NCBI GenBank assembly: GCA_030704615.1
Contig: CM060734.1
Location: 31,992,001 to 32,056,000 of the forward strand
Source: Takakia lepidozioides
Taxonomy: Eukaryota; Plantae; Bryophyta
Direction of reading: 5' to 3'
Length of the DNA stretch: 64,000 nucleotides
This document shows, piece by piece, positions 1 through 64,000 of the stretch. The notes under the pieces were generated by a model that searched no databases, had not been told where the DNA came from, and worked only from the letters and a program-made list of their open reading frames with translations. Each line of letters starts with the position of its first letter. Position 1 is the stretch's first letter. Made by a program: the position numbers and the translations under genes.

Positions 1-577
1 TTCAAGTGAAAGAGAGTAGGGAAGCCAACTATCAAAGTCTTCAACCTCCACACCTCTTGGTTTTCAAACTCACGAGCAGAGACGACAACTAAATCTGCGC
101 GCACAGCCCATGGAAACAGCAGGGCCAGATGGACTCCCGCCCCAAGATATATATTATAATAATGCTAAAACAAACATTGTATCTAGCTTAGCACCAGCAC
201 ACTAGATAACGGTCATCTCTCTCGAGTGATAAGAAAAGCTAAAAGGACACACACTCCCAACACAAGAAATATGAAATCCATCGCTATCACTCTTTAAAAC
301 AGAAGTCGAGCCAGGGGCACCCCAAGCTGTGGGGACTCCACCCCACAACAACCTACACTCCCATCATGAGCACACTCAGTCCTAAACGCATGAAGGAGCT
401 CGGTCGCGCAGGCTCAACTCGAGAGAGATGAGCTGCGCGACTGCCGCTCTCATGAAGATAAGACGGTTCAGGTGTCAAACTAAACTTGACACCTGACTTA
501 ACACTTGACCTAAATCCAAGTGTTAAATACAAATAACTAGCTTTATTCTAGTTGTTTTCACACTGTGCTTATTTAAC

Positions 578-2250
578 TTGACATACCAAGCAATGTCTGG
601 AACAAGGTCTAGCACTGGGACAGGAAGTTCATCAGGGAAAAAGAAGAAACATGGATCGGAGCGTGATAGCGCTATCAACAGAGACTATTACCCCAGCAAA
701 GCCGCCGGGGATGTTGTCAAGGAGTTGGTGCTAGCATATTTTATGGAGAAGAGCATGATGTACTTCCAAAGTGCGTATGTCCGGCATGGACACGATGGAT
801 TTTGCAAGTTTGAACTGCGGATGGAGCAAAAAATCCGGGAAGCTTTGGCCGGGGAGAAGTGGACAGAGGAGAGGGAGAAGCGCAAGTTCGACCAGTGGGT
901 GGAACATCGAGTGGGCGACATCACATGGAATCTCAAACAGCTTATTGGTTTGATGGTGAAACAAACGACAGCGGTCTGCTGCCGGCTTGGGAGAAGGACT
1001 CGTTTGTGTGAGTTGGCTGGTGGGCGGATTCAGCGAAGGCCCACGGAAAACGCCGCACCAAGTCACTGACACGGAGGCAGCCCGACAGCATTCCTGGAGA
1101 GGGAGCGGCATTGTTGTACCTCAGTTCAAATGCAGTGGTGGAGCAGTTGGATGCACCACGGGAGGGGGGCTTCGGACGAGATCGTAAGGCACGAATTGCG
1201 GGTGATATCCGAATTAATATTAATTGGCAATTGGTGGGGAAAACACCTAAGGAGAAAGATCATCATCTTGCTAGGAGGCAACATTTTGAAGAGGCCATGG
1301 CTATGCGATTCGCACATCATGGGATTATAAAATATATATGTGTTCATCCACGAGACTTGGAGTGTTACACATTGTGGTGGAATGGGGGTTCCCTACTTGA
1401 TGTTTGGAAGAGTGACGAACGATTTGGGAGCCGGGTGGATAACAGGAGCTCACTATTGGCAAAGCATTGGATCGAGCAAGAACAGGAGCAGGTGAACCGT
1501 TTGGTTCGTTACCGCCGCCACCAGAGTAAATTAGCTTGGGCACTATTGAGCATTATGGATAGTGTTCATAAGAACCACGTCATGCACAATGACCTTTCAC
1601 CGAGTAATATTTTGTTGCATTTCCCGGATAGTACCGACCAGGTGTACATCGGGGCGTGTGATTGGGAAATGGCAACCTCCATCGAGGCAGGACACATTTT
1701 CACGAATTTTTTACACATCCCCATAGTTCACAATTTGTCCTCCGGAATAGCATCACATCCATCGGCCGCTTGAATTTTTGGCCTATCGTAAACGTCCCAA
1801 TTGAGGTCCTGTTTCTTCCATTTGGCACCTCTCTATCCTGCGGGGCCTGGTTCGACCGCCTCCCCGAAGATATTTCCATATCTTTTTGAAACTACCAACA
1901 AAATGAAGGAGGAATTGCATCGGTGTTGGTGGGTGGCGCCAGAGATTGCTATGGTCCACGCGGCAACAAACAATTTGGTGGATGACACACCGCGAAGGCC
2001 CACCCAGAGCATGGCTTCCGAAACATTTGTTGTTGGTAAGATAACACACAAAATCAATGGTGGCAGTCATTACGATGGGAGTGCGTTTGAGGATAAATTC
2101 ATGGCAGAGTGTTTTGCTCTTGCTCTAGAGCAGCTATGCGATGTTGTTTAGGAGACTCTACCAACGTTGAGCGCCATAACGCGACGTTTCATGTCGCCAC
2201 CATTCAATTGGATGGAGCCTCACGATTGCTATAAGAAGGACATGTTGTAG
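578..2250 (+). pseudogene. Degenerate protein kinase-like gene (split over ORFs 578-1069, 1111-1773, 1801-2151)
   Basis: Kinase motifs in the expected order: REGGFG (Gly loop), HNDLSPSNILL (catalytic loop), ACDWEMA (DFG equivalent), WWVAPE, SETFVVG (subdomain IX). Broken by frameshifts and stops. Confidence 0.75.
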
Positions 2251-2608
2251 GCAATTTTACAAGCGCCGTATGCTATAGCATGATGGTTCATGGAGTTACA
2301 ATTTTAGATTGTACCCAATTTTCTCGCGTGGTTATAAAAGCACTATGACATTTTGAAATTGCGCATTGAGATGATTTTCAAGTTTCTTGTGGCCATGAAA
2401 TGATTCATATATGATGTGAAACAAATGTTTTTTCATTGCATTTATGATTCCATTGAAATTTGACAATTGACAAGTGACAAAATTCCCAATTCCCATTCAT
2501 ATACACAATTGTTTCAAAAGTGGCGGTTGCACTTCATGAAGATCAAAGAAATTCGTGGAAGTTTAAATTGGCAGCTATTCATCCTATATCTGCATACAGG
2601 TTCCACTC

Positions 2609-4276
2609 CTACCATCTTTTGATGGATGTACACCAATTACTGGTGCAGATGGCATGTTGATATTGAGGTTCATGGTGCGGCCTGTAAGTCTTGCCATTGA
2701 TCGAGTATGGGGGGGGGGGGGGTGGTCCCAGTCTTAGCAAATGTTCAGCATATTCCACCTTTCCCATCAATTGTTGTGTCACAAATGAATGTGCTTCTGT
2801 AATTTCTTCGGCACGTTGATTTTGGCGCCATGCTGGTGAAGGTAAGTTGCAAGCAACATTGTTGTTGAAACCAAAGGCTGCATTCAATTCTGCAATTATT
2901 GTTGGGCCATCCGCCAAATGCCAATAAGGAAGACCACGCAACTGGGCATCCACTAATATGTTCCAGTTCTTCAACATTGAATTGATTGTTGATTTATATT
3001 CATCCATCATCTCTCTCGCTTTTGCATCCTCCTCCTCTTCATTTGTACTATCGACATTGTATGATTTGAGGAGGTGTATATATTCTGTGGATGCTCTTTC
3101 TATTGTGAGTTGAAATGACATCCTCCCAAGTGGTTGTTCGTCGTATTTCTCCACATTCACCCCTGTCACAGGAGATTCTGGTATTCGGAAGAACCTACTT
3201 TTTCTTTCACTCCAATGTCCTCCAAAATGTCGGCAAAACAGTTCTCTTTCTTCAGCATTGGGTATGCATCACACACGTTTCGTGATTTCTCAGTTTGATG
3301 TGACCCAGAATGTATCCATGTTGAACTCTCTACTTGAATCCTCCGTAAGTAGGTCATGCATCCTTGTATATGGATTCCACAACATGACTTCACCCCAATG
3401 CTGCAAATTGAGAAATGAGAAAGGCTCTTGGTCCATTGGCAAGTTGTGTCTGTTGTATTCGTACCATATTGGAATGATCTCCTCCAAGCCATACAATTCA
3501 TAGTATTGACGATGGATTGGCGTATGGCACTCTGGGCATGCACTCCGAGTAAGGGCAGCTGTTACAAGATATGTGTGTGTGGAAGAAATGCCCACAAGAC
3601 CCAAGCATGTGTGTTCTCTCTGGTCCAAAGGGGTTTTCACAAATCGTGCATACTGATCCATCTGTGATGAATGAAGGCACAAGATTTTGTGGTATATCCG
3701 TACGATCATTGAGTTTCACATGGGCTGATTTTCGTGGCCTCGTATCCCACTCTTCCTCAATCTCCAGTTCCCAGTTAGTGCTCATGTTAATATTAGAAAT
3801 TGTGTGCGAACAATGGTTAAACATTTCTTCTACATCAGCCCAGAGGGTGAACCCAGTGAATTGCAAGTTCTCCTTATTGCGAATATAATTGTTATACCTC
3901 TCCAAATTAGCGGTAATGTTGTCCCGATAAAGGCCGCCTGGCATACCTGCAATCTCTTGTAGTTGAGACAACGCCCACTCCGTTTCTCTTACTCGTGATG
4001 CCAAAAAATTTCCAAACCACACCCAATTTTTCCAGTGCCCAGCCCCTGGTACATACCTCCGAATGTCCATATCGTACGCCAAACGTCCCACTCCCTAACC
4101 ACCTCATACAATTCACCAAAATAATCAGTGTGAACGGTTGTCCTCGAACATTCTCCAAATTCAAGCATGACCTCTTTCACTTTCCGACTTCTTTCATTTA
4201 TAATTTGTTGTTCGTTTGGCACAATGTATTTCATATACCCGGGTATCGGCCCGGCTTCGAAATCTGCCATGACCAT
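2609..4276 (-). pseudogene. RING-H2 finger protein, copy 1 (frameshifted)
   Basis: CTICENPFGPERTHMLGSCGHFFH, then a frameshift into LVTAALTRSACPECHTPIH. Downstream ORFs 3290-3709, 3166-3543 and 2609-3169 are collinear fragments. Confidence 0.75.
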
Positions 4277-4739
4277 TTCTCACAGCCCTTCAATATTGGC
4301 CTACAAATCGCCCTGCAGAGAACCAAAACAATACTCTGTAGTGATCATTTGTGACTACCACCACCATGATCATACTTACAAAATATATTTACATATGTCA
4401 TAGCTATGTCGACACTGAGGAGGCTCGACCCATTTGTCTCCCTTGTTCACTACTTGCATCTCTTTAACTACACGACACAACATTTGAAAAATAGTTTAAA
4501 TCCAATGAAAATGGTTCAAAGGTTTACCAACGGTTTCCATGGAAGAAAAGACAAAACTTCATGACCCCTTTCCATGGGCCCCTCCTAGCCAACTCTCTTC
4601 CATGAATGCCACGCATCTGAGGGCAACAAAGCTGAGCTTGGAGTGAAAGTGAAGAGGGGCCTACCCTCCTTTATAAGCACCCCAAGCCCACAGTCATTGC
4701 CCTCTTCCAATTAATATACTACACTTTAAGAGGGCAGGA

Positions 4740-5310
4740 AAGGGTGGCAAGAAAGGCGACCGCCACAATGGCGGTCGCCGACGGGGCACATGACGTGGCG
4801 TTTCTAGCGACCGCCACAGCGGTAGTCGCATGTGTGCTAGGTGGCGTGGCGATGGTGGCGACCGCCACTATAGCGGTCGCCTGGCAGCCCCCCCCCCCCC
4901 ACCCCACACGGCCAGGAACGACATTGGGACCGCCAGTCTGGCAGTCCCAAGCCCCCAATCGCCGACTGCCGAAGCGGTCGCCTCATGGGTAAAAAACCAA
5001 GTGGAAACATTTTTTTTTAAAAAAAAAAATGTACGGACCGCCAGTCTCGCAGTCTCGAGCCCCCAATCGGCAACCGCCATAGCAGTCGTCTCCTGGGTTT
5101 ATTTATTTATTTATTTTTTAAACCAAAAAAATTGACCATTGAGTCGGTAAACAAATTTTAAGAAAGTCTCATGGTCCCAACCCCCCAACCGGCGACCGCC
5201 ACAACGGTAGCCGCAGGGATACCCGAAAAAAAAAAAAAAAACAAAACAAAAAAAACCGATGGGGACTTGGAGCCAGGCGGTCCCGAGGCCCCCCACCGGC
5301 AACCGCGTAG
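4740..5310. repeat. GC-rich block of GGCGACCGCC/GGCGGTCGCC motifs in both orientations with poly-A tracts
   Basis: More than 10 copies of gcgaccgcc-like motifs, lying between the divergent RING and hAT transposase genes. Confidence 0.8.
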
Positions 5311-5655
5311 AAATTGATTGAAAAGGTGAACTCATCGTTCGCTGTTCAAATGAATTTTTATTGCTTTCATTCTTTGCGAGTGTGTTGGACATATCTTGCC
5401 CTCAAGTATCAGGTGAAGCAAATTTGATTGAAAGGGTGAATCCATCGTGAACTGTTCAAATGAATTTTGATTGCTTCGAATTTTTGCGAGAGTGTTGGAC
5501 ATGCCTTCTCAAGTACGTGTCGAGTATCAGGTCAATCGAAATTGATTCAAAGGGTGAACCCATCATTCGCTATTCAAATGATTTTTTATTGATTTTAAAC
5601 ATTGCGAGTGTGTTGGACATACATTGTCACAGGCTCCTCTCAAGTATCAGGTCAA
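5310..5655 (+). repeat. Three diverged tandem copies of a ~110-120 bp unit
   Basis: aattgattgaaa.ggtgaa...gcgagtgtgttggacat...ctcaagta recurs at about 5310, 5420 and 5540. Confidence 0.85.
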
Positions 5656-7100
5656 CCAAAATTACGTGACAGCGAAGAGGGCATTAGATAAGAAGTGGGC
5701 AATGTTTTTCTATGAGGCCAACATACCATTCAACGTGGCACGACTCCCATCGTTTGTTTCAGCTGTGAGAACAACTTCGGAGTCAAAATGCACGTACACA
5801 CCACCTCCTTACAATGCTCTACGTACGGGATTATTGGAAGAGACCATGACTGACATTTCAAAACGAGTAACAGATCGAATTGGGGATTCATTGCGAAAAT
5901 ATGGAAGTACATTATGTGTCGATGGTTGGAGCTCAGTCACGAACCGACCATTATTCAACATCATGCTCGTATGTCTAGCGGGGGAACAATTTATAGGAAC
6001 TATTGACACAACCGGGGAACGGAATGATGCACGTTACCAGTTTCTGGTGCTATCGAAAGCCATTGACTCTGTTGGACCAGAGAAAAATATACAAATTTGT
6101 ACGGACAATACCTCGAACATGAGAAATATGACCCAGTTACTTTTGGCTTAGTACCCTCACATGTATTATCAAGGATGTTGTGCTCATATCCTCGACCTAC
6201 TGTTAGAAGATTGGGGAAAAGAGCAATGAGTGAAAGACCTTGTGAAGCAGGCCAAGTCTGTTGTGAAGTTCATCCGAAACCACCACATGCCTTTGGCAAT
6301 ATATTGGAGGCACGAACCAAAATACAGCCTAAAGAATCCAGGAGAAACTCGGTTTGCCACCAACTTCCCGATGGTGGACAGATTGGTGACTGTGAGGTCC
6401 GCGCTCGAGCACACTGTTATTGACCCACAGTGGGAATTCCATGTACGGACGTGCGGGACTCTCGGAAGAACAAGTCACTGAGCAAAAGTTGAAAGGTCAG
6501 AAAGACCATTCGATTAGATGATTTCTGGTCCAAGTGCGAGAACTTTGTACACATGGTGGAGCCAGCCCGTGTTGTGTTACGGGAGTTCGATGGAAAGAAA
6601 CCAGTTATGGGAAAGGCATGGTTGCTATTGAGGAACCTTCAGCAACATGTATTTTCATTGAAAGACCCTCACTAGATGCAGAGTTGGCGAGAAGGGCCGA
6701 TGTCGATGCGAAAGCGGGATTGATACGGACACTCATGAAATTGGCCCCTCCAAATCAGGGGAAGAGAGCTATATCGGAGTATCCAAGTTTCTTGTACCAT
6801 CGTGACCCTTTCCACAACCTTCCAGATCCAAAAAAACTTAACATGCAGCCGCATGAATGGTGGGATTTCATTGGCGCCGGAGCAATGACATTAGCCCCTA
6901 TCGCAAAGCGTGTTCTTGCTCAAGTGTGCTCTGCGTCTTCCTGTGAACGTAATTAGAGTAGTTATTCATTCGTGCATAGCAAGATTCGGAACAGGTTGCA
7001 TCCGGATAGGGCCGAGAAATTGGTATATGTGTATACCAATTCACGACTATTACGGGCTGAAGCGGGGGATGATACTGCAGCATGGTACGAGAGGAATTTG
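5624..7100 (+). pseudogene. hAT-superfamily transposase (DUF659 + hAT C-terminal dimerisation domain), disrupted
   Basis: Motifs FFYEANIPFN, CVDGWS (first D), ICTDN (second D), GCCAHILDL (CxxH), ETRFAT, EWW...SASSCERN*S (E), HSKIRNRL...KLVYVYTN. Several stops and frameshifts; an acidic tail continues to 7676. Confidence 0.92.
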
Positions 7101-8262
7101 CAATCTGAAGACTCAGCTTGTAAGGCCTATACAACAAGTGACGATGCCGGTAATTCTAATAGTTCGAATAGCTCCCAAGCGGGAGATGATGCAGAGGGCA
7201 ATGAATATGATGCACATGGTTTCAACGAGGACGATGATACAATGTTTTCGATGTTTGATAACTTACTCGCGGATGATGTGGTGCATCATGTGGCTCATAT
7301 TGGAGTCACCCGCACTACAACGCATGATACGGACCACCACCCGCATGTGCACCATCTTCTGACATTGCCAAGCAGTGTAGTCAACTTCGACCTTCACCCA
7401 AGCGTGGATGAGGAACGGGGCTCAGGTAGTATTCCAAAAGGGAACGAGACCAATGAAAATGTGGAAGTACACATGGCGGCAATTATTACCCTCCCGTCCA
7501 CCACAACACCGCAAACAACAGAGGAAGTTGAAGAGCCCGAGTCGCACGAGAATGTGACAAAAAACATGGCAAGTTCTCCTGAAATTGGTACGGAACTTGC
7601 ATTATATAATTATGAAACTATGAATGTATGCAAAGTGGAAAATGCATGCATGCACCATGATGTTCATATAAAATAATATCAATAATGTCAAATGATGCTG
7701 GGTCAATGACGAACAAAATGGGATATACAACAACCGCGGTTGTCCAGCAGAGCAGACCGTGCAATATTCACATTTTGGCATGCAATGTATTGAGAACTAT
7801 TCACTCTGAAATTGAGTATCCCTATGAAATATTCATGTATGCCGGTGGACTTGATTAAAATTCCAAACCCGCAACTTAACAACAACGGTGGACTTGCTAA
7901 TAAATTATAACTTATTCTTCGACACTATGAAGTTCTACATTAAATCCCTATCAGGTCAATCAAAATTATTGTGGTTAACAGTTATTCAGCTCAACAAATA
8001 TGACGTACAACCGTGGTCCATGCAAAATTCAAATGAAAATTCCAGAATAATGAGAAATAGTGCTTCAAATATAAAGGTCGTCCACAAGCATTGGGCGCCA
8101 TAGTCAAATCACGAAAGACATGCCTCATGGGCAATGCTTCGAAATTCGGGCATGAAATGTTATGTTGAAATTTTACAAACCTATTAGAAGTTATAGAAAG
8201 ATTTATTCATAGTTGTAATATGTAAGCGAGGCTATTCCAATAAATCTATAGTCTCTTGTGTT

Positions 8263-10311
8263 TCACTCCTTGAAGTTGTAGATGGCACCGCCGAACGTGG
8301 GGGTGATGACAACGTTGAGTGTGTAGAAGCGGCGTCCAGATGAACACATTCCTCGTCCACCCTTGCCATCATGCGGAGTGACTCCAGGGAGTATTGATTG
8401 GGCCACTCTACTGACTATCATTTTTGAGACGACGAGGCGGCGAGTTAACATTGTTGGCGACAGTTTCAGCGGCCTTCAAGGTAGCTACAAGGTCCTGGAC
8501 ATTTGGGAGATCAATGGATTTCACACCCACTAACACGCTTGTTAGACTCATTTGCCACGTTCTAACGACTTGCCTAATGGCCTTGGCATATCTGTTGATT
8601 TTCTTTTCATCCGCATCCTCATATGCGGGATTGCGACGCAGCCGCCGTTCTTTGCGTTCCGTCATTGCGTCGTTCATTCGGATCCATGATTTGGCAACAC
8701 GCTCAAGGCTATGCAGCAACAGATGCCAGCCAATCGGATTACCATTGTATGAGGAAAGGTTCACTCCGTTTGGTGGGTTCTCGGGCAACCGAAAAAACCT
8801 CTCGCTTCTTATTCCCCAATGTCCTCCAAGGTTTCGACAAAACAACTCTCGTTGATCTGGATCTTATATGCAACGAGCACGTTTTGTGATTTCATCATCC
8901 AAAACTCATTGATATTGAACGTCCGATCGGATATCATGCCATGCATCCTCGTATCGGCATTCCATGCCAACGTCTTCCCCCAGTGTTTGCCGTTCAGAAA
9001 ATTGTGAGGTTCCTGGTCCAAAGGGAAATTGTGTCGATTGAGCTCATACCCTATGGGCATCACATCCTCCAACCCAAATAGCTCATAGTAACGTCAGTGG
9101 ATTGGCGCACGACATGACGGACATGTGTTGCTTATCAGAGCCGCCGACTTCAAACAAGTTACGTGAAACATATGTCCACAACTTCCCAAAAAGTATGCAC
9201 ACTCAAGACCATATGGATTAAGGCAAACCGGACAACACGAGCCATCTTTGATCCATGAATGGTATTGGAGGACGTGAGCACTCCACCCGCTTGTTGTCGA
9301 ACAAGTGGGATGACATTTGTGTCTCACTAGTATCCCACTCATCCTCCATTTCAAATTCCCAAATTATGCTCTCATTGCCTCGACCAACTCTATGTTCACA
9401 ATGGTCAAACATGGCATGTAAATCACCCCACACCGTGAATGAGTCAAACTCGGATGTATGGGTGGTGGCAAGTACGGCGGATACGTCTTGGCCGTCACGT
9501 TTTTTTCTTTCTTCATCCTTTTGTTTTTCTCAGTAAGTGGCAAATACCTCATAGTGTTGGCAAATACCTAATTGTTTTGTCGGATTGAATAGTTGTTCCC
9601 GAACACTCACCCCTCACCACCATAGACTCCTTGCATTTTGTCCTCTGTTCACATTCAAGCCTTGCATCTTGTGCAACAGCAAATGACGACCGGGGCGGGC
9701 TAGGAATATTATAAGTTATTTGTGCAATGACATCGTCGACCAATATTGAGGACTGTCTCCCCAATTCATCTATTTGATGCCTTTGCCTATTCACCATGTC
9801 CTCCAACTCTGCAATACGTCGGTCTTTGGCTTGCAATTCATTTTCCAACAAAGGTTGTGTTGCAGTTGCTTCGGGTGCATTCAATACGGGTTGGGACGAT
9901 GGCAGTGCTACTGTTGCTGCAGGTGCATTCAACTCGCGTTGGGGTGATGGTAGTGCTACTGTTGCTGCAGCTACATTCAACTGGCTTTGGGGCTGGGGCT
10001 CATATGGGTCGGGGATGTCGCTAAGGATATACTGCTTTACTCCTTTTCGTTTTGTGTCTGTCTGCCAATCCACACGTCTATGCAAAACAACCTCAACATA
10101 CACCATGGCTACCAATGATATGGTATGGAGTTACGGTACAACTTTGGTTGTCCCCACAATGTCTTGTATACATCTTCGGCCCTTTGGCAAAAATATACAT
10201 TTGTGCAATTTGGGGCGTCGCAGCAATTGTTCCGAGTGTGTATCTGATGCCTTGGCCTAGGCCACAAACGGTTTATGTGTGCCTACGCCGTTGCCCCCCC
10301 ACCTCCGTCAT
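8263..10311 (-). pseudogene. RING-H2 finger protein, copy 2, with N-terminal 16-aa repeats and coiled coil
   Basis: CPVCLNPYGLECAYFLGSCGHMFHVTCLKSAALISNTCPSCRAPIH. The downstream YELNRHNFPLDQEP..HWG..W...TRMH segment is paralogous to copy 1. ORF 9549-10115 has LNAPAATVALPS repeats and a coiled coil. Confidence 0.8.
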
Positions 10312-10719
10312 TTTTATAACGTTCGTAATATTATATAGCCTTTACACAACTCTCATTTATTTCTATATGATGTAAAAGCCTAGTGTACCTGCTACAGTCA
10401 CCTCGTTTGACCGAAACTCACCAATTTTAGCAAAATCACAGTAAAATGTAACACACCACAAGGGGAGGCCCAACTCCGAAATACACAAAATCTATTTAGT
10501 CCCCACCTAATGAATTGAGAAAATGGGTTTGGAAGCCAAAGATGGGATGTGGGGGTAAGAAAAAGCCCACAATTTAAAAAAAATCGGAGACAAAACCTCC
10601 CCCTGCGTGTCAATGGCTTCCCTCTTCCTCTAACTCCGTTCGGCAGAATGCAAAGCATCCCACACCCACAGAGCTAAAGGGGAAAAGTGAAAGTGAGAGC
10701 CAAAAATGGCCTCCTTCCC

Positions 10720-11117
10720 CATATATGGGCGACCGCTCAAAAGCGGTCACCCAAGCGCCTTCCGGAAGATGTCCGCCATGTGGCAGCCACCAGCGCAATG
10801 TGACGACCGCTGATGTGGCAGTCGCCCGGGCCGGCGGCCCATCCCCCAGGCGACCTCTGACGCGGCGGTCGCCCGTGCCGGCGGCCCATCCACCCGGGGA
10901 CTGCCAACGTGGCGACCGTTGCGTGCCCCATCCCGCCCGGTGACCGGCGCCTAGATGGTCACCTGGCTGGTCGCCTTCGTCCTCGTTGTCGCCAACGTGG
11001 CAGAAGAAAATAAAAAGAAAAAACGTAAAAAAAAAATATCGCGATGAATGTCTTGTTATGGACGCGACGTGACGACCGTGACGCCGATGTGTTACTGCGG
11101 CGTCACGTCCATACCTG
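10720..11117. repeat. Second GGCGACC/GGTCGCC motif block plus candidate hAT right terminus (...cacgtccatacctg)
   Basis: Same motif and A-tract as 4740-5310. Hairpin gtgacgccg/cggcgtcac. Ends in CCTG at 11117 (reverse complement CAGG, an hAT-like terminus). No matching left TIR in the window. Confidence 0.5.
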
Positions 11118-11539
11118 CAACCGGACAGTCAACCTACAAAAGTGAGAGCCAGGAAAGGAAAGAAATTAGGAAACTCTTGGCTCCTCAAAACTTACATCAT
11201 TCCACCAATCTCTCATCATTAGTAATAATCAGCATAACTAATTTAATTAGGCACCGATGTTTTGAATACCCCCAAGGACCTAAAAGTGTTCACCTACCCA
11301 CACATAAGTTACATGATCAGTTGACCCAGCTGTCTTTTCTATTAGCTGGGTTGGTTATAGTAGATGGCATCCAACCAGTGTTTTTCTTTCCCTTCATTTT
11401 TTCAAAATCATAGAGGGGCCACATGATGCGCCTATATAGCGAGAATAACAAAGTGGCTAGGCTAGAAAAGTGGCTATATACCAAGTGGCACATTTTCACG
11501 GATCCATATTGACAAAATTAGGCTCCTGATATTCAACTA

Positions 11540-11655
11540 TTGGCGCTTTTTGGCAAAAAAAATTCAGATTTTAACCCCCATAATTCCTTTTTACAAGTAG
11601 TTGACCCATTTTCCAGGTCGAAATCTGGCGAATTTTCGCCAGGAAAAAAACAGTG
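11540..11655 (-). repeat. Dispersed AT-rich repeat family member
   Basis: Reverse complement matches 34245-34320 (ggcgaaaa...cctggaaaatgggtca.ctac.tgta..aaggaat.atgggg). Confidence 0.7.
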
Positions 11656-13663
11656 CATCCTACATACACATATGTCATTTTGAACTCATGAACTCTTGTA
11701 AGGCGACCTTGTGCAATCACTTTGCAACCTATTGGATGTTGATAACATATCTGATTCAATTCGAACATTGATTCATGCATCCTACAACTGAATATTGTCT
11801 TCAATTCCACACACATCCAATGTGTTAACCGGCTTATTTCTATCAAACAAACATAATTAGTTTTGGTGTCAATTCACAAGGTTGGGTAGCTTGTGAGCAT
11901 GCTCACGTTGGTGTGAGCCTGCTTATGTGAGCTGACAGACATATTCCACATATTCCCTTAAAATCGTAAGAACATGCGACAATGAAACAAAATTGATCAT
12001 GCTCACGCAACAAACATTGCAAAACTATTAAAAGAACGACAACACTGCAAAGAGCATCAATTGATAGAGATTCTTGGTTGTTTGAGTGTAGAGTAATTGC
12101 TCAGTTTGCCGACACCTCTTTGCACGTATGGTTGGCTTAAGTATCTTGCAACCCATAATTTTTGCTAGAGTATTATTCGTTGCTCTTAACCACCACACTA
12201 TCCACTGCTTTCTTTTATGCGAGGCTTGCCTGAGGGTGCTTCCAATTTATGTCATTTGTAAAAGTTACATTCAAATATGCCCATTTTTTGTGAGGGTATT
12301 CTTCTTTGTCAGTAGGGATGAGATTCACCTTTGTCCAGTAGGTCGAGTTCATGTACATTTCCAGTGGATGGATGGGGGTAGGAAGATCCAGCTAGTCGTC
12401 AGGGTATATACTATATACAGTATTTAGGAAAAAGTGCAAAAAGTTAGCTTGTCCTGTAAAAGTTAAACACACTTTACCTTTAATTGTCATTTTAAATCCA
12501 TTCCCTGGTATAAGGCATCTGTAAAGTACACAAACGTAACTGGTGGAGGGATCAAATCCCCGTGGGCCCGTTGCACGGCGGGGTCCACAGAGCAAAAAGA
12601 ATAAACGTGACACAACCGATGCTACTAAAACAGCGCCCCACTTTTCACATATTCCGTTGGAATGTGCGCGGGGCCAGAGCGGCAGCCACGTCAGAGCACA
12701 CCTCAGCAGCTGATAAACGCGGGGCAGCACGAATGTCAACCCCCACCCTGCAGACTTGGGCAGTTGACATCCGTGTCTTTGACTTTTCGCCTCCAAGTCA
12801 GTGCGCTTATTTGGCGACTCCAAGTCAAAGGGGGCAGCGAGTTAGTTAGCGTAACCAAGTCACGTACCCATATATCTATCTCTCTATATATCTATCAACC
12901 ATTTGGCAAGTGGGTCCCTGCCTTCCGGGTCAAGCCCGGTGACCCGAAGCAGCAGGAACAGGTGGGCCCATCAGCCGCAGTTTATCATCCATAATTTCGA
13001 CAGTGCTCCGTTGACAACCCTCATTTGTCATCCGTTGGACAGGTATACTCTTTTTCCGGGAAACTCTGGTAACTTCCTGGCAGAAACCTCGAAATCGAGT
13101 CAACTTGTTGCGATAAAATAGGTGTCGTATATGTAGAAATATGAAATGTTTCCAAGAGGAAACATCAGCAGGAGCAACTGGTCACGTGGGCCTTGACCGG
13201 AAAATAAAGCACATTCCAGGGGAGACAGGTCACAGGGGTTTGATATGTAGCCAGACCGGCAGGCCAATGCACAGATTGTCTTACCACGGGGCTGTTGGGC
13301 ATAGTAGCATACATACTCACATGCATGAAAGAGACTTCCTTGTAACCTGGACGTATTAAATAGGCTCTAGACAGATTATACATGTTGATTAAGGATGATG
13401 GCTTTTAAGTTGGATGAAAACCAGTTACCAACCACCATTGGAAATGAGATGAAACACCATTCATAATAACCTAAAGTGTGTTTATACAAGGCTGGGTCAT
13501 AATGAATTTTTGGCATATATGTATGAATCATGTATGTATATTTTTAAAATTTACGTATTTATGATGCTTGATTACATACTTGGATGATCTGCTCTAACCA
13601 CTATGTATAGCCCATCCAATATTTTGAAAAAAGGTATCTCAAAAAAATAGTAAATAGCATCCA

Positions 13664-13950
13664 TTGCTGTGTTTTCTTTTTTGGCGAAAAATCGCCAAAT
13701 GGCCACCTCAAAACATTAAAATGGAATATTTTGTCATAAATTCCCAATTTTTTCATGGATGAAATCGCCAAACTTCTACAAGGAAAAAAATAAAAATGGA
13801 TGAATTCGTCAAATGTGGATGATATAAATGGATGAAAGTATATTGGAGGTTGATTCTATCCAAATTTTCAATGGATGAACATAATATATAGTTATTTCTT
13901 GTAGCCACTCGTGCTATTTTTCAAATTTAAGAAAAAAATCACTGATCCAT
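13664..13950 (+). repeat. Dispersed AT-rich repeat (MITE-like)
   Basis: Shares aaaatggaatatt.tgtca..ttccc..ttttttcatggatgaaatcgccaaac...gtagccactcgtgcta with 34365-34610. Confidence 0.8.
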
Positions 13951-14147
13951 TGTATCAAATTACCTTTTATGATGAGGCTATTTAAGGAGTTTTGTCAAAA
14001 ATGCTCCTGTTACCTACTATTAAAAATAAAATAAAAATCAAACTGGTATCAGTGTGAGCATTAGGCAATCCAATGAAGCTTAATTTTATAAATATTCAGC
14101 ATTACATAATCCATTGGCATATAAGTTTTGATACAAGTAAATTAGAT

Positions 14148-14215
14148 GCCACCAGACAATAGCTCAGTTGAGATTACCATTCAAGTGACTCTAGGTTCAA
14201 ATCCTACTAACTTTG
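14148..14215 (+). other. tRNA-derived SINE head or tRNA pseudogene (Pol III A and B boxes)
   Basis: A box tagctcagttg at 14160-14170, B box ggttcaaatcc at 14194-14204. No intact cloverleaf. Confidence 0.5.
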
Positions 14216-15189
14216 TCGGGAGTGGTATAATCTTCTCCCCCTTCCCTTGGGCTGTGGTCTTTGAGCCTTGTGCTTGGTGCCACCCTCCTGCGAGGTTGCT
14301 ATAAAAGAGGTTATTTTTTCCTCTCCCTATAATTAAGGGGCTTGAACTGTTAGTCGCGAGCGTTTCCCATTGATTTTTTTTTGTCTTTAAGGTGTCATGG
14401 TTTTAGTCATGGTTATCTAGAATTACAAATGAAGTCCCAACACACAAAATATAAATATAAATATCTAAAATGTCCTAGTTAACTAGACGCCAGGTGAGGT
14501 ACCAAGCCTCACTTGGGACATGGGGATAGGTTTTCCCGTTGTGAGGATGGAGGAGGCTCATCTTCTTATAGTGAAAATAGAAAGTGAACATAATGGAATC
14601 CCTCCACTCATGAATCCACTCAATCACATAAACTAAGTCAAGCCAAGGGCACCCTTGCTAAGGGAATCCACCCTACAAAGCCCTCTCTACACTCCTTCTC
14701 AATACCTAGAGCTATGGAGGTGAGAGAGGCTCATGGAGGCTCTTGGCCCTCAAGGACCCCAAATAGTCCTTCAACAAGTCGTCAAAGACTCCTCAAAGCT
14801 CGCCAAATATTGGCAGGCTCTTGGGGCCTTGGTGTACTGTTTGGAGTACCATTGTCCAAGCTTTGGGAGCCTTAGTGAGATTGTTTGAGATCTTGAGGGC
14901 TCTTAGAGAGTTATTTGAGAGATCCTTGAAAGGTCTTGTCTATTGCTTAAGTAAAAGAGTGTGGAGAAAGGGTAGTTTGAGAGCATGTTGTGATAGGAAT
15001 TGCTTTAGTCTCTCTTCCTTGTAGTTTTCCACCCTCTCTGTAGGCCAAAACCTTTCCGTAGGTGGAGGCAAGAGTCAGTCCGGGTTTGGGCTCGGGTGTC
15101 TTGCAGAAGCGACACTGTAGAGTATTTTTGGTGTGGGGGAGTTATTTTTTTGATTTTCTTGTGTTTGGATCCCATCCACACCTGCATGC

Positions 15190-17090
15190 TTGACTGTGCG
15201 CCATGTCAGTTTTGTATGGGCGCTTGTTTCCATAGGAGGTTGGTCCAGATTTGATCACCGGCCAATCCTAGAGCGTAAGGGGTTGTTTCAATACCTTGAG
15301 GGGTCGCCCATGGACGATTACCATGAGTTTAGGCGGGGACATGAGGTGGAGATTGAGGAATGGCAGGAGTATTGGCCACTTGACTATATCTCCATCACTA
15401 GAGGCATAAGAGCAGCGACGACACCAGCAGCTACACCAACATCCCCAACTGCAAGCACTAGTAGTGGGACAAATGGTATAGGAGGTGGGAAATCCACTCA
15501 AGCTCCTGTTGCAGCACCAGCACCCGTGCCTGCCTTTAACATAATTGTGGAATTCTTCGAGGAGTTGAGGAGAACTACCATGGGATAATGACAGAGAAGT
15601 TGCGGAGCTTGCAAGAGTTCCAACGGAGGCCTACTGAGAGTTTGAGGGAGGCTTACACTCGTGTGAGGCGCTTGATAAACGTAACCCAAGGGATTACAGA
15701 AGCTCAGGCAGTCCAATTTTGGTATGGGATATTGGACAAGGAGCTGACGAGAAGGGTACGGGATGCAACTCTCTTACAAGTGGACCAATCCACCTTAGCA
15801 AATGTGTTTTTGCTGGCAGAGCGAATAGAGCTCAATATGGTGGAGGAGCGAGTGGTTATCGTGGGGTTTGGCAACGAGACACAACAAAGTAGGGCTCCTA
15901 GCCAACAACAACCACTACCCCAACGTGTTCAAGGCAACAAAGGGGCTCAGGCGAAGCCTACGGAAGGACAAAGAGGATCTCAGATGTAGAGGTCTCTTCC
16001 TTCATTCTCAGGCCAACAACAATTGGGTGTGAGTTGTTGGGATTATGGAGGACCTCATGTTAAGAAGGATTGCCCGGAGAGAGGCAAAGCGCCAACACAG
16101 GCACAGCCTACACAATTACAGTGTGGGCATTGTGGCAAGTATGGGCATGAGGAGGCCCATTGTTATGACTTGCATCCTGAACTATGGCCAGGCCAATTCC
16201 ATGGGAACAATGGTGGTCGAGGACGAGGCAATGTAGTCTAGAGAGGTAGAGGAGGCAGAGGTCATGGTGGATATCGTAACTAAAACCAATGAGCACAAGG
16301 TCAGGGTCAAGGTCATGACCAAGGCATGGTGGATAGGCTTGCCCAGCTAGAGCAACAGCTTGCTGCCAGACAACTATTCATGTTGCGCCAGCTCCAAGGC
16401 CTGAGATTCAAGCCCCACCTGCACAACCTCTTATGCCTAGGGAAGACCAGATTGGTATGGGCTTCATGTGTGGAGCCGTACTTGTAGGGCCATTGCATGT
16501 ATTGGATTCTGCTGCTACTGTTACTCGAGCAGTAACGCGTGCTCCTGAGCCAAGAGGAGCGGATGTGGATTTTGATCCACAAAGGGGGGAAGCAAGTTGT
16601 CAGACAAGGCTTCGACAGTCCTTTACATTGGCTGAGACAGTATCACCTACGCCATCAATGGCACCCGCTCGCCCAAGTGTGTCAAAGGTAGAGCCAAGAG
16701 TACCATTGGGGAGAGTTGGTGTGACTCGGGAAATGCCAGTGGGTGGTGCTGCAAAGCAAGGTGCAACCAATACATTGTTGGGGGCGGCTACGGCGGTTTA
16801 CCAAGTGTTCTGCAATGACCATTGCAATGCCAGGGATTCGGCCAGTTGTTGTGTTCAGACTAGCAGCTAGACTCTGTGAGAGTGATGATGCATCGGCACT
16901 ATCTGCGGGGATAGCAGATAAGGTGCAGTCTATGGATGCCTTGGATTCAAGGGTGAAGTCAGCCATAGCTGCACCATGGCAAGCGGAAGGTTGCAGGAGT
17001 TGTCAGCTAAGCCAGCCATTGAATGCAGCATGGTGACTCCTGGAGTAGTCCTGGTGGACAATCAGGATGAAGTGTTTCAATTGAGTGGCA
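15190..17090 (+). pseudogene. gag: Element A gag (retrotransposon gag domain + two CCHC zinc knuckles) and linker to protease
   Basis: LQEFQRRPTESLREAYTRVRRL...QFWYGILD; knuckles CWDYGGPHVKKDC and CGHCGKYGHEEAHC; RG-rich tail. Stops and frameshifts present. Confidence 0.85.
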
Positions 17091-18063
17091 TGTCGAACGG
17101 CTTTTACTCACCCATCCCTTCGCTATCCGAGGTGGAAACTCCAAGATAGAAGAGTTGGATATTTCTAAGCACTCAGCCCGTTCAGTACAATCAGTCATGA
17201 CCTACAACTAGTGAATCATGGTTGTGCTTCCCATTTGTATTCCTTCTTGCCTTCATGTTATCAATTCACCTTATCTGATACTGAAGCATCAGATTGCTTC
17301 AGTATCTACTTAATTCCAATTAATCATGCATTCATTTCACAGCTTCACTCATGTCTCTCTACACAGTGTGCTTGTATCGAATAAGTATCAGATTATGATT
17401 TATCAGGTATCAGACCAATGCCATAGTGACACTAATCTGCCCTACAGTTTCTCTACAACTTTGCATGTAACAAGCATCTACTGTTCATCTCTCCTCCTTC
17501 TCCGTGCTCTCCGCCTGATCTCCTCTCATACATGACCAAGAAGCCCTCCCCGTGAAGTGTGTCCCCTCTTTCCGTTGCCGCTCCCCTTATCTGCCCGCAA
17601 GATGTTCTAACCACCTAACTAATTAACCGTCATCCCTGTAGTAACACGTTCCTTTTGCAGATGTTGTTCCCTCACAGTCGTTCCCTGCCAATGATAACTG
17701 TTAACCGTCATCCCTGTAGTAACACGTTCCTTCTGCAGATGTCGTTCCCTCACAGTCATTCCCTGCCAATGATAACTGTTCCCCACGTACTGTGACAGGC
17801 TGTGTCAAGCTGTGTCGAGCTGTGACTGGCTGTGTAAGGCTGTGTCGGCTGTGTCGGGCTGTGTCGGGCTATGTTGGCTGTGACGGGCTGTGTCAGGCTG
17901 TGGCGGGCTGTGACGGGCTGTGTAAAGCTGTGACGGGCTGTGTAACCCCCCTAAAGCCTGCTGCTGCCACCCCTAAGGCTCATGTTGGTCTTAGTCTGTG
18001 CAAAAATTAAGGGTACCCCACAGAACCCGTAAAAGCGTCGAAGTCCCAAGCAGCCCTCTAACA
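17091..18063 (-). repeat. 3' LTR of element B
   Basis: tgtcgaacgg...ctctaaca. Contains a ~78-bp tandem duplication (17623-17780) and a 10-bp-period gctgtg array (17790-17945). Confidence 0.95.
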
Positions 18064-18102
18064 TTTACCCCTCCCTCTCTCAAAAAGCCGTGTCCTCACG
18101 GT

Positions 18103-21100
18103 TTACTGTTTGGGATTAGCAAACCTTTGTGAGCAAGCACCATTCCGACGGTGAGAGTCTCGTGAAAGACTCCGTGTGCGAGCCCGAATCCTGTCACTGG
18201 TTGACGGAGATGATTGAGCACTACTTGGAAATGTCTGACCCTCCTTTGGCTGATAACGAGGTAACCTCTCAGGCATAGGAGATCCCCGTCGTTTCTTCTC
18301 TGCCATCTGAAGTGCATAGTCCTCTGCCATGTCAAAAGAGTCCGCTGAAGAAACAGTAGTATTAGAATCCTCGTTGCCCCCCAGGTGTTTTAACGGCCGA
18401 ACTTTAAGTGGAATCCTGTGTGGCATACAATGTTGTCCAACCATATCTGGAAGTTTAAATTGTACAACTTGTTGTAAGCGCTGGCACGCAAAATTAGTGA
18501 ACGTCCTGAACTCCTTATCTGTATAGGTAAGAGGTGTACTAATGACTTGGGAACAGTGCAAGTATTTCCATGCCTCATGTCCCTTAAAGAAAATATCTTC
18601 AGGGCCGAATTTCTGTGTTGTCAAATTGTTCCAAGCCGAATGAAACCATGAACGAAGTTGGGAATTCTTCTGCATCATAACTTTTGCATCATATAGGTAC
18701 ATATGAGGTGGCACTGAAGGTAAGACCCAATGATCCCCACTGGAATAACTCAGAAATCGCAATTGCATCTTCTGCTGCTCAATGTGATAACGTGCCAGAA
18801 AACAAGCAGCATAGTATTATCCACAGCCCATGACAATACTTGATACCTCCTTGGTTTGGTATAAATGTACCCATGTACAACTTGGAAGGCAATTAATTCC
18901 TTCAACATGGTACCTGCTTCAGACCAGTACCTCGCAAAGTGATGATCCTCAATGGGTCGATTGTTCGGAAGAACCTTAGTCCTAGTCGCCACTGGCAGCC
19001 AAATGCGCATGATCTGGTAGTAATGAGCCAACAAATGTGGCGGACTAAATTCCTTCCAAGCCAAATCCAACACAACGGGAATTTGGTTGAAGGGTATAAT
19101 CATAGCCCGAGTGTACTCTCGTGCAGCAGGAGTCTTAGGTGGGTTAAAAGCAGCATCCCCCCATACCTCAGGCTGTGGTGTGGCTGTAGTAACAACAGGG
19201 TCAGCTACCTGCACAGTCACTTGTTGTGGTATTGGTACCACTAGCCCTTCTACCACTGGCATCTCCTGCACCCCTTGCGAAGAAGACTGAAAAATTAGAG
19301 TTCTGGCTTGTAAATAAGTAGCCATCAGCTGCTCCTCAGGTACAAAGACTCTCTTGTCAATATTTGAACTCAGATCATCCACCTGAGTCTGCAGGCCTTC
19401 TACATCCTCCTATAGCTCCGCTATCCTACTATAGACATTGTCTATAGTAGTTGTGGCAATGTTCTGCACCTGCAGTCTGAGCTCATTCATCTCGCCCTGG
19501 GTGAGCTTCTGTGGTGCTTTGCCTTCCACCGGCCCTTGTGCTAACCAGACCTGCATAAGGTGGTTATCCACCAAGTCGTGTGTGGCACCCCTGAGAGTCT
19601 GCTCCTCGGTGAGCCTGTACACATCTAACTGCTGCTGTAAAGCCTCCATGCGCTTTGCATGAGGTTCAACCAAACTCGCATAGGCAGCAGCCAGATTATT
19701 GGCTTCCTTCCAAGCCTTGTTAGCCACAGAGAGTTCATTTCTATTGACCATGACTGTTTGTTGCAACTCCAGGATGTACCTCTCTTGGTCAGCCTCAACC
19801 TGTCTGTATTGCTTGAAAGTATTCTCATTGCGACAGATTGTATTCTTCATATCAACAATGAGTTTCGCCTGCTCGATTATCTCTGCATCTGCCTTCATAC
19901 ATCTCTCCCCTTGTCTGTTAACTTCTAATGCAGTTTGCTCAAGAGTAGTTGTGAGTGTAGCACATTGTATGGTCATCCTCTCATGTACTACCTGCAACTC
20001 CGTATGTAGTGCATTCACTTCTTGCAACTTGCCCTCATGCTTCACCTGCATTTGGTATAACTGTTGCTTATGTGCTTCATGCAACTGGTCCTGCTCGAGG
20101 TCGGCTTCAATCAGATGTCCCTTGGCCAACTGCAAAGCAGCCTTTGTGTCATCTAACTCTTGCTGTAACTTGAGATTGACCTCCTCATCTACCTTGTTAG
20201 CACACTCAGTGGCAAGTCGAGCCTCAAACTCCTTCCTGAGTTCCTCCCTCAAAGCTGCCAATTGGGTAGATGGAACATGGGATTTCACATAAGTGCCCAA
20301 CAAATTAAATGTTCTGCTTATGGAACTCATAAGCATGGCCTGCTGAGGGTCATCATGGTGAGTTTGCTGCTGTTCTTCCTGATCCTCGACAGTGTGATGC
20401 CTCACCAACCATTCAGGCCATTGCCCCACCAGATTTTCTTCCTGAACCACCTCATCCGCCAGAGGTGCTGCAGTGTCTTGATATTCTATTCCTGGTACCT
20501 CCGTCACAAGTGTGGGTATTACATGCACAGCAGGGTTTTCCCTGGACAACCGCTGCACCTCTGGAATCACTGATTCCCTTACCAAGCCAGAGTTTTCATA
20601 GAGAAGTTCACCCTTCTCAATTTCAGCCACGACCTACTCTTAAGTGGGAATGTTCAACCTTTCTCCTTCCAGAGCAATTGGGGGTGATATCACAGCATGT
20701 ACTAACTGTGGAACCTCTAAAACAATTGAGTCAATTGGTTGTGGTGGCTGTGGTATCGAAGTGACTTCCTCTTCCCTTTCCGAAGGCTGTGCTTCCAATA
20801 ATAACAGCTCTCTGTGCTGTTGTGCCCCATCTTGCACAAGAGCTTGGGAAACATTATCGTGCGATTTCCGTGAAGCCGGTGGATCCACCACTACAGTCAT
20901 ACCCCGCCTCTGTCTCTTAGACTGGTGTTGCCCTGCCAGTCCACCCTCACTGTGTGAAGAGCCCTGCTCTTCAATTGCAGTGGTTTCTGCCTCAAACACT
21001 CTCATCTCCTTATGTTCCCGAGTATCAAGTATGCAAGAATCAAGAATTATTTGGGCAATGACTAGACCAGACACAATGATCGGAGACTTAGCAGCAGTGC

Positions 21101-22328
21101 CCTGTAACCTCTTCATCTCGTCCACCAGTCCGTTGTACATTAACTCCACCCAAGCGACATCCTCTCCCCTCAAAGCTTTCAGGATCTCCTCTGTGAATGA
21201 CCTGCTCAAATATTGTTGGTTCTGTTTCATGGCAAATAGAACGTTCAATATTTGGCCAACTTCCCTAAGCCCTGGGTACTCGGCTTTGGTACAAGCGTCA
21301 CCTTGAGTTTTAAAGAAACTCCCTTCTTGGAACAAATTCCCTATCTGCAATCTTGCCCTGTGCTCATCCACATCCATATGTCCTGATGGCAAATCAAACA
21401 ATTGCTGCAGGTACTGGGGAGTAATTTCTATATCTACTCTAACTCCCGTCCGAGGCTCAAAGTTCTGAAGAAATTGTATCATGAACTGCCGATGATGCAA
21501 GGACCAGTCATTGCGTAGCAGCCCCTCCAATCGCAACTCCCTTAGCAGCTGTACTGCTTGCGGTGCTGCAATTGTTTGCTTCTGCAGTATCGTGGTGCTC
21601 TTCACCCTGATATCCTCCATTCCCCTCACTCTCTTCATTCTAAACAAACAGAAAGGCTTTGTTTGAAACAGCTGAAGGAAAGCTTGCAGGGCACAGAGCA
21701 TGAAGGTATGGTTGGCACATAATGGAACAGGTAAGTGCGTGTATGCCTGTGGGGCTTGCAAGTAACGAGTGAGAGAAAATAAACTCTCAATGCGTCCGTC
21801 CTTGCGCCACTGCGTGAGAAGTAAAGCGAGTGTGTAATCGGTTACATCTGCCATAGCTACCAGGCTAGTGCTTTGATTGCCCATTCCGTCGAGAGCTTGG
21901 CTATTAAGAGCCACTCCGACTCTTCCGCTCATAACACTTCCTATTTCTTGTTCTTGTTTCTTGAAGGGAACCACCTGCATGTAATTCTCACTCCTGATTG
22001 GCTGTGGACTGCTTAGATAATTCCTTATTTCCACCCCCCTCCATGGACATTTCCACCTGGAATGTCCAGTAGGACAGCACATGTGGCATAGGTTTCCCTT
22101 TTCTGAACTCGAAAAGGGTTCCGTTACCCTGGCACTGAATGCATTAATGGGCCCACAATTAGTATTAGTTGTTGTACCGGGTTGGTACTGTGACGGCCCG
22201 ATTTGTCCTCTTGCATGATGAAACTCACTTTTGCAATCGATGCAGCGCGGTGTGCTTCGCCTTCGCCGCCATGTGTCCGTTTCTAAACATGCCCCCGTCT
22301 TCCCCTCTCCGCGTGGCACATTCTCCAA
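18103..22328 (-). pseudogene. Element B extra ORF downstream of integrase (CCHC-like motif, env-like/plant-mobile-domain-like region, long coiled coil)
   Basis: ORFs 20640-22328, 19410-20630 and 18750-19382 share one frame, separated only by point stops (TAA-GAG-TAG; TAG). 18103-18768 follows after a frameshift. Confidence 0.7.
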
Positions 22329-22420
22329 GTTTGACTTCCAAACTTTTTCTTCACTTCATGGCCACTTTTCTAACGTTAGTTCGCGTCCACCTGTCACTGA
22401 CCCTATGGACTGTGTAATCT

Positions 22421-22520
22421 GTATGGGCTGTGTTGGGCTGTGATAGGCTGTGTGGCACTGTGATGGGCTGTGATAGGCTGTGTGACGCTGTGATGGGCTG
22501 TGATAGGCTGTGTCACACTG
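22421..22520. repeat. Internal 10-bp tandem array (30-bp higher-order unit) related to the LTR array
   Basis: tgatgggctg/tgataggctg/tgtg.c.ctg repeated. Confidence 0.9.
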
Positions 22521-22687
22521 TGATGGGCTGTAATAGGTATGCAAACACCTGTAGTTCCCGCCCTGGTCTATATGCTCGGCTTAGCGACAAGTGCTCCATA
22601 CTCCGTTGGTATCACTGGCGCAGCCCGTGACTGCTTTTGCGTTTCAACATGCAAATCGTGCTGCAATGGTTTGTCATGGATACCACT

Positions 22688-24626
22688 TTATCCCTTCAAC
22701 TTATTGGCATTGACTCTTCCCAGCATCTCTTTGTTAATGGTTTGTAACATGGATGTGTTGTTATCATACATCTTCTGTATGACATAAGGTCCCTTCCATG
22801 GTGATTTAAGCTTAGAAGCTTTAATTTTCCCCTTCTTCTGCAACCAGAGAACCAAATCTCCCGTCTTAAAAGTCTTTAATTTGCCTTCATCAAACTGTTC
22901 CTTCCTCTTCATCTGAATTCTGGTCATGTTATCGGCTGCATCAGCACGTACTTTTTCCACATGGTATAATTCATGTTTCCTGACCTTAATTGAATTTTCC
23001 AATTCCATTCTCTTTCCCCATTCAGCTCTCATGGTAGGTAACAAGAATTCCACTGGAAGTAAAGCTTCCATACCATAAACTAATTGGAATGGTGTATACT
23101 TAGTGGTGACTTTATATGAAGTCCTGTATGACCACAAAGCTGTCAGCAGCTTTGTATCCCAATCCGTTATGTTTGCATTGACTATCTTAGCCAAGATAGT
23201 ACATAGTATTTTGTTGGTAGCCTCTGCCTGCCCATTACCCTGTGGGTAATACGTTGTACTCTTCCTATGCACAATCATGAACTCTTTAGTCAATAGTTCA
23301 ATGGTCTCATTAATGAAGTGACTTCCCTAGTCACTTATAAATTCCAAGGGACAGCCAAATCGTGTAAGTATGTTCTCATACAGGAACCTTGCTGTGGACT
23401 TGGCTGTGTTGTCCCTCAGAGCTTTAGCTTCCACCCACTTCGTAGTATAATCAGTGGCTGTAATTATGTACTTGTTCTGTGTATTCTTGGCCGGTGGGTT
23501 AATTGGTCCAACCAAGTCTAGTCCCCATTTCTGAAATGGTTCAGTAGGCATCGTAGGATGCAAAGCCATCTTCCCAGATCTCTGCAAGGGTCCTAGCCTC
23601 TGACATTTATCACAACTCTGACAATACTTGTGTACATCTTTGAACAAAGTAGGCCACCAGTAACTTGCAAGTAGTATCTTCCTACTGGTAGTCTCTTCTC
23701 CAAAATGACCTCCAGCCACTCCTTTATGAACTTCCTCCAAGACTTTATTTACTTCATGGTGGTACAAGCATCATTTAAGTACTCCATCAGGTCCTAGCTT
23801 ATACATTATGCCCCCTACCATAGTATAAGGTAAAGCCTTGATAGCGATTCTCTTCCTCTGCTCCTTACCATAACTAGGTGGGCATTGACCATGAGTAAGG
23901 TAGTATTTGATTGGCCACTGCCAATCTAACCATTCATCTGCATTTCCTTGCACCTCCATTGCAAATAAACTCGCATCAGGTAATTGGTCGTCTACTCCTG
24001 TGGCGGGCTCTCCTGTTGTTAGGCGTGACAAATGATCTGCCACACGATGCAAACGGCCAGGCTTGTAAACAATTTCGAACTCAAACTCGTGCAAGATTAT
24101 TAACCACCTTGCTATCCTTCCACTTATCAAAGGTTTGTTCACCAGATATATCATAGCCTGGTGATCCACATAAAACATAAACTTTCTTCCCAATAGGTAA
24201 TGCCTGAATTTCTTGACTGCATAAATCATTGTCAGTGCTTCTCTTTCAGTTGTGCTATAGTTCCTTTCAGCACTATTCATCAACCTGCTAGCATAGTACA
24301 CAGGTGAATTCATATTTCCTGTAACATTTTGGGCTAACACCGCTCCCAACGCTTCTCCTGAGGCATCACAGTGAACATGAAATACTACATGCCAGTGAGG
24401 GTTAATCAGCACAGGTGTAGTTGTTACTGACAATGTAAGTTCCTCAAAAGCCTGTTGACATTCAGCTATCCATGCAAACACTGCATCTTTCTTCAGAAGC
24501 TTGGTTAATGGTGCTGCTATCTGTGCATACCGTCTGACAAATCTTCTGTAATAACTGGTTTGTCCAAGGAATCTCCTTAGACTCTTAACATTTACTGGTG
24601 GTGGAGAGGCTTTAATGGCTTTAATG
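22688..24626 (-). pseudogene. pol: Element B pol remnant: RT thumb/connection, RNase H, integrase
   Basis: LRRFLGQTSYYRRF, HCDASG, NYSTTEREAL, VDHQA, VADHLSR; H..GGHFG..CDKCQ zinc finger, WGLDLVGP, ISD*G, YPQGNGQAEATN, WKGPY. Point stops at 23771 and 23327. Confidence 0.93.
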
Positions 24627-25620
24627 GCCTCTGTCTGAACTCTCCGTTGGCTCTGCCACATCCTCTCCTCCTTCTTCATCTTCCGTTTCAGAAACTGGAG
24701 TTCCTGCTTTTGGTGTTCCATGCCAACTCTTATCAAAGATTTCTGTCAAATCTTTTATCCAGGGATGTACCTCAGATCTTTCACCTCGTGGTTGATCTTC
24801 TTCCCGTACCAATTCCCTTAATCTTTCTTGCAAAGAAAAAGAAGGAGTGGCATCCAACTCTAGTTCTTCCGGTATGGGTGATGTACTCTCTGATCTTAAT
24901 GGTGTGAGAGGTCCAGATGATTCCCCTATGTCTATTCCTCTCTCCCAAAGATATGGATAATTAGCTTTCAGATAGCTTTCTCTTTTTGCTGAATATCTCT
25001 GGAGTCTAGCTTCTCTTTCATCACTCATGTCCCATGTCTTTTATTTCTTTAATGTGGCAATAACCAAAACTCTCTTCTGTAGTATCTCTCGTATATACCT
25101 GGGTTTCTTTCAAGCTTCAATGCACCCTTGGCTATACTAGAAGTCTCCGTTACCATATAACCATATGGCAAACAAGTCTGGAAAGTTGTTCTTGGTGTGA
25201 GTTTGATCCACAGAATATCCTTTGGAATCCAATTCTTTACCATTACAAGCTCTTCATGCATATGAGTATAAACATTCACCTTCCTTTCCTCCCAGCCTTC
25301 AAACTCCACTCACTTAATGGATGGCAACGCTATCACATAAACCAGTGTTGGTAACCAACGTGCTCTTCCTCTACAGGCCATCTGATAAATCTTTATCACC
25401 CCTTTCTCCAGACCCCACTCAGGGTCGGCATCATGCACTCTCTTAAGAATGTTTTCTTTACAACCGTCTGGCAATTCCAAGAACCTTTGAAAGAATTGTT
25501 TGGACAATCTTTCCTTCTCAGTTTCACAGGGAATTTGATTAACATCAAATTCTTTAATTCTCCATCCACCATGATCCCACCAGATGCCTGTCACATCCGG
25601 TTGTTCATGACCCAGTTCCC
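24621..25620 (-). pseudogene. Element B 5' ORF fragments (putative gag N-terminus)
   Basis: Open frames between the primer-binding site and the pol remnant. No diagnostic motif recognised. Confidence 0.4.
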
Positions 25621-25636
25621 CAGTATGGTCGCCAAA

Positions 25637-26596
25637 TGTCGAACGGCTTCCTTCGCTATCCGAGGTGGAAACTCCAAGATAGAAGAGTTGGATATTTCTA
25701 AGCACTCAGCCCGCTCAGTACAATCAGTCATGATCTACAACTAGTGAATCATGGTTGTGCTTCCCATTTGTATTCCTTCTTGCCTTCATGTTATCAATTC
25801 ACCTTATCTGATACTGAAGCATCAAATTGCTTCAGTATCTACTTAATTCCAATTAATCATGCATTCATTTCACAGCTTCACTCATGTCTCTCTACACAGT
25901 GTGCTTGTATCGAATAAGTATCAGATTATGATTTATCAGGTATCAGACCAATGCCATAGTGACACTAATCTGCCCTACAGTTTCTCTACAACTTTGCATG
26001 TAACAAGCATCTACTGTTCATCTCTCCTCCTTCTCCGTGCTCTCCGCCTGATCTCCTCTCATACATGACCAAGAAGCCCTCCCCGTGAAGTGTGTCCCCT
26101 CTTTCCGTTGCCGCTCCCCTTATCTGCCCGCAAGCTGTTCTAACCACCTAACTAATTAACCGTCATCCCTGTAGTAACACGTTCCTTTTGCAGATGTTGT
26201 TCCCTCATAGTCGTTCCCTGCCAATGATAACTGTTAACCGTCATCCCTGTAGTAACACGTTCCTTCTGCAGATGTCGTTCCCTCACAGTCATTCCCTGCC
26301 AATGATAATTGTTCCCCACGTACTGTGACAAGCTGTGTCGAGCTGTGTCGAGCTGTGACTGGCTGTGACTGGCTGTGTCGGCTGTGTCGGGCTGTGGTGG
26401 GCTGTGACTGGCTGTGTCGGGCTTTGTCGGGCTGTGACGGGCTGTGTCGGGCTGTGGCGGCTGTGACGGGCTGTGTAACCCCCCTAAAGCCTGCTGCTGC
26501 CACCCCTAAGGCTCCTGTTGGTCTCAGTCTGCGCAAAAATTAAGGGTACCCCACAAAACCCGTAAAAGCGTCTAAGTCCCAAGCAACCCTCTAACA
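25637..26596 (-). repeat. 5' LTR of element B
   Basis: Direct repeat of 17091-18063 with scattered substitutions, a 13-bp indel near 17104 and array length variation. Confidence 0.95.
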
Positions 26597-27000
26597 TGGC
26601 CCAGCCGAGAGGAGGTATAGGCCACTACGAGTCTTGTTGGATTCGGGAGCACAGCCATTGATGTTGGGGAGAGCAGCAGTTGCAAGCTTGGGCCTTACAG
26701 AGGCGGATTTGGAGCCTTGCCTTTTCTAGATTCAGACATCTTTAGGTGGTTCAGAGAAGACACAAGGGATCACACGCCATGAGCTCTTCATTCGACTACA
26801 ACCAGATCATCTTATGGATGGCTCAGTCATGAGAGCCAAAACCATTGTTTACGAACGCGATGTCCTATGATGTGCTTGTTGGTGGGGTTATGTTATACCC
26901 AATGGAATTTACTCTGGACTTTTGGGAGGAAACGACGTCCTATAGGCCGGAGTGGCAGTCAGGGGATAGCCGACGTGCACTGCTCCTAGTGCGGTTTATT
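26597..27000 (+). pseudogene. Element A aspartic protease
   Basis: RVLLDSGAQPLMLG (DSG active site, about 26640) and YDVLVGG (ILG-type motif). Confidence 0.8.
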
Positions 27001-27354
27001 GGGAATGTAGCGGTGAATCACAGGAACATGATGCCAACATTGGCTGCATTTTCAGGTGTGGTGGCTTGGGGTGGTGAGCTCTTGAAGGGCAATAGCCATG
27101 CAGATGATAGGCCACCACCTGATGAGGACAAGCAATTGGCATACAAGGCTGAGTTGTTTCCTCGTGTTCCTGTGCATAGCTCACTATGGGGTACAGTTGG
27201 GAATTTGCAGCAAGTGGCCAGCCAGTGTTTGCAGCAAACATGACAGGAGGCCTTTCCATCGGTAGGTGAGGGGAGTTCAGTGACATCACCTGGACCTCCT
27301 CAGTTAGCTCCATTGGACACAATGCCTACTATCTGGCAGAAACTTGACTCAGAC

Positions 27355-28336
27355 ATTTGTTTGCTAGACCTGTTTAGAGCATGAGCATTGGGTTTGCAGG
27401 AGTGTTGCAACCAAGAATCAAAGTACGCAAGTACTTATAAGTGGAGAAGGATGAGATTGCTCGCCGTGTTTCCATGCACCATGTTGTCTTACTCACATAT
27501 CAGTATCATGAGTTGTTGCCTCTCTCAACAATTCAAGGGTACCAAAAGGCCTTGCCAGCAGACATTATCATGCTGGGGGCGGAGGATTTGGATCGACATG
27601 GTCCCATTGACTTGGTGATAGCAGGGTGGCCTTGCCAAGGACATTCTCCCGCAGGTCATGGTAATGGTTTGCATGATGCACGATCGTATCTGTTTTGGGA
27701 GATGTTGCGAGTGTTGCGTGACTTGCAGGTGAGGCAAGTGCAACCTCTAGTTTACATCCTGGAGAATGTTCCTCTCATGGGGTCTATCGGGCCAGGGTTA
27801 TGGTCAATGTGCATCAGATCCGGTCATGGATTGGACCAGCTGTATTGTTAGATGCAGCTGTAGTGGGTTCACGGACACATAGGCCTAGGTTGTGGTGGAC
27901 CAATCTTGCACCACCGGAGTTGCTCAAGAGAGCCTATTATTCCATTCAACGGCCACCCAACCTCACGGTTGAGGGAATTTTGGACCAAGGGAGGCAACCA
28001 CAGAGAGTGCAACATGATGATCGTCTACCTTTGGCGGTGGTCAATCGAGTGAGGCAACCACGTGCGGCCTTGCCTACACTCATGAGTTTTCCCTCGTCTC
28101 ATGCTTTTCGAGACAATGGTCCAGGGTTGATTTGGGACAATGCGCTATAACAATTGGTGGAGCCTAGTGCGGATGAGCGAGAACGGGCAATGGGGTTTGC
28201 CACGGGCAGTACAGCTATGTCAGCTCTGTCAGAGGCATCACGACGCCAGATGTTGGATCAAACAATGGATCTCAATTGTCTGACATGGGATATTGGCTTA
28301 TGCATGGTTGAACAACGGAGATTGCAAGCAGAGTAA
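27355..28336 (+). pseudogene. C5-cytosine DNA methyltransferase domain, DNMT3-like, inside the element A polyprotein
   Basis: Motif I ICLLDLF(R)/GMSIG, II YL*VEKD, IV GPIDLVIAGWPCQGHS, VI YILENV, VIII LLDAAVVGSRTHRPRLWWTNL, IX ERERAMGF, X RRQMLDQTMD. Linear I-X order. Two frameshifts and two stops. Confidence 0.93.
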
Positions 28337-28346
28337 GTGCAAACTA

Positions 28347-29082
28347 CACTGGCTCAAAAGCGGCAGATGTGCCCTCCACTAAAAATCCATAAGAAAAAAT
28401 TAATTAAATTTATATTTAAGGATATTTGTTCAAATATATTTTTATCTTCATAGGTAATGGTATACTAATCATATTTAGTAAATGGTCTCATCCCAAATAT
28501 TTGAGATATTTTTTATTGTAATTATTTTCTAACATTTTTTCCTTACTTAGAAATAATAGCTATTTACTATTATCTTGTAGTTTATGAAATTTGTCCATAT
28601 AACAATAAGCTCCTAGAGACAATAACAATATATATATTCCTAGCAAAGATCTCCACCCAAATATGAGTTTTTCAAAATGTTAGGACAAATCGTCATTTTG
28701 GGGATTTTTTTGGTACAAAAAAGTCCATAGAGTCTTGATGGATGGATGGAATTGTTCACAAATTTATGTTTGTGTCTATTTAAACATTGTGTATCCAGTA
28801 GTAAAGTCCATATATGAATTGGTTTTGCACAAATAAGTTATTCAAATGGCATTTGGGACATTAGATGGACTGTGACATTCCATTGGAATTCCCTACAAAA
28901 GTCCATAGCTTCATGAGATTTCATCCAAATTCCAAAATAATTGTACCCACATGTACATATGGTAGATGGCTAACCTATTTTAAGTCCATTTGCTATGAAT
29001 GTATACTTATGTGTATAGGATGCAGAATAATATGACAAGCAGTCAGTCGAAAACTACAAATTGAGTCCAAACTAAGCCAGTG
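28347..29082. mobile_element. AT-rich non-autonomous DNA element (MITE) with short TIRs and TA duplication
   Basis: ta|cactggct...agccagtg|ta. Sharp AT-rich island between the DNMT and RT regions. Tc1/mariner-like or CACTG-type. Confidence 0.8.
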
Positions 29083-29499
29083 TAGTCTACATCTACCCAG
29101 CATTGGTGACTACTTGTGCACTTCCATTGGATATTGCACCCTCTTTGCCAACCGGGACGGTGGAGGCAGTGAGTGGGGGCGAGCACAAGATCATGGGGTG
29201 CAAACACCCACGGCAGATGTGGGATGAGATGCGGAAAGAGAGAGTCATTGGATCTCTCAAACAACAATATGAGGAGTGGGGAGAGCCATACACTAAGGAT
29301 CAGTTGGAGGCCAATGTGGCCAATGTTTTTGAAGAGGTTGAGAATGTTTCTTCACTAGAAGATGTTCTCAAGGTGGCTATGGCGGAGCAAGTGGAGGCTA
29401 CGCCACAGTCAGGGTGGGCGGACAAGGCCCAAGAGGTTGCTATCTAGCAACCAAAGGTTGCGTCTCCTACCTCCAAGCCTGGTGTATCCAAGGTTGTAG

Positions 29500-31545
29500 T
29501 CACTGAGGACAATTGGGAACCAGATGTTAGACCTACAGTCACCAGAGGAGAGAGACGGAGGATCCAGCGATTTCTAAGGGCTTATAGAAATTGCTTTGCC
29601 TTCGGTTTGAAGGATTTGGGGTGTTTGAAGGGCCAGGAGATTCGTATTGATTTTGCAAGTGATACGCCAATTTTTCGAAGGCCCTATAGGTATAGTGACA
29701 TGGAGAGATATTTGATCCAGTCACGGACTATGGAGTTGTTCGAAGCTGGATTGGTAGAGTTGTCAGGCGGGGAGTATGCCTCAACAACGGTGATGTCAGC
29801 TAAGAATGATATCTATGGCAATTGGACAGAAAGAGGATGTGTGGGGACTATCGTCTTGTAAACCGTCAGACTAAGTCCAATAGATATGCCATGCCAACTC
29901 CAGAGGAAATCTTTGATGCCATTGGGCATGCGAAGATGTTTAGCACATTGGACTTACGATCGGGTTATCACCAGTTACCAATCAAAGAGGTTGACAAGCA
30001 AAAGACGACATTCTGGGGGATTGACCAGCATGGGAAGGATTGTTGTACCAATGGCGCTTCCTACCATTTGGGTATCAGAGGTTCATGGATATGATTCTTG
30101 CAGGGCTAGACTTCGCTTGGTGCTACATTGATGATACCATCATCTTTAGTGCCACGGTTGAGGAGCATGAGAGACACCTTCATGTGGTGCTTGAGTGCTT
30201 GATGGCGCATGGATTGAAACTGCACCCTGGCAAGTGCAAGTTCTTCCACGATCAGATTGAGTATCTGGGCCACATGATATATCCTGGAGGATTGGGTGTT
30301 CAACAGACAAAGGTGGAGGCCATTGCACGCATTCTACGCCCCATAGATGTAGCAAACTACTATTGTCGGTTTGTCAAGGGATTTAGCAGCATTGCGAAGG
30401 CTCTTACCAAATTGACCAAGGTGGGTCAGGAGTGGCAGTGGGAGAAGGAGCAAGAGGAAGCCTTTGAGAAACTCAAGGCTCGATTGATTTCTGCGCCTAT
30501 TCTGAGGCGGCCTATTTGGGGGCGGCCTTTCCAGCTACACACGGATTGGAGTATGATGGGGATTGGAGCAGTGCTCACACAGATGGATGATAAGGGAAGA
30601 GAGTTCGTAGTGGCATATGCTAGCCGCTCGAACAATGATGCTGAGACGAAGTATAAGCTCATATGAAGGAGAGTGTCTAGCTGTAGTATGGGCAGTGACA
30701 CATTTCTATCTCTATGGCAATCTCTTTACCTGTCACGGACATAGCCCAGAGGAACTTACCAGGAGTAAATACCAGAAGTTACAAAATTACCATGTTACCG
30801 GAAGTTACCATGACTTACCGTGATTTATCATGATCTACCATGATTTATCATTACTTACCAAGTTACCGGGAGTTTACCAAATTACTAAGAGTAACTTGGG
30901 AAACTACTCAGAAAGCTTCCTTTTGAGGAAACTTCTCCATCAAGATACCTCCTTTGTTTAAGGAAGCTTCTCCATCAAGAAACCTTTGGTTAATCTTGGA
31001 AACTTCTCCAGCAAGAAACCTCCATAGGGGAAGTTTCTTGGGGAAGTTTCTTAGTAGCCAGTATATATAGGAGGCGAGACTAGACACTCTTCAGTCTCGC
31101 CAACACAAGTTCAAGCTACTCTTGTTCCAAGTCCAGTACTCCAGTCCAGCTTCCAATATCCAGTCCAGTTTCCAGCATTCCAGTATCCGAGTCGAGTTCC
31201 AGTATTTTGTACTCTTGTCCATTGTTATAAAGATCATCTTGATTCATGTTCACCTACCATGCATTCGGCCACGCCGACCTTGACTTCTTATCTAGTCTTG
31301 TACCTCTACTCTGATACCTTGTTTGTGTTCTGTCATGTTCTCGTCCTTGACATTACCCTTGTCATGGATCATCAACCATTGAAGTGGTTGATGGAGTCAG
31401 ACAAGCTTATAGGGAAGCTTGCACGGTGGGCACTTATGCTTCAAGAGTACGACTTCGAGGTGGTACATCGAGCCGGAATAGTCAACCGGGATGCGGATGG
31501 ATTGAGTCGCAATCCATGTACAAGTGAGCTTGATGATACATGACA
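29500..31545 (+). pseudogene. pol: Element A reverse transcriptase and RNase H (interrupted by solo LTR)
   Basis: PIFRRPYR, RMCGDYR, FSTLDLRSGYHQL, LPFG, YIDD (30124), LKLHPGKC, YLGH, LHTDWS, AYASR, DHQPLKWL, DADGLSR. Confidence 0.95.
30731..31352 (+). mobile_element. Solo LTR (622 bp)
   Basis: tgtcacggac...gtccttgaca inverted ends, perfect 5-bp TSD TTACC (30726-30730 and 31353-31357), TATA near 31062. Removal restores RNase H YGNLFT/LVMDHQP. Confidence 0.93.
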
Positions 31546-31859
31546 TTGGCATGGTGAGACGGACGAGGAGATGGTGCCAGGATGACACGCATCTGCCTTT
31601 TTGTGTATTCTAGCGATGAGAGCTCAAGCTGGTCCATCCCATGTGATTGGTCATATAGTGTGCATGATGATCTAGAGATCAGTGAGAAGCTTGGTGGTGT
31701 TAAGAATGTGCATGAAGATGCAACAGTGTTGGCCTACCTTCGTACTGGAGAAGGAGAAAGATCAGATCCTACAACGAGCCAAGAGATTCAAGTGGGAGGG
31801 GACTCACCTACTCCGAGTATGGAAGGATGGACGAGTGAGGATTGTTCTTCATCCAACAC

Positions 31860-32930
31860 AACGAGCGCGATTGGTACGCCATGCCCATGAGGAGTTGAGA
31901 CATTTTGGGGTGCGGCGTACTCATAGTTTGCTGTAAGGACAATATTGGTGGCGGGGCATGCACACGGATGTGCAACAGTTGGTGGCAAGGTGTATGGTGT
32001 GTGAAAGAGTGCGGGCTTCTGTCAATGCACCTACTCCACAATTGCATTATTTACCCATTATGGGTTTGGGCTATCATTGGAGTCTTGACTTCGCAGGCCC
32101 ATTGCCACTAACAATTCGCCATAACAAGTATGTGCTGGTGATGGTGGAACATTTCTCCAAGTGGATTGAACTGGCAGCATTGCCTGACAAGGCAAGTGAG
32201 GGGGCTGCGTATGGATTATTAGATCGAGTGTTTAGCCAATTTGGTGCTCCAGCCGAGGTACTCACAGACCAAGGGAGAGAATTTTTGGGGGAGTTTCAGG
32301 CTTTGTGTGAGCAAGCCTTGATAGATCACCACACTACTTCTCGGGATCATCCCGAGGCTGATGGCTTGGTAGAGAGGGTTGTGCAAACAGTCAAGCGAGG
32401 CTTGTGCAAGTATGACTTGCAGAAGAGACACTTGGGAGATTGGGACCTTCAGCTACCTTGGTTGGCCATGGGCTACAGGTTTAACAAGCAAGCATCACTT
32501 GCCTCGTTCTCGTCTTATTTCCTTCTCTTTGGCCGAGAGCCAGATTTGTTTGCATCTATTCGCAGGGAGACTGCAGTAGTCCTCAAGCTTGATGATCCGG
32601 ATGTGTGGACACAAGGATGTGCCCAGTCGGCAGAATTGTTCAAGAGAGTCATGCCTATGGCTTTTGAGAACATTTCTATTGCCCAACATCGAGATACATT
32701 GAGGTACGTCATTATACGTGGATGGGGATATTGACCAAGTGTTTGGCGTTTCCATCCTGGGGACTATGTGTATCAGCAGCAGACAACGCCCACGACCTTG
32801 GATGTCACAGCAGGTCATGTGATTCTAAGGGTCCGGGAGGTGTTGCTTCAGGAGTGTTGATTCTGGAGGGTCGAGATGGCATGGTATGGAAAAGACCATG
32901 TGCGCAATTATGCGTCATGTCACCTTCCAC
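31860..32930 (+). pseudogene. Element A integrase
   Basis: HAHEELRHFG...CMVCER zinc finger; WSLDFAGP, LTDQGREF, HPEADGLVERVV (DDE); RFHPGDYVY C-terminal domain. Confidence 0.95.
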
Positions 32931-32983
32931 ATATGGATGGGAGAATAAATCCCAACCTTGCACTGGTACCTGCAAGGTTGCGT

Positions 32984-33133
32984 TGCATGCTATGTGGGCA
33001 TGCTGGTGGTGCCACGACCATGTTGGTGTGTGACAAATGCTCAAGGGGGTGACACATGGGATGCTTGATACCACCACTTCAGGAGGTTCTTAGTGGAGAA
33101 TGGTTGTGTCCACGATGCCTTGGACAGATGTAG
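32984..33133 (+). pseudogene. PHD finger (C4HC3) at the C-terminus of element A integrase
   Basis: Manual translation CMLCGHAGGATTMLVCDKCSRG*HMGCLIPPLQEVLSGEWLCPRC. One TGA at 33050 (likely from TGG). Confidence 0.92.
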
Positions 33134-33389
33134 TGGGGCATGATAGTGGTGAGGTTGACAAGTGATTCAAGGTATAGCTACCGGGAGTTCAATGCCATGG
33201 ACACCCAATTGAGGCCATGGATTGCAGGAAGGCGAGTAACGAGGGGCTATTTTTGCACCCGGCCTCTTGATTTATTGACTTCAGATACTGGGACTTGGGC
33301 GATTGATGACTAAGCGATGATCTTATTGGGATGGATACTTGCCAGCTATCCGGTGTTAGAGGGATCTAATCACCAGCTAGGGGGGCGAT

Positions 33390-33585
33390 TGTGGTATAGC
33401 TTTTTAGGATTGTGTGCTTAGATTATGTGGTGGACAGCGATGTATGTTATGGCACGATGCTTAGGTGCACGATAACTGTCATGGTTTTAGTCATGGTTAT
33501 CTAGAATTACCTACTTCTAGTTAACTAGGATATTTTAGATATTTATATCTATATTTTGTGTGTTGGGACTTCATTTGGTCTCACA
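33390..33585 (+). repeat. Candidate 3' LTR of element A
   Basis: Begins tgtg just after the polypurine tract and ends caca. The last ~100 bp are related to 14393-14487. Confidence 0.6.
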
Positions 33586-34244
33586 TGCCAAGAGCTACTG
33601 ATATGTAGGCCTTCGTCCGATGGCAATACCAAAGAAGTGTTGGGTATTGGCAAAAATCTGACATTTGGATACCATAGTGGTATTAATAACACTGTTGGTG
33701 TGGTGTTTGAGGGGTATCAATATAGTAAGAGTTTTGAAAAGCCTCGATACCAAGCAATAGCAATACTGGTCTGGTAACAAACAAGCTATATTGAAAGAAA
33801 AGTCCCACTTCTCATACTACATTAAAAACATATACCGAATAAACATGCTTCTCATTGAATCTACTCTTCAGCTTTTGTAATTCATCTTCGTTTGCATTTA
33901 AGAGCTCAGATTCAAGATTGAAAAATCTCTCAAAAGTTACCTACTCATACCTTAATTTTTCCTCACAAAATGGATGTGGTATTGGTATGAGGTACGAGAT
34001 CTTCAACCACCTACCAGGTTGGTATGGTATTGCCCACAATATTAGTAAACACAATATTGGCCCAATATCGGTATATGGTGGGTGGTGGCATGAGCTGATT
34101 CCAGACTGGTCCGGTACTTCGAACCAATATTATATATACACTAGTATTGGTACCCAGTTATTTATCGAGGCTGTTTTTTACGACTGTGAAACCAAATCTT
34201 TTTTTTCTAAGTAAAGCAAATGGGGCATTGTTTTAAAAAAAAAA

Positions 34245-34610
34245 AATTACCGGCGAAAAATCTCTAGACTTCAACCTGGAAAATGGGTCAGCTACGTGTA
34301 CCAAGGAATCATGGGGAAAGACACTAAGGTAGTGGTATCTAAAAGTGTGCATTTAAGCCATCGTTTTTTGTATTGGTGAATTTTTGCCAGATTTCGACCT
34401 CAAAAATAAAATGGAATATTCTGTCAAAATTCCCTATTTTTTCATGGATGAAATCGCCAAACATCTCCAAATAAAAGATAAATTATGGATGAATTAGCCA
34501 AATATGGATGATATAAATGGATTACAGTAGAGAGCTGGATTTAGTGGATGAACATAATGTACGGCTATTTTTTTGGTAGCCACTCGTGCTAAATTTCTCA
34601 AAACAATGCT
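34245..34610 (+). repeat. Dispersed AT-rich repeat family members
   Basis: Matches 11540-11655 (inverted) and 13664-13950 (direct). Confidence 0.75.
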
Positions 34611-36327
34611 GATTTAAGCAGTGTGTACTGCTCAAAGGGTGCAATGTAATAAATGCATGGAATTCATGTAAGCCCTGCCGTATAGTAATTATGAATATGT
34701 AGTAAAAAATCTGGAAGATCTTAGTCTAAACATCTTGTTGAGCCCTAAATCACCCAGGTGGCACGCACGGTAATATCCAATGGACTTTCATTTATGGCAT
34801 GCACCAGAAGTTGAACGGATGTCATTCATTAAATGACAGAATATTCTCTTGACAACTGTCTCGATCGAATGGGAAGTCTAATCGAAAGTATCGGTGCTAA
34901 AGCAGCTGAAACCCATTGCGTAGTCCTGCCTAGAGAAGGCAAGGCCAACAAAAATTACATGCAGAATAGCAAATGAAGACACAATCACTTGTGCAAAGCA
35001 CATATTAATTTTCCACTGATGTATTATATATGAATTATCAAAGTCAAAGTACCTATTAAAGACATCAAAGACATAGGATGGGAGTTGAATGTGCCCATGC
35101 CAGCCTGTTGGGCTTCGCTGGAGATGGAGGCCCTTGGAGATGGAGGCCCTTGGAAATTGACGTCCTTGACGGGGGACCGCAATCAAATCCCCACCCCCTA
35201 GCTTGCCCTTGTGCCTAAATTATAGAATAAAACATTGAATTTTTCATAAGGTTGCAAGATAGTGGATGGATAGCTTGGTGTTAAATGCACTAATTTATAT
35301 TGTAAGAGTGTTGGATTCAAACCTTGGCCCTGGTGTGATTCATTTGATATAATTAGAAGAACTGAGCATAAAATTTTTGTATCTCAAAAAAAAATTCAAA
35401 GTCCGTGAAGCGGATCTCCGCTCCTCTGTTTGCAATTTGCTCCCCCGCTCCCTCGGCTCTCCTGTTACTACTCCTGCTCCCCTATGTTACTGCTCCCCAA
35501 GAAGGAGAGAGCAGAAATCCGAGAACAGGGGAATAAGCCCCCCAAGTTTTGGGTGGGCCTGGTTTATTCTAGAGTGGTCCAGGAATTAGCGAGGTCCAGG
35601 AAGTAAAAAGGGGGGCTAATCTAATAAGGTCATGTGTATTAAGGAATGAAATGAAGGGTAAAATAAAAGACGGCAGGAGGGCAATCCTGTATTAAATCGA
35701 CGATGGTTCACGCACGTGAACCTACGCACTGCGGGCCGCGATCTGTCTCGATTGTTCTAGAGTCGATCCTTCTAGAACACTACATGCAGGGTGACGGGTG
35801 GTATGGAAAGAGGAACAGATCAGGTCGCAATGACAGAGTGCATGAGAGTATGAACGCGATAGGGACATGGCGATGCTGAAGGCGATAGCGCGAAAAAGAG
35901 GACCTACGCAGAATGAAGAGAAGATTGGAGGTTGGGTAGCGCGTGAGCGTGCTCACGTGAGCATAAGGGCATATTCCCGAATTTGCACGAAATTTCCGCG
36001 AAATTTCCATTGCGAAACGAATTTGGCGAAACTAAAAACTATGTGAAACTAACACATAGATAACACGTAGCCCCTATACCCGATGAGCATGTTACCCTAT
36101 AGACGTGGTGTTTTCTCCATAACAGGCACGAGAGTGTGCAGTGAGGCTTCAACTGAAATTGTAGGTCCTCACCCATAGCTAATTTCTCACGGAAGGAATA
36201 TGTACCACACAACCTGATAATTTTGTAAGGCGAAACTCTATACCAACCTGCCTTATAAGAAATTAACTGCAGCAAAAAGTATGAGAAGCTCACTATTAAA
36301 GTCCCCATCACCAAGACCATATCACCA

Positions 36328-36480
36328 AAGTATTTCTTAAATACCGGTAAGAGTTTCTCAAACCCACTTCTGCATAGTATTTCTCAAATACCAGTAAGAG
36401 TTTCTCAAAGCGAAACCCACTTCTGCATAGTATTTCTCAAATACCAGGAAATGTTTCTGAATGCGAAACCCACTGCTGCA
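36328..36480. repeat. ~50-bp tandem repeat x3
   Basis: agtatttctcaaatacc.g...gtttct...aaacccact.ctgca occurs three times. Confidence 0.85.
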
Positions 36481-36559
36481 CACGTTTGTGTCCATATCAC
36501 CAAGTCTGTCTCAAATACCATATACTTCAATTATCCAAATGTTCAACAGACTCGTAAAT

Positions 36560-37000
36560 TTTTTTTAGGATGGGTAGATCCAAAAGTTTCGCCTCCCGGT
36601 CATTTGGTTCATTGCAAATTATTGAGAGACAGGGGACTTCACACATTTGTTGGCATGGTGGGCTACTGTCTAAAAGACATCAATGAACCGCATTTCCGGT
36701 CTGTGCATAAGGGTATTGTTGCTGAGTAGATGCAACAGGGCATGGATGAATATGTCAAGTTCGGTGTATTTGCCTCAAAAAACCGGGTCTGCCTCTCACA
36801 CCAAAATATGTTGGAGCGTGCACAGATGTGGCATAAATACAAAATGCCTAAAAGCTCTCGGCTGCACTCCCTGCAGTTCTTCTTCACATGTTAAGGTCCG
36901 GGCAATTCTATTCTACAGCAGGGTGGGTGGTTCCATTCAAAAACAACGGCATGGACTACGAAAGATCCATATGTATTTGGAAATATATGGTTTCACCACA
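36560..37000 (+). pseudogene. Replitron-like HUH endonuclease/transposase fragment
   Basis: LGW..PPGHLVHCKLLRDRGLHTFVGMVGYCLKD (YxxK catalytic motif)..HF..*..EYVKFG..KNRVCLSHQNMLER../MLRSGQFY..WVVP. The HUH motif itself is absent. Confidence 0.7.
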
Positions 37001-37914
37001 AGAGCTCGCCATGTAGCAGAATTTTCTTTGAGGGCTCATCTGTTTTTTCTATGCTTCAGGATTTGACGGCTACAGGGGTTGCCAAAAACGTTGCTATCAC
37101 AACACTCTCATCGGATTGTAGCGGTTCACAAATTTTGGGTGCTTCTACTAATCGTGACAGCCTGCAGCCAGACTACATCCCGTTACTCTTCCATCTGTTT
37201 GTAGGCATCATGCCTTTTTAGAGCAGATGGGAGCTGTAGCAATGTAGCAACGGAGCAATAACACAAGGGAGCAATAACAGGGAAAAGGGGGGGCGGGGAA
37301 CAACAGAGCGGGAACAAGGGAGCGATGGAGGGGGAGCAAGGGCGTGGGAGCATGGAGGGTGGGACCTTGGGGGCGTGAAGCGCGAAGGAAGGGCTGCTAG
37401 ACAGGGATGGGGATTTGACCGTGGGCCCACGAGGGGCCTCTCCGGCGATAGTACCGGCAAGGCTTGCAAGCACGCATTCAACTTCATCCCATGTCTAGTG
37501 TAAGTAAATCATTATGGGGGATAAAATCCGGAAATTCGCCAAAAGTGCCCGTAGTTGAATATCGGGAGCCTGATTTTGTCAACATGGACCCGTTAAAACA
37601 TGCCACCTGTTACATAGCCACTTTCTTAAGACCTGGCACCTCGTTATTTTCGCCACAATGGCATTGGGGCCTTAAGGCGATTTTGGAAAAATGAAAAAAT
37701 GCAAAAACAGTCTTATGGGGACAGAATAGTTTTAATTTAAATCGACAAGCTTGAGGAAATATAACCCCATCAATCCCATGTTGTCATAAGGCAGCCATCA
37801 ACATGTAAACAACCTAAAAAAGTCCTCATCTCCACCATTATCCTAAACAATCCTATCCGCTGCTTTATATGCTACGTTATTGGCCCCTAAAGACAGCTTA
37901 AGTCGTGCGTTGGA

Positions 37915-38105
37915 TAGGGTAACCATAACAATAATATCATTAACATAATAATAGGGTAATAATAATAACATTACCATAACAATAGGGTAATAATAATAAT
38001 ATAACATTACCATAATAGTAGGGTAACCATAACAATAATAACATTACCATAATAGTAGGGTAACCATAGTAATAACTAAGAACACTACCATAATAATAGT
38101 AATTG
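37915..38105. repeat. Low-complexity taaccataa(c/t)aata/agggtaa array
   Basis: Degenerate short tandem repeats seen directly. Confidence 0.85.
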
Positions 38106-38695
38106 TTATTGAGAACTAAAGTAAGAGGATGGATGAATGTACCTTGAAGCAACCAAGGCCCTTCCCTGTTATTTACTATTATTATTATTTTGAGAAATCA
38201 AAACATTCTATAAATAAATGCGAAGGGAGAGGATTAAAAACCCTGAAAGCCATAGGCTCAAACACATAGAGATGAGTACGAGGGGCGGGGCATCGCCACC
38301 CAAGAAAAGAAATAACACACACAACGTTCAACTGAAGACACAAGCCTACGTTTAGGGTCAGTGAAAAGGGACCGCATCATGTAGCCCAGGCAAGCCACTG
38401 TTCACAAATCAGGCCCCTTAATTTTAGTGAGAGGAAAGAATAACCTCCTAGACCAATTGTGAGCTGTTTCTTGAAAAAGAAATATACTATTATCTTGGTG
38501 GCTTTGGTAGATTATTGTCTACTTTTGCCCAGCTTCGCTGACCTTGCTCTTTACCCGGCTCGCTGCTGTCTTGTTTTGGTCGGGAATGACCGTGTTTCTG
38601 CCTTATGGCTTCTTGAGGGTTTATATATATATCCTTAGAACGAAACCTGGGAGCGACAGCCCACAATTCAGGCCCTTGAGCAGGGGAAAAATAAC

Positions 38696-39197
38696 CAGTG
38701 TTGGGCGGATATAGAGTGATCCGGATATAACCCGTGGATCGGGATCCGGGCAGCTATTTGATATCCGACTATTATTAATATCTGGCGGATACATAAAACA
38801 GAGGATCCGGAGAGGATCCTACCCGCCGGATATAATAAGGATTAATAACCGTATTGTATCCGGACATATAGTCAAAATATCGGATCTCAACCGGATATAA
38901 GAAGGGTTAAGGAAAAAAATAAAAAATAATTTTTTATTAGAATTGTAATGATTTAAATTAATTAATTTTTTTAATTGTTTTTTTGTAATTCATATATACG
39001 GACTACTCTATAACCGCCATATATTATATTCTGAATATCCGGGCTTATTTATATCCAGCAGATTTAACTATGCGGCGGATATTAGAAATGCAGATTATTC
39101 TAATATCGGGATCCAAAGGATATATCATAAGTTCTCTAATTTGTCAAGTATCCGGACCCAGCGGATATTATAAAAAGCTAAGAACCGCCCAACACTG
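38696..39197. mobile_element. hAT-type MITE (502 bp)
   Basis: 13-bp TIR cagtgttgggcgg/ccgcccaacactg, perfect 8-bp TSD AAAATAAC, many subterminal cggata/atccgg motifs. Confidence 0.95.
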
Positions 39198-39244
39198 AAA
39201 ATAACCCCCTTTCTTTAGACACAGACCGCCATGAACAATCCAAT

Positions 39245-39325
39245 CCACACATGGGCAGAGCAGCGGATTCGAACCCCAAACCACCAGGGTGACACACTGT
39301 ACACTTACCAGCCCATGTGCAGACT
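39245..39325 (-). other. tRNA-derived SINE-like head
   Basis: B box ggttcgaatcc (39265-39275, minus strand) with a weak upstream A box. Confidence 0.35.
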
Positions 39326-40401
39326 TTTCCCTTGTAAAACGTAACAAGTGTGAAATTTCAAAAAATATATATATCGAAGTTGCGATCTGATTGGGTTTGG
39401 AAATTTTAAGAGTCAGAGAAAAAACAATTAAAAAAATAATTGTTTGCATGAAAAATGTCCGAATGGGTGGCTGCCCTTCCGGGTCAGCCGGGGCCGCCCG
39501 GCTGCCGCGGTGACCTCGCGACCCGTGATAGCCGTGAAGCACGTAGTATACGGTGGGCAGAGGTACCTAGTCCGTATCGATACAAACATACATACATACG
39601 GTTGGCGGGGTCGGCGGGGGGGCGCCGCCATGAGGTCACGTGGACAAAGGTTCTGACTTGCGCACATCTCTCGTCTCTCTCGTCGCTGGGCTGCTCTCGC
39701 TCTCTGTTGCTCGCTTGAGAGTCTTGCTGCCAGCCTCACTCTCATTCTCTAGTGTTTCTAGTGTGTTTCTAGTCTTGTTTGGCGGACAGCCAGTCTTGTC
39801 TGACTTTGTCTGTCCTCATCTCTGTCGTGGGGTCTTGTTTCAGCCCTAGCTCAGCCGTTTGTTGTTTGTGATAGTCTTTCTTCCCTCTTGGGTACTTCAG
39901 TCTGTCAGCTCTCTCTCCTTCTCTTCTAAGCTGGTTTACCAGCCCCTCCCCCCCGGCATGATATCTCTGGAATTTTAAGGGTGATTTTTTTCCCAATATA
40001 AATTCAGTGTGGTTGTGACAACTCCGTTTGCGTTATACTCTGGTTTCAGGTGCCAAAGCCTCTCTGTCCATCTGTTTCTCTTAGTCCAGTCCCTACCTTT
40101 TTCTATGGTCTTGTTTCTAAATCTTTGCTGCAACTTCTCCCGCGTGATTTCACCGCCCACGGAGCCGTACCTTCCATATTCGTGTTGGTTTAATCTGAGT
40201 TGCTGCGATGCACCTCCCAGGACTTGGGGTGAAGACGAGAAATGATGAAAAACCCACGGACTAATGCAGAGGACACCAAACGGGTGAACAGCTGGAGAAG
40301 GTAAGAAAGAGGCGCATAGAAGTGGAGAAGGCGAGGTGTTACTCGCGTAAGGGGGCGTGTATATAGAGAAAGACAGCGATAAAGCAAGTAGGTAGAGAGT
40401 G

Positions 40402-41511
40402 ATGGAATCACTTTCAGTGCTGCGCTTGAGCTCGCCATTGAATTCGCCTCGACGGCATCCGCCGCAGTTTTACACGGAAGATTGCGGAAGTTCGTATTCA
40501 ACTCCATATGCCAGTGCACCTTCCAGTCCACGGGCTTTTAGGAAGGAAGTTCAGGAAGCGCCCTTGGGCGAGGTTCGGGCGGCCATACCTTTCGTTTGGG
40601 AAAAAGCACCCGGGACACCCAGAGACAGTTCGGAGGAGAAGGAGGTTAGAGAAGATGAAGAGGATGGATCTGCAAGTGGGTCAGCAGGACCTTCCCGTGA
40701 ATCATCCATCTCCGAGTTCGAATTTAGTGCTCGATTCACCACAGTGGTGGATACATCAGCTGAAAATGCTGAGACCATGTCGACTGCGGATGAGCTTTTC
40801 TTCAAAGGCCAGATCTTACCCTTGCGGCTCCCGCCCCGGCTGCATGCAGTGAAGCATATGCTTGCATCGGATTCAACATCCTCAGATGACTCTAGTAGTG
40901 GGTCCTTCAATCTTGGAAGTGTTGCAGCCTCATCAGCCTCATCTGCTCCGCAATCGCCACGGTCATCCATAAGCCAAAATCCAGCTGGAAAAATCAGGGC
41001 TCTGTTTGGATTGTCGAATCCAGGGGAGTCCAAGGGCATCTTGGGCATGGAGGAACGATCATCGCGTGCAGACAGAGGCGGACAACGACGGAGTCGGTCT
41101 CTCTCCCCCTTACGCATGTTGAGAAGGGGAATTCCCGAGACCGAGCGAGAGGGGGATAACTTTTCCTTCGCGGAGTCTTCAGCTGTTGAGAAGAGTGGTG
41201 ATGGACCTAAGGATTTTTGGCCTAATTTCAAGGAGAAAAGATTCCAGAGGCGGACACTGAAGGACCTCCTACTCGCAGCTAGGGAGGCTCCAAACTCAAC
41301 AGATAAAAGTCCTCGTTCGCATGACTCTACAGAGAGGCCGAAATCCCTCCCTCGCATTTCAGAGTCTGGAACCGGCTTGGTAAAGAATGTGGACACAGAA
41401 GTTGCTACTGCTCTGCCCAGCGGAAGGAAAGGCTCGCTCCCTCGGTTTTTCTCTCGATTCTCAAAATCATCAAGGTCAGTAAATCTTCTGACCTCCTGTA
41501 GAAGAACTTAA
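40402..41511 (+). CDS. DUF1645-like Ser-rich plant protein
   Basis: Intact 369-codon ORF from ATG 40402. Motifs STPYASAPSSP, IPFVWEKAPGTPR, FEFSARF, MSTADELFFKGQILP, RSRSLSPLR. Possible splice donor AAG/GTCAGT near 41474. Confidence 0.8.
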   Translation: MESLSVLRLSSPLNSPRRHPPQFYTEDCGSSYSTPYASAPSSPRAFRKEVQEAPLGEVRAAIPFVWEKAPGTPRDSSEEKEVREDEEDGSASGSAGPSRESSISEFEFSARFTTVVDTSAENAETMSTADELFFKGQILPLRLPPRLHAVKHMLASDSTSSDDSSSGSFNLGSVAASSASSAPQSPRSSISQNPAGKIRALFGLSNPGESKGILGMEERSSRADRGGQRRSRSLSPLRMLRRGIPETEREGDNFSFAESSAVEKSGDGPKDFWPNFKEKRFQRRTLKDLLLAAREAPNSTDKSPRSHDSTERPKSLPRISESGTGLVKNVDTEVATALPSGRKGSLPRFFSRFSKSSRSVNLLTSCRRT

Positions 41512-44162
41512 CTTGGAAGGAGGTAGAGGGCGAAGAAATACAAGAAACTTATAATATTTAGAAGAGAAGAGCAACTGTAAGAGGAGGAGAAATAAAGAAA
41601 TTGTACTGGAGGCCCCTGAGATAATAGAAACCCAGAGCAACATACATCATACGGTGCCCGAAGAAGGCCGAGACCCAAGCTTTTATGTAGGTAAGCTGCT
41701 CACAAAGCTGAGAGCGAACAAACCCACAAAAGTACGTGATTAAGAGGTGCTTACAATATCAATTTCTTCTTTTACCATACCTGAAGTTTATGAGTTCCTC
41801 ACCTGGAAAAATCTCAGAATCTTTGCTAATGCAAGGAGAAAATTATGGAAACTGACCAGGAAATGCCTAGGATTTGTGGCCAAGTTTTGAAGATTTTCAT
41901 GCCAAGCGTTACGGACACTGAGCAAACAAAGCACCCCCAAAGCAGCAAAGATTAGTGCTTCCCATGCTATGCACTTCCTTCCAGTAGCTCATTTTAAGCG
42001 AAGTCTACAGTACAGAAAGCGTGGTCTAATGAGTACATTACTTTATCAGCAGAGGAAGCTCAGTATCTATCTCTCTCTCCACTCTCCCTATGTTTCTGTT
42101 TAAACTGTTCACAGGGTCTATATGGTGTGGACATAGTCGGAGGGCTTAGCATCTACCAGGATTAAATCCAACCTTTAGCCAGATGTTTTAGCATGTATCC
42201 ACATCTCAAGGGGGAGTTATATTTTGTCTGCAGCTCTTTGTGGAGTTTTACAGTTCATATCTTCCCCAAGTTATTGCTGTAACCTGTTCACCTTTCATGA
42301 TCCTTTGAGTGATATGTCAAACAATGACAGTATTCTATACTCGCCGAGATGGAGATGTCCTTGCAGCCTTTTAGCAGAAAGTGTATGTGTATCTTGGTGT
42401 TTTAATAATGATTATGGTTCCTTCCTTCCCTGCCGTTCTCTGCAATTTTGTTCTGATAAAGTGATAATTTCTTGGGCTTGGATTGTGACCAGGTCTCGGG
42501 CTGCTGTGTCATCCCAAGTTGATTCAGTGGGCACAATGGAGGAGCAATCTGGAAGATCAGTACTGCCTCACAAGATGGATTTACTGATAGTAGGCTGCAT
42601 GGGGTTGCCTCCATTAAAAAGATACGAAAAGTATGCTGGGCTGTATGTAAGTCCTTGAGAGCTCATGCCATTTCAGCATCGAACATTACTGCATGCAAGC
42701 AGCTGCCTCTACTATCTTTCATATTTGAATTTTGGAGACAGAAGGCCATGCCATGCTGAAGAGATAGAGTGAACCAGGGGTAAACACTGCCTGCATGGCA
42801 TGTATCAGCAAAGTCTCAACTTGTCAGAAGGCCTCGAATTGTGGGGTTAGTGTAAACCCAGGTAGAGTGTGCTGCTTGGGTTTTATCCAGGAGTGTGTGT
42901 ACATTGAGTCACTAGGATCATAGGATGTGAATCACGCAAGAAGGTGCTGATGCTGCTAGGTAGAGGCAACACACTGTTGCCATTGACAGAACATGAAGTA
43001 ATTGTAGAGGTCAAGCTGTACAGTGCTGCGTGAAGAGTGTGAACAAGTTTTGTATATCTGTCTCGGATTGCCTGTAGTTTGCCATGTGCTGATGATACAC
43101 TCTGGGCAAAAACTGTACATATAATACGAAGATCATACATATCTTGGAGAGATGTTCCACGATCTTTCCTTGACCCTATACCTAAACTAGTCTTACAGGG
43201 TTTCATCATAGACCTAAACTATCACAAATTCTCCAGGCATTCCTATGCACGAGACCTGGCTTGTGAGCGCCGAACACTCTAACAGACAAAGAAACATCTA
43301 GAGGGGTCAATGAATTGTTGTGCTGATCTTGCAAACACCTCACCCCACCATCGCTATCGCAAACAGCTTCAACCGTGGAACACCGAACACCGAGGCTTCA
43401 ACAAAATCTGGAATCCGAGAAGAGCAATCCTTCTGCACCACACCGCACACTGCAGCACTGCACTCGTATACTCAGAGCTTTCCACACCGTTTTAGGGCTC
43501 AAGCGGATGTATGAAAGACTAAATGGATGAATTTATGAATGAATGGATACGGTAGATGGATTGTGGAGCGAAATTGTGAATCTTCTCTCATCCATGCTTT
43601 ACGTAGATTCCTCGTTGCTCACATCCACATCCACATCCAGGAATCATCCCTCCTGTCGATGGTGGGAAGCAGAGAAGAGAGAGCGAGGGATTGTGGCTGC
43701 GGACGAGGTGTGGAGGAGAGGGCAGGGCAATGCGTTGATGCAGAGAAGAAGGGCAGTGGATTCGTGAAATGGGTCTGTAATAAGCTCCAGTTCCGCAGTC
43801 TCAAGCACTGTATTTTTGTGTAACTAGGGCACGTCTACGCACTTGAGTTTCTTGCTTCCGTTCTCATCAATTGTGCGGGGCTTCTGGCAATGGCTGCGAG
43901 GTAAAGACATGAACTTCGGAAAGGGGAGTGGGGGTTCGTCTGTTGGGCGATGGAGCATGGCGAAATGTAAGCAAAGGGGAGTGGGAGGATATGGTGGTGT
44001 TGCTTCGCAAGAGGTAGAAAGCAATCGAGGGCATACCCTCGGGCAATCGAGCGCCCCTAAGTATTCTTCGATTGCCAGAAGGTTTCTTGGGATTTGAAGC
44101 TGTTGTCAATTTCAAGAATCGCAGGACTTTATCTATAGCATCTGAAACTGACGAGAGGTACG

Positions 44163-45950
44163 ATGGCGCGCAGCAGTCGCCCAGCCACATGGAGGAAGGA
44201 ACAGCATCAGAGTATGGTAGCGGTACCGAATTTCCCTTTTCCGAACCCATCTTTGCCCGCCTTGTTCTCTGGCTTAGCTCAAACGGTGTGCCAGAATGTC
44301 ATGTCGGCGTTCCAGTCGTTAAAGAATCCAAGGGTGGAGGTACTGGAAAGCTTAAATTTCGTAGTGGCACAAAGGCCACTGGTATTGCCTTTTCTGTCCG
44401 TCAACTCGGTCTCTCCATCTCCAACGGCCTCGGCCTCTAGCTCGCCTCGAAAGGTGTTGTCAGCCAGAAGTCGGGTCTCCTCGAAAGAGCCCTCGAGTGA
44501 AGGAGGCGAAGTGTCAAGCACAGGGCCAGCCTTCATTGGCCAGGTGTTTACCATGTGCGATTCGTCAAGAAGGGGTCTAATAGGAGTCCGCCCGGTTGAT
44601 GCATTCAAGTCTTTGAAGCTACCACCTTATCTGCCATCATTCCTGACGAAGATGTCATCAGAATGGTTAGGAAAAGCCACTAATTTTTTCTTCAAAGAGG
44701 ACATGAGGGGTCCCGTGTTCCGATTCTACTTTGATAAAGATGAAGCCGCCGCGTACGTGAAGGGTTTGAATCTCTCTGGTAGTGTCATGGGATCATGCCC
44801 TCTGGATGCAGCTTACAAGTATGTTAAGGGAAAACCCCCCATGTTCAAGTTCATGCCAGATCAAATGCAGGTGCATATGGCAAAGCAATTACTTCGGAAG
44901 GACCGGGGAGGCAAAGCAGCCAAGAAGTTCAAAGGAGTTCCAGTGTTCACTGCCCGGAATCTGACAATAGCCATGTCTACTCCCAATGGTGTCCGTTGGT
45001 TTACACCCTACTTTTTTGATAAAAGGCAGCTGGACAGCTTGATTGGGCACTCGGTGGACCATTACTACCAGATGCTCATCCAGGCCCGTCGCAGCCAACG
45101 CCACAACCAAGTGATTGACAACAATAGTAGTGAACTCCCGGGTGATGTGATTGATGATGAACCTGACGGACTTCTTGATCCTCCTGAGGTCCAGGAGCTC
45201 ATGGAGGAGATGGGGCAGGGGGGCGGGGGCATGGAGTGGGTGGTGGTGAAGGCTTGTGAAGTGCAAGTTCAGGATATGGTGGACAGGGTGTTACTGGGCC
45301 ATCCATGGAGCCGACGTCTTGCTGGCCTTCAACCTAAGTTTCCAGTCCTTGTCGACTCCTTCGAACGTAGAGCTGCAGCTGCTGAGTTGGAGGTGATAGA
45401 GGAAGGAAAAAATAGGCTAGCAAAGACCGAGGTGATGACAGATAGTGAAGACAATGAGCGTCCCAGAAGCTCGGGGGGAGAGGAAGTGGGCAGTACCTCG
45501 GGGAGCGATGGAGTAGAGATGGGCCATGGGGATGTCAATGGGAGGACACAAAATAGTAGAGTAGCAAAGGAGCGCTTCAATCTTTTTGGAAGCAACACCA
45601 ATATTGGTTTCAAGAGAAAGGACTTGGGTGACGCTGCGAGCTTGGAGGAGGATTCGGACTTTGAGGGGGGAGAGCCAAGGCAGAAGGAAGAGCAAGAGGG
45701 TATGGAAAGATTGCAACCAAAGTTGACCATGATGGGCATTGCCATGAATGGGCCCGTGAATGGGAATGATGCAGTTCTGCAGAGAGCCATGGCAGCTGCG
45801 GCAAAAGACATTGAAGATCGTGTGCGTAAAGGAGAAGGATCTGGCCAAGAGCATGGCCCCCTTTTCATTGCAGATTTAGGGGCACCTCCTGAAGTTTGGG
45901 GTCGAGAAGCTTCCAGCTTTCCAGGTTGGGAGAGTGACGAAACTGATTAG
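44163..45950 (+). CDS. Tic22-like family protein (chloroplast), single exon
   Basis: Intact 595-aa ORF. Ser-rich N-terminus; GPAFIGQVFTMCD, GPVFRFYFD, CPLDAAY, GVPVFTARNLTIAMSTPNGVRWFTPYFFDK, LDPPEVQELMEE, PKLTMMGI resemble the land-plant Tic22-like subfamily. Confidence 0.85.
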   Translation: MARSSRPATWRKEQHQSMVAVPNFPFPNPSLPALFSGLAQTVCQNVMSAFQSLKNPRVEVLESLNFVVAQRPLVLPFLSVNSVSPSPTASASSSPRKVLSARSRVSSKEPSSEGGEVSSTGPAFIGQVFTMCDSSRRGLIGVRPVDAFKSLKLPPYLPSFLTKMSSEWLGKATNFFFKEDMRGPVFRFYFDKDEAAAYVKGLNLSGSVMGSCPLDAAYKYVKGKPPMFKFMPDQMQVHMAKQLLRKDRGGKAAKKFKGVPVFTARNLTIAMSTPNGVRWFTPYFFDKRQLDSLIGHSVDHYYQMLIQARRSQRHNQVIDNNSSELPGDVIDDEPDGLLDPPEVQELMEEMGQGGGGMEWVVVKACEVQVQDMVDRVLLGHPWSRRLAGLQPKFPVLVDSFERRAAAAELEVIEEGKNRLAKTEVMTDSEDNERPRSSGGEEVGSTSGSDGVEMGHGDVNGRTQNSRVAKERFNLFGSNTNIGFKRKDLGDAASLEEDSDFEGGEPRQKEEQEGMERLQPKLTMMGIAMNGPVNGNDAVLQRAMAAAAKDIEDRVRKGEGSGQEHGPLFIADLGAPPEVWGREASSFPGWESDETD

Positions 45951-47339
45951 GTAAACATGATCCATGGTGTTCTGGCGGTAGAAGCGACACAGTAGAAACA
46001 TAGTGTTTGTCATCTTTGGGTAGAGCAAATTAGAGTATCGGGTGTACATATGTGAGACTGCCAAGGAGGGCATGGCTTCTCTTGACTGGAAAGTGATTTT
46101 TTTTGTTCTTGTATAATATTCAGGCAAGGACTATCATCTTACCCTTCAACAGGAAGCTTCTACAGTATGGTGATGTACTACCCACTGTTTGGGTCTGTCT
46201 ACTTTCTCCAGCTATTATGGATCTCTCATCTCTTCCCCTCCTTATAAGTTGGACCGATGTCCTGCAGAATTGTGAAAGCAGGGTGCTGTCATGACATAGG
46301 TCATGACCTACTAAATTATAGATGTGCTCTGGATTGGAGATTTGTTAAAGAAAGGTGATCAGGAAGAATGGAGTAGCAGGCATAGAATCACATCTCTGGG
46401 TGTTATCTACCTAGTCATGTCTTGAAGAAATATGAAGCTTGTTTATTCAGCATCAATTTACGGAGCCCTACTGCTCAACGCACAACCCATCAAGTGGCCA
46501 ATGAATGGGCGAATTGAAGGATTGAACCCAGCATCACCCTGTCATGCACAAGCCACAACAACCCAACCACTGCTCTGCCTGCTCAAAATGCTGCTCAACA
46601 AGAAAGACAGCCTGATTGAACTGCTTCAGGTAGGCATAGGCAGGCAGAGGTAGGCCTCTGCTTCAGTAGCCCTCTGCCAGATTGAGCATGAAAGGAACAT
46701 GATCATTTGTCTGAAAGTCCGATTGGAAAGTAAAGATCACATTCATTTCAGAGTTCCAGACTCAAATCCACTAATGGAAAATCTTAAAAGTGCAAAACCT
46801 CTAAAAAATGTCTGCTTCTATTTGCTTGTAACTGAAAACTGCACCCAAACTAAATTGGCTTTGCCAGTGATGCTCAGACCAGTTCACACTGCAATTGAGT
46901 GAAGGGCCATTGGCATCAATTACATTACCTGTTTCGCATTTAATTTGTTCAGACCTTTACTAGCTGATTATACTGACCCTCACTTGTAGTCCGCAAAACC
47001 AGGTGCAACTTGGTCTTTTGTTGATTCCGTGGATAAAAATACCAAATGGGTCAAATTCTGACAACTCACATTTCTAACAAGTATACTGGTAGACAGGACT
47101 GGATCAAAGGTGGCCAACTAAAGAGCTTTTGCTCATGGCAACAAGGAGATTACCATGGAGTTCACAATACAAGCCATTACATATGCACAACTGGATGCAT
47201 GCCACTGGTCATGAGTCTGTTGCTTATTAGGTGGAAACTCTTGTTGTACAACGAGTTTCTGTGGATCTGCCATACCAATCACTGTCAGCTTCCATGCAGC
47301 CATGAAAACCCACACAGAAACATCAGTTGAAGAGAGGTG

Positions 47340-50300
47340 TACGGATGCCTCTTAGTCTTGAATCTCTGAAAAACCACACCACAGCACTTTGTCTGTCTGT
47401 GATACCCTTGCATGGCCGCGGGGATCCATATTCTTCAACCTGTCGCAATTAAAAACTGTCAATCTGAGATCATCTCTTTTCTAATGATCATGAGAGAGCA
47501 ATGGATTGGAGAGGATGTACTCCCAAGATGTTGTGGCCATAGACCCTGCGCCTAGTTTGGGTGGAATGAAATGCAGAGATAGAGACTCATGAATCAATCT
47601 GCTGGGTGTGAGCTGCCCAGCAATTAGACCCCAATAGGGCCAGGGCCTCCTACCTTGTCTATGCCAAACCCACACGTGCCAATGCCCCACCTGACTGTGC
47701 CCAGATATACTCTACTAAGAAGGCTCCTTAACTCCGCCCCACTCCCAACCATACCCACCCAAGACATCTCCGTCCACTACATCGAAATCACCTACTGTCA
47801 TGACAGATACCAATCATTACCAACAAGTGAAACTGAAAACAACTAGGTCAATTAGTCCCTGTACAACTCCCACCCCTATTGGTAGGGCCCACGCTTGAAA
47901 GTGGGTAGTAGCCGTTTGGGGAAGTGGCTCTGAGTTACGCCGGCTACGGCCAGAGTCCTCTCTCTCTCTCTCTCTACATTGCAAAGCCCTTAGGTGCAAA
48001 ATCTAGTGAGGCAATGCAGCTGAATTAACCATGCACCGTGACCCCTGCATATGTGGATTTGAACGAGGACAACCTTTGCTGTGGCCACAACACCCAATCA
48101 AGAAAAAATGATACGGGCAGAATGTTTGAGAAGAACGAAAACGCTACCTTGATGTGCTCCATAGTCTGAATGCTTGGCCCTTGCTTCAGGAGGTCTCTGG
48201 TTGGTTGCAAATCTAGAATCCTGGGGCAAAGTTTTCTGTAAGGGTGCCCATGAGCTGCCAAATGAGGTGCTGCCACCCGCACCTGTTCTGGAGCTTTTCA
48301 TGATTTCACCAAGTTCCTGACCCTGCTGCCAGTATAAGAAGAGAAGACACATTATTAGGTTTACCATGCTTCATTGGATGAGGTGGTGACCCACTTTTCC
48401 TCGAGTTCTAGACTTTGAGCTTATTACATCCACAGAGACAAAATGAAAGAAGAAAAGAAGAAAGAGACTTTAATGTCCACTGGAAGCTGAAAGAGCTTAT
48501 GGAACAAAGACCAGCAGGATACAAGGACCCAACAAGCAGCCCAAAAACTTTTTCATATTTGGGTTCTGTTAGGATTTTTTGATGGCTAGGGATGGCTCCT
48601 ACCAGAAGGTTCTACCACAAGGTTCCACCAGATTTAGGGAAAGGCTGAGGCAATGCCCAGCACTTCTTCTAGCGTATAAGTTGATGTGCTATCCTAGTAG
48701 ATTGCAGAGAGGAGAAGTCCAGCATCTACGGTCTACTCTGTTAGCTTTCTTTTGTAGTAGGGAGCAAGGACTCCGGTTTTTAATCTTGTTAGTACTAACT
48801 AATTCCTGTATTATTCAGCTGTCAAGTTTTTGTACTGCTGCTTATGAATAGAAGCTTCCTGTCAATATCTCTAGAGTGAGGAAGGTCTAGTTTCCTAACA
48901 GTCTCAACAAGTAGTACCTTCAGCTCCTGCCTAATGAGCGTGTTTCTATCATGCTTAGAAAAGATTTTGAGGTCTTGAGACAGTAGGGAGGCTATGCCAT
49001 TCCAAGAAAGTGGATACACAGGCAAACCAACATGACTGCTTTAAGTCTCATGAAGAGGCTCAAAGAATTTCTCCCACCAGGAAACATGGACCTCGGAGCC
49101 AAGAATTCATTGCTTTGGGTTTACTGGGGGCATTATAAACTTCCATTCTTCCTCTTCAATGCTGTCAATGTGGCCAAAGCTGTCGAGAAACAACAAACTG
49201 CCAAAGCACTGGATCTTTTCGGATTACAGAGCTTACTCATTGAGCAAGCGACAGTCACCTTGGCCCACTATATTGCAATGAGGTGGTACAACCCCAGTTT
49301 CCAATTAGACCCGACAAAAGCATTATTCACCCGCCTTTCAAGAGAGGTGACAGGTTGAATCTGTGACAAGAACGTTCTTCAAGACATTGTCGGGTAGTTC
49401 CAGCATATTCAACTTACAGGAGCAACATCTGTTGAAGTGTCCCCATGAACAATGTGGGGATCATGCACATATTGACTGCCAGAGTAATCCCCTCCCCCTG
49501 AGAACTGTAAAACCCTGCCCACATGAGTTACAAAAATGTGAAGATGTGCTCAAAAGCAAAATGTGTTGCCAAAATATAGACGCTACACTCTCTGAGAGTT
49601 CACAGTGTACTGTTGGCAAGGTTCTTCAAATGAAAAATGATATTGACTGCCTATAATTCAAGATAATCAATATCTGCCAACACAGAAATAGTAAGAGCAC
49701 GGGTAAAGACTAATAGGACACACATATGCATTAGCTGAAAAACTTGACTTGAAAATCACAAAGCTGAAGCCCGAAGTACCTGGTAAGGTCAGATCGCAGA
49801 TTATTACTGAGGTCCATCAACAGATCACGCTCATTGGCTATGTGCGTCATATCCAGTGAAACAGCCTCAAGCTGTGCATGAAGACCTGCCTGCACTTTCT
49901 CCATCTCAGAAATCTTGGCAACTCCTTTCGATGCGCTCCTACTTCTGGGGCTTTTGGGACTTTTGGGACTGCCAAAAGCAAACTATTATGGATCTGATGA
50001 CCTCATTTTCTAATGAGAACCCTGTTTATCCTTCGCTGTCGTTGCAAGCTAGTCCTCCTCCTCCTCTCCCATAGCCCACCCTGCCCTTTTGCTTTCACCA
50101 CTACATCAGCCCCTCCTACAAACTAAGAAACTGAACAGAGTTGCACCTCAAAGTACTGCACACTCGTGATGGTGATAATGGTGATCGAGGACGTTGAGGA
50201 GATTGAGGGCGAGGTGACAGTGGCTGTCTCCCTCCATAGTCCAAGCGCCTAGGTGATTGAGGCCATTGGGGTGAGTGGGGCTGTGCAAGCCATTTATCAC

Positions 50301-53300
50301 CAGGTTGTGAGGAACATGGTGATCGAGGACGAAGCGGCGAGTGGTTCCGTAAATCTCCAAGTTGTGACCCCATAGCCCGAATTTGAGTTTTCAAGTGCTG
50401 CACTTCTTCTTGCAATTTGGTTATCACATGTGTCTGCCAAGAATATAACTGACATAAGTAAAGCTGTCCCTCTTTGTCCCATTGGCCTTGGCCTTGGGGC
50501 TTCCCATGGACAGAATAAATTGTTCCGGTGAAACTTGATAGTTTCTTTCTTTCATTTCATTTCATTTCTTATGTTTTCTCTCCCCTTGCTCCTATGTCCT
50601 AACTGAGCAGAGGGTCTGTGGCAACAAGGGTAATTCAATCAACATCCCATCAGTTCAATTTTCTCTCTTAAGCTCCCATAAGCACATTTCATTTCATTTC
50701 ATTTCTCTTAAGCTCCCATAAGCTCTATGAGCTTTCTGTGGATGTTATAAAGCACCATTTGATTTGATTTGATTTCTCTCTTATGCTTTATAACGTCCGT
50801 TATAAAGTACCATTTCATTTCATTTCATTTCATTTCTCTCTTATGCAATAGTTTTGATCCTTGTACACTCCATTTGTATAAACATGCAATAATGAACATC
50901 AATATTTTCTTTGCCATTCCCCTACAACTGGCTTCCATCACTTCTTCAATTATGTTTTTGTCCTTGCTTTCATTCACTGCAAGACTCTCTAGAACACCTT
51001 TCCAAGTTGAGGCATCAGAAGGGTAGGCGCTTATCAGTTGACCACATTATTTGTCAAGAAACTGTGACAGAAATTGCAGAGAGTCAGCGGACAGACAAAA
51101 AGGATAACAGAGAAAAAGGAGCAATACTGAACAGCACTATCCCAATTGTTTCCCTGAACCCCCCCTTATAAATGTACTAAATGCTCAGACATTATCAACA
51201 CAAGTGCTTCCTGGCTCCAAAGCTGCATTTAGGTTCCCCCCAGCCATTGAATGCTCTTGCTCCTACCACCCTCTGATTGCTGTCAGCAGCTCCCCCTTAA
51301 GACAGAACAAGGAACACAATAGAAGACGCTGGGTGTAATTGCCTAAGTGGAATATCTCTCCTTCAAATCCTCACAATGTTTGCAAAGTCACTCCACCACC
51401 CATAACTGTGATTTTTAAACCCAAAGCACTAGGTGCAATGAGGAGACCAAAGATGGACTGGGTTCAAACCACCCCATTTGACAGACAATTTCCAAGGTGA
51501 CCCCAACCTGGCAGGATGCAAATAGCTGTGGACATGGTAGGAGGAGAGAGGCTAACCCTTGTTGGGCTTGTGAAGGGGCTCTTCCACTGGAAAGCATCTG
51601 ACATGGTTGTCCTTTGCAGTGCCTCCATTTCTGTGCGCATGCTACCTGGTCCCAATGCAAGCAATGGGAAGGCAACCAAGCCGTCATGTCCCTCAATCGC
51701 TGAATGACAACCTGCTACTTAATCCAGTTACTCTATGTTTTATGGTCAGAGCATACGAGAGGTTTAGGCAAGCAACTTCTGATGATTACATCCTTTTCCA
51801 GCATTATACTCTTAGTATGTTGTTCAGGAATTGAAACTCGATCGTCCTGTAGCTGAACGGAAGTCATCTATGCATGCCCCACGACTGGCTCTAGGTGGGT
51901 TGCCAGGACTACGACAAGAAGACTATGATATAGCCAAGGTTTGGTATGGATCATTCATAAATACATCTCTCTGGTAGGCATACCAACAATACCCCTAATG
52001 CGTTCATTTTCTGCGGACAGGTCTCGCATGCTTGTTCGCAGCTGTCGATTCTCAGCTTCCAGCTCCAGCTTCTTTTGATGCTCCACCCCCTCTCGAGCCC
52101 CCATTGCTCTCAAAGACTCTGCAATCATTGGGCCAAATTGCTTAAAAGTCTTATCACAGTTGTCAAGTTTCTTTCTTTCCGCGGACGTTATAAAGCACCA
52201 TTTCATTTCATTTCATTTCCTTCTCTAAAGTTTCTTTCACTGTCTTTCTTCTCTTATTGTACACACACACCCTTGTCGCACAGGACAGCAGTTGGGAAGG
52301 ATAGCTGCAGTAGTCCAAGCTCCAGCCATTGAATCATTATATGCCTTCTTTGAGAGGGAGGAGGGAGAGAAGTAGAAACTTTATCACATCCACAGAACTT
52401 TATTGCGTCTGTGGAAGGCCCAAATGGTCCAAGGGCAAAACCTGAACAACAAGTAGAACCAATCAAACCAAACAGGAAAGAAAAAAAGAAATGAAATGGT
52501 ACTTTATAACGTCCGCGGAAAGCTCAAAGAGCTTATGGGACAAGAAGAAGCAAGAAACAAGAAAGAGAGGCAGCCCAAAAGCAACTGTTGCTCAAGGGAT
52601 TGCCTCGTCAACGCCTCATGCAGGTAAGCTGTCAAGCATTGTCTCTATCCGCAGACTGTGGGAGCCCACCCTGAACCTCCCCAATGCCCTCAGAAGAGAG
52701 GGAGACAGAGCTGCAGACAGGTAATAGGGCCACAAGATTCTATCGTCAGAGGACCAAGACTTTCTCCCGGTAGAACTGCAGTTTTGTTGTTAGGGTGGCT
52801 GGTTTCATGTCTGCCTGACGTGAAGTTCCGTAAGTTCTGGTCTGATATATCTATTGCGGCTGCTGTTTCGGTTTGGATGGATTCATCCGTTCTTTTCCAT
52901 CTTTTGTTCATATGTTGTTCCCTGCCCCTTGACGCATAGTTTTTCTCTGGGAGGTCCAGGAGTCCATGGGAAAAAGTAGAACAACAAGATACACTAAAGA
53001 GAGCAAATTACCTTCATCCTGTGAAAAGACAGTAAATGTAAGGGGGGTAGGAGCTGGAAAGGAAGAGCCCGCACTGGTGCCCATGTCCCTGCCTGTAGGC
53101 ACCTGTTGGCAACGTTTATCATTCTCTGAGTACACAAAGCCAGGATACTTTTGAAGATGAACATTATTGGACTTTTTAGTTCTTCCAGAATTTGTCAATA
53201 CGTAATAAACTACACACTGTCCATAAGTTTTAGATGAAAGAATAAAATTGTATGATTCTAATCGTTAGACTTTTAAGTTTTATATTCTTCTGTCCATCTA

Positions 53301-56300
53301 TCTGTCCGTTTTCTTTGGTGACTGGCTGTGCAATCATTCACACTTGTCCCATATATATCCAGCTAGACCGCTACAGTAGGAGGGTTGAACTGGAATCTTG
53401 ATGTCCAGGCTAGCATAGACAGCATGTTAGAAAATACATTCCTGAAGCTTTAATGACAAGGGATTTGTCTCGAATATGATGCAAAAAACAAAAAAAAAAC
53501 AAAACAAAAGCTACGACCTGCAAAAAATATCTTAGATCTCTCATTTACGTTTTGGGGCCTGAAAAGGGTTTGTTGACCGCTGACGTGGCAGTAAACAAGC
53601 CCAAAACAGATTGCACTCCAAAGGCCATTTTTGGCAGAAAATTAGCAATCTTGGAAAAAGCACTTCACCTTGTGGTGTCTCTTGTCAATTTTGAGATTTC
53701 AACTCCCATGTAATTGCATGCATAGCAACCATAGGTGAAAAAATCAGTTGGACTTGCAATTTAGTGGGGTCATAGCCACTCCACTATTGATTTGGAAATG
53801 GTGGGTCTTGGGGCAAGAAAAATTGGATAAAGCTAGGTTTTGATTTGGTCAAACCAATTTCTTTCTCACTTTTTCTTTGGGACCTGATATTTGAGGTCCA
53901 GGCCAACGCTATAATCTCACAATTTCCACGGTGGACTTGGCTCATTTTTTGGTATGTCATGCATAAATGAGCTGGGCCCATTGCTATAAGGCTGGAATCT
54001 CTGGATGATTTTTGGTAGGTTTCTAGGAGCAATTTACTGCAGCTGGGTACCCAAAATTGGTAAAAAGTCAAAAAAGGGCTTGGGAACTTAAGGGTTAAGT
54101 CCAGAGAGGACCACATGGGCTAATGGGGCAAAGTAGAACAGTAAGAAAACCAGAGAAAATGAGAACGAGAACTAGGAAGACAGAGTTGCGGGAAAAGCAA
54201 AAAAGATTTTTCACAATGTCCACCAAGGGGCCCTGAGAAAGATACAGAAAAAGAGAAACATGGGAGAAGCACAGGAGAAACCACCAAGAGACCAAGTGCC
54301 ATTGATGGTGGCCCATTTGAACAATGAGAAAGAGGGTGGTGGCAATTTTGAGTAGACAGCAGAGGAGTGACTATTCTTCAGGAGTTGGCCACATCCAGAA
54401 CGAAAAATCTAAGATCAAGAACTTTGACATGAGAAAGTACTGATAGCACTTTGTTTCCCGTAGCTTGTGGCCGTAGACCCTGCACCCAGTTTTGGTGGAA
54501 CAAGAGGGAACGGACACTAATTTGTGAGGGGCTCACTCCAGTCGTGTAAGCAATTAGTTTGGGCTCCTAGAAAGCCCTTCAAGCATCAATCTTCTGTGTG
54601 TGAGCTGCCTAGCAATTAGACTCCAAAGTGGCCAGGGCTTTAGGCTCAGCCTTGAGATTTTGAACGTTGTTGAACAGAAGTGCAGGGACTATTGAAACTT
54701 TGAAATGAGAATAGGTCTAAAAGTTCAGATTGAGGACCTCCAGATGCTGCTCTTGGAGCTCAACCGTCTTGCGGGCATTGGCCTTCACGTCTTCCAGCCG
54801 CTTTTTTAGGAGAGCTTCCTTCCTCGCCGTCTCTGCCTCCATGCACCTCATCTACAAGCAGACAATTCTTATAAAAGCCACGAATTTACAAATTACTCAT
54901 GAAGCCAGTCTCACTGTCTCTTAGGCACAAACCCACGAATTGTAATTTTCTTGGTCCCATGGGACTTTGAGCCTTCCAGTGGATGTAAATAAGTTTCGTC
55001 CTTTCTGCCAGGAAATAACTTTGTATGCTGCCACAACTTGATGGCAAGATGTGAGAAGACAGGGAGTTGAAACATATATGACTGGGAAAGTACCTTCTCT
55101 TGAAATTGTGAAATCTGCTCAGCCTTTTGAGTCTCCACGGCCTTACACTTAGCTTTAAGTGCCTCCATCTCCTCTGTCTGCATAGGTCACACACAGGTTA
55201 GGAAAATGTCCTGTAAAGAAACGAATGTTATGATTGCGTGTCATTTTTTACAGCCAATACAGTGCAAATTCAGGCACATTATGAGGATGGTCATTGACCA
55301 TCTCAATCCTGTTCTTCGGTTGTTCTACTATGGCCATGGACCTCCCATCAGCACAATAAACATTGTCGTCTATACTCTCTCCTAGGGCAAGCAGAGTCAT
55401 TCTCATTGCTGCTCCATCTGCATGCATCCTCACTTAGGATGAAGAGCTCTATGTTCACAAGACCACGATAAAAAGTTTATGAGGAGTACATCCATCCCTC
55501 CCTCCCTCCTTTGCACTGTTTCTGCACAGAAAGGCTCCCCAACTTCGGACTCACTTGAAGTTCAGTAGTAGTATTATGGTTGCACTGGGGGCTGGCTGTC
55601 ATAGTGAACACTACAAAGATTTGGTCTTTCCTTCTTCCTTTCTTTCTTTGACCATTGATAAGAACCACTGTAAATGGTGACAGTTACCAGTTGGCCAACC
55701 GATTTCTGGTGGTGGGATTCCAGTTGTTTCAACTGATCACTGAGACGTTGCACTTCCAAGTCAGCCTGCATCTCCTCTGAGTCCTTCTCCATCTGTAGCT
55801 GTTTTAGCTGCTTTACTAGGGCCTGCCAAGACAAGCCTCAGTGCACGCTCTGCTAGTAAACTACACCACTGTACTCCTGCTCCCATGTTCTGAGACTAGT
55901 GCGTGTTCCTGGAATCCCTGCTTTGTGCAGATGACCTTGTAGCTATCGCTTTCTACCGTCACCACCAACTGTCAACTCTAGAAGATGCATTGCTTCTAAT
56001 TTATAATTTCTCACTTTGAATGCTACAAGTGAAGATGTAGACCTGAAGCTCTTTATCTTTTCCATAGAGCTGTTCCCTCATCCTGGTTTCCTGAGAACCA
56101 AATGAAACACATCAGGACAAACAGTCTAAACTGCTGTTTTGAGATTAGCTTCAACAGACATGAAATGAAATAGTATTTTATAACGTCCGCAGGAACCTCA
56201 AAGAACCCTAGAGTGATCATGAGCACTGATAGGGGTTCCACATTCTCACCCAAGCAAACTCTTCAAGTATGAGGGCAATCTACTCATCTGAGTCATGTGC

Positions 56301-59300
56301 AAGAGTTCTATGAAGAATCAGGACAGCAGCTGCCAACAGCAGCCAGTTTGCCATCATTCCACTGCTGATACTCATTCACCTTCTCTGTAAACTTTGCATA
56401 TCATGTAGCCATGGATGAACCTCATGGGATACTTACCTACAGTAGTCAGTAGAACCCTGGGTTGGCATGGAGATCACTCAACTCCCATTCCCTCCGAACG
56501 TTGGTTTGCCATAGCCCTACAGCCATTGAGCCCGCGGGGAACTAACCCTCCCGGAGCCTTTTGTGGAGTTCGCACCCACCAGGATTTAGCTTATCCTCGC
56601 AGCTCAGCTGAAGGTATAAACTTATTTTCCCCCGCAACTGCCATTAAGATGCTCACAGGGGCAGTTGTTGGCATGCAAACTCATCAGCCCGGTTGCAGAG
56701 TTATTGATTTTAGATTTATAGCCCTGTGTTTACCACGGATATGACATGTTTGGGGATATGCAGGGCACAGGAGGCTTCTGAATGTCATTCCTGGAGGCTT
56801 CCGAATGTCATTCCCGGCTGTGTGCAGGATGAGAAAGTGAGAGAGCGAGAGAGAGCAAGAGGTTTCCTTCTACTTTGTAGAGTTAAGCTGGATTCATGTC
56901 CATACAGGCACAATATGGAAGGGAATCCTTATACCAAGCTCTCAAGCTGCTGTATCTCTTTGGCAACTGTAACTTCCAAATGCCTCTCCTGCCACCTAGT
57001 AATAGACCAATGTCAGCTGCAATGGAGGGTTGTGAAATTGAGAAAATGTAACAGACCCAGTGATTGGCTGCACCTTTTCCTCGGTCTCATTTTGTTTCTC
57101 GTTTTCTTTCTAGAACAACAGTGCTGGAATCAACCTCATGATCTTGGTGTAATCGATTACGGTACCCTCAGAACATATTCATAGTCATCAACTAAGCCAC
57201 TGCATTTGATTCCCTGATCAATGCGTGCTCCGTGAGACACATGCGTACTTATGAGATCTGCCAATCTAATCAATGTCCTTGCCCACAAGGCATTAATACC
57301 AGTGATTCCTTCCATTACTTCGATGTAAATAACAGCTCTAAGGGCTGTATCCCACCCCGCAACATGTGGGGACCCAGTTGGACAACACTTTGTGGAGGTG
57401 GTGGGTAAGACATACTTCCCCAACTATTATCTTGATGCCCCTGGCCCCTTGACGCCGGATGAGAACAAGAAGATTTGCTTGCATATTGTCAATGCCCGAT
57501 GTCCGGGCAGCCTGAAGACAATATCCATTTTCTGATATTCTCATCAGAGAGAGACCCTCTTCACGACTATCAGAACATAGTCCTGTACCTCTGTTCATTG
57601 ACTTTCAACTCAAGGCTGAGCCTAAAGCCCTGGCCCTGTTGGGCTCTAATTGCTGGGCAGCTTATACACAGTAGATTGATGCTTATGTGAAGAGCTTTCT
57701 ATAGGAAATCTGGAAAGCCCAAACCAATTGTTTGTACCAGGGTAAGTCCCACTACTGGAGTGAGCCCCTCATAAAGGTAGTGTCTGTTCCCTCTTGTTAA
57801 GCCCAAATTGGGAGCGGTCTATGGCTTCAAGGCTACGCGCAAACAACATCTTATATGTACCTTCTTCTACCTCTCTATAAGAATCACCTCTCTCCCTGTC
57901 CTCTAGGAAGCCTATTGACATTGGGTGGACTTGATACGGGAGTACATTAATGTCTCTGTGACTAAATGCCGGCCTTGTGACCTCGTGTCCTTGTTTGTTT
58001 CGACCTGAAGCGCTTTGCTTCAGGTAAGGTAGTGCATTGGATTTAGTTGGAAAGCTTTTGGCCTTTCCCTCTTTAGAATATGCCTACACGGGCCATTCCC
58101 TGCAACTCCCTGGAGTGTGATCTCTGAATGGTAACAAGCGGACTCCTACCGCTTGGGGGCAGCCCCTCCGCCCAAATTGGGCAGTCGTATGCTCTGTCTA
58201 GCATACTCGGCACTTGGGCTCGGGTTGGTTCCTGTGCTTAAACTTATAGCCTGCGAGAACAATCAAAAATTTAGCTCCTATCAACATCAACACTCCTCAG
58301 GGTGATCCCTGGGAATTGGTTACTTATGCCAAATCTAGGGCTTCATGTGTAGTTTTTGGGGTGAATCCCAGGATGGACGATGTGTCCTTTAAAACTACAT
58401 GCTCTAGCTTAGGCTTGGACTTCATGGCTAATGGTACCATCTCGAGACTTGATAACAGGGGTACGTTGAAGGTTGCAATGACCAAAAGTGCTTCTAATAG
58501 AGTCCCGCATCAATTCAATCTCAAAGAAGTTCGTCCCTTGACGCTGGAGAGCGGTCTTAGACATTGGTGATTCAATGGGGCGCTCTAGGAAGACAACCAA
58601 GGGCAACGACTTCAACTTGAGAGTTTCTAATCGGTTTGATGCTCTGGATGAGGTTGAATCCAAACAGCCAGAAGGACAAGATGCCCCTAAATGTACGGAA
58701 TCTGAACGTCCTGAATCTGAAGGATTTGGTACTCTGAATGGTTTACCAATCCTCAAGGATTACACAAGACGAACAAATTCTATACACGGGGTAATTGTCC
58801 GCAAGCCGTCAGATGGACAATCTGTCCCTAAGTGTGCAGAGCCTGAACGTCGTGTAACTGAAGGATTTGGTACTCTAAATGGTTTACCAATGCTCAAAGT
58901 CTACACAAGACGAGCAAAATCTATACAAGGGGTAATTGTCCCCAAGCAGTCTGACGGACAATCTGCCCCTATGTGTGTGGAGCCTGTGCGTCGTGTAACT
59001 GAAAGATTTGGTACTCTGAATGGTTTACCGATTCTCAAAGTTTACACAAGACGAGCAAAATCTACACATGGGGTAACTGTCCCCCCTTTGCAGAATGGTT
59101 GGCCGTCCAGGAGCAATCACAAGCTACCTAGACGACAAACAATTCACATGCAAAGGGCTGGCTTGCGGCTGGCCACTTTCAACTTCTCAGGGTTGACCAA
59201 CCAAAGGAAACAATTTGAAGTGGGACAAGTTCTTCGGACTAATGATATTCATATCTGTGCTGGGCAAGAAACATGGGAAACGTCGGATAAACTGGTTGGA

Positions 59301-62300
59301 GATGTCAATGGTTATAAATGGGCAGGTAAGATGTGTACTCTCAAGGCAGCCTCTGCCAAACGCGGTCAAAAAGGGGTTGGATTCTTTGTCCGTGATTTCT
59401 TGTTTGACAATTGTGAAATTATCAACAAGGGTTTGAGGTACAAGCATAGTATCTGGCTAAAACTGAATCTGAAGGGCGGCATGAGTACAAAGGACCTCTT
59501 TGTTGGTTGTGTTTACATGCCCACAGAGGGGACCCTTAGTGCTGACGCAGACAAGGCCTTCGAAGATGTAAAGCTGGACTGTGCTTCGTTCCTTGCCAAA
59601 GGTCAGGTGGTACTATTGGGGGACTTCAATGCCCGGGTGGGCAAAGGGATCATTGGACCTTTTGGTGAGGACGAGCTGAATTCTAATGGCAGACGGTTAA
59701 TTAACTGTCTAGAAGAGCTTCAGCTTTTGACCTTGAATAACAGGACAAGAGGTGACCAAGTGCAGTGGACTCGTGAGAAATCCCATACTGGGGAACGTTC
59801 CATTGTGGACTATATCATAATGGACAAAATTTTGTTCCCCCAGTGTGCCAATGTGTTGATCGACAGAACGGATATTGGTACCTCTGACCACTTCCTGGTT
59901 TGGACTGAGATCAAAAGGTGTTTTCCCACCACCAAGAGATCTGTGAAACGTTCGATTCGGAAGTGGCGCATAGAAAAAATCCACAATGAGGAGGTCAAGG
60001 CTGAGTACGTCCAGGCCGCTCTCCCTCATTTTGTCCAATCGCTCCAAGAACTTCAGTCACCCTCTGTTAACGCAAGAAATGAAGTCGAAAGAGCAGTGGA
60101 CTCTTGGGAGAGTTTCGTTTCCTCCGTGGCTGACAAGATCATTGGGAGGAAACTAATTGTCTGCGGTAGAGCAGTTAATTGGTGGACCAATGAGATTAAA
60201 CTCAAGATAGCTGAGAGACGAGCCCTCTATAAAGAGTGCTGCAATTTGGAAACCAACAGAAATGAAATGAAATGGTGCTTTATAACGTCCGCGGAAAGCT
60301 CGTAGAGCTTATGGGACAAAATGGAAGAAAACATGAGAGAGGAACAAATCCAGAAACCAGAATTAATGTTCTAGCGATTGTCTAAGGGTGAAGGCCTCGT
60401 GTAGGTAGGCTGCCACGCATTTTTGATCCTCATAGTGAAAGACATCAGTGAGAGTTTGGGTTCCACTGAATAAACAGTGAAATCTCCCACGGATCTCGTA
60501 GTATAGAGGGCAGTAGAAGAAGAAGTGTTCTTCAGTTTCAATTTCCTTGCTGCGCCCTATGCAAGCTGGACATAGGCGGTCCTCCCGTTGCAGGTTTTCC
60601 CATCTGCCAGTCTCTATCCGTAGGTTGTGGGAACCCACCCTGAACCGCCCCAATGCCCTCAAGAGGGAAGGAGATAAGGGTGCTGAAAGGTAATTTGGTC
60701 TCAAGATTCTATCATCGCGGAGCACCAAGAATGTCTCTCGATAGAAGTGGAGCTTTGTCGTGAGATTGGGTAGCATCCAAGTTCTCTTGACATGTAATTC
60801 CATAAGCTCTCTCCGAATGAGTCTGTTGCGGTCATGTCTGGATGTGATGTCCACCTCATCTGGGTTCATTGGTAATAGGAAAGCAGTAGAAAGTCCATTA
60901 CGTTGAAATAAACTGTCCACTCGAGCATACCAGGAGTTCCTGAAACCTGCAGCTTTGAGCCTCATAGATGTTGTGAGGGCCCTTGCCACTAGCCCTTTGG
61001 GTGGAAGGGCCTGCAATCTATGGAGAAAGATTGTAAGCCTGAAGAGGGCCTCGGATTGCAATGGTACACATGCGAACTCTGCACCTAGGATCTGAGATGG
61101 AGTTGTGCTCCTGGCGCCAAGCATTGCTTGGAGAAAAGATGACTGTAATGGTTCCAAATTCTTTTCCCACCAGGAGACAGGGACACCAGGTGCCCAGAAC
61201 TCACAACCATAGATGGTAGCAGGGCTGAGGACGGTGTCAAACAGCCACTTTTTGGTCGGGGGATGCCGCAGATGTATTTGCTTGCATTTGGCCTGAAGGC
61301 GGACGGAGACCGCCTTACCTTTAGTCAACCTGTCCAAGGCAGTGGCTGCAAAGTGAAACTTGGGGGAGTGGATAACCAGACCTAGGTACCGGTATGATTT
61401 CACAATCTCAATTTCCTGCTGGTTGAAGATGAATCTACGATCAGCCTGGCCATTGAAGACCATGATCTTGGTCTTGCTAAGATTGAATTGTGGGCGACGT
61501 ACTACCAGCTCCGTAAAGATATCAATCAGCTTGTTAGGTCTCAGAAGAAATTATACTGGGACAAGCTATACAGTGAAATAAACTCAAACCACCATGGTGG
61601 TAATGACAAGAAATTCTGGTTGGCCCTTCAACGTTTGTACAAGCCGAAAAACGGTCAGCAAGTACAAGCGCTGAAGACTACTAAAGGTGCAGTGGTGACT
61701 TCATCGGTTGACATTGTCAAAACCTTTGAAACTCACTACAGTATCCTTGGCAGAACTTCTAGGTCTAACAGTGAGGGGTCTTCTGCTGAATGGAGGGACA
61801 CAGTTGGAAAAACTGTTCCTATGATTCAAAACAGCCCTGATGAACTGGAGTATATTTCAATGGCTTATAATGCTCCCATTAGTTCTTCTGAGATTGTGGA
61901 AGCAATTGAACATTTAAATGGATATAAAGCTGGTGGACCTGATGGTATTGTCAACGAGCTTATCAAGCACGGTGGCGATCCCATGATAGAGGCCCTAGTT
62001 CTCCTCTTTAACCTTATCTGGAAGACTGAAATGATCCCCTTTCGCTGGCGACAGGGGGTCATTGTCAATCTATACAAGAAGGGTGACAGAGAAGAACCGG
62101 GGAACTACCGTGGCATCACGCTCCTCAATGCTGTTGGCAAGACATTCTGCAGAGTTATAAGTACTCGTCTCGAGGTTGATCTGGAGTCTAGAGGTTGTTT
62201 CCACGAAGGCCAAGCTGGCTTTTGGCGCAACAGGGGCTGTGTGGATCATATCTTCACTCTAAGCCAGATTATCCAGGGAAGGAAAAAAGAAGGGAAACCC

Positions 62301-64000
62301 ACTTATGTCTTTTTCCTGGATGTCAAAAAGGCTTATGACACAGTGTGGAGAGATGGCCTATGGTTCCGCCTCTGGTCTTGTGGGATCAAGGGAAAGATGT
62401 GGAGAGTTGTCCACAACTTGTATGCTCACACCAAAAGCTGTGTCACTGTTAACGGACAGAAGTCCAACTTCTCTGACATAGACCAAGGTGTAGCTCAAGG
62501 ATGTACTCTCTCCCCTCTGCTCTTCAATGTTTTCATCAATCAACTCCTCGAGGATGTGGAAAGTGAGGGATTTGGGTTAAGGGTGGGTGATACCACCATA
62601 CCAGCCCTTATGTTTGCGGATGACTTCGCAGGCATAGGGAGACTCCAACCAATCTCCAGGAGTTGATTGATTGCGCGAAGAGATACTTTGATCTTTGGGG
62701 GCTAGAGGCTAATGTCAGCAAATGTGCAGTGGTAGCATTCAACGACAGAGGAGAGGGAGGAAGTGATCTTAAGTGGCAGTGGGGTAGCCAAGAGATCCCG
62801 GTCCTCCCTTCCTACACTTACCTGGGCGTTGAGTTTTCCTCCAATTGTAATTGGGATGCACATATCCGGAAAGTTGTTCAAACTGGCAAGGGCAAAGCTC
62901 TGGGGCTCACTAAATTTTTCCACTGCAGAGGGGTCAACTCTGAGTAGAAGAGATCCTCAAGGACCTGGACCTGGATCCGCAAGTCTTGACCCTGCTGGAT
63001 AAATCTGACTTAGAGGCTGTAGTGTCCTCAGCCATGTCTGTTGCCATGAGATTGTCTGATGAAAATGAAGTTAGGCAGAAAACTTCCCTGAACTTGTTTC
63101 CAGTCTGTGACATGGGGGAGGACATCTTGGATGACCTCAAGGGTCTACCCACACTCGGCACTAGACTGAAATTTAAACTCAGGGCAGGAAGCCTACCTTT
63201 GAACAGCAAACAGAAGCAGAGAGGAAAGGGAGAGTGCAATTGCCCGTTGTGTGGGCAATCTGAAGACAGTATTCACTTTCTGATACACTGTCCGGGGTTC
63301 TCTTACCAAAGAGACGCTCTCTTCAAATCTATTAAGGGAATTGTGCCTGTACCCCTGTTTACCAACTTTGAAAGTCTCGAGGCTGAGCCAAAAGCCCAGG
63401 CCCTCCTGAGGCCTAGTTTTTGGGCAAATCACACACAGCAGATTGATGCTTGTGTGAAGGGATTTCTAGAGGATATCTGGAAAACCCGGATTAATTCTTT
63501 ATATGGAGGTAAGTCTTACTACCAACATCAGCCCCTGACAGAGGTAGGTTCTGTCCCTTTTGTTCCCGCTCAAACTGAGGAGGGGTCAATGGCCACAAGG
63601 CTACGGCAAACAACGTCTTATGAGTACAATCTCTCTCTGTGGCTATTTTCTGTCCAAACTGGGCGTGGGGTCTATGGTCACTATTATGAGTACATTCACT
63701 CTCTGGCTATCTTTCTCTCCAGTGCATTCTCCAAAACGTTTCCTCCGTATCTCCGGCACCAATGTGAATATTTCCTTCTTTCCCTTCATACTTCAATCCT
63801 GAACTTCATTCAGCACTCAAACTTGTAAAGCATATTATTCACACTGAGTTAAGCAGATCAACAACGGAAATAAGGACAGGACCTCATATTCTAGACTTTG
63901 ATTTTCTAGCTTTTCCGAGAACTGAGTTTCCATGTTCTCCATTTGCCTCTGAGTCGTCAGTCTTTGCTGTTCCATCTCCTGCCTCTTTTCTACCAACTGC
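47340..64000 (-). CDS. Multi-exon coiled-coil gene, CCDC57-like (5' part outside window; 3' end uncertain)
   Basis: GT-AG exons: 63883-64000, 56935-56995, 56043-56090, 55688-55822, 55094-55177, 54738-54851, 51984-~52150, 51508-51645, 50147-50433, 49780-~49969. Most adjacent pairs are phase-compatible; at least two joins need a missing exon or another splice site. Spliced peptides ENERIRGIVGSMRTEMEALQ and ERDLLMDLSNNLRSDL. Confidence 0.7.
47500..47650 (-). mobile_element. 3' fragment of the plus-strand LINE family seen at 57900-63700
   Basis: Reverse complement matches 63395-63450 and 63650-63695 (aaactaggcgcagggtctatggccac...gagtacat). Confidence 0.7.
47690..47830 (+). mobile_element. Fragment of a non-LTR element restriction-like endonuclease domain
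   Basis: PDIL, frameshift, then VHYIEITYCHDRY: a PD-(D/E)xK-like pattern. Confidence 0.4.
52488..52920 (-). mobile_element. Older 5'-truncated copy of the (CATTT)n-tailed LINE family
   Basis: Tail gaaatgaaatggtactttataacgtccgcggaaagctc. 52658-52790 aligns with 60627-60760. Confidence 0.85.
54465..54700 (-). mobile_element. 3' fragment of the plus-strand LINE family
   Basis: Reverse complement matches 57600-57840 and 63365-63600. Confidence 0.75.
57450..57865 (+). mobile_element. Older 3' fragment of the same LINE family directly upstream of the long copy
   Basis: aaggctgagcctaaagccctggcc...gattgatgcttatgtgaag...aaggctacg..caaacaac matches 63378-63620. Confidence 0.8.
58670..59090 (+). repeat. 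In-frame 141-bp (47-aa) tandem repeat x3 in the LINE ORF N-terminus
   Basis: ga(a/g)gatttggtactct recurs at about 58719, 58860 and 59001. Confidence 0.95.
60259..61485 (-). mobile_element. 5'-truncated RTEX-like LINE with (CATTT)n tail inserted antisense into the larger LINE
   Basis: Intact 366-aa ORF: NLSKTKIMVF, YRYLG, YGCEFW, FRVGSHNLRIETGRW, CPAC..ETEEHFFFYC. Tail gaaatgaaatgaaatg at 60259-60275. Confidence 0.93.

What the first reader, a model, noticed from the sequence alone, without database searches (positions are those of the whole stretch)
14393..33585. Gypsy retrotransposon encoding both a DNA-methylation writer and a histone reader
Seen: after removing three nested insertions the polyprotein reads gag-CCHC-PR-DNMT3-RT-RH-INT-PHD. 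Established: animal DNMT3 is steered by a PHD-like ADD domain that reads unmethylated H3K4, and chromoviral integrases use a C-terminal reader for targeting. Inference: a self-contained epigenetic module that could methylate its own cDNA or insertion site (camouflage, self-silencing or heterochromatin seeding) and choose chromatin by histone state. From memory, retrotransposon-borne DNMTs were reported in Symbiodinium and the charophyte Klebsormidium (de Mendoza et al. 2018); I do not know of this architecture being characterised in land plants.
Basis: partly seen in the sequence, partly recalled or inferred. Interest (0 to 1): 0.95.

Follow-up and report, generated by a model that had tools for sequence, protein, structure and literature searches.

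The report
Decayed DNMT3-PHD gypsy retrotransposon in liverwort
This is a long-dead copy of a jumping gene that carries its own DNA-methylating enzyme and a histone-reading finger, in what looks like a liverwort genome. The same family turns out to be spread through liverworts, peat mosses and green algae, although in the papers I could search it has been described only in one alga.

Summary
Window 14393-33585 (+) is one Ty3/gypsy element reading gag-CCHC-PR-DNMT-RT-RH-INT-PHD. It is interrupted by a full LTR retrotransposon (17091-26597), an AT-rich 0.8-kb insert (28328-29101) and a solo LTR (30731-31352).

The copy is dead. It has at least 6 frame changes, about 18 in-frame stops, a destroyed DNMT motif I and only about 100 bp of recognisable LTR.

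The DNMT is DNMT3-like by profile against PDB (E 2e-23; DRM2 5e-13) and by fold (TM 0.84 to DNMT3A). The PHD is a canonical C4HC3 finger on the integrase tail, not an ADD. It is closest to PHD fingers that I recall as readers of unmethylated H3K4.

This is not a one-off capture. Collinear copies occur in Calypogeia fissa and Sphagnum troendelagicum, a truncated copy in Marchantia polymorpha, and a protein hit in Riccia sorocarpa. Intact polyproteins of about 2,350 aa occur in metagenomes, and algae (Closterium, Mesostigma, Scenedesmus) carry related polyproteins.

DNMT, RT and INT trees agree, and DNMT dN/dS between lineages is about 0.12-0.22. This extends the known Gypsy-DNMT3 kind (Klebsormidium, 2018) to land plants. 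I found no paper reporting that. What the DNMT and PHD do is inferred, not shown.

The parts
14393..14487 (+). Recognisable remnant of the 5' LTR. It starts TGTCATGG. The first 34 bp are identical to the 3' copy. The next 62 bp are 96.8% identical but inverted.
15154..16238 (+). gag region. An intact CX2CX4HX4C zinc knuckle lies at 16122-16163, with a decayed first knuckle upstream. There is an in-frame stop at 15987.
   Evidence: (64-67% aa identity to the Calypogeia and Sphagnum gag)
16700..17090 (+). Stretch between gag and the protease, cut by the nested element. No domain hit of its own.
17091..26597 (-). Nested insertion 1: a full-length, unrelated gypsy LTR retrotransposon. LTRs are 17091-18064 and 25637-26597 (96.7% identical). 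TSD is TGGCA/TGGCC.
26603..27240 (+). Aspartic protease, with active site LLDSGA at 26634-26651.
   Evidence: Relatives have Pfam Asp_protease_2 at the aligned place.
27322..28333 (+). DNMT3-like C5 cytosine methyltransferase domain. The motif I remnant (27361-27381) has lost its glycines and is followed by a stop. Motif IV GWPCQ is at 27624-27638, VI ILENVP at 27756-27773, VIII at 27878-27904 and X at 28175-28198. The domain has 2 frame changes and about 4 stops.
28328..29101 (.). Nested insertion 2: an AT-rich (31% GC) element with imperfect 27-nt terminal inverted repeats, unclassified. It sits in the DNMT-RT linker.
29504..30730 (+). Reverse transcriptase (YIDD at 30124-30135) and the first part of RNase H, with 3 frame changes.
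30731..31352 (.). Nested insertion 3: a 622-bp solo LTR (TG...CA) with 5-bp TSD TTACC, inside RNase H.
31353..31540 (+). Rest of RNase H.
31676..32731 (+). Integrase, with the H2C2 zinc finger (31880-32011) and the DDE core (about 32072-32353). It is 79% aa identical to the Calypogeia copy.
32984..33118 (+). C4HC3 PHD finger at the integrase C-terminus. An in-frame TGA at 33050 lies where relatives have Trp or Tyr.
33477..33585 (+). Start of the 3' LTR. It probably runs further downstream, but the end was not found.

Best explanation
What it is (shown). The region is a relic of a Ty3/gypsy LTR retrotransposon. It belongs to an old green-lineage clade whose pol polyprotein carries a DNMT3-type cytosine-5 methyltransferase between protease and reverse transcriptase, and a PHD finger at the C-terminus of the integrase. 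The host looks like a liverwort. This copy is dead. Three later transposon insertions, at least 6 frameshifts, about 18 stops, a ruined SAM-binding motif I and mostly lost LTRs rule out any activity here.

What the family is (shown). Both extra domains are conserved parts of the element. They co-diverge with RT and INT and have been under purifying selection.

How the family probably works (inferred, about 0.45 overall). The polyprotein is cut by its protease. The DNMT travels in the particle or pre-integration complex with RT and methylates the newly made cDNA, or the DNA around the new insertion. The copy would then enter the genome already marked. That could keep its own dosage low, or make it look like resident methylated DNA. 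The PHD stays on the integrase and tethers it to histone H3 tails, as the chromodomain does in chromoviruses. From its nearest solved relatives, the likeliest target is unmodified H3K4, so insertions would go into silent, methylated, gene-poor chromatin.

They would not form one ADD-DNMT3-like unit.
For: Architecture and decay of the window copy:

- The copy is collinear with an intact 2,358-aa polyprotein (P0241) from PR to PHD at 38-46% identity.

Family trait, not a one-off:

- Full gag-CCHC-PR-DNMT-RT-RH-INT-PHD copies occur in Calypogeia fissa (L043, 60-79% aa identity, LTRs 98%) and Sphagnum troendelagicum (L045). A truncated copy occurs in Marchantia polymorpha (L044).
- A metagenome scan returned 35 loci. 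About 30 of them (L008-L038) are collinear with the intact polyprotein P0241, and the L008-L036 copies tested lie dS 0.05-0.28 from the Sphagnum copy.
- L017 is nearly intact, with 2 stops in 6.5 kb.
- Named protein hits come from Calypogeia, Sphagnum, Marchantia and Riccia.
- Algal relatives occur in Closterium, Mesostigma, Scenedesmus and Monoraphidium.

DNMT3 type:

- The family profile hits DNMT3A/B/C at E 2e-23, DRM2 at 5e-13, M.HhaI at 2e-11 and DNMT1 at 0.38.
- Motifs run in linear order I, IV, VI, VIII, X.
- An AlphaFold model of an intact family member (pLDDT 84, pTM 0.81) has DNMT3A/B/C as all 50 listed top PDB matches, with E 7e-19 and TM 0.84.

Selection and co-divergence:

- Between bryophyte lineages DNMT omega is 0.12-0.22, RT 0.15 and INT 0.11. 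Window against the others gives pN 0.22-0.26 with saturated pS.
- The bryophyte clade and the PR-DNMT-RT ('type A') clade are monophyletic in the DNMT, RT-RH and INT trees, with support 0.97-1.0.

PHD:

- The C4HC3 pattern is present in about 60 polyproteins of the clade.
- The PHD profile's best PDB matches are CHD4, KMT2C/D, KDM5 PHD1, WSTF, ATXR5, BAZ2A/B, PHF21A/BHC80, KAT6A, DPF3, AIRE and UHRF1. No ING, BPTF or TAF3 appears in the top 60.

Literature:

- Some retrotransposon DNMT3 domains methylate CG de novo in yeast (PMC5890265).
Against: - No activity data exist for this family. The related Klebsormidium Gypsy-DNMT3 domain gave no methylation in yeast, although the authors call that inconclusive.
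- The substrate (cDNA, flanking DNA or RNA) is unknown.
- PHD specificity is inferred only from sequence neighbours, and the H3K4me0 preference of those neighbours is from my own knowledge, not a tool result. The family keeps a Met and a Trp at places that in ING-type fingers contribute to a methyl-lysine cage, so H3K4me3 reading is not excluded.
- Protease cleavage sites are not mapped, so whether the DNMT ends up free or fused to PR or RT is unknown.
- Among closely related, mostly dead Sphagnum copies, DNMT omega (0.4-1.0) is higher than RT omega (0.3-0.6). This could mean recent relaxation.
- CpG depletion of the window copy (o/e 0.44) is the same as that of the unrelated nested element (0.43). 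There is no sign of special methylation history.
Confidence: 0.85

Rival explanations
1. One-off chimera. A host DNMT3 gene, or a fragment of one, and a host PHD exon merely lie among transposon debris, or were captured once at this locus.
For: The region is a pile of nested transposons. The DNMT is flanked on both sides by inserted elements.
Against: The same order, PR-DNMT-RT-RH-INT-PHD, occurs in single uninterrupted ORFs (P0241 at 2,358 aa, P0238, P0129) and in independent bryophyte genomes. The DNMT, RT and INT trees are congruent.
Confidence: 0.02
2. The DNMT is a passenger. It was acquired once, is carried along, has no role in the element's life cycle and is decaying neutrally.
For: Within Sphagnum-like copies DNMT omega is 0.4-1.0 and exceeds RT omega. 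The Klebsormidium enzyme showed no activity in yeast.
Against: Between lineages omega is 0.12-0.22, close to RT and INT. All catalytic motifs are invariant across 13-26 divergent members. The domain is retained from chlorophytes to bryophytes in two different positions in pol. High omega among near-identical copies is what post-insertion decay of dead copies gives for any domain.
Confidence: 0.07
3. The DNMT is functional but does something other than marking its own cDNA. It might methylate RNA, act as a DNA-binding or oligomerising module without catalysis, or methylate host DNA in trans and so shape the host methylome.
For: Catalytic motifs are conserved, but the substrate is unknown. de Mendoza et al. 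discuss RNA methylation and host-level effects as options. DNMT3-type domains form oligomers in the solved structures that the model matches.
Against: The fold and the motif IV/VI/VIII residues are those of DNA-acting DNMT3s rather than DNMT2 (E 2e-23 against 4e-9). Its position next to RT fits action on cDNA. Neither point is decisive.
Confidence: 0.25
4. The PHD finger reads an active mark (H3K4me3) or something other than histone H3. It would then steer integration toward promoters, or serve protein-protein contacts, rather than targeting silent chromatin.
For: The family consensus keeps M (in MLLCD) and W (in GWH), which in ING-type fingers take part in the methyl-lysine cage (own knowledge; alignment).
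Against: The top 60 PDB neighbours contain none of the classical H3K4me3 readers and are dominated by fingers I know as H3K4me0 or free-H3-tail readers. The conserved acidic residues before MLLCD and the CLxPPLxxVPxGxWxC tail are typical of that class (own knowledge).
Confidence: 0.25

Closest known systems
KnitGypsy-Dnmt3 of the charophyte Klebsormidium nitens (de Mendoza et al. 2018, PMC5890265)
   Same: It is a Ty3/gypsy-type element with a non-rearranged DNMT3-like domain inside the pol ORF. It is intronless, its DNMT is under purifying selection, and its host is a streptophyte.
   Different: The host here is a land plant. Relatives with clear ends have ordinary direct LTRs, whereas the paper says KnitGypsy-Dnmt3 has a DIRS-like repeat layout. 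A PHD finger is not mentioned in the paper's main text or in the three supplement files held as text. Direct homology could not be tested because no K. nitens sequence turned up among the named hits.
Chromoviruses (Ty3/gypsy elements with a chromodomain on the integrase C-terminus; Gao et al. 2008, as cited in PMC6673714)
   Same: A histone-reader domain is fused to the C-terminus of the integrase, and its presumed role is tethering integration to a chromatin state.
   Different: No chromodomain hit was found. Chromoviruses carry no DNMT.
PHD-bearing retrotransposons (Kapitonov and Jurka 2003 CR1-like LINEs; Perez-Alegre et al. 2005 in Chlamydomonas; both as cited in PMC6673714)
   Same: A PHD finger is encoded within the retrotransposon protein. 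The green-algal precedent is an LTR element, according to my recollection of the 2005 paper.
   Different: No DNMT was reported in those elements. Homology to them was not tested here.
SymbioDIRS-Dnmt3 of Symbiodinium (PMC5890265)
   Same: A DNMT3-type domain sits inside a retrotransposon pol. For this one, de novo CG methylation was shown in yeast.
   Different: It is a DIRS element with a tyrosine recombinase, in a dinoflagellate host, and represents an independent acquisition.
EpiLTRs (bioRxiv 10.64898/2026.05.21.726589)
   Same: LTR retrotransposons that combine a DNA methyltransferase with a chromatin-reader domain.
   Different: They carry an adenine methyltransferase plus a DNMT that is sister to the DNMT4 clade plus a chromodomain. 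They occur in Cymbomonas and Euglena. The authors explicitly call this acquisition distinct from the streptophyte Gypsy-DNMT3.

Membership tests
Ty3/gypsy LTR retrotransposon | pol order PR - RT - RNase H - INT, with a DDE integrase | tested here: met
   Pfam hits in order. Collinear with intact polyproteins. The DNMT is an insertion between PR and RT.
Ty3/gypsy LTR retrotransposon | gag with a CCHC zinc knuckle | tested here: met
   CX2CX4HX4C at 16122-16163. zf-CCHC hits in relatives.
Ty3/gypsy LTR retrotransposon | Direct LTRs (TG...CA) flanked by a target-site duplication | tested here: inconclusive
   In the window only about 100 bp of LTR similarity remains, part of it inverted, and no TSD was found. 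Relatives do have LTR pairs: Calypogeia 98%, Sphagnum 73%, L007 91%.
Gypsy-DNMT3 retrotransposons (type: KnitGypsy-Dnmt3) | DNMT domain in frame inside the pol polyprotein of a gypsy element | tested here: met
   Single ORFs of 2,188-2,374 aa contain PR, DNMT, RT, RH and INT. The window copy is collinear with them.
Gypsy-DNMT3 retrotransposons (type: KnitGypsy-Dnmt3) | The DNMT is of DNMT3 type with non-rearranged motifs | tested here: met
Gypsy-DNMT3 retrotransposons (type: KnitGypsy-Dnmt3) | Purifying selection on the DNMT across copies | tested here: met
   Omega is 0.12-0.22 between bryophyte lineages. It is near 1 only among near-identical dead copies.
Gypsy-DNMT3 retrotransposons (type: KnitGypsy-Dnmt3) | Sequence homology and shared ancestry with the K. 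nitens elements themselves | not testable with these tools
   No K. nitens protein appeared among named hits, and no eukaryotic genome collection was available to scan.
Gypsy-DNMT3 retrotransposons (type: KnitGypsy-Dnmt3) | DIRS-like arrangement of terminal repeats (as stated for KnitGypsy-Dnmt3) | tested here: inconclusive
   Ordinary direct LTRs occur in L043, L045 and L007. However, an inverted LTR segment occurs in the window and in L007.
DNMT3 de novo cytosine methyltransferases | Catalytic domain closest to DNMT3 in sequence and fold, with motifs I-X in linear order | tested here: met
   Profile E 2e-23 to DNMT3A/B/C against 5e-13 for DRM2 and 0.38 for DNMT1. All 50 listed Foldseek matches are DNMT3A/B/C, TM 0.84. 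Alignment.
DNMT3 de novo cytosine methyltransferases | Placement inside the DNMT3 clade in a tree with reference DNMT families | not tested
   No reference set of DNMT1, DNMT3, DNMT4, DNMT5, DNMT6, CMT and DRM sequences could be drawn from the tools. Only PDB ranking was done.
DNMT3 de novo cytosine methyltransferases | N-terminal PWWP and/or ADD reader modules (animal-type architecture) | tested here: not met
   No PWWP or ADD hit in the window pieces or in intact relatives. The protease lies upstream.
DNMT3 de novo cytosine methyltransferases | Catalytically competent sequence in this copy | tested here: not met
   The motif I glycines are lost and followed by a stop. The domain has 2 frame changes and about 4 stops.
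PHD finger (C4HC3) | Cys4-His-Cys3 ligand pattern with canonical spacing | tested here: met
   32984-33118 reads C-x2-C-x11-C-x2-C-x4-H-x2-C-x14-C-x2-C, with one in-frame stop. Pfam PF00628 scores only 13 bits in the window because it is cut at the stop, but 42.7 bits in P0241 and 35.8 bits in P0119.
PHD finger (C4HC3) | Binding to a defined histone H3 state | not testable with these tools
   Only sequence neighbours among solved fingers are available.
Chromovirus | Chromodomain at the integrase C-terminus | tested here: not met
   No chromodomain hit. A PHD occupies that place.
DIRS retrotransposons | Tyrosine recombinase instead of a DDE integrase | tested here: not met
   An rve DDE integrase with an H2C2 finger is present.

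The most novel reading that the evidence does not exclude
A single, very old clade of green-lineage Ty3/gypsy elements has carried a DNA-methylation writer (DNMT3) together with a histone reader (PHD on the integrase) from chlorophyte and streptophyte algae into bryophytes. It may still be mobile in some liverworts or peat mosses: one copy is nearly intact and one LTR pair is 98% identical. If so, land plants harbour transposon-encoded de novo methyltransferases that could mark new insertions or leak onto the host genome. Some bryophyte gene models called 'DNA methyltransferase' or 'PHD protein' would then be relics or domestications of them.
Probability: 0.3. Interest if true: 0.8.

Novelty: new member of a known kind. 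Interest (0 to 1): 0.55.

Why it matters
Retrotransposons that encode the enzyme normally used to silence them are a puzzle. In the papers I could search they are documented for gypsy elements only in one charophyte alga, where the activity test was inconclusive.

The kind also exists, in many copies and with a conserved integrase-borne PHD finger, in liverworts and peat mosses. That includes Marchantia, which I know as a genetically tractable model, although the one locus I fetched there is truncated. This makes the question testable in land plants with good methylomes, histone maps and transformation.

It also warns annotators. Several bryophyte proteins named or typed as DNA methyltransferases or PHD proteins are hits of this transposon family.

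The window copy itself has no functional importance. It is a fossil.

Tried and rejected
- DIRS-like ends. The inverted 62-bp repeat at the two ends, together with the paper's remark on DIRS-like repeats, suggested a non-LTR layout. Relatives have plain direct LTRs, and the window's two 'TGTCA' starts align with the Calypogeia LTR start. I now read it as a small inversion in a degraded 5' LTR. This is not fully explained.
- The 255-bp direct repeat 13671-13925 / 34363-34602 as the element's LTRs. Rejected, because it lies outside both LTR starts in mirrored order.
- Search for the 3' end and TSD (TAAGG). Several chance-level candidates, none convincing. Local alignment of the two LTR regions beyond 100 bp scores no better than shuffles.
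- Whether the two TAG stops that bracket the DNMT in L017 are shared by other copies. The linkers do not align, so there is no answer.
- Looking for Klebsormidium sequences among hits. None were named.
- Rfam scan of the window. Nothing found.
- CpG depletion as a sign of self-methylation. The window copy does not differ from the unrelated nested element.
- Other copies in the window. None.

Broken frames were read only piece by piece, or with X or gaps at breaks inside scripts. No contig looked human.

Full report
**What is in the window**

The + strand between 14393 and 33585 carries the parts of one Ty3/gypsy element.
- Stop-free pieces give Pfam hits in the expected order: a weak gag hit; C-5 cytosine DNA methylase (PF00145, E 2.3e-12, 47 bits against a cut-off of 22); RVT_1; RT_RNaseH_2 (E 1e-21); integrase H2C2; and rve (E 1.4e-14).
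- By direct reading there is an intact CX2CX4HX4C knuckle at 16122-16163 and the protease active site LLDSGA at 26634-26651.
- DNMT motif IV (GWPCQ) is at 27624-27638, VI (ILENVP) at 27756-27773, VIII at 27878-27904 and X at 28175-28198. RT YIDD is at 30124-30135.
- A complete C4HC3 PHD finger lies at 32984-33118.
- Pfam scores the window's PHD below threshold only because an in-frame TGA at 33050 cuts it. Relatives have Trp or Tyr at that place.

**The three nested insertions are real**
- The first is a full, unrelated gypsy element on the minus strand, 17091-26597. Its LTRs are 17091-18064 and 25637-26597 (96.7% identical) and its TSD is TGGCA/TGGCC. It sits about 30 bp upstream of the protease active site.
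- The second is an AT-rich (31% GC) 0.8-kb element, 28328-29101, with imperfect 27-nt inverted ends, in the DNMT-RT linker.
- The third is a 622-bp solo LTR, 30731-31352, with TSD TTACC, inside RNase H.
- An uninterrupted relative (L002) aligns across both of the latter sites. It leaves about 910 and about 614 extra bases in the window.

**The copy is dead**

An intact 2,358-aa relative (P0241) aligns collinearly from PR to PHD at 38-46% identity.
- Inside the uninterrupted blocks the window changes frame at least six times.
- It carries about 18 in-frame stops, 7 of them in the otherwise single-frame stretch 31352-33118.
- DNMT motif I has lost its glycines and runs into a stop.
- Of the LTRs only about 100 bp still match. 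The first 34 bp are identical. The next 62 bp are 96.8% identical but inverted in the 5' copy. Nothing is alignable beyond that.
- The LTR start (TGTCA...) matches that of the Calypogeia copy. This places the 5' LTR start at 14393 and the 3' LTR start at 33477.
- The true 3' end and the TSD were not found.

**Host**

An intronless Tic22-like ORF (44163-45950) has its best named relatives in Marchantia paleacea (55%), Riccia fluitans, Calypogeia fissa and M. polymorpha (50-53%). The next named hits, in flowering plants, are about 36% identical. A neighbouring ORF hits DUF688 and DUF1645, which I know as plant-specific families. The window is therefore most likely from a liverwort that is not among the named proteins. 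The claim that this is a land plant stands.

**The DNMT is DNMT3-like**
- A profile of 13 family DNMT domains has the motifs in linear order.
- It hits DNMT3A/3B/3C catalytic domains in the PDB at E about 2e-23. DRM2 follows at 5e-13, M.HhaI at 2e-11, DNMT2 at 4e-9 and DNMT1 at 0.38.
- An AlphaFold model of an intact family member (L017 ORF, pLDDT 84, pTM 0.81) has DNMT3A/B/C as all 50 listed top Foldseek matches, with E 7e-19 and target-normalised TM 0.84.
- No PWWP or ADD domain is present.

**The PHD**

The C4HC3 finger follows the integrase in about 60 polyproteins of the clade, with consensus CxxC...MLLCDxCxxGWHxxCLxPPLxxVPxGxWxCPxC.
- The profile's best PDB matches are CHD4, KMT2C/D, KDM5 PHD1, WSTF, PHF12, ATXR5, BAZ2A/B, KAT6A, PHF21A, DPF3, AIRE and UHRF1.
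- From my own knowledge these mostly bind the unmodified H3 tail (H3K4me0). The classical H3K4me3 readers are absent from the top 60.
- This is a lead on specificity, not a test.

**It is a family, and it is widespread**

A full HMMER search with the window's DNMT piece found 2,054 proteins at E of 0.001 or better, many of them gypsy polyproteins. Two architectures share a homologous DNMT.
- Type A is PR-DNMT-RT-RH-INT(-PHD). It includes the window, Closterium, Mesostigma and many metagenome ORFs of 2,188-2,374 aa.
- Type B is RT-RH-DNMT-INT-PHD. It includes the Scenedesmus 'pol' proteins of 3,225-4,177 aa and many metagenome ORFs.
- A word-indexed search with a type A polyprotein listed 81 long polyproteins. 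Most carry PF00628 (PHD) together with RT and INT domains.

In land plants the evidence is as follows.
- A search with an intact DNMT ORF gave named hits in Calypogeia fissa, Sphagnum troendelagicum, S. tenellum, Marchantia polymorpha and Riccia sorocarpa.
- The fetched loci show full gag-CCHC-PR-DNMT-RT-RH-INT-PHD elements in Calypogeia (L043: all in one frame, about 12 stops, LTR pair 98%, 60-79% aa identity to the window) and in Sphagnum (L045: LTR pair 73%).
- Marchantia has a truncated copy, L044.
- A scan of JGI metagenomes returned 35 loci. About 30 of them (L008-L038) are collinear with P0241, and the L008-L036 copies tested lie only dS 0.05-0.28 from the Sphagnum copy, so they are Sphagnum-like DNA.
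- One of them, L017, has just two stops in 6.5 kb.

**Selection and co-divergence**
- Nei-Gojobori estimates were made on codons anchored to the window pieces, with stops and breaks skipped. For the window against every other copy, synonymous sites are saturated (pS 0.73-0.80). pN is 0.22-0.26 for the DNMT, 0.18-0.21 for RT-RH and 0.12-0.21 for INT.
- Where dS can be estimated between bryophyte lineages, omega is 0.12-0.22 for the DNMT, 0.15 for RT and 0.11 for INT.
- Among near-identical, mostly dead Sphagnum-like copies omega rises to 0.4-1.0, as expected for decay after insertion.
- FastTree trees of DNMT, RT-RH and INT each recover the bryophyte copies as one clade (support 0.99, 1.0, 1.0). 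That clade is nested in a monophyletic type A clade (0.97-0.99).
Family members do not lack the DNMT or PHD, and the DNMT is not evolving neutrally.

**How it most likely works**

Shown: the element's anatomy, the DNMT3-like fold with conserved catalytic motifs, the PHD on the integrase tail, and long-term constraint on both.

Inferred: after protease processing the DNMT acts near RT on new cDNA or at the insertion site. The integrase-borne PHD tethers integration to H3 tails, by analogy with chromodomains in chromoviruses, and probably to unmethylated H3K4. The two modules would act on different proteins at different steps.

Published tests showed de novo CG methylation for the dinoflagellate DIRS-borne DNMT3 domains. 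The result for the Klebsormidium gypsy-borne one was inconclusive (PMC5890265).

**What is known**
- de Mendoza et al. 2018 described Gypsy-DNMT3 in Klebsormidium nitens. Their survey included Physcomitrella and Selaginella; Marchantia and Sphagnum do not occur in the supplement files held as text. PHD is not mentioned in their main text or in those files.
- Later papers (Mol Biol Evol 2025, PMC12344493; a 2026 preprint) still cite only that report for streptophytes.
- PHD fingers in retrotransposons, and chromodomain targeting, are established.
- I found no paper reporting DNMT-bearing retrotransposons in land plants. The searchable library is incomplete, so this is absence of evidence only.

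**Verdict**

It is a new member of a known kind, Gypsy-DNMT3. The useful additions are these:
- the kind extends into bryophytes;
- it consistently pairs the DNMT with an integrase PHD finger;
- it exists in two domain orders across green algae;
- near-intact copies may exist in peat mosses.

**Method notes**

No contig looked human. Broken frames were searched piece by piece, or read with X or gaps at breaks inside scripts.

Noticed in passing
window 17091-26597 (- strand): The nested gypsy element carries about 4 kb of long ORFs 3' of its integrase (20640-22328, 562 aa; 19410-20630, 406 aa; 18103-19382). The two longest gave no Pfam hit; the third was not scanned.
   Followed up: partly
L017 3192 and 4509 (JGI contig Ga0209208_10023449): This near-intact Sphagnum-like copy has only two stops in 6.5 kb. 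Both are TAG, and they exactly bracket the DNMT domain. This could be chance, or a read-through arrangement that doses the DNMT. The linkers do not align to other copies, so it could not be checked.
   Followed up: partly
L006 1-18357 (ENA ERZ25067493 ctg159469_5x_c): An 8,262-bp unit with an intact 2,358-aa PR-DNMT-RT-RH-INT-PHD polyprotein is repeated head-to-tail 2.2 times at 99.8% identity. It could be a tandem array or an assembled circle.
   Followed up: no
window 13671-13925 and 34363-34602: A 255-bp direct repeat (76% identical) flanks the whole element, lying outside both LTR starts in mirrored order. It may be the LTRs of an older small element into which the DNMT-gypsy inserted.
   Followed up: partly
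window 14426-14487 vs 33516-33577; L007 17622-18007 vs 18798-19184: A segment of the LTR is present in inverted orientation, both in the window's 5' LTR and downstream of the 3' LTR in an unrelated family member. de Mendoza et al. describe DIRS-like repeats for the Klebsormidium element. This may be a recurrent feature of the clade.
   Followed up: partly
proteins P0411 (Mp_7g09570), P0393 (AXG93_3217s1680) and P0384 of Marchantia polymorpha: These are hits of this transposon's DNMT ORF. One source name begins 'PHD-type domain', one begins 'DNA (cytos...' (cut off in the output), and one begins 'CCHC-type d...' (also cut off). Only the P0384 locus was inspected; it is a truncated gag-CCHC-DNMT copy. 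The other two may be relics or domestications.
   Followed up: no
L017, L043 and the window element: CpG observed/expected differs widely between copies: 0.28 in the near-intact L017, 0.44 in the window copy and 0.74 in the Calypogeia copy.
   Followed up: no
window 40399-41511 and 44163-45950: Two apparent host genes lie downstream: a DUF688/DUF1645 ORF and an intronless 595-aa Tic22-like ORF. The second was used to place the host among liverworts.
   Followed up: partly
window 58575-62666: LINE-like ORFs are present: an endonuclease (58575-60305) and an RT (61488-62666). A 141-bp repeat in three tandem copies lies at 58661-59083, inside the first ORF.
   Followed up: no
window 30731-31352: The solo LTR inside RNase H begins TGTCACGG, much like the DNMT-gypsy LTR start TGTCATGG. 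It could belong to a related family.
   Followed up: no
Sphagnum-like loci L008-L036: At dS below 0.25 the DNMT omega (0.4-1.0) is consistently higher than the RT omega (0.3-0.6) in the same pairs. This could be recent relaxation on the DNMT or noise from dead copies.
   Followed up: no
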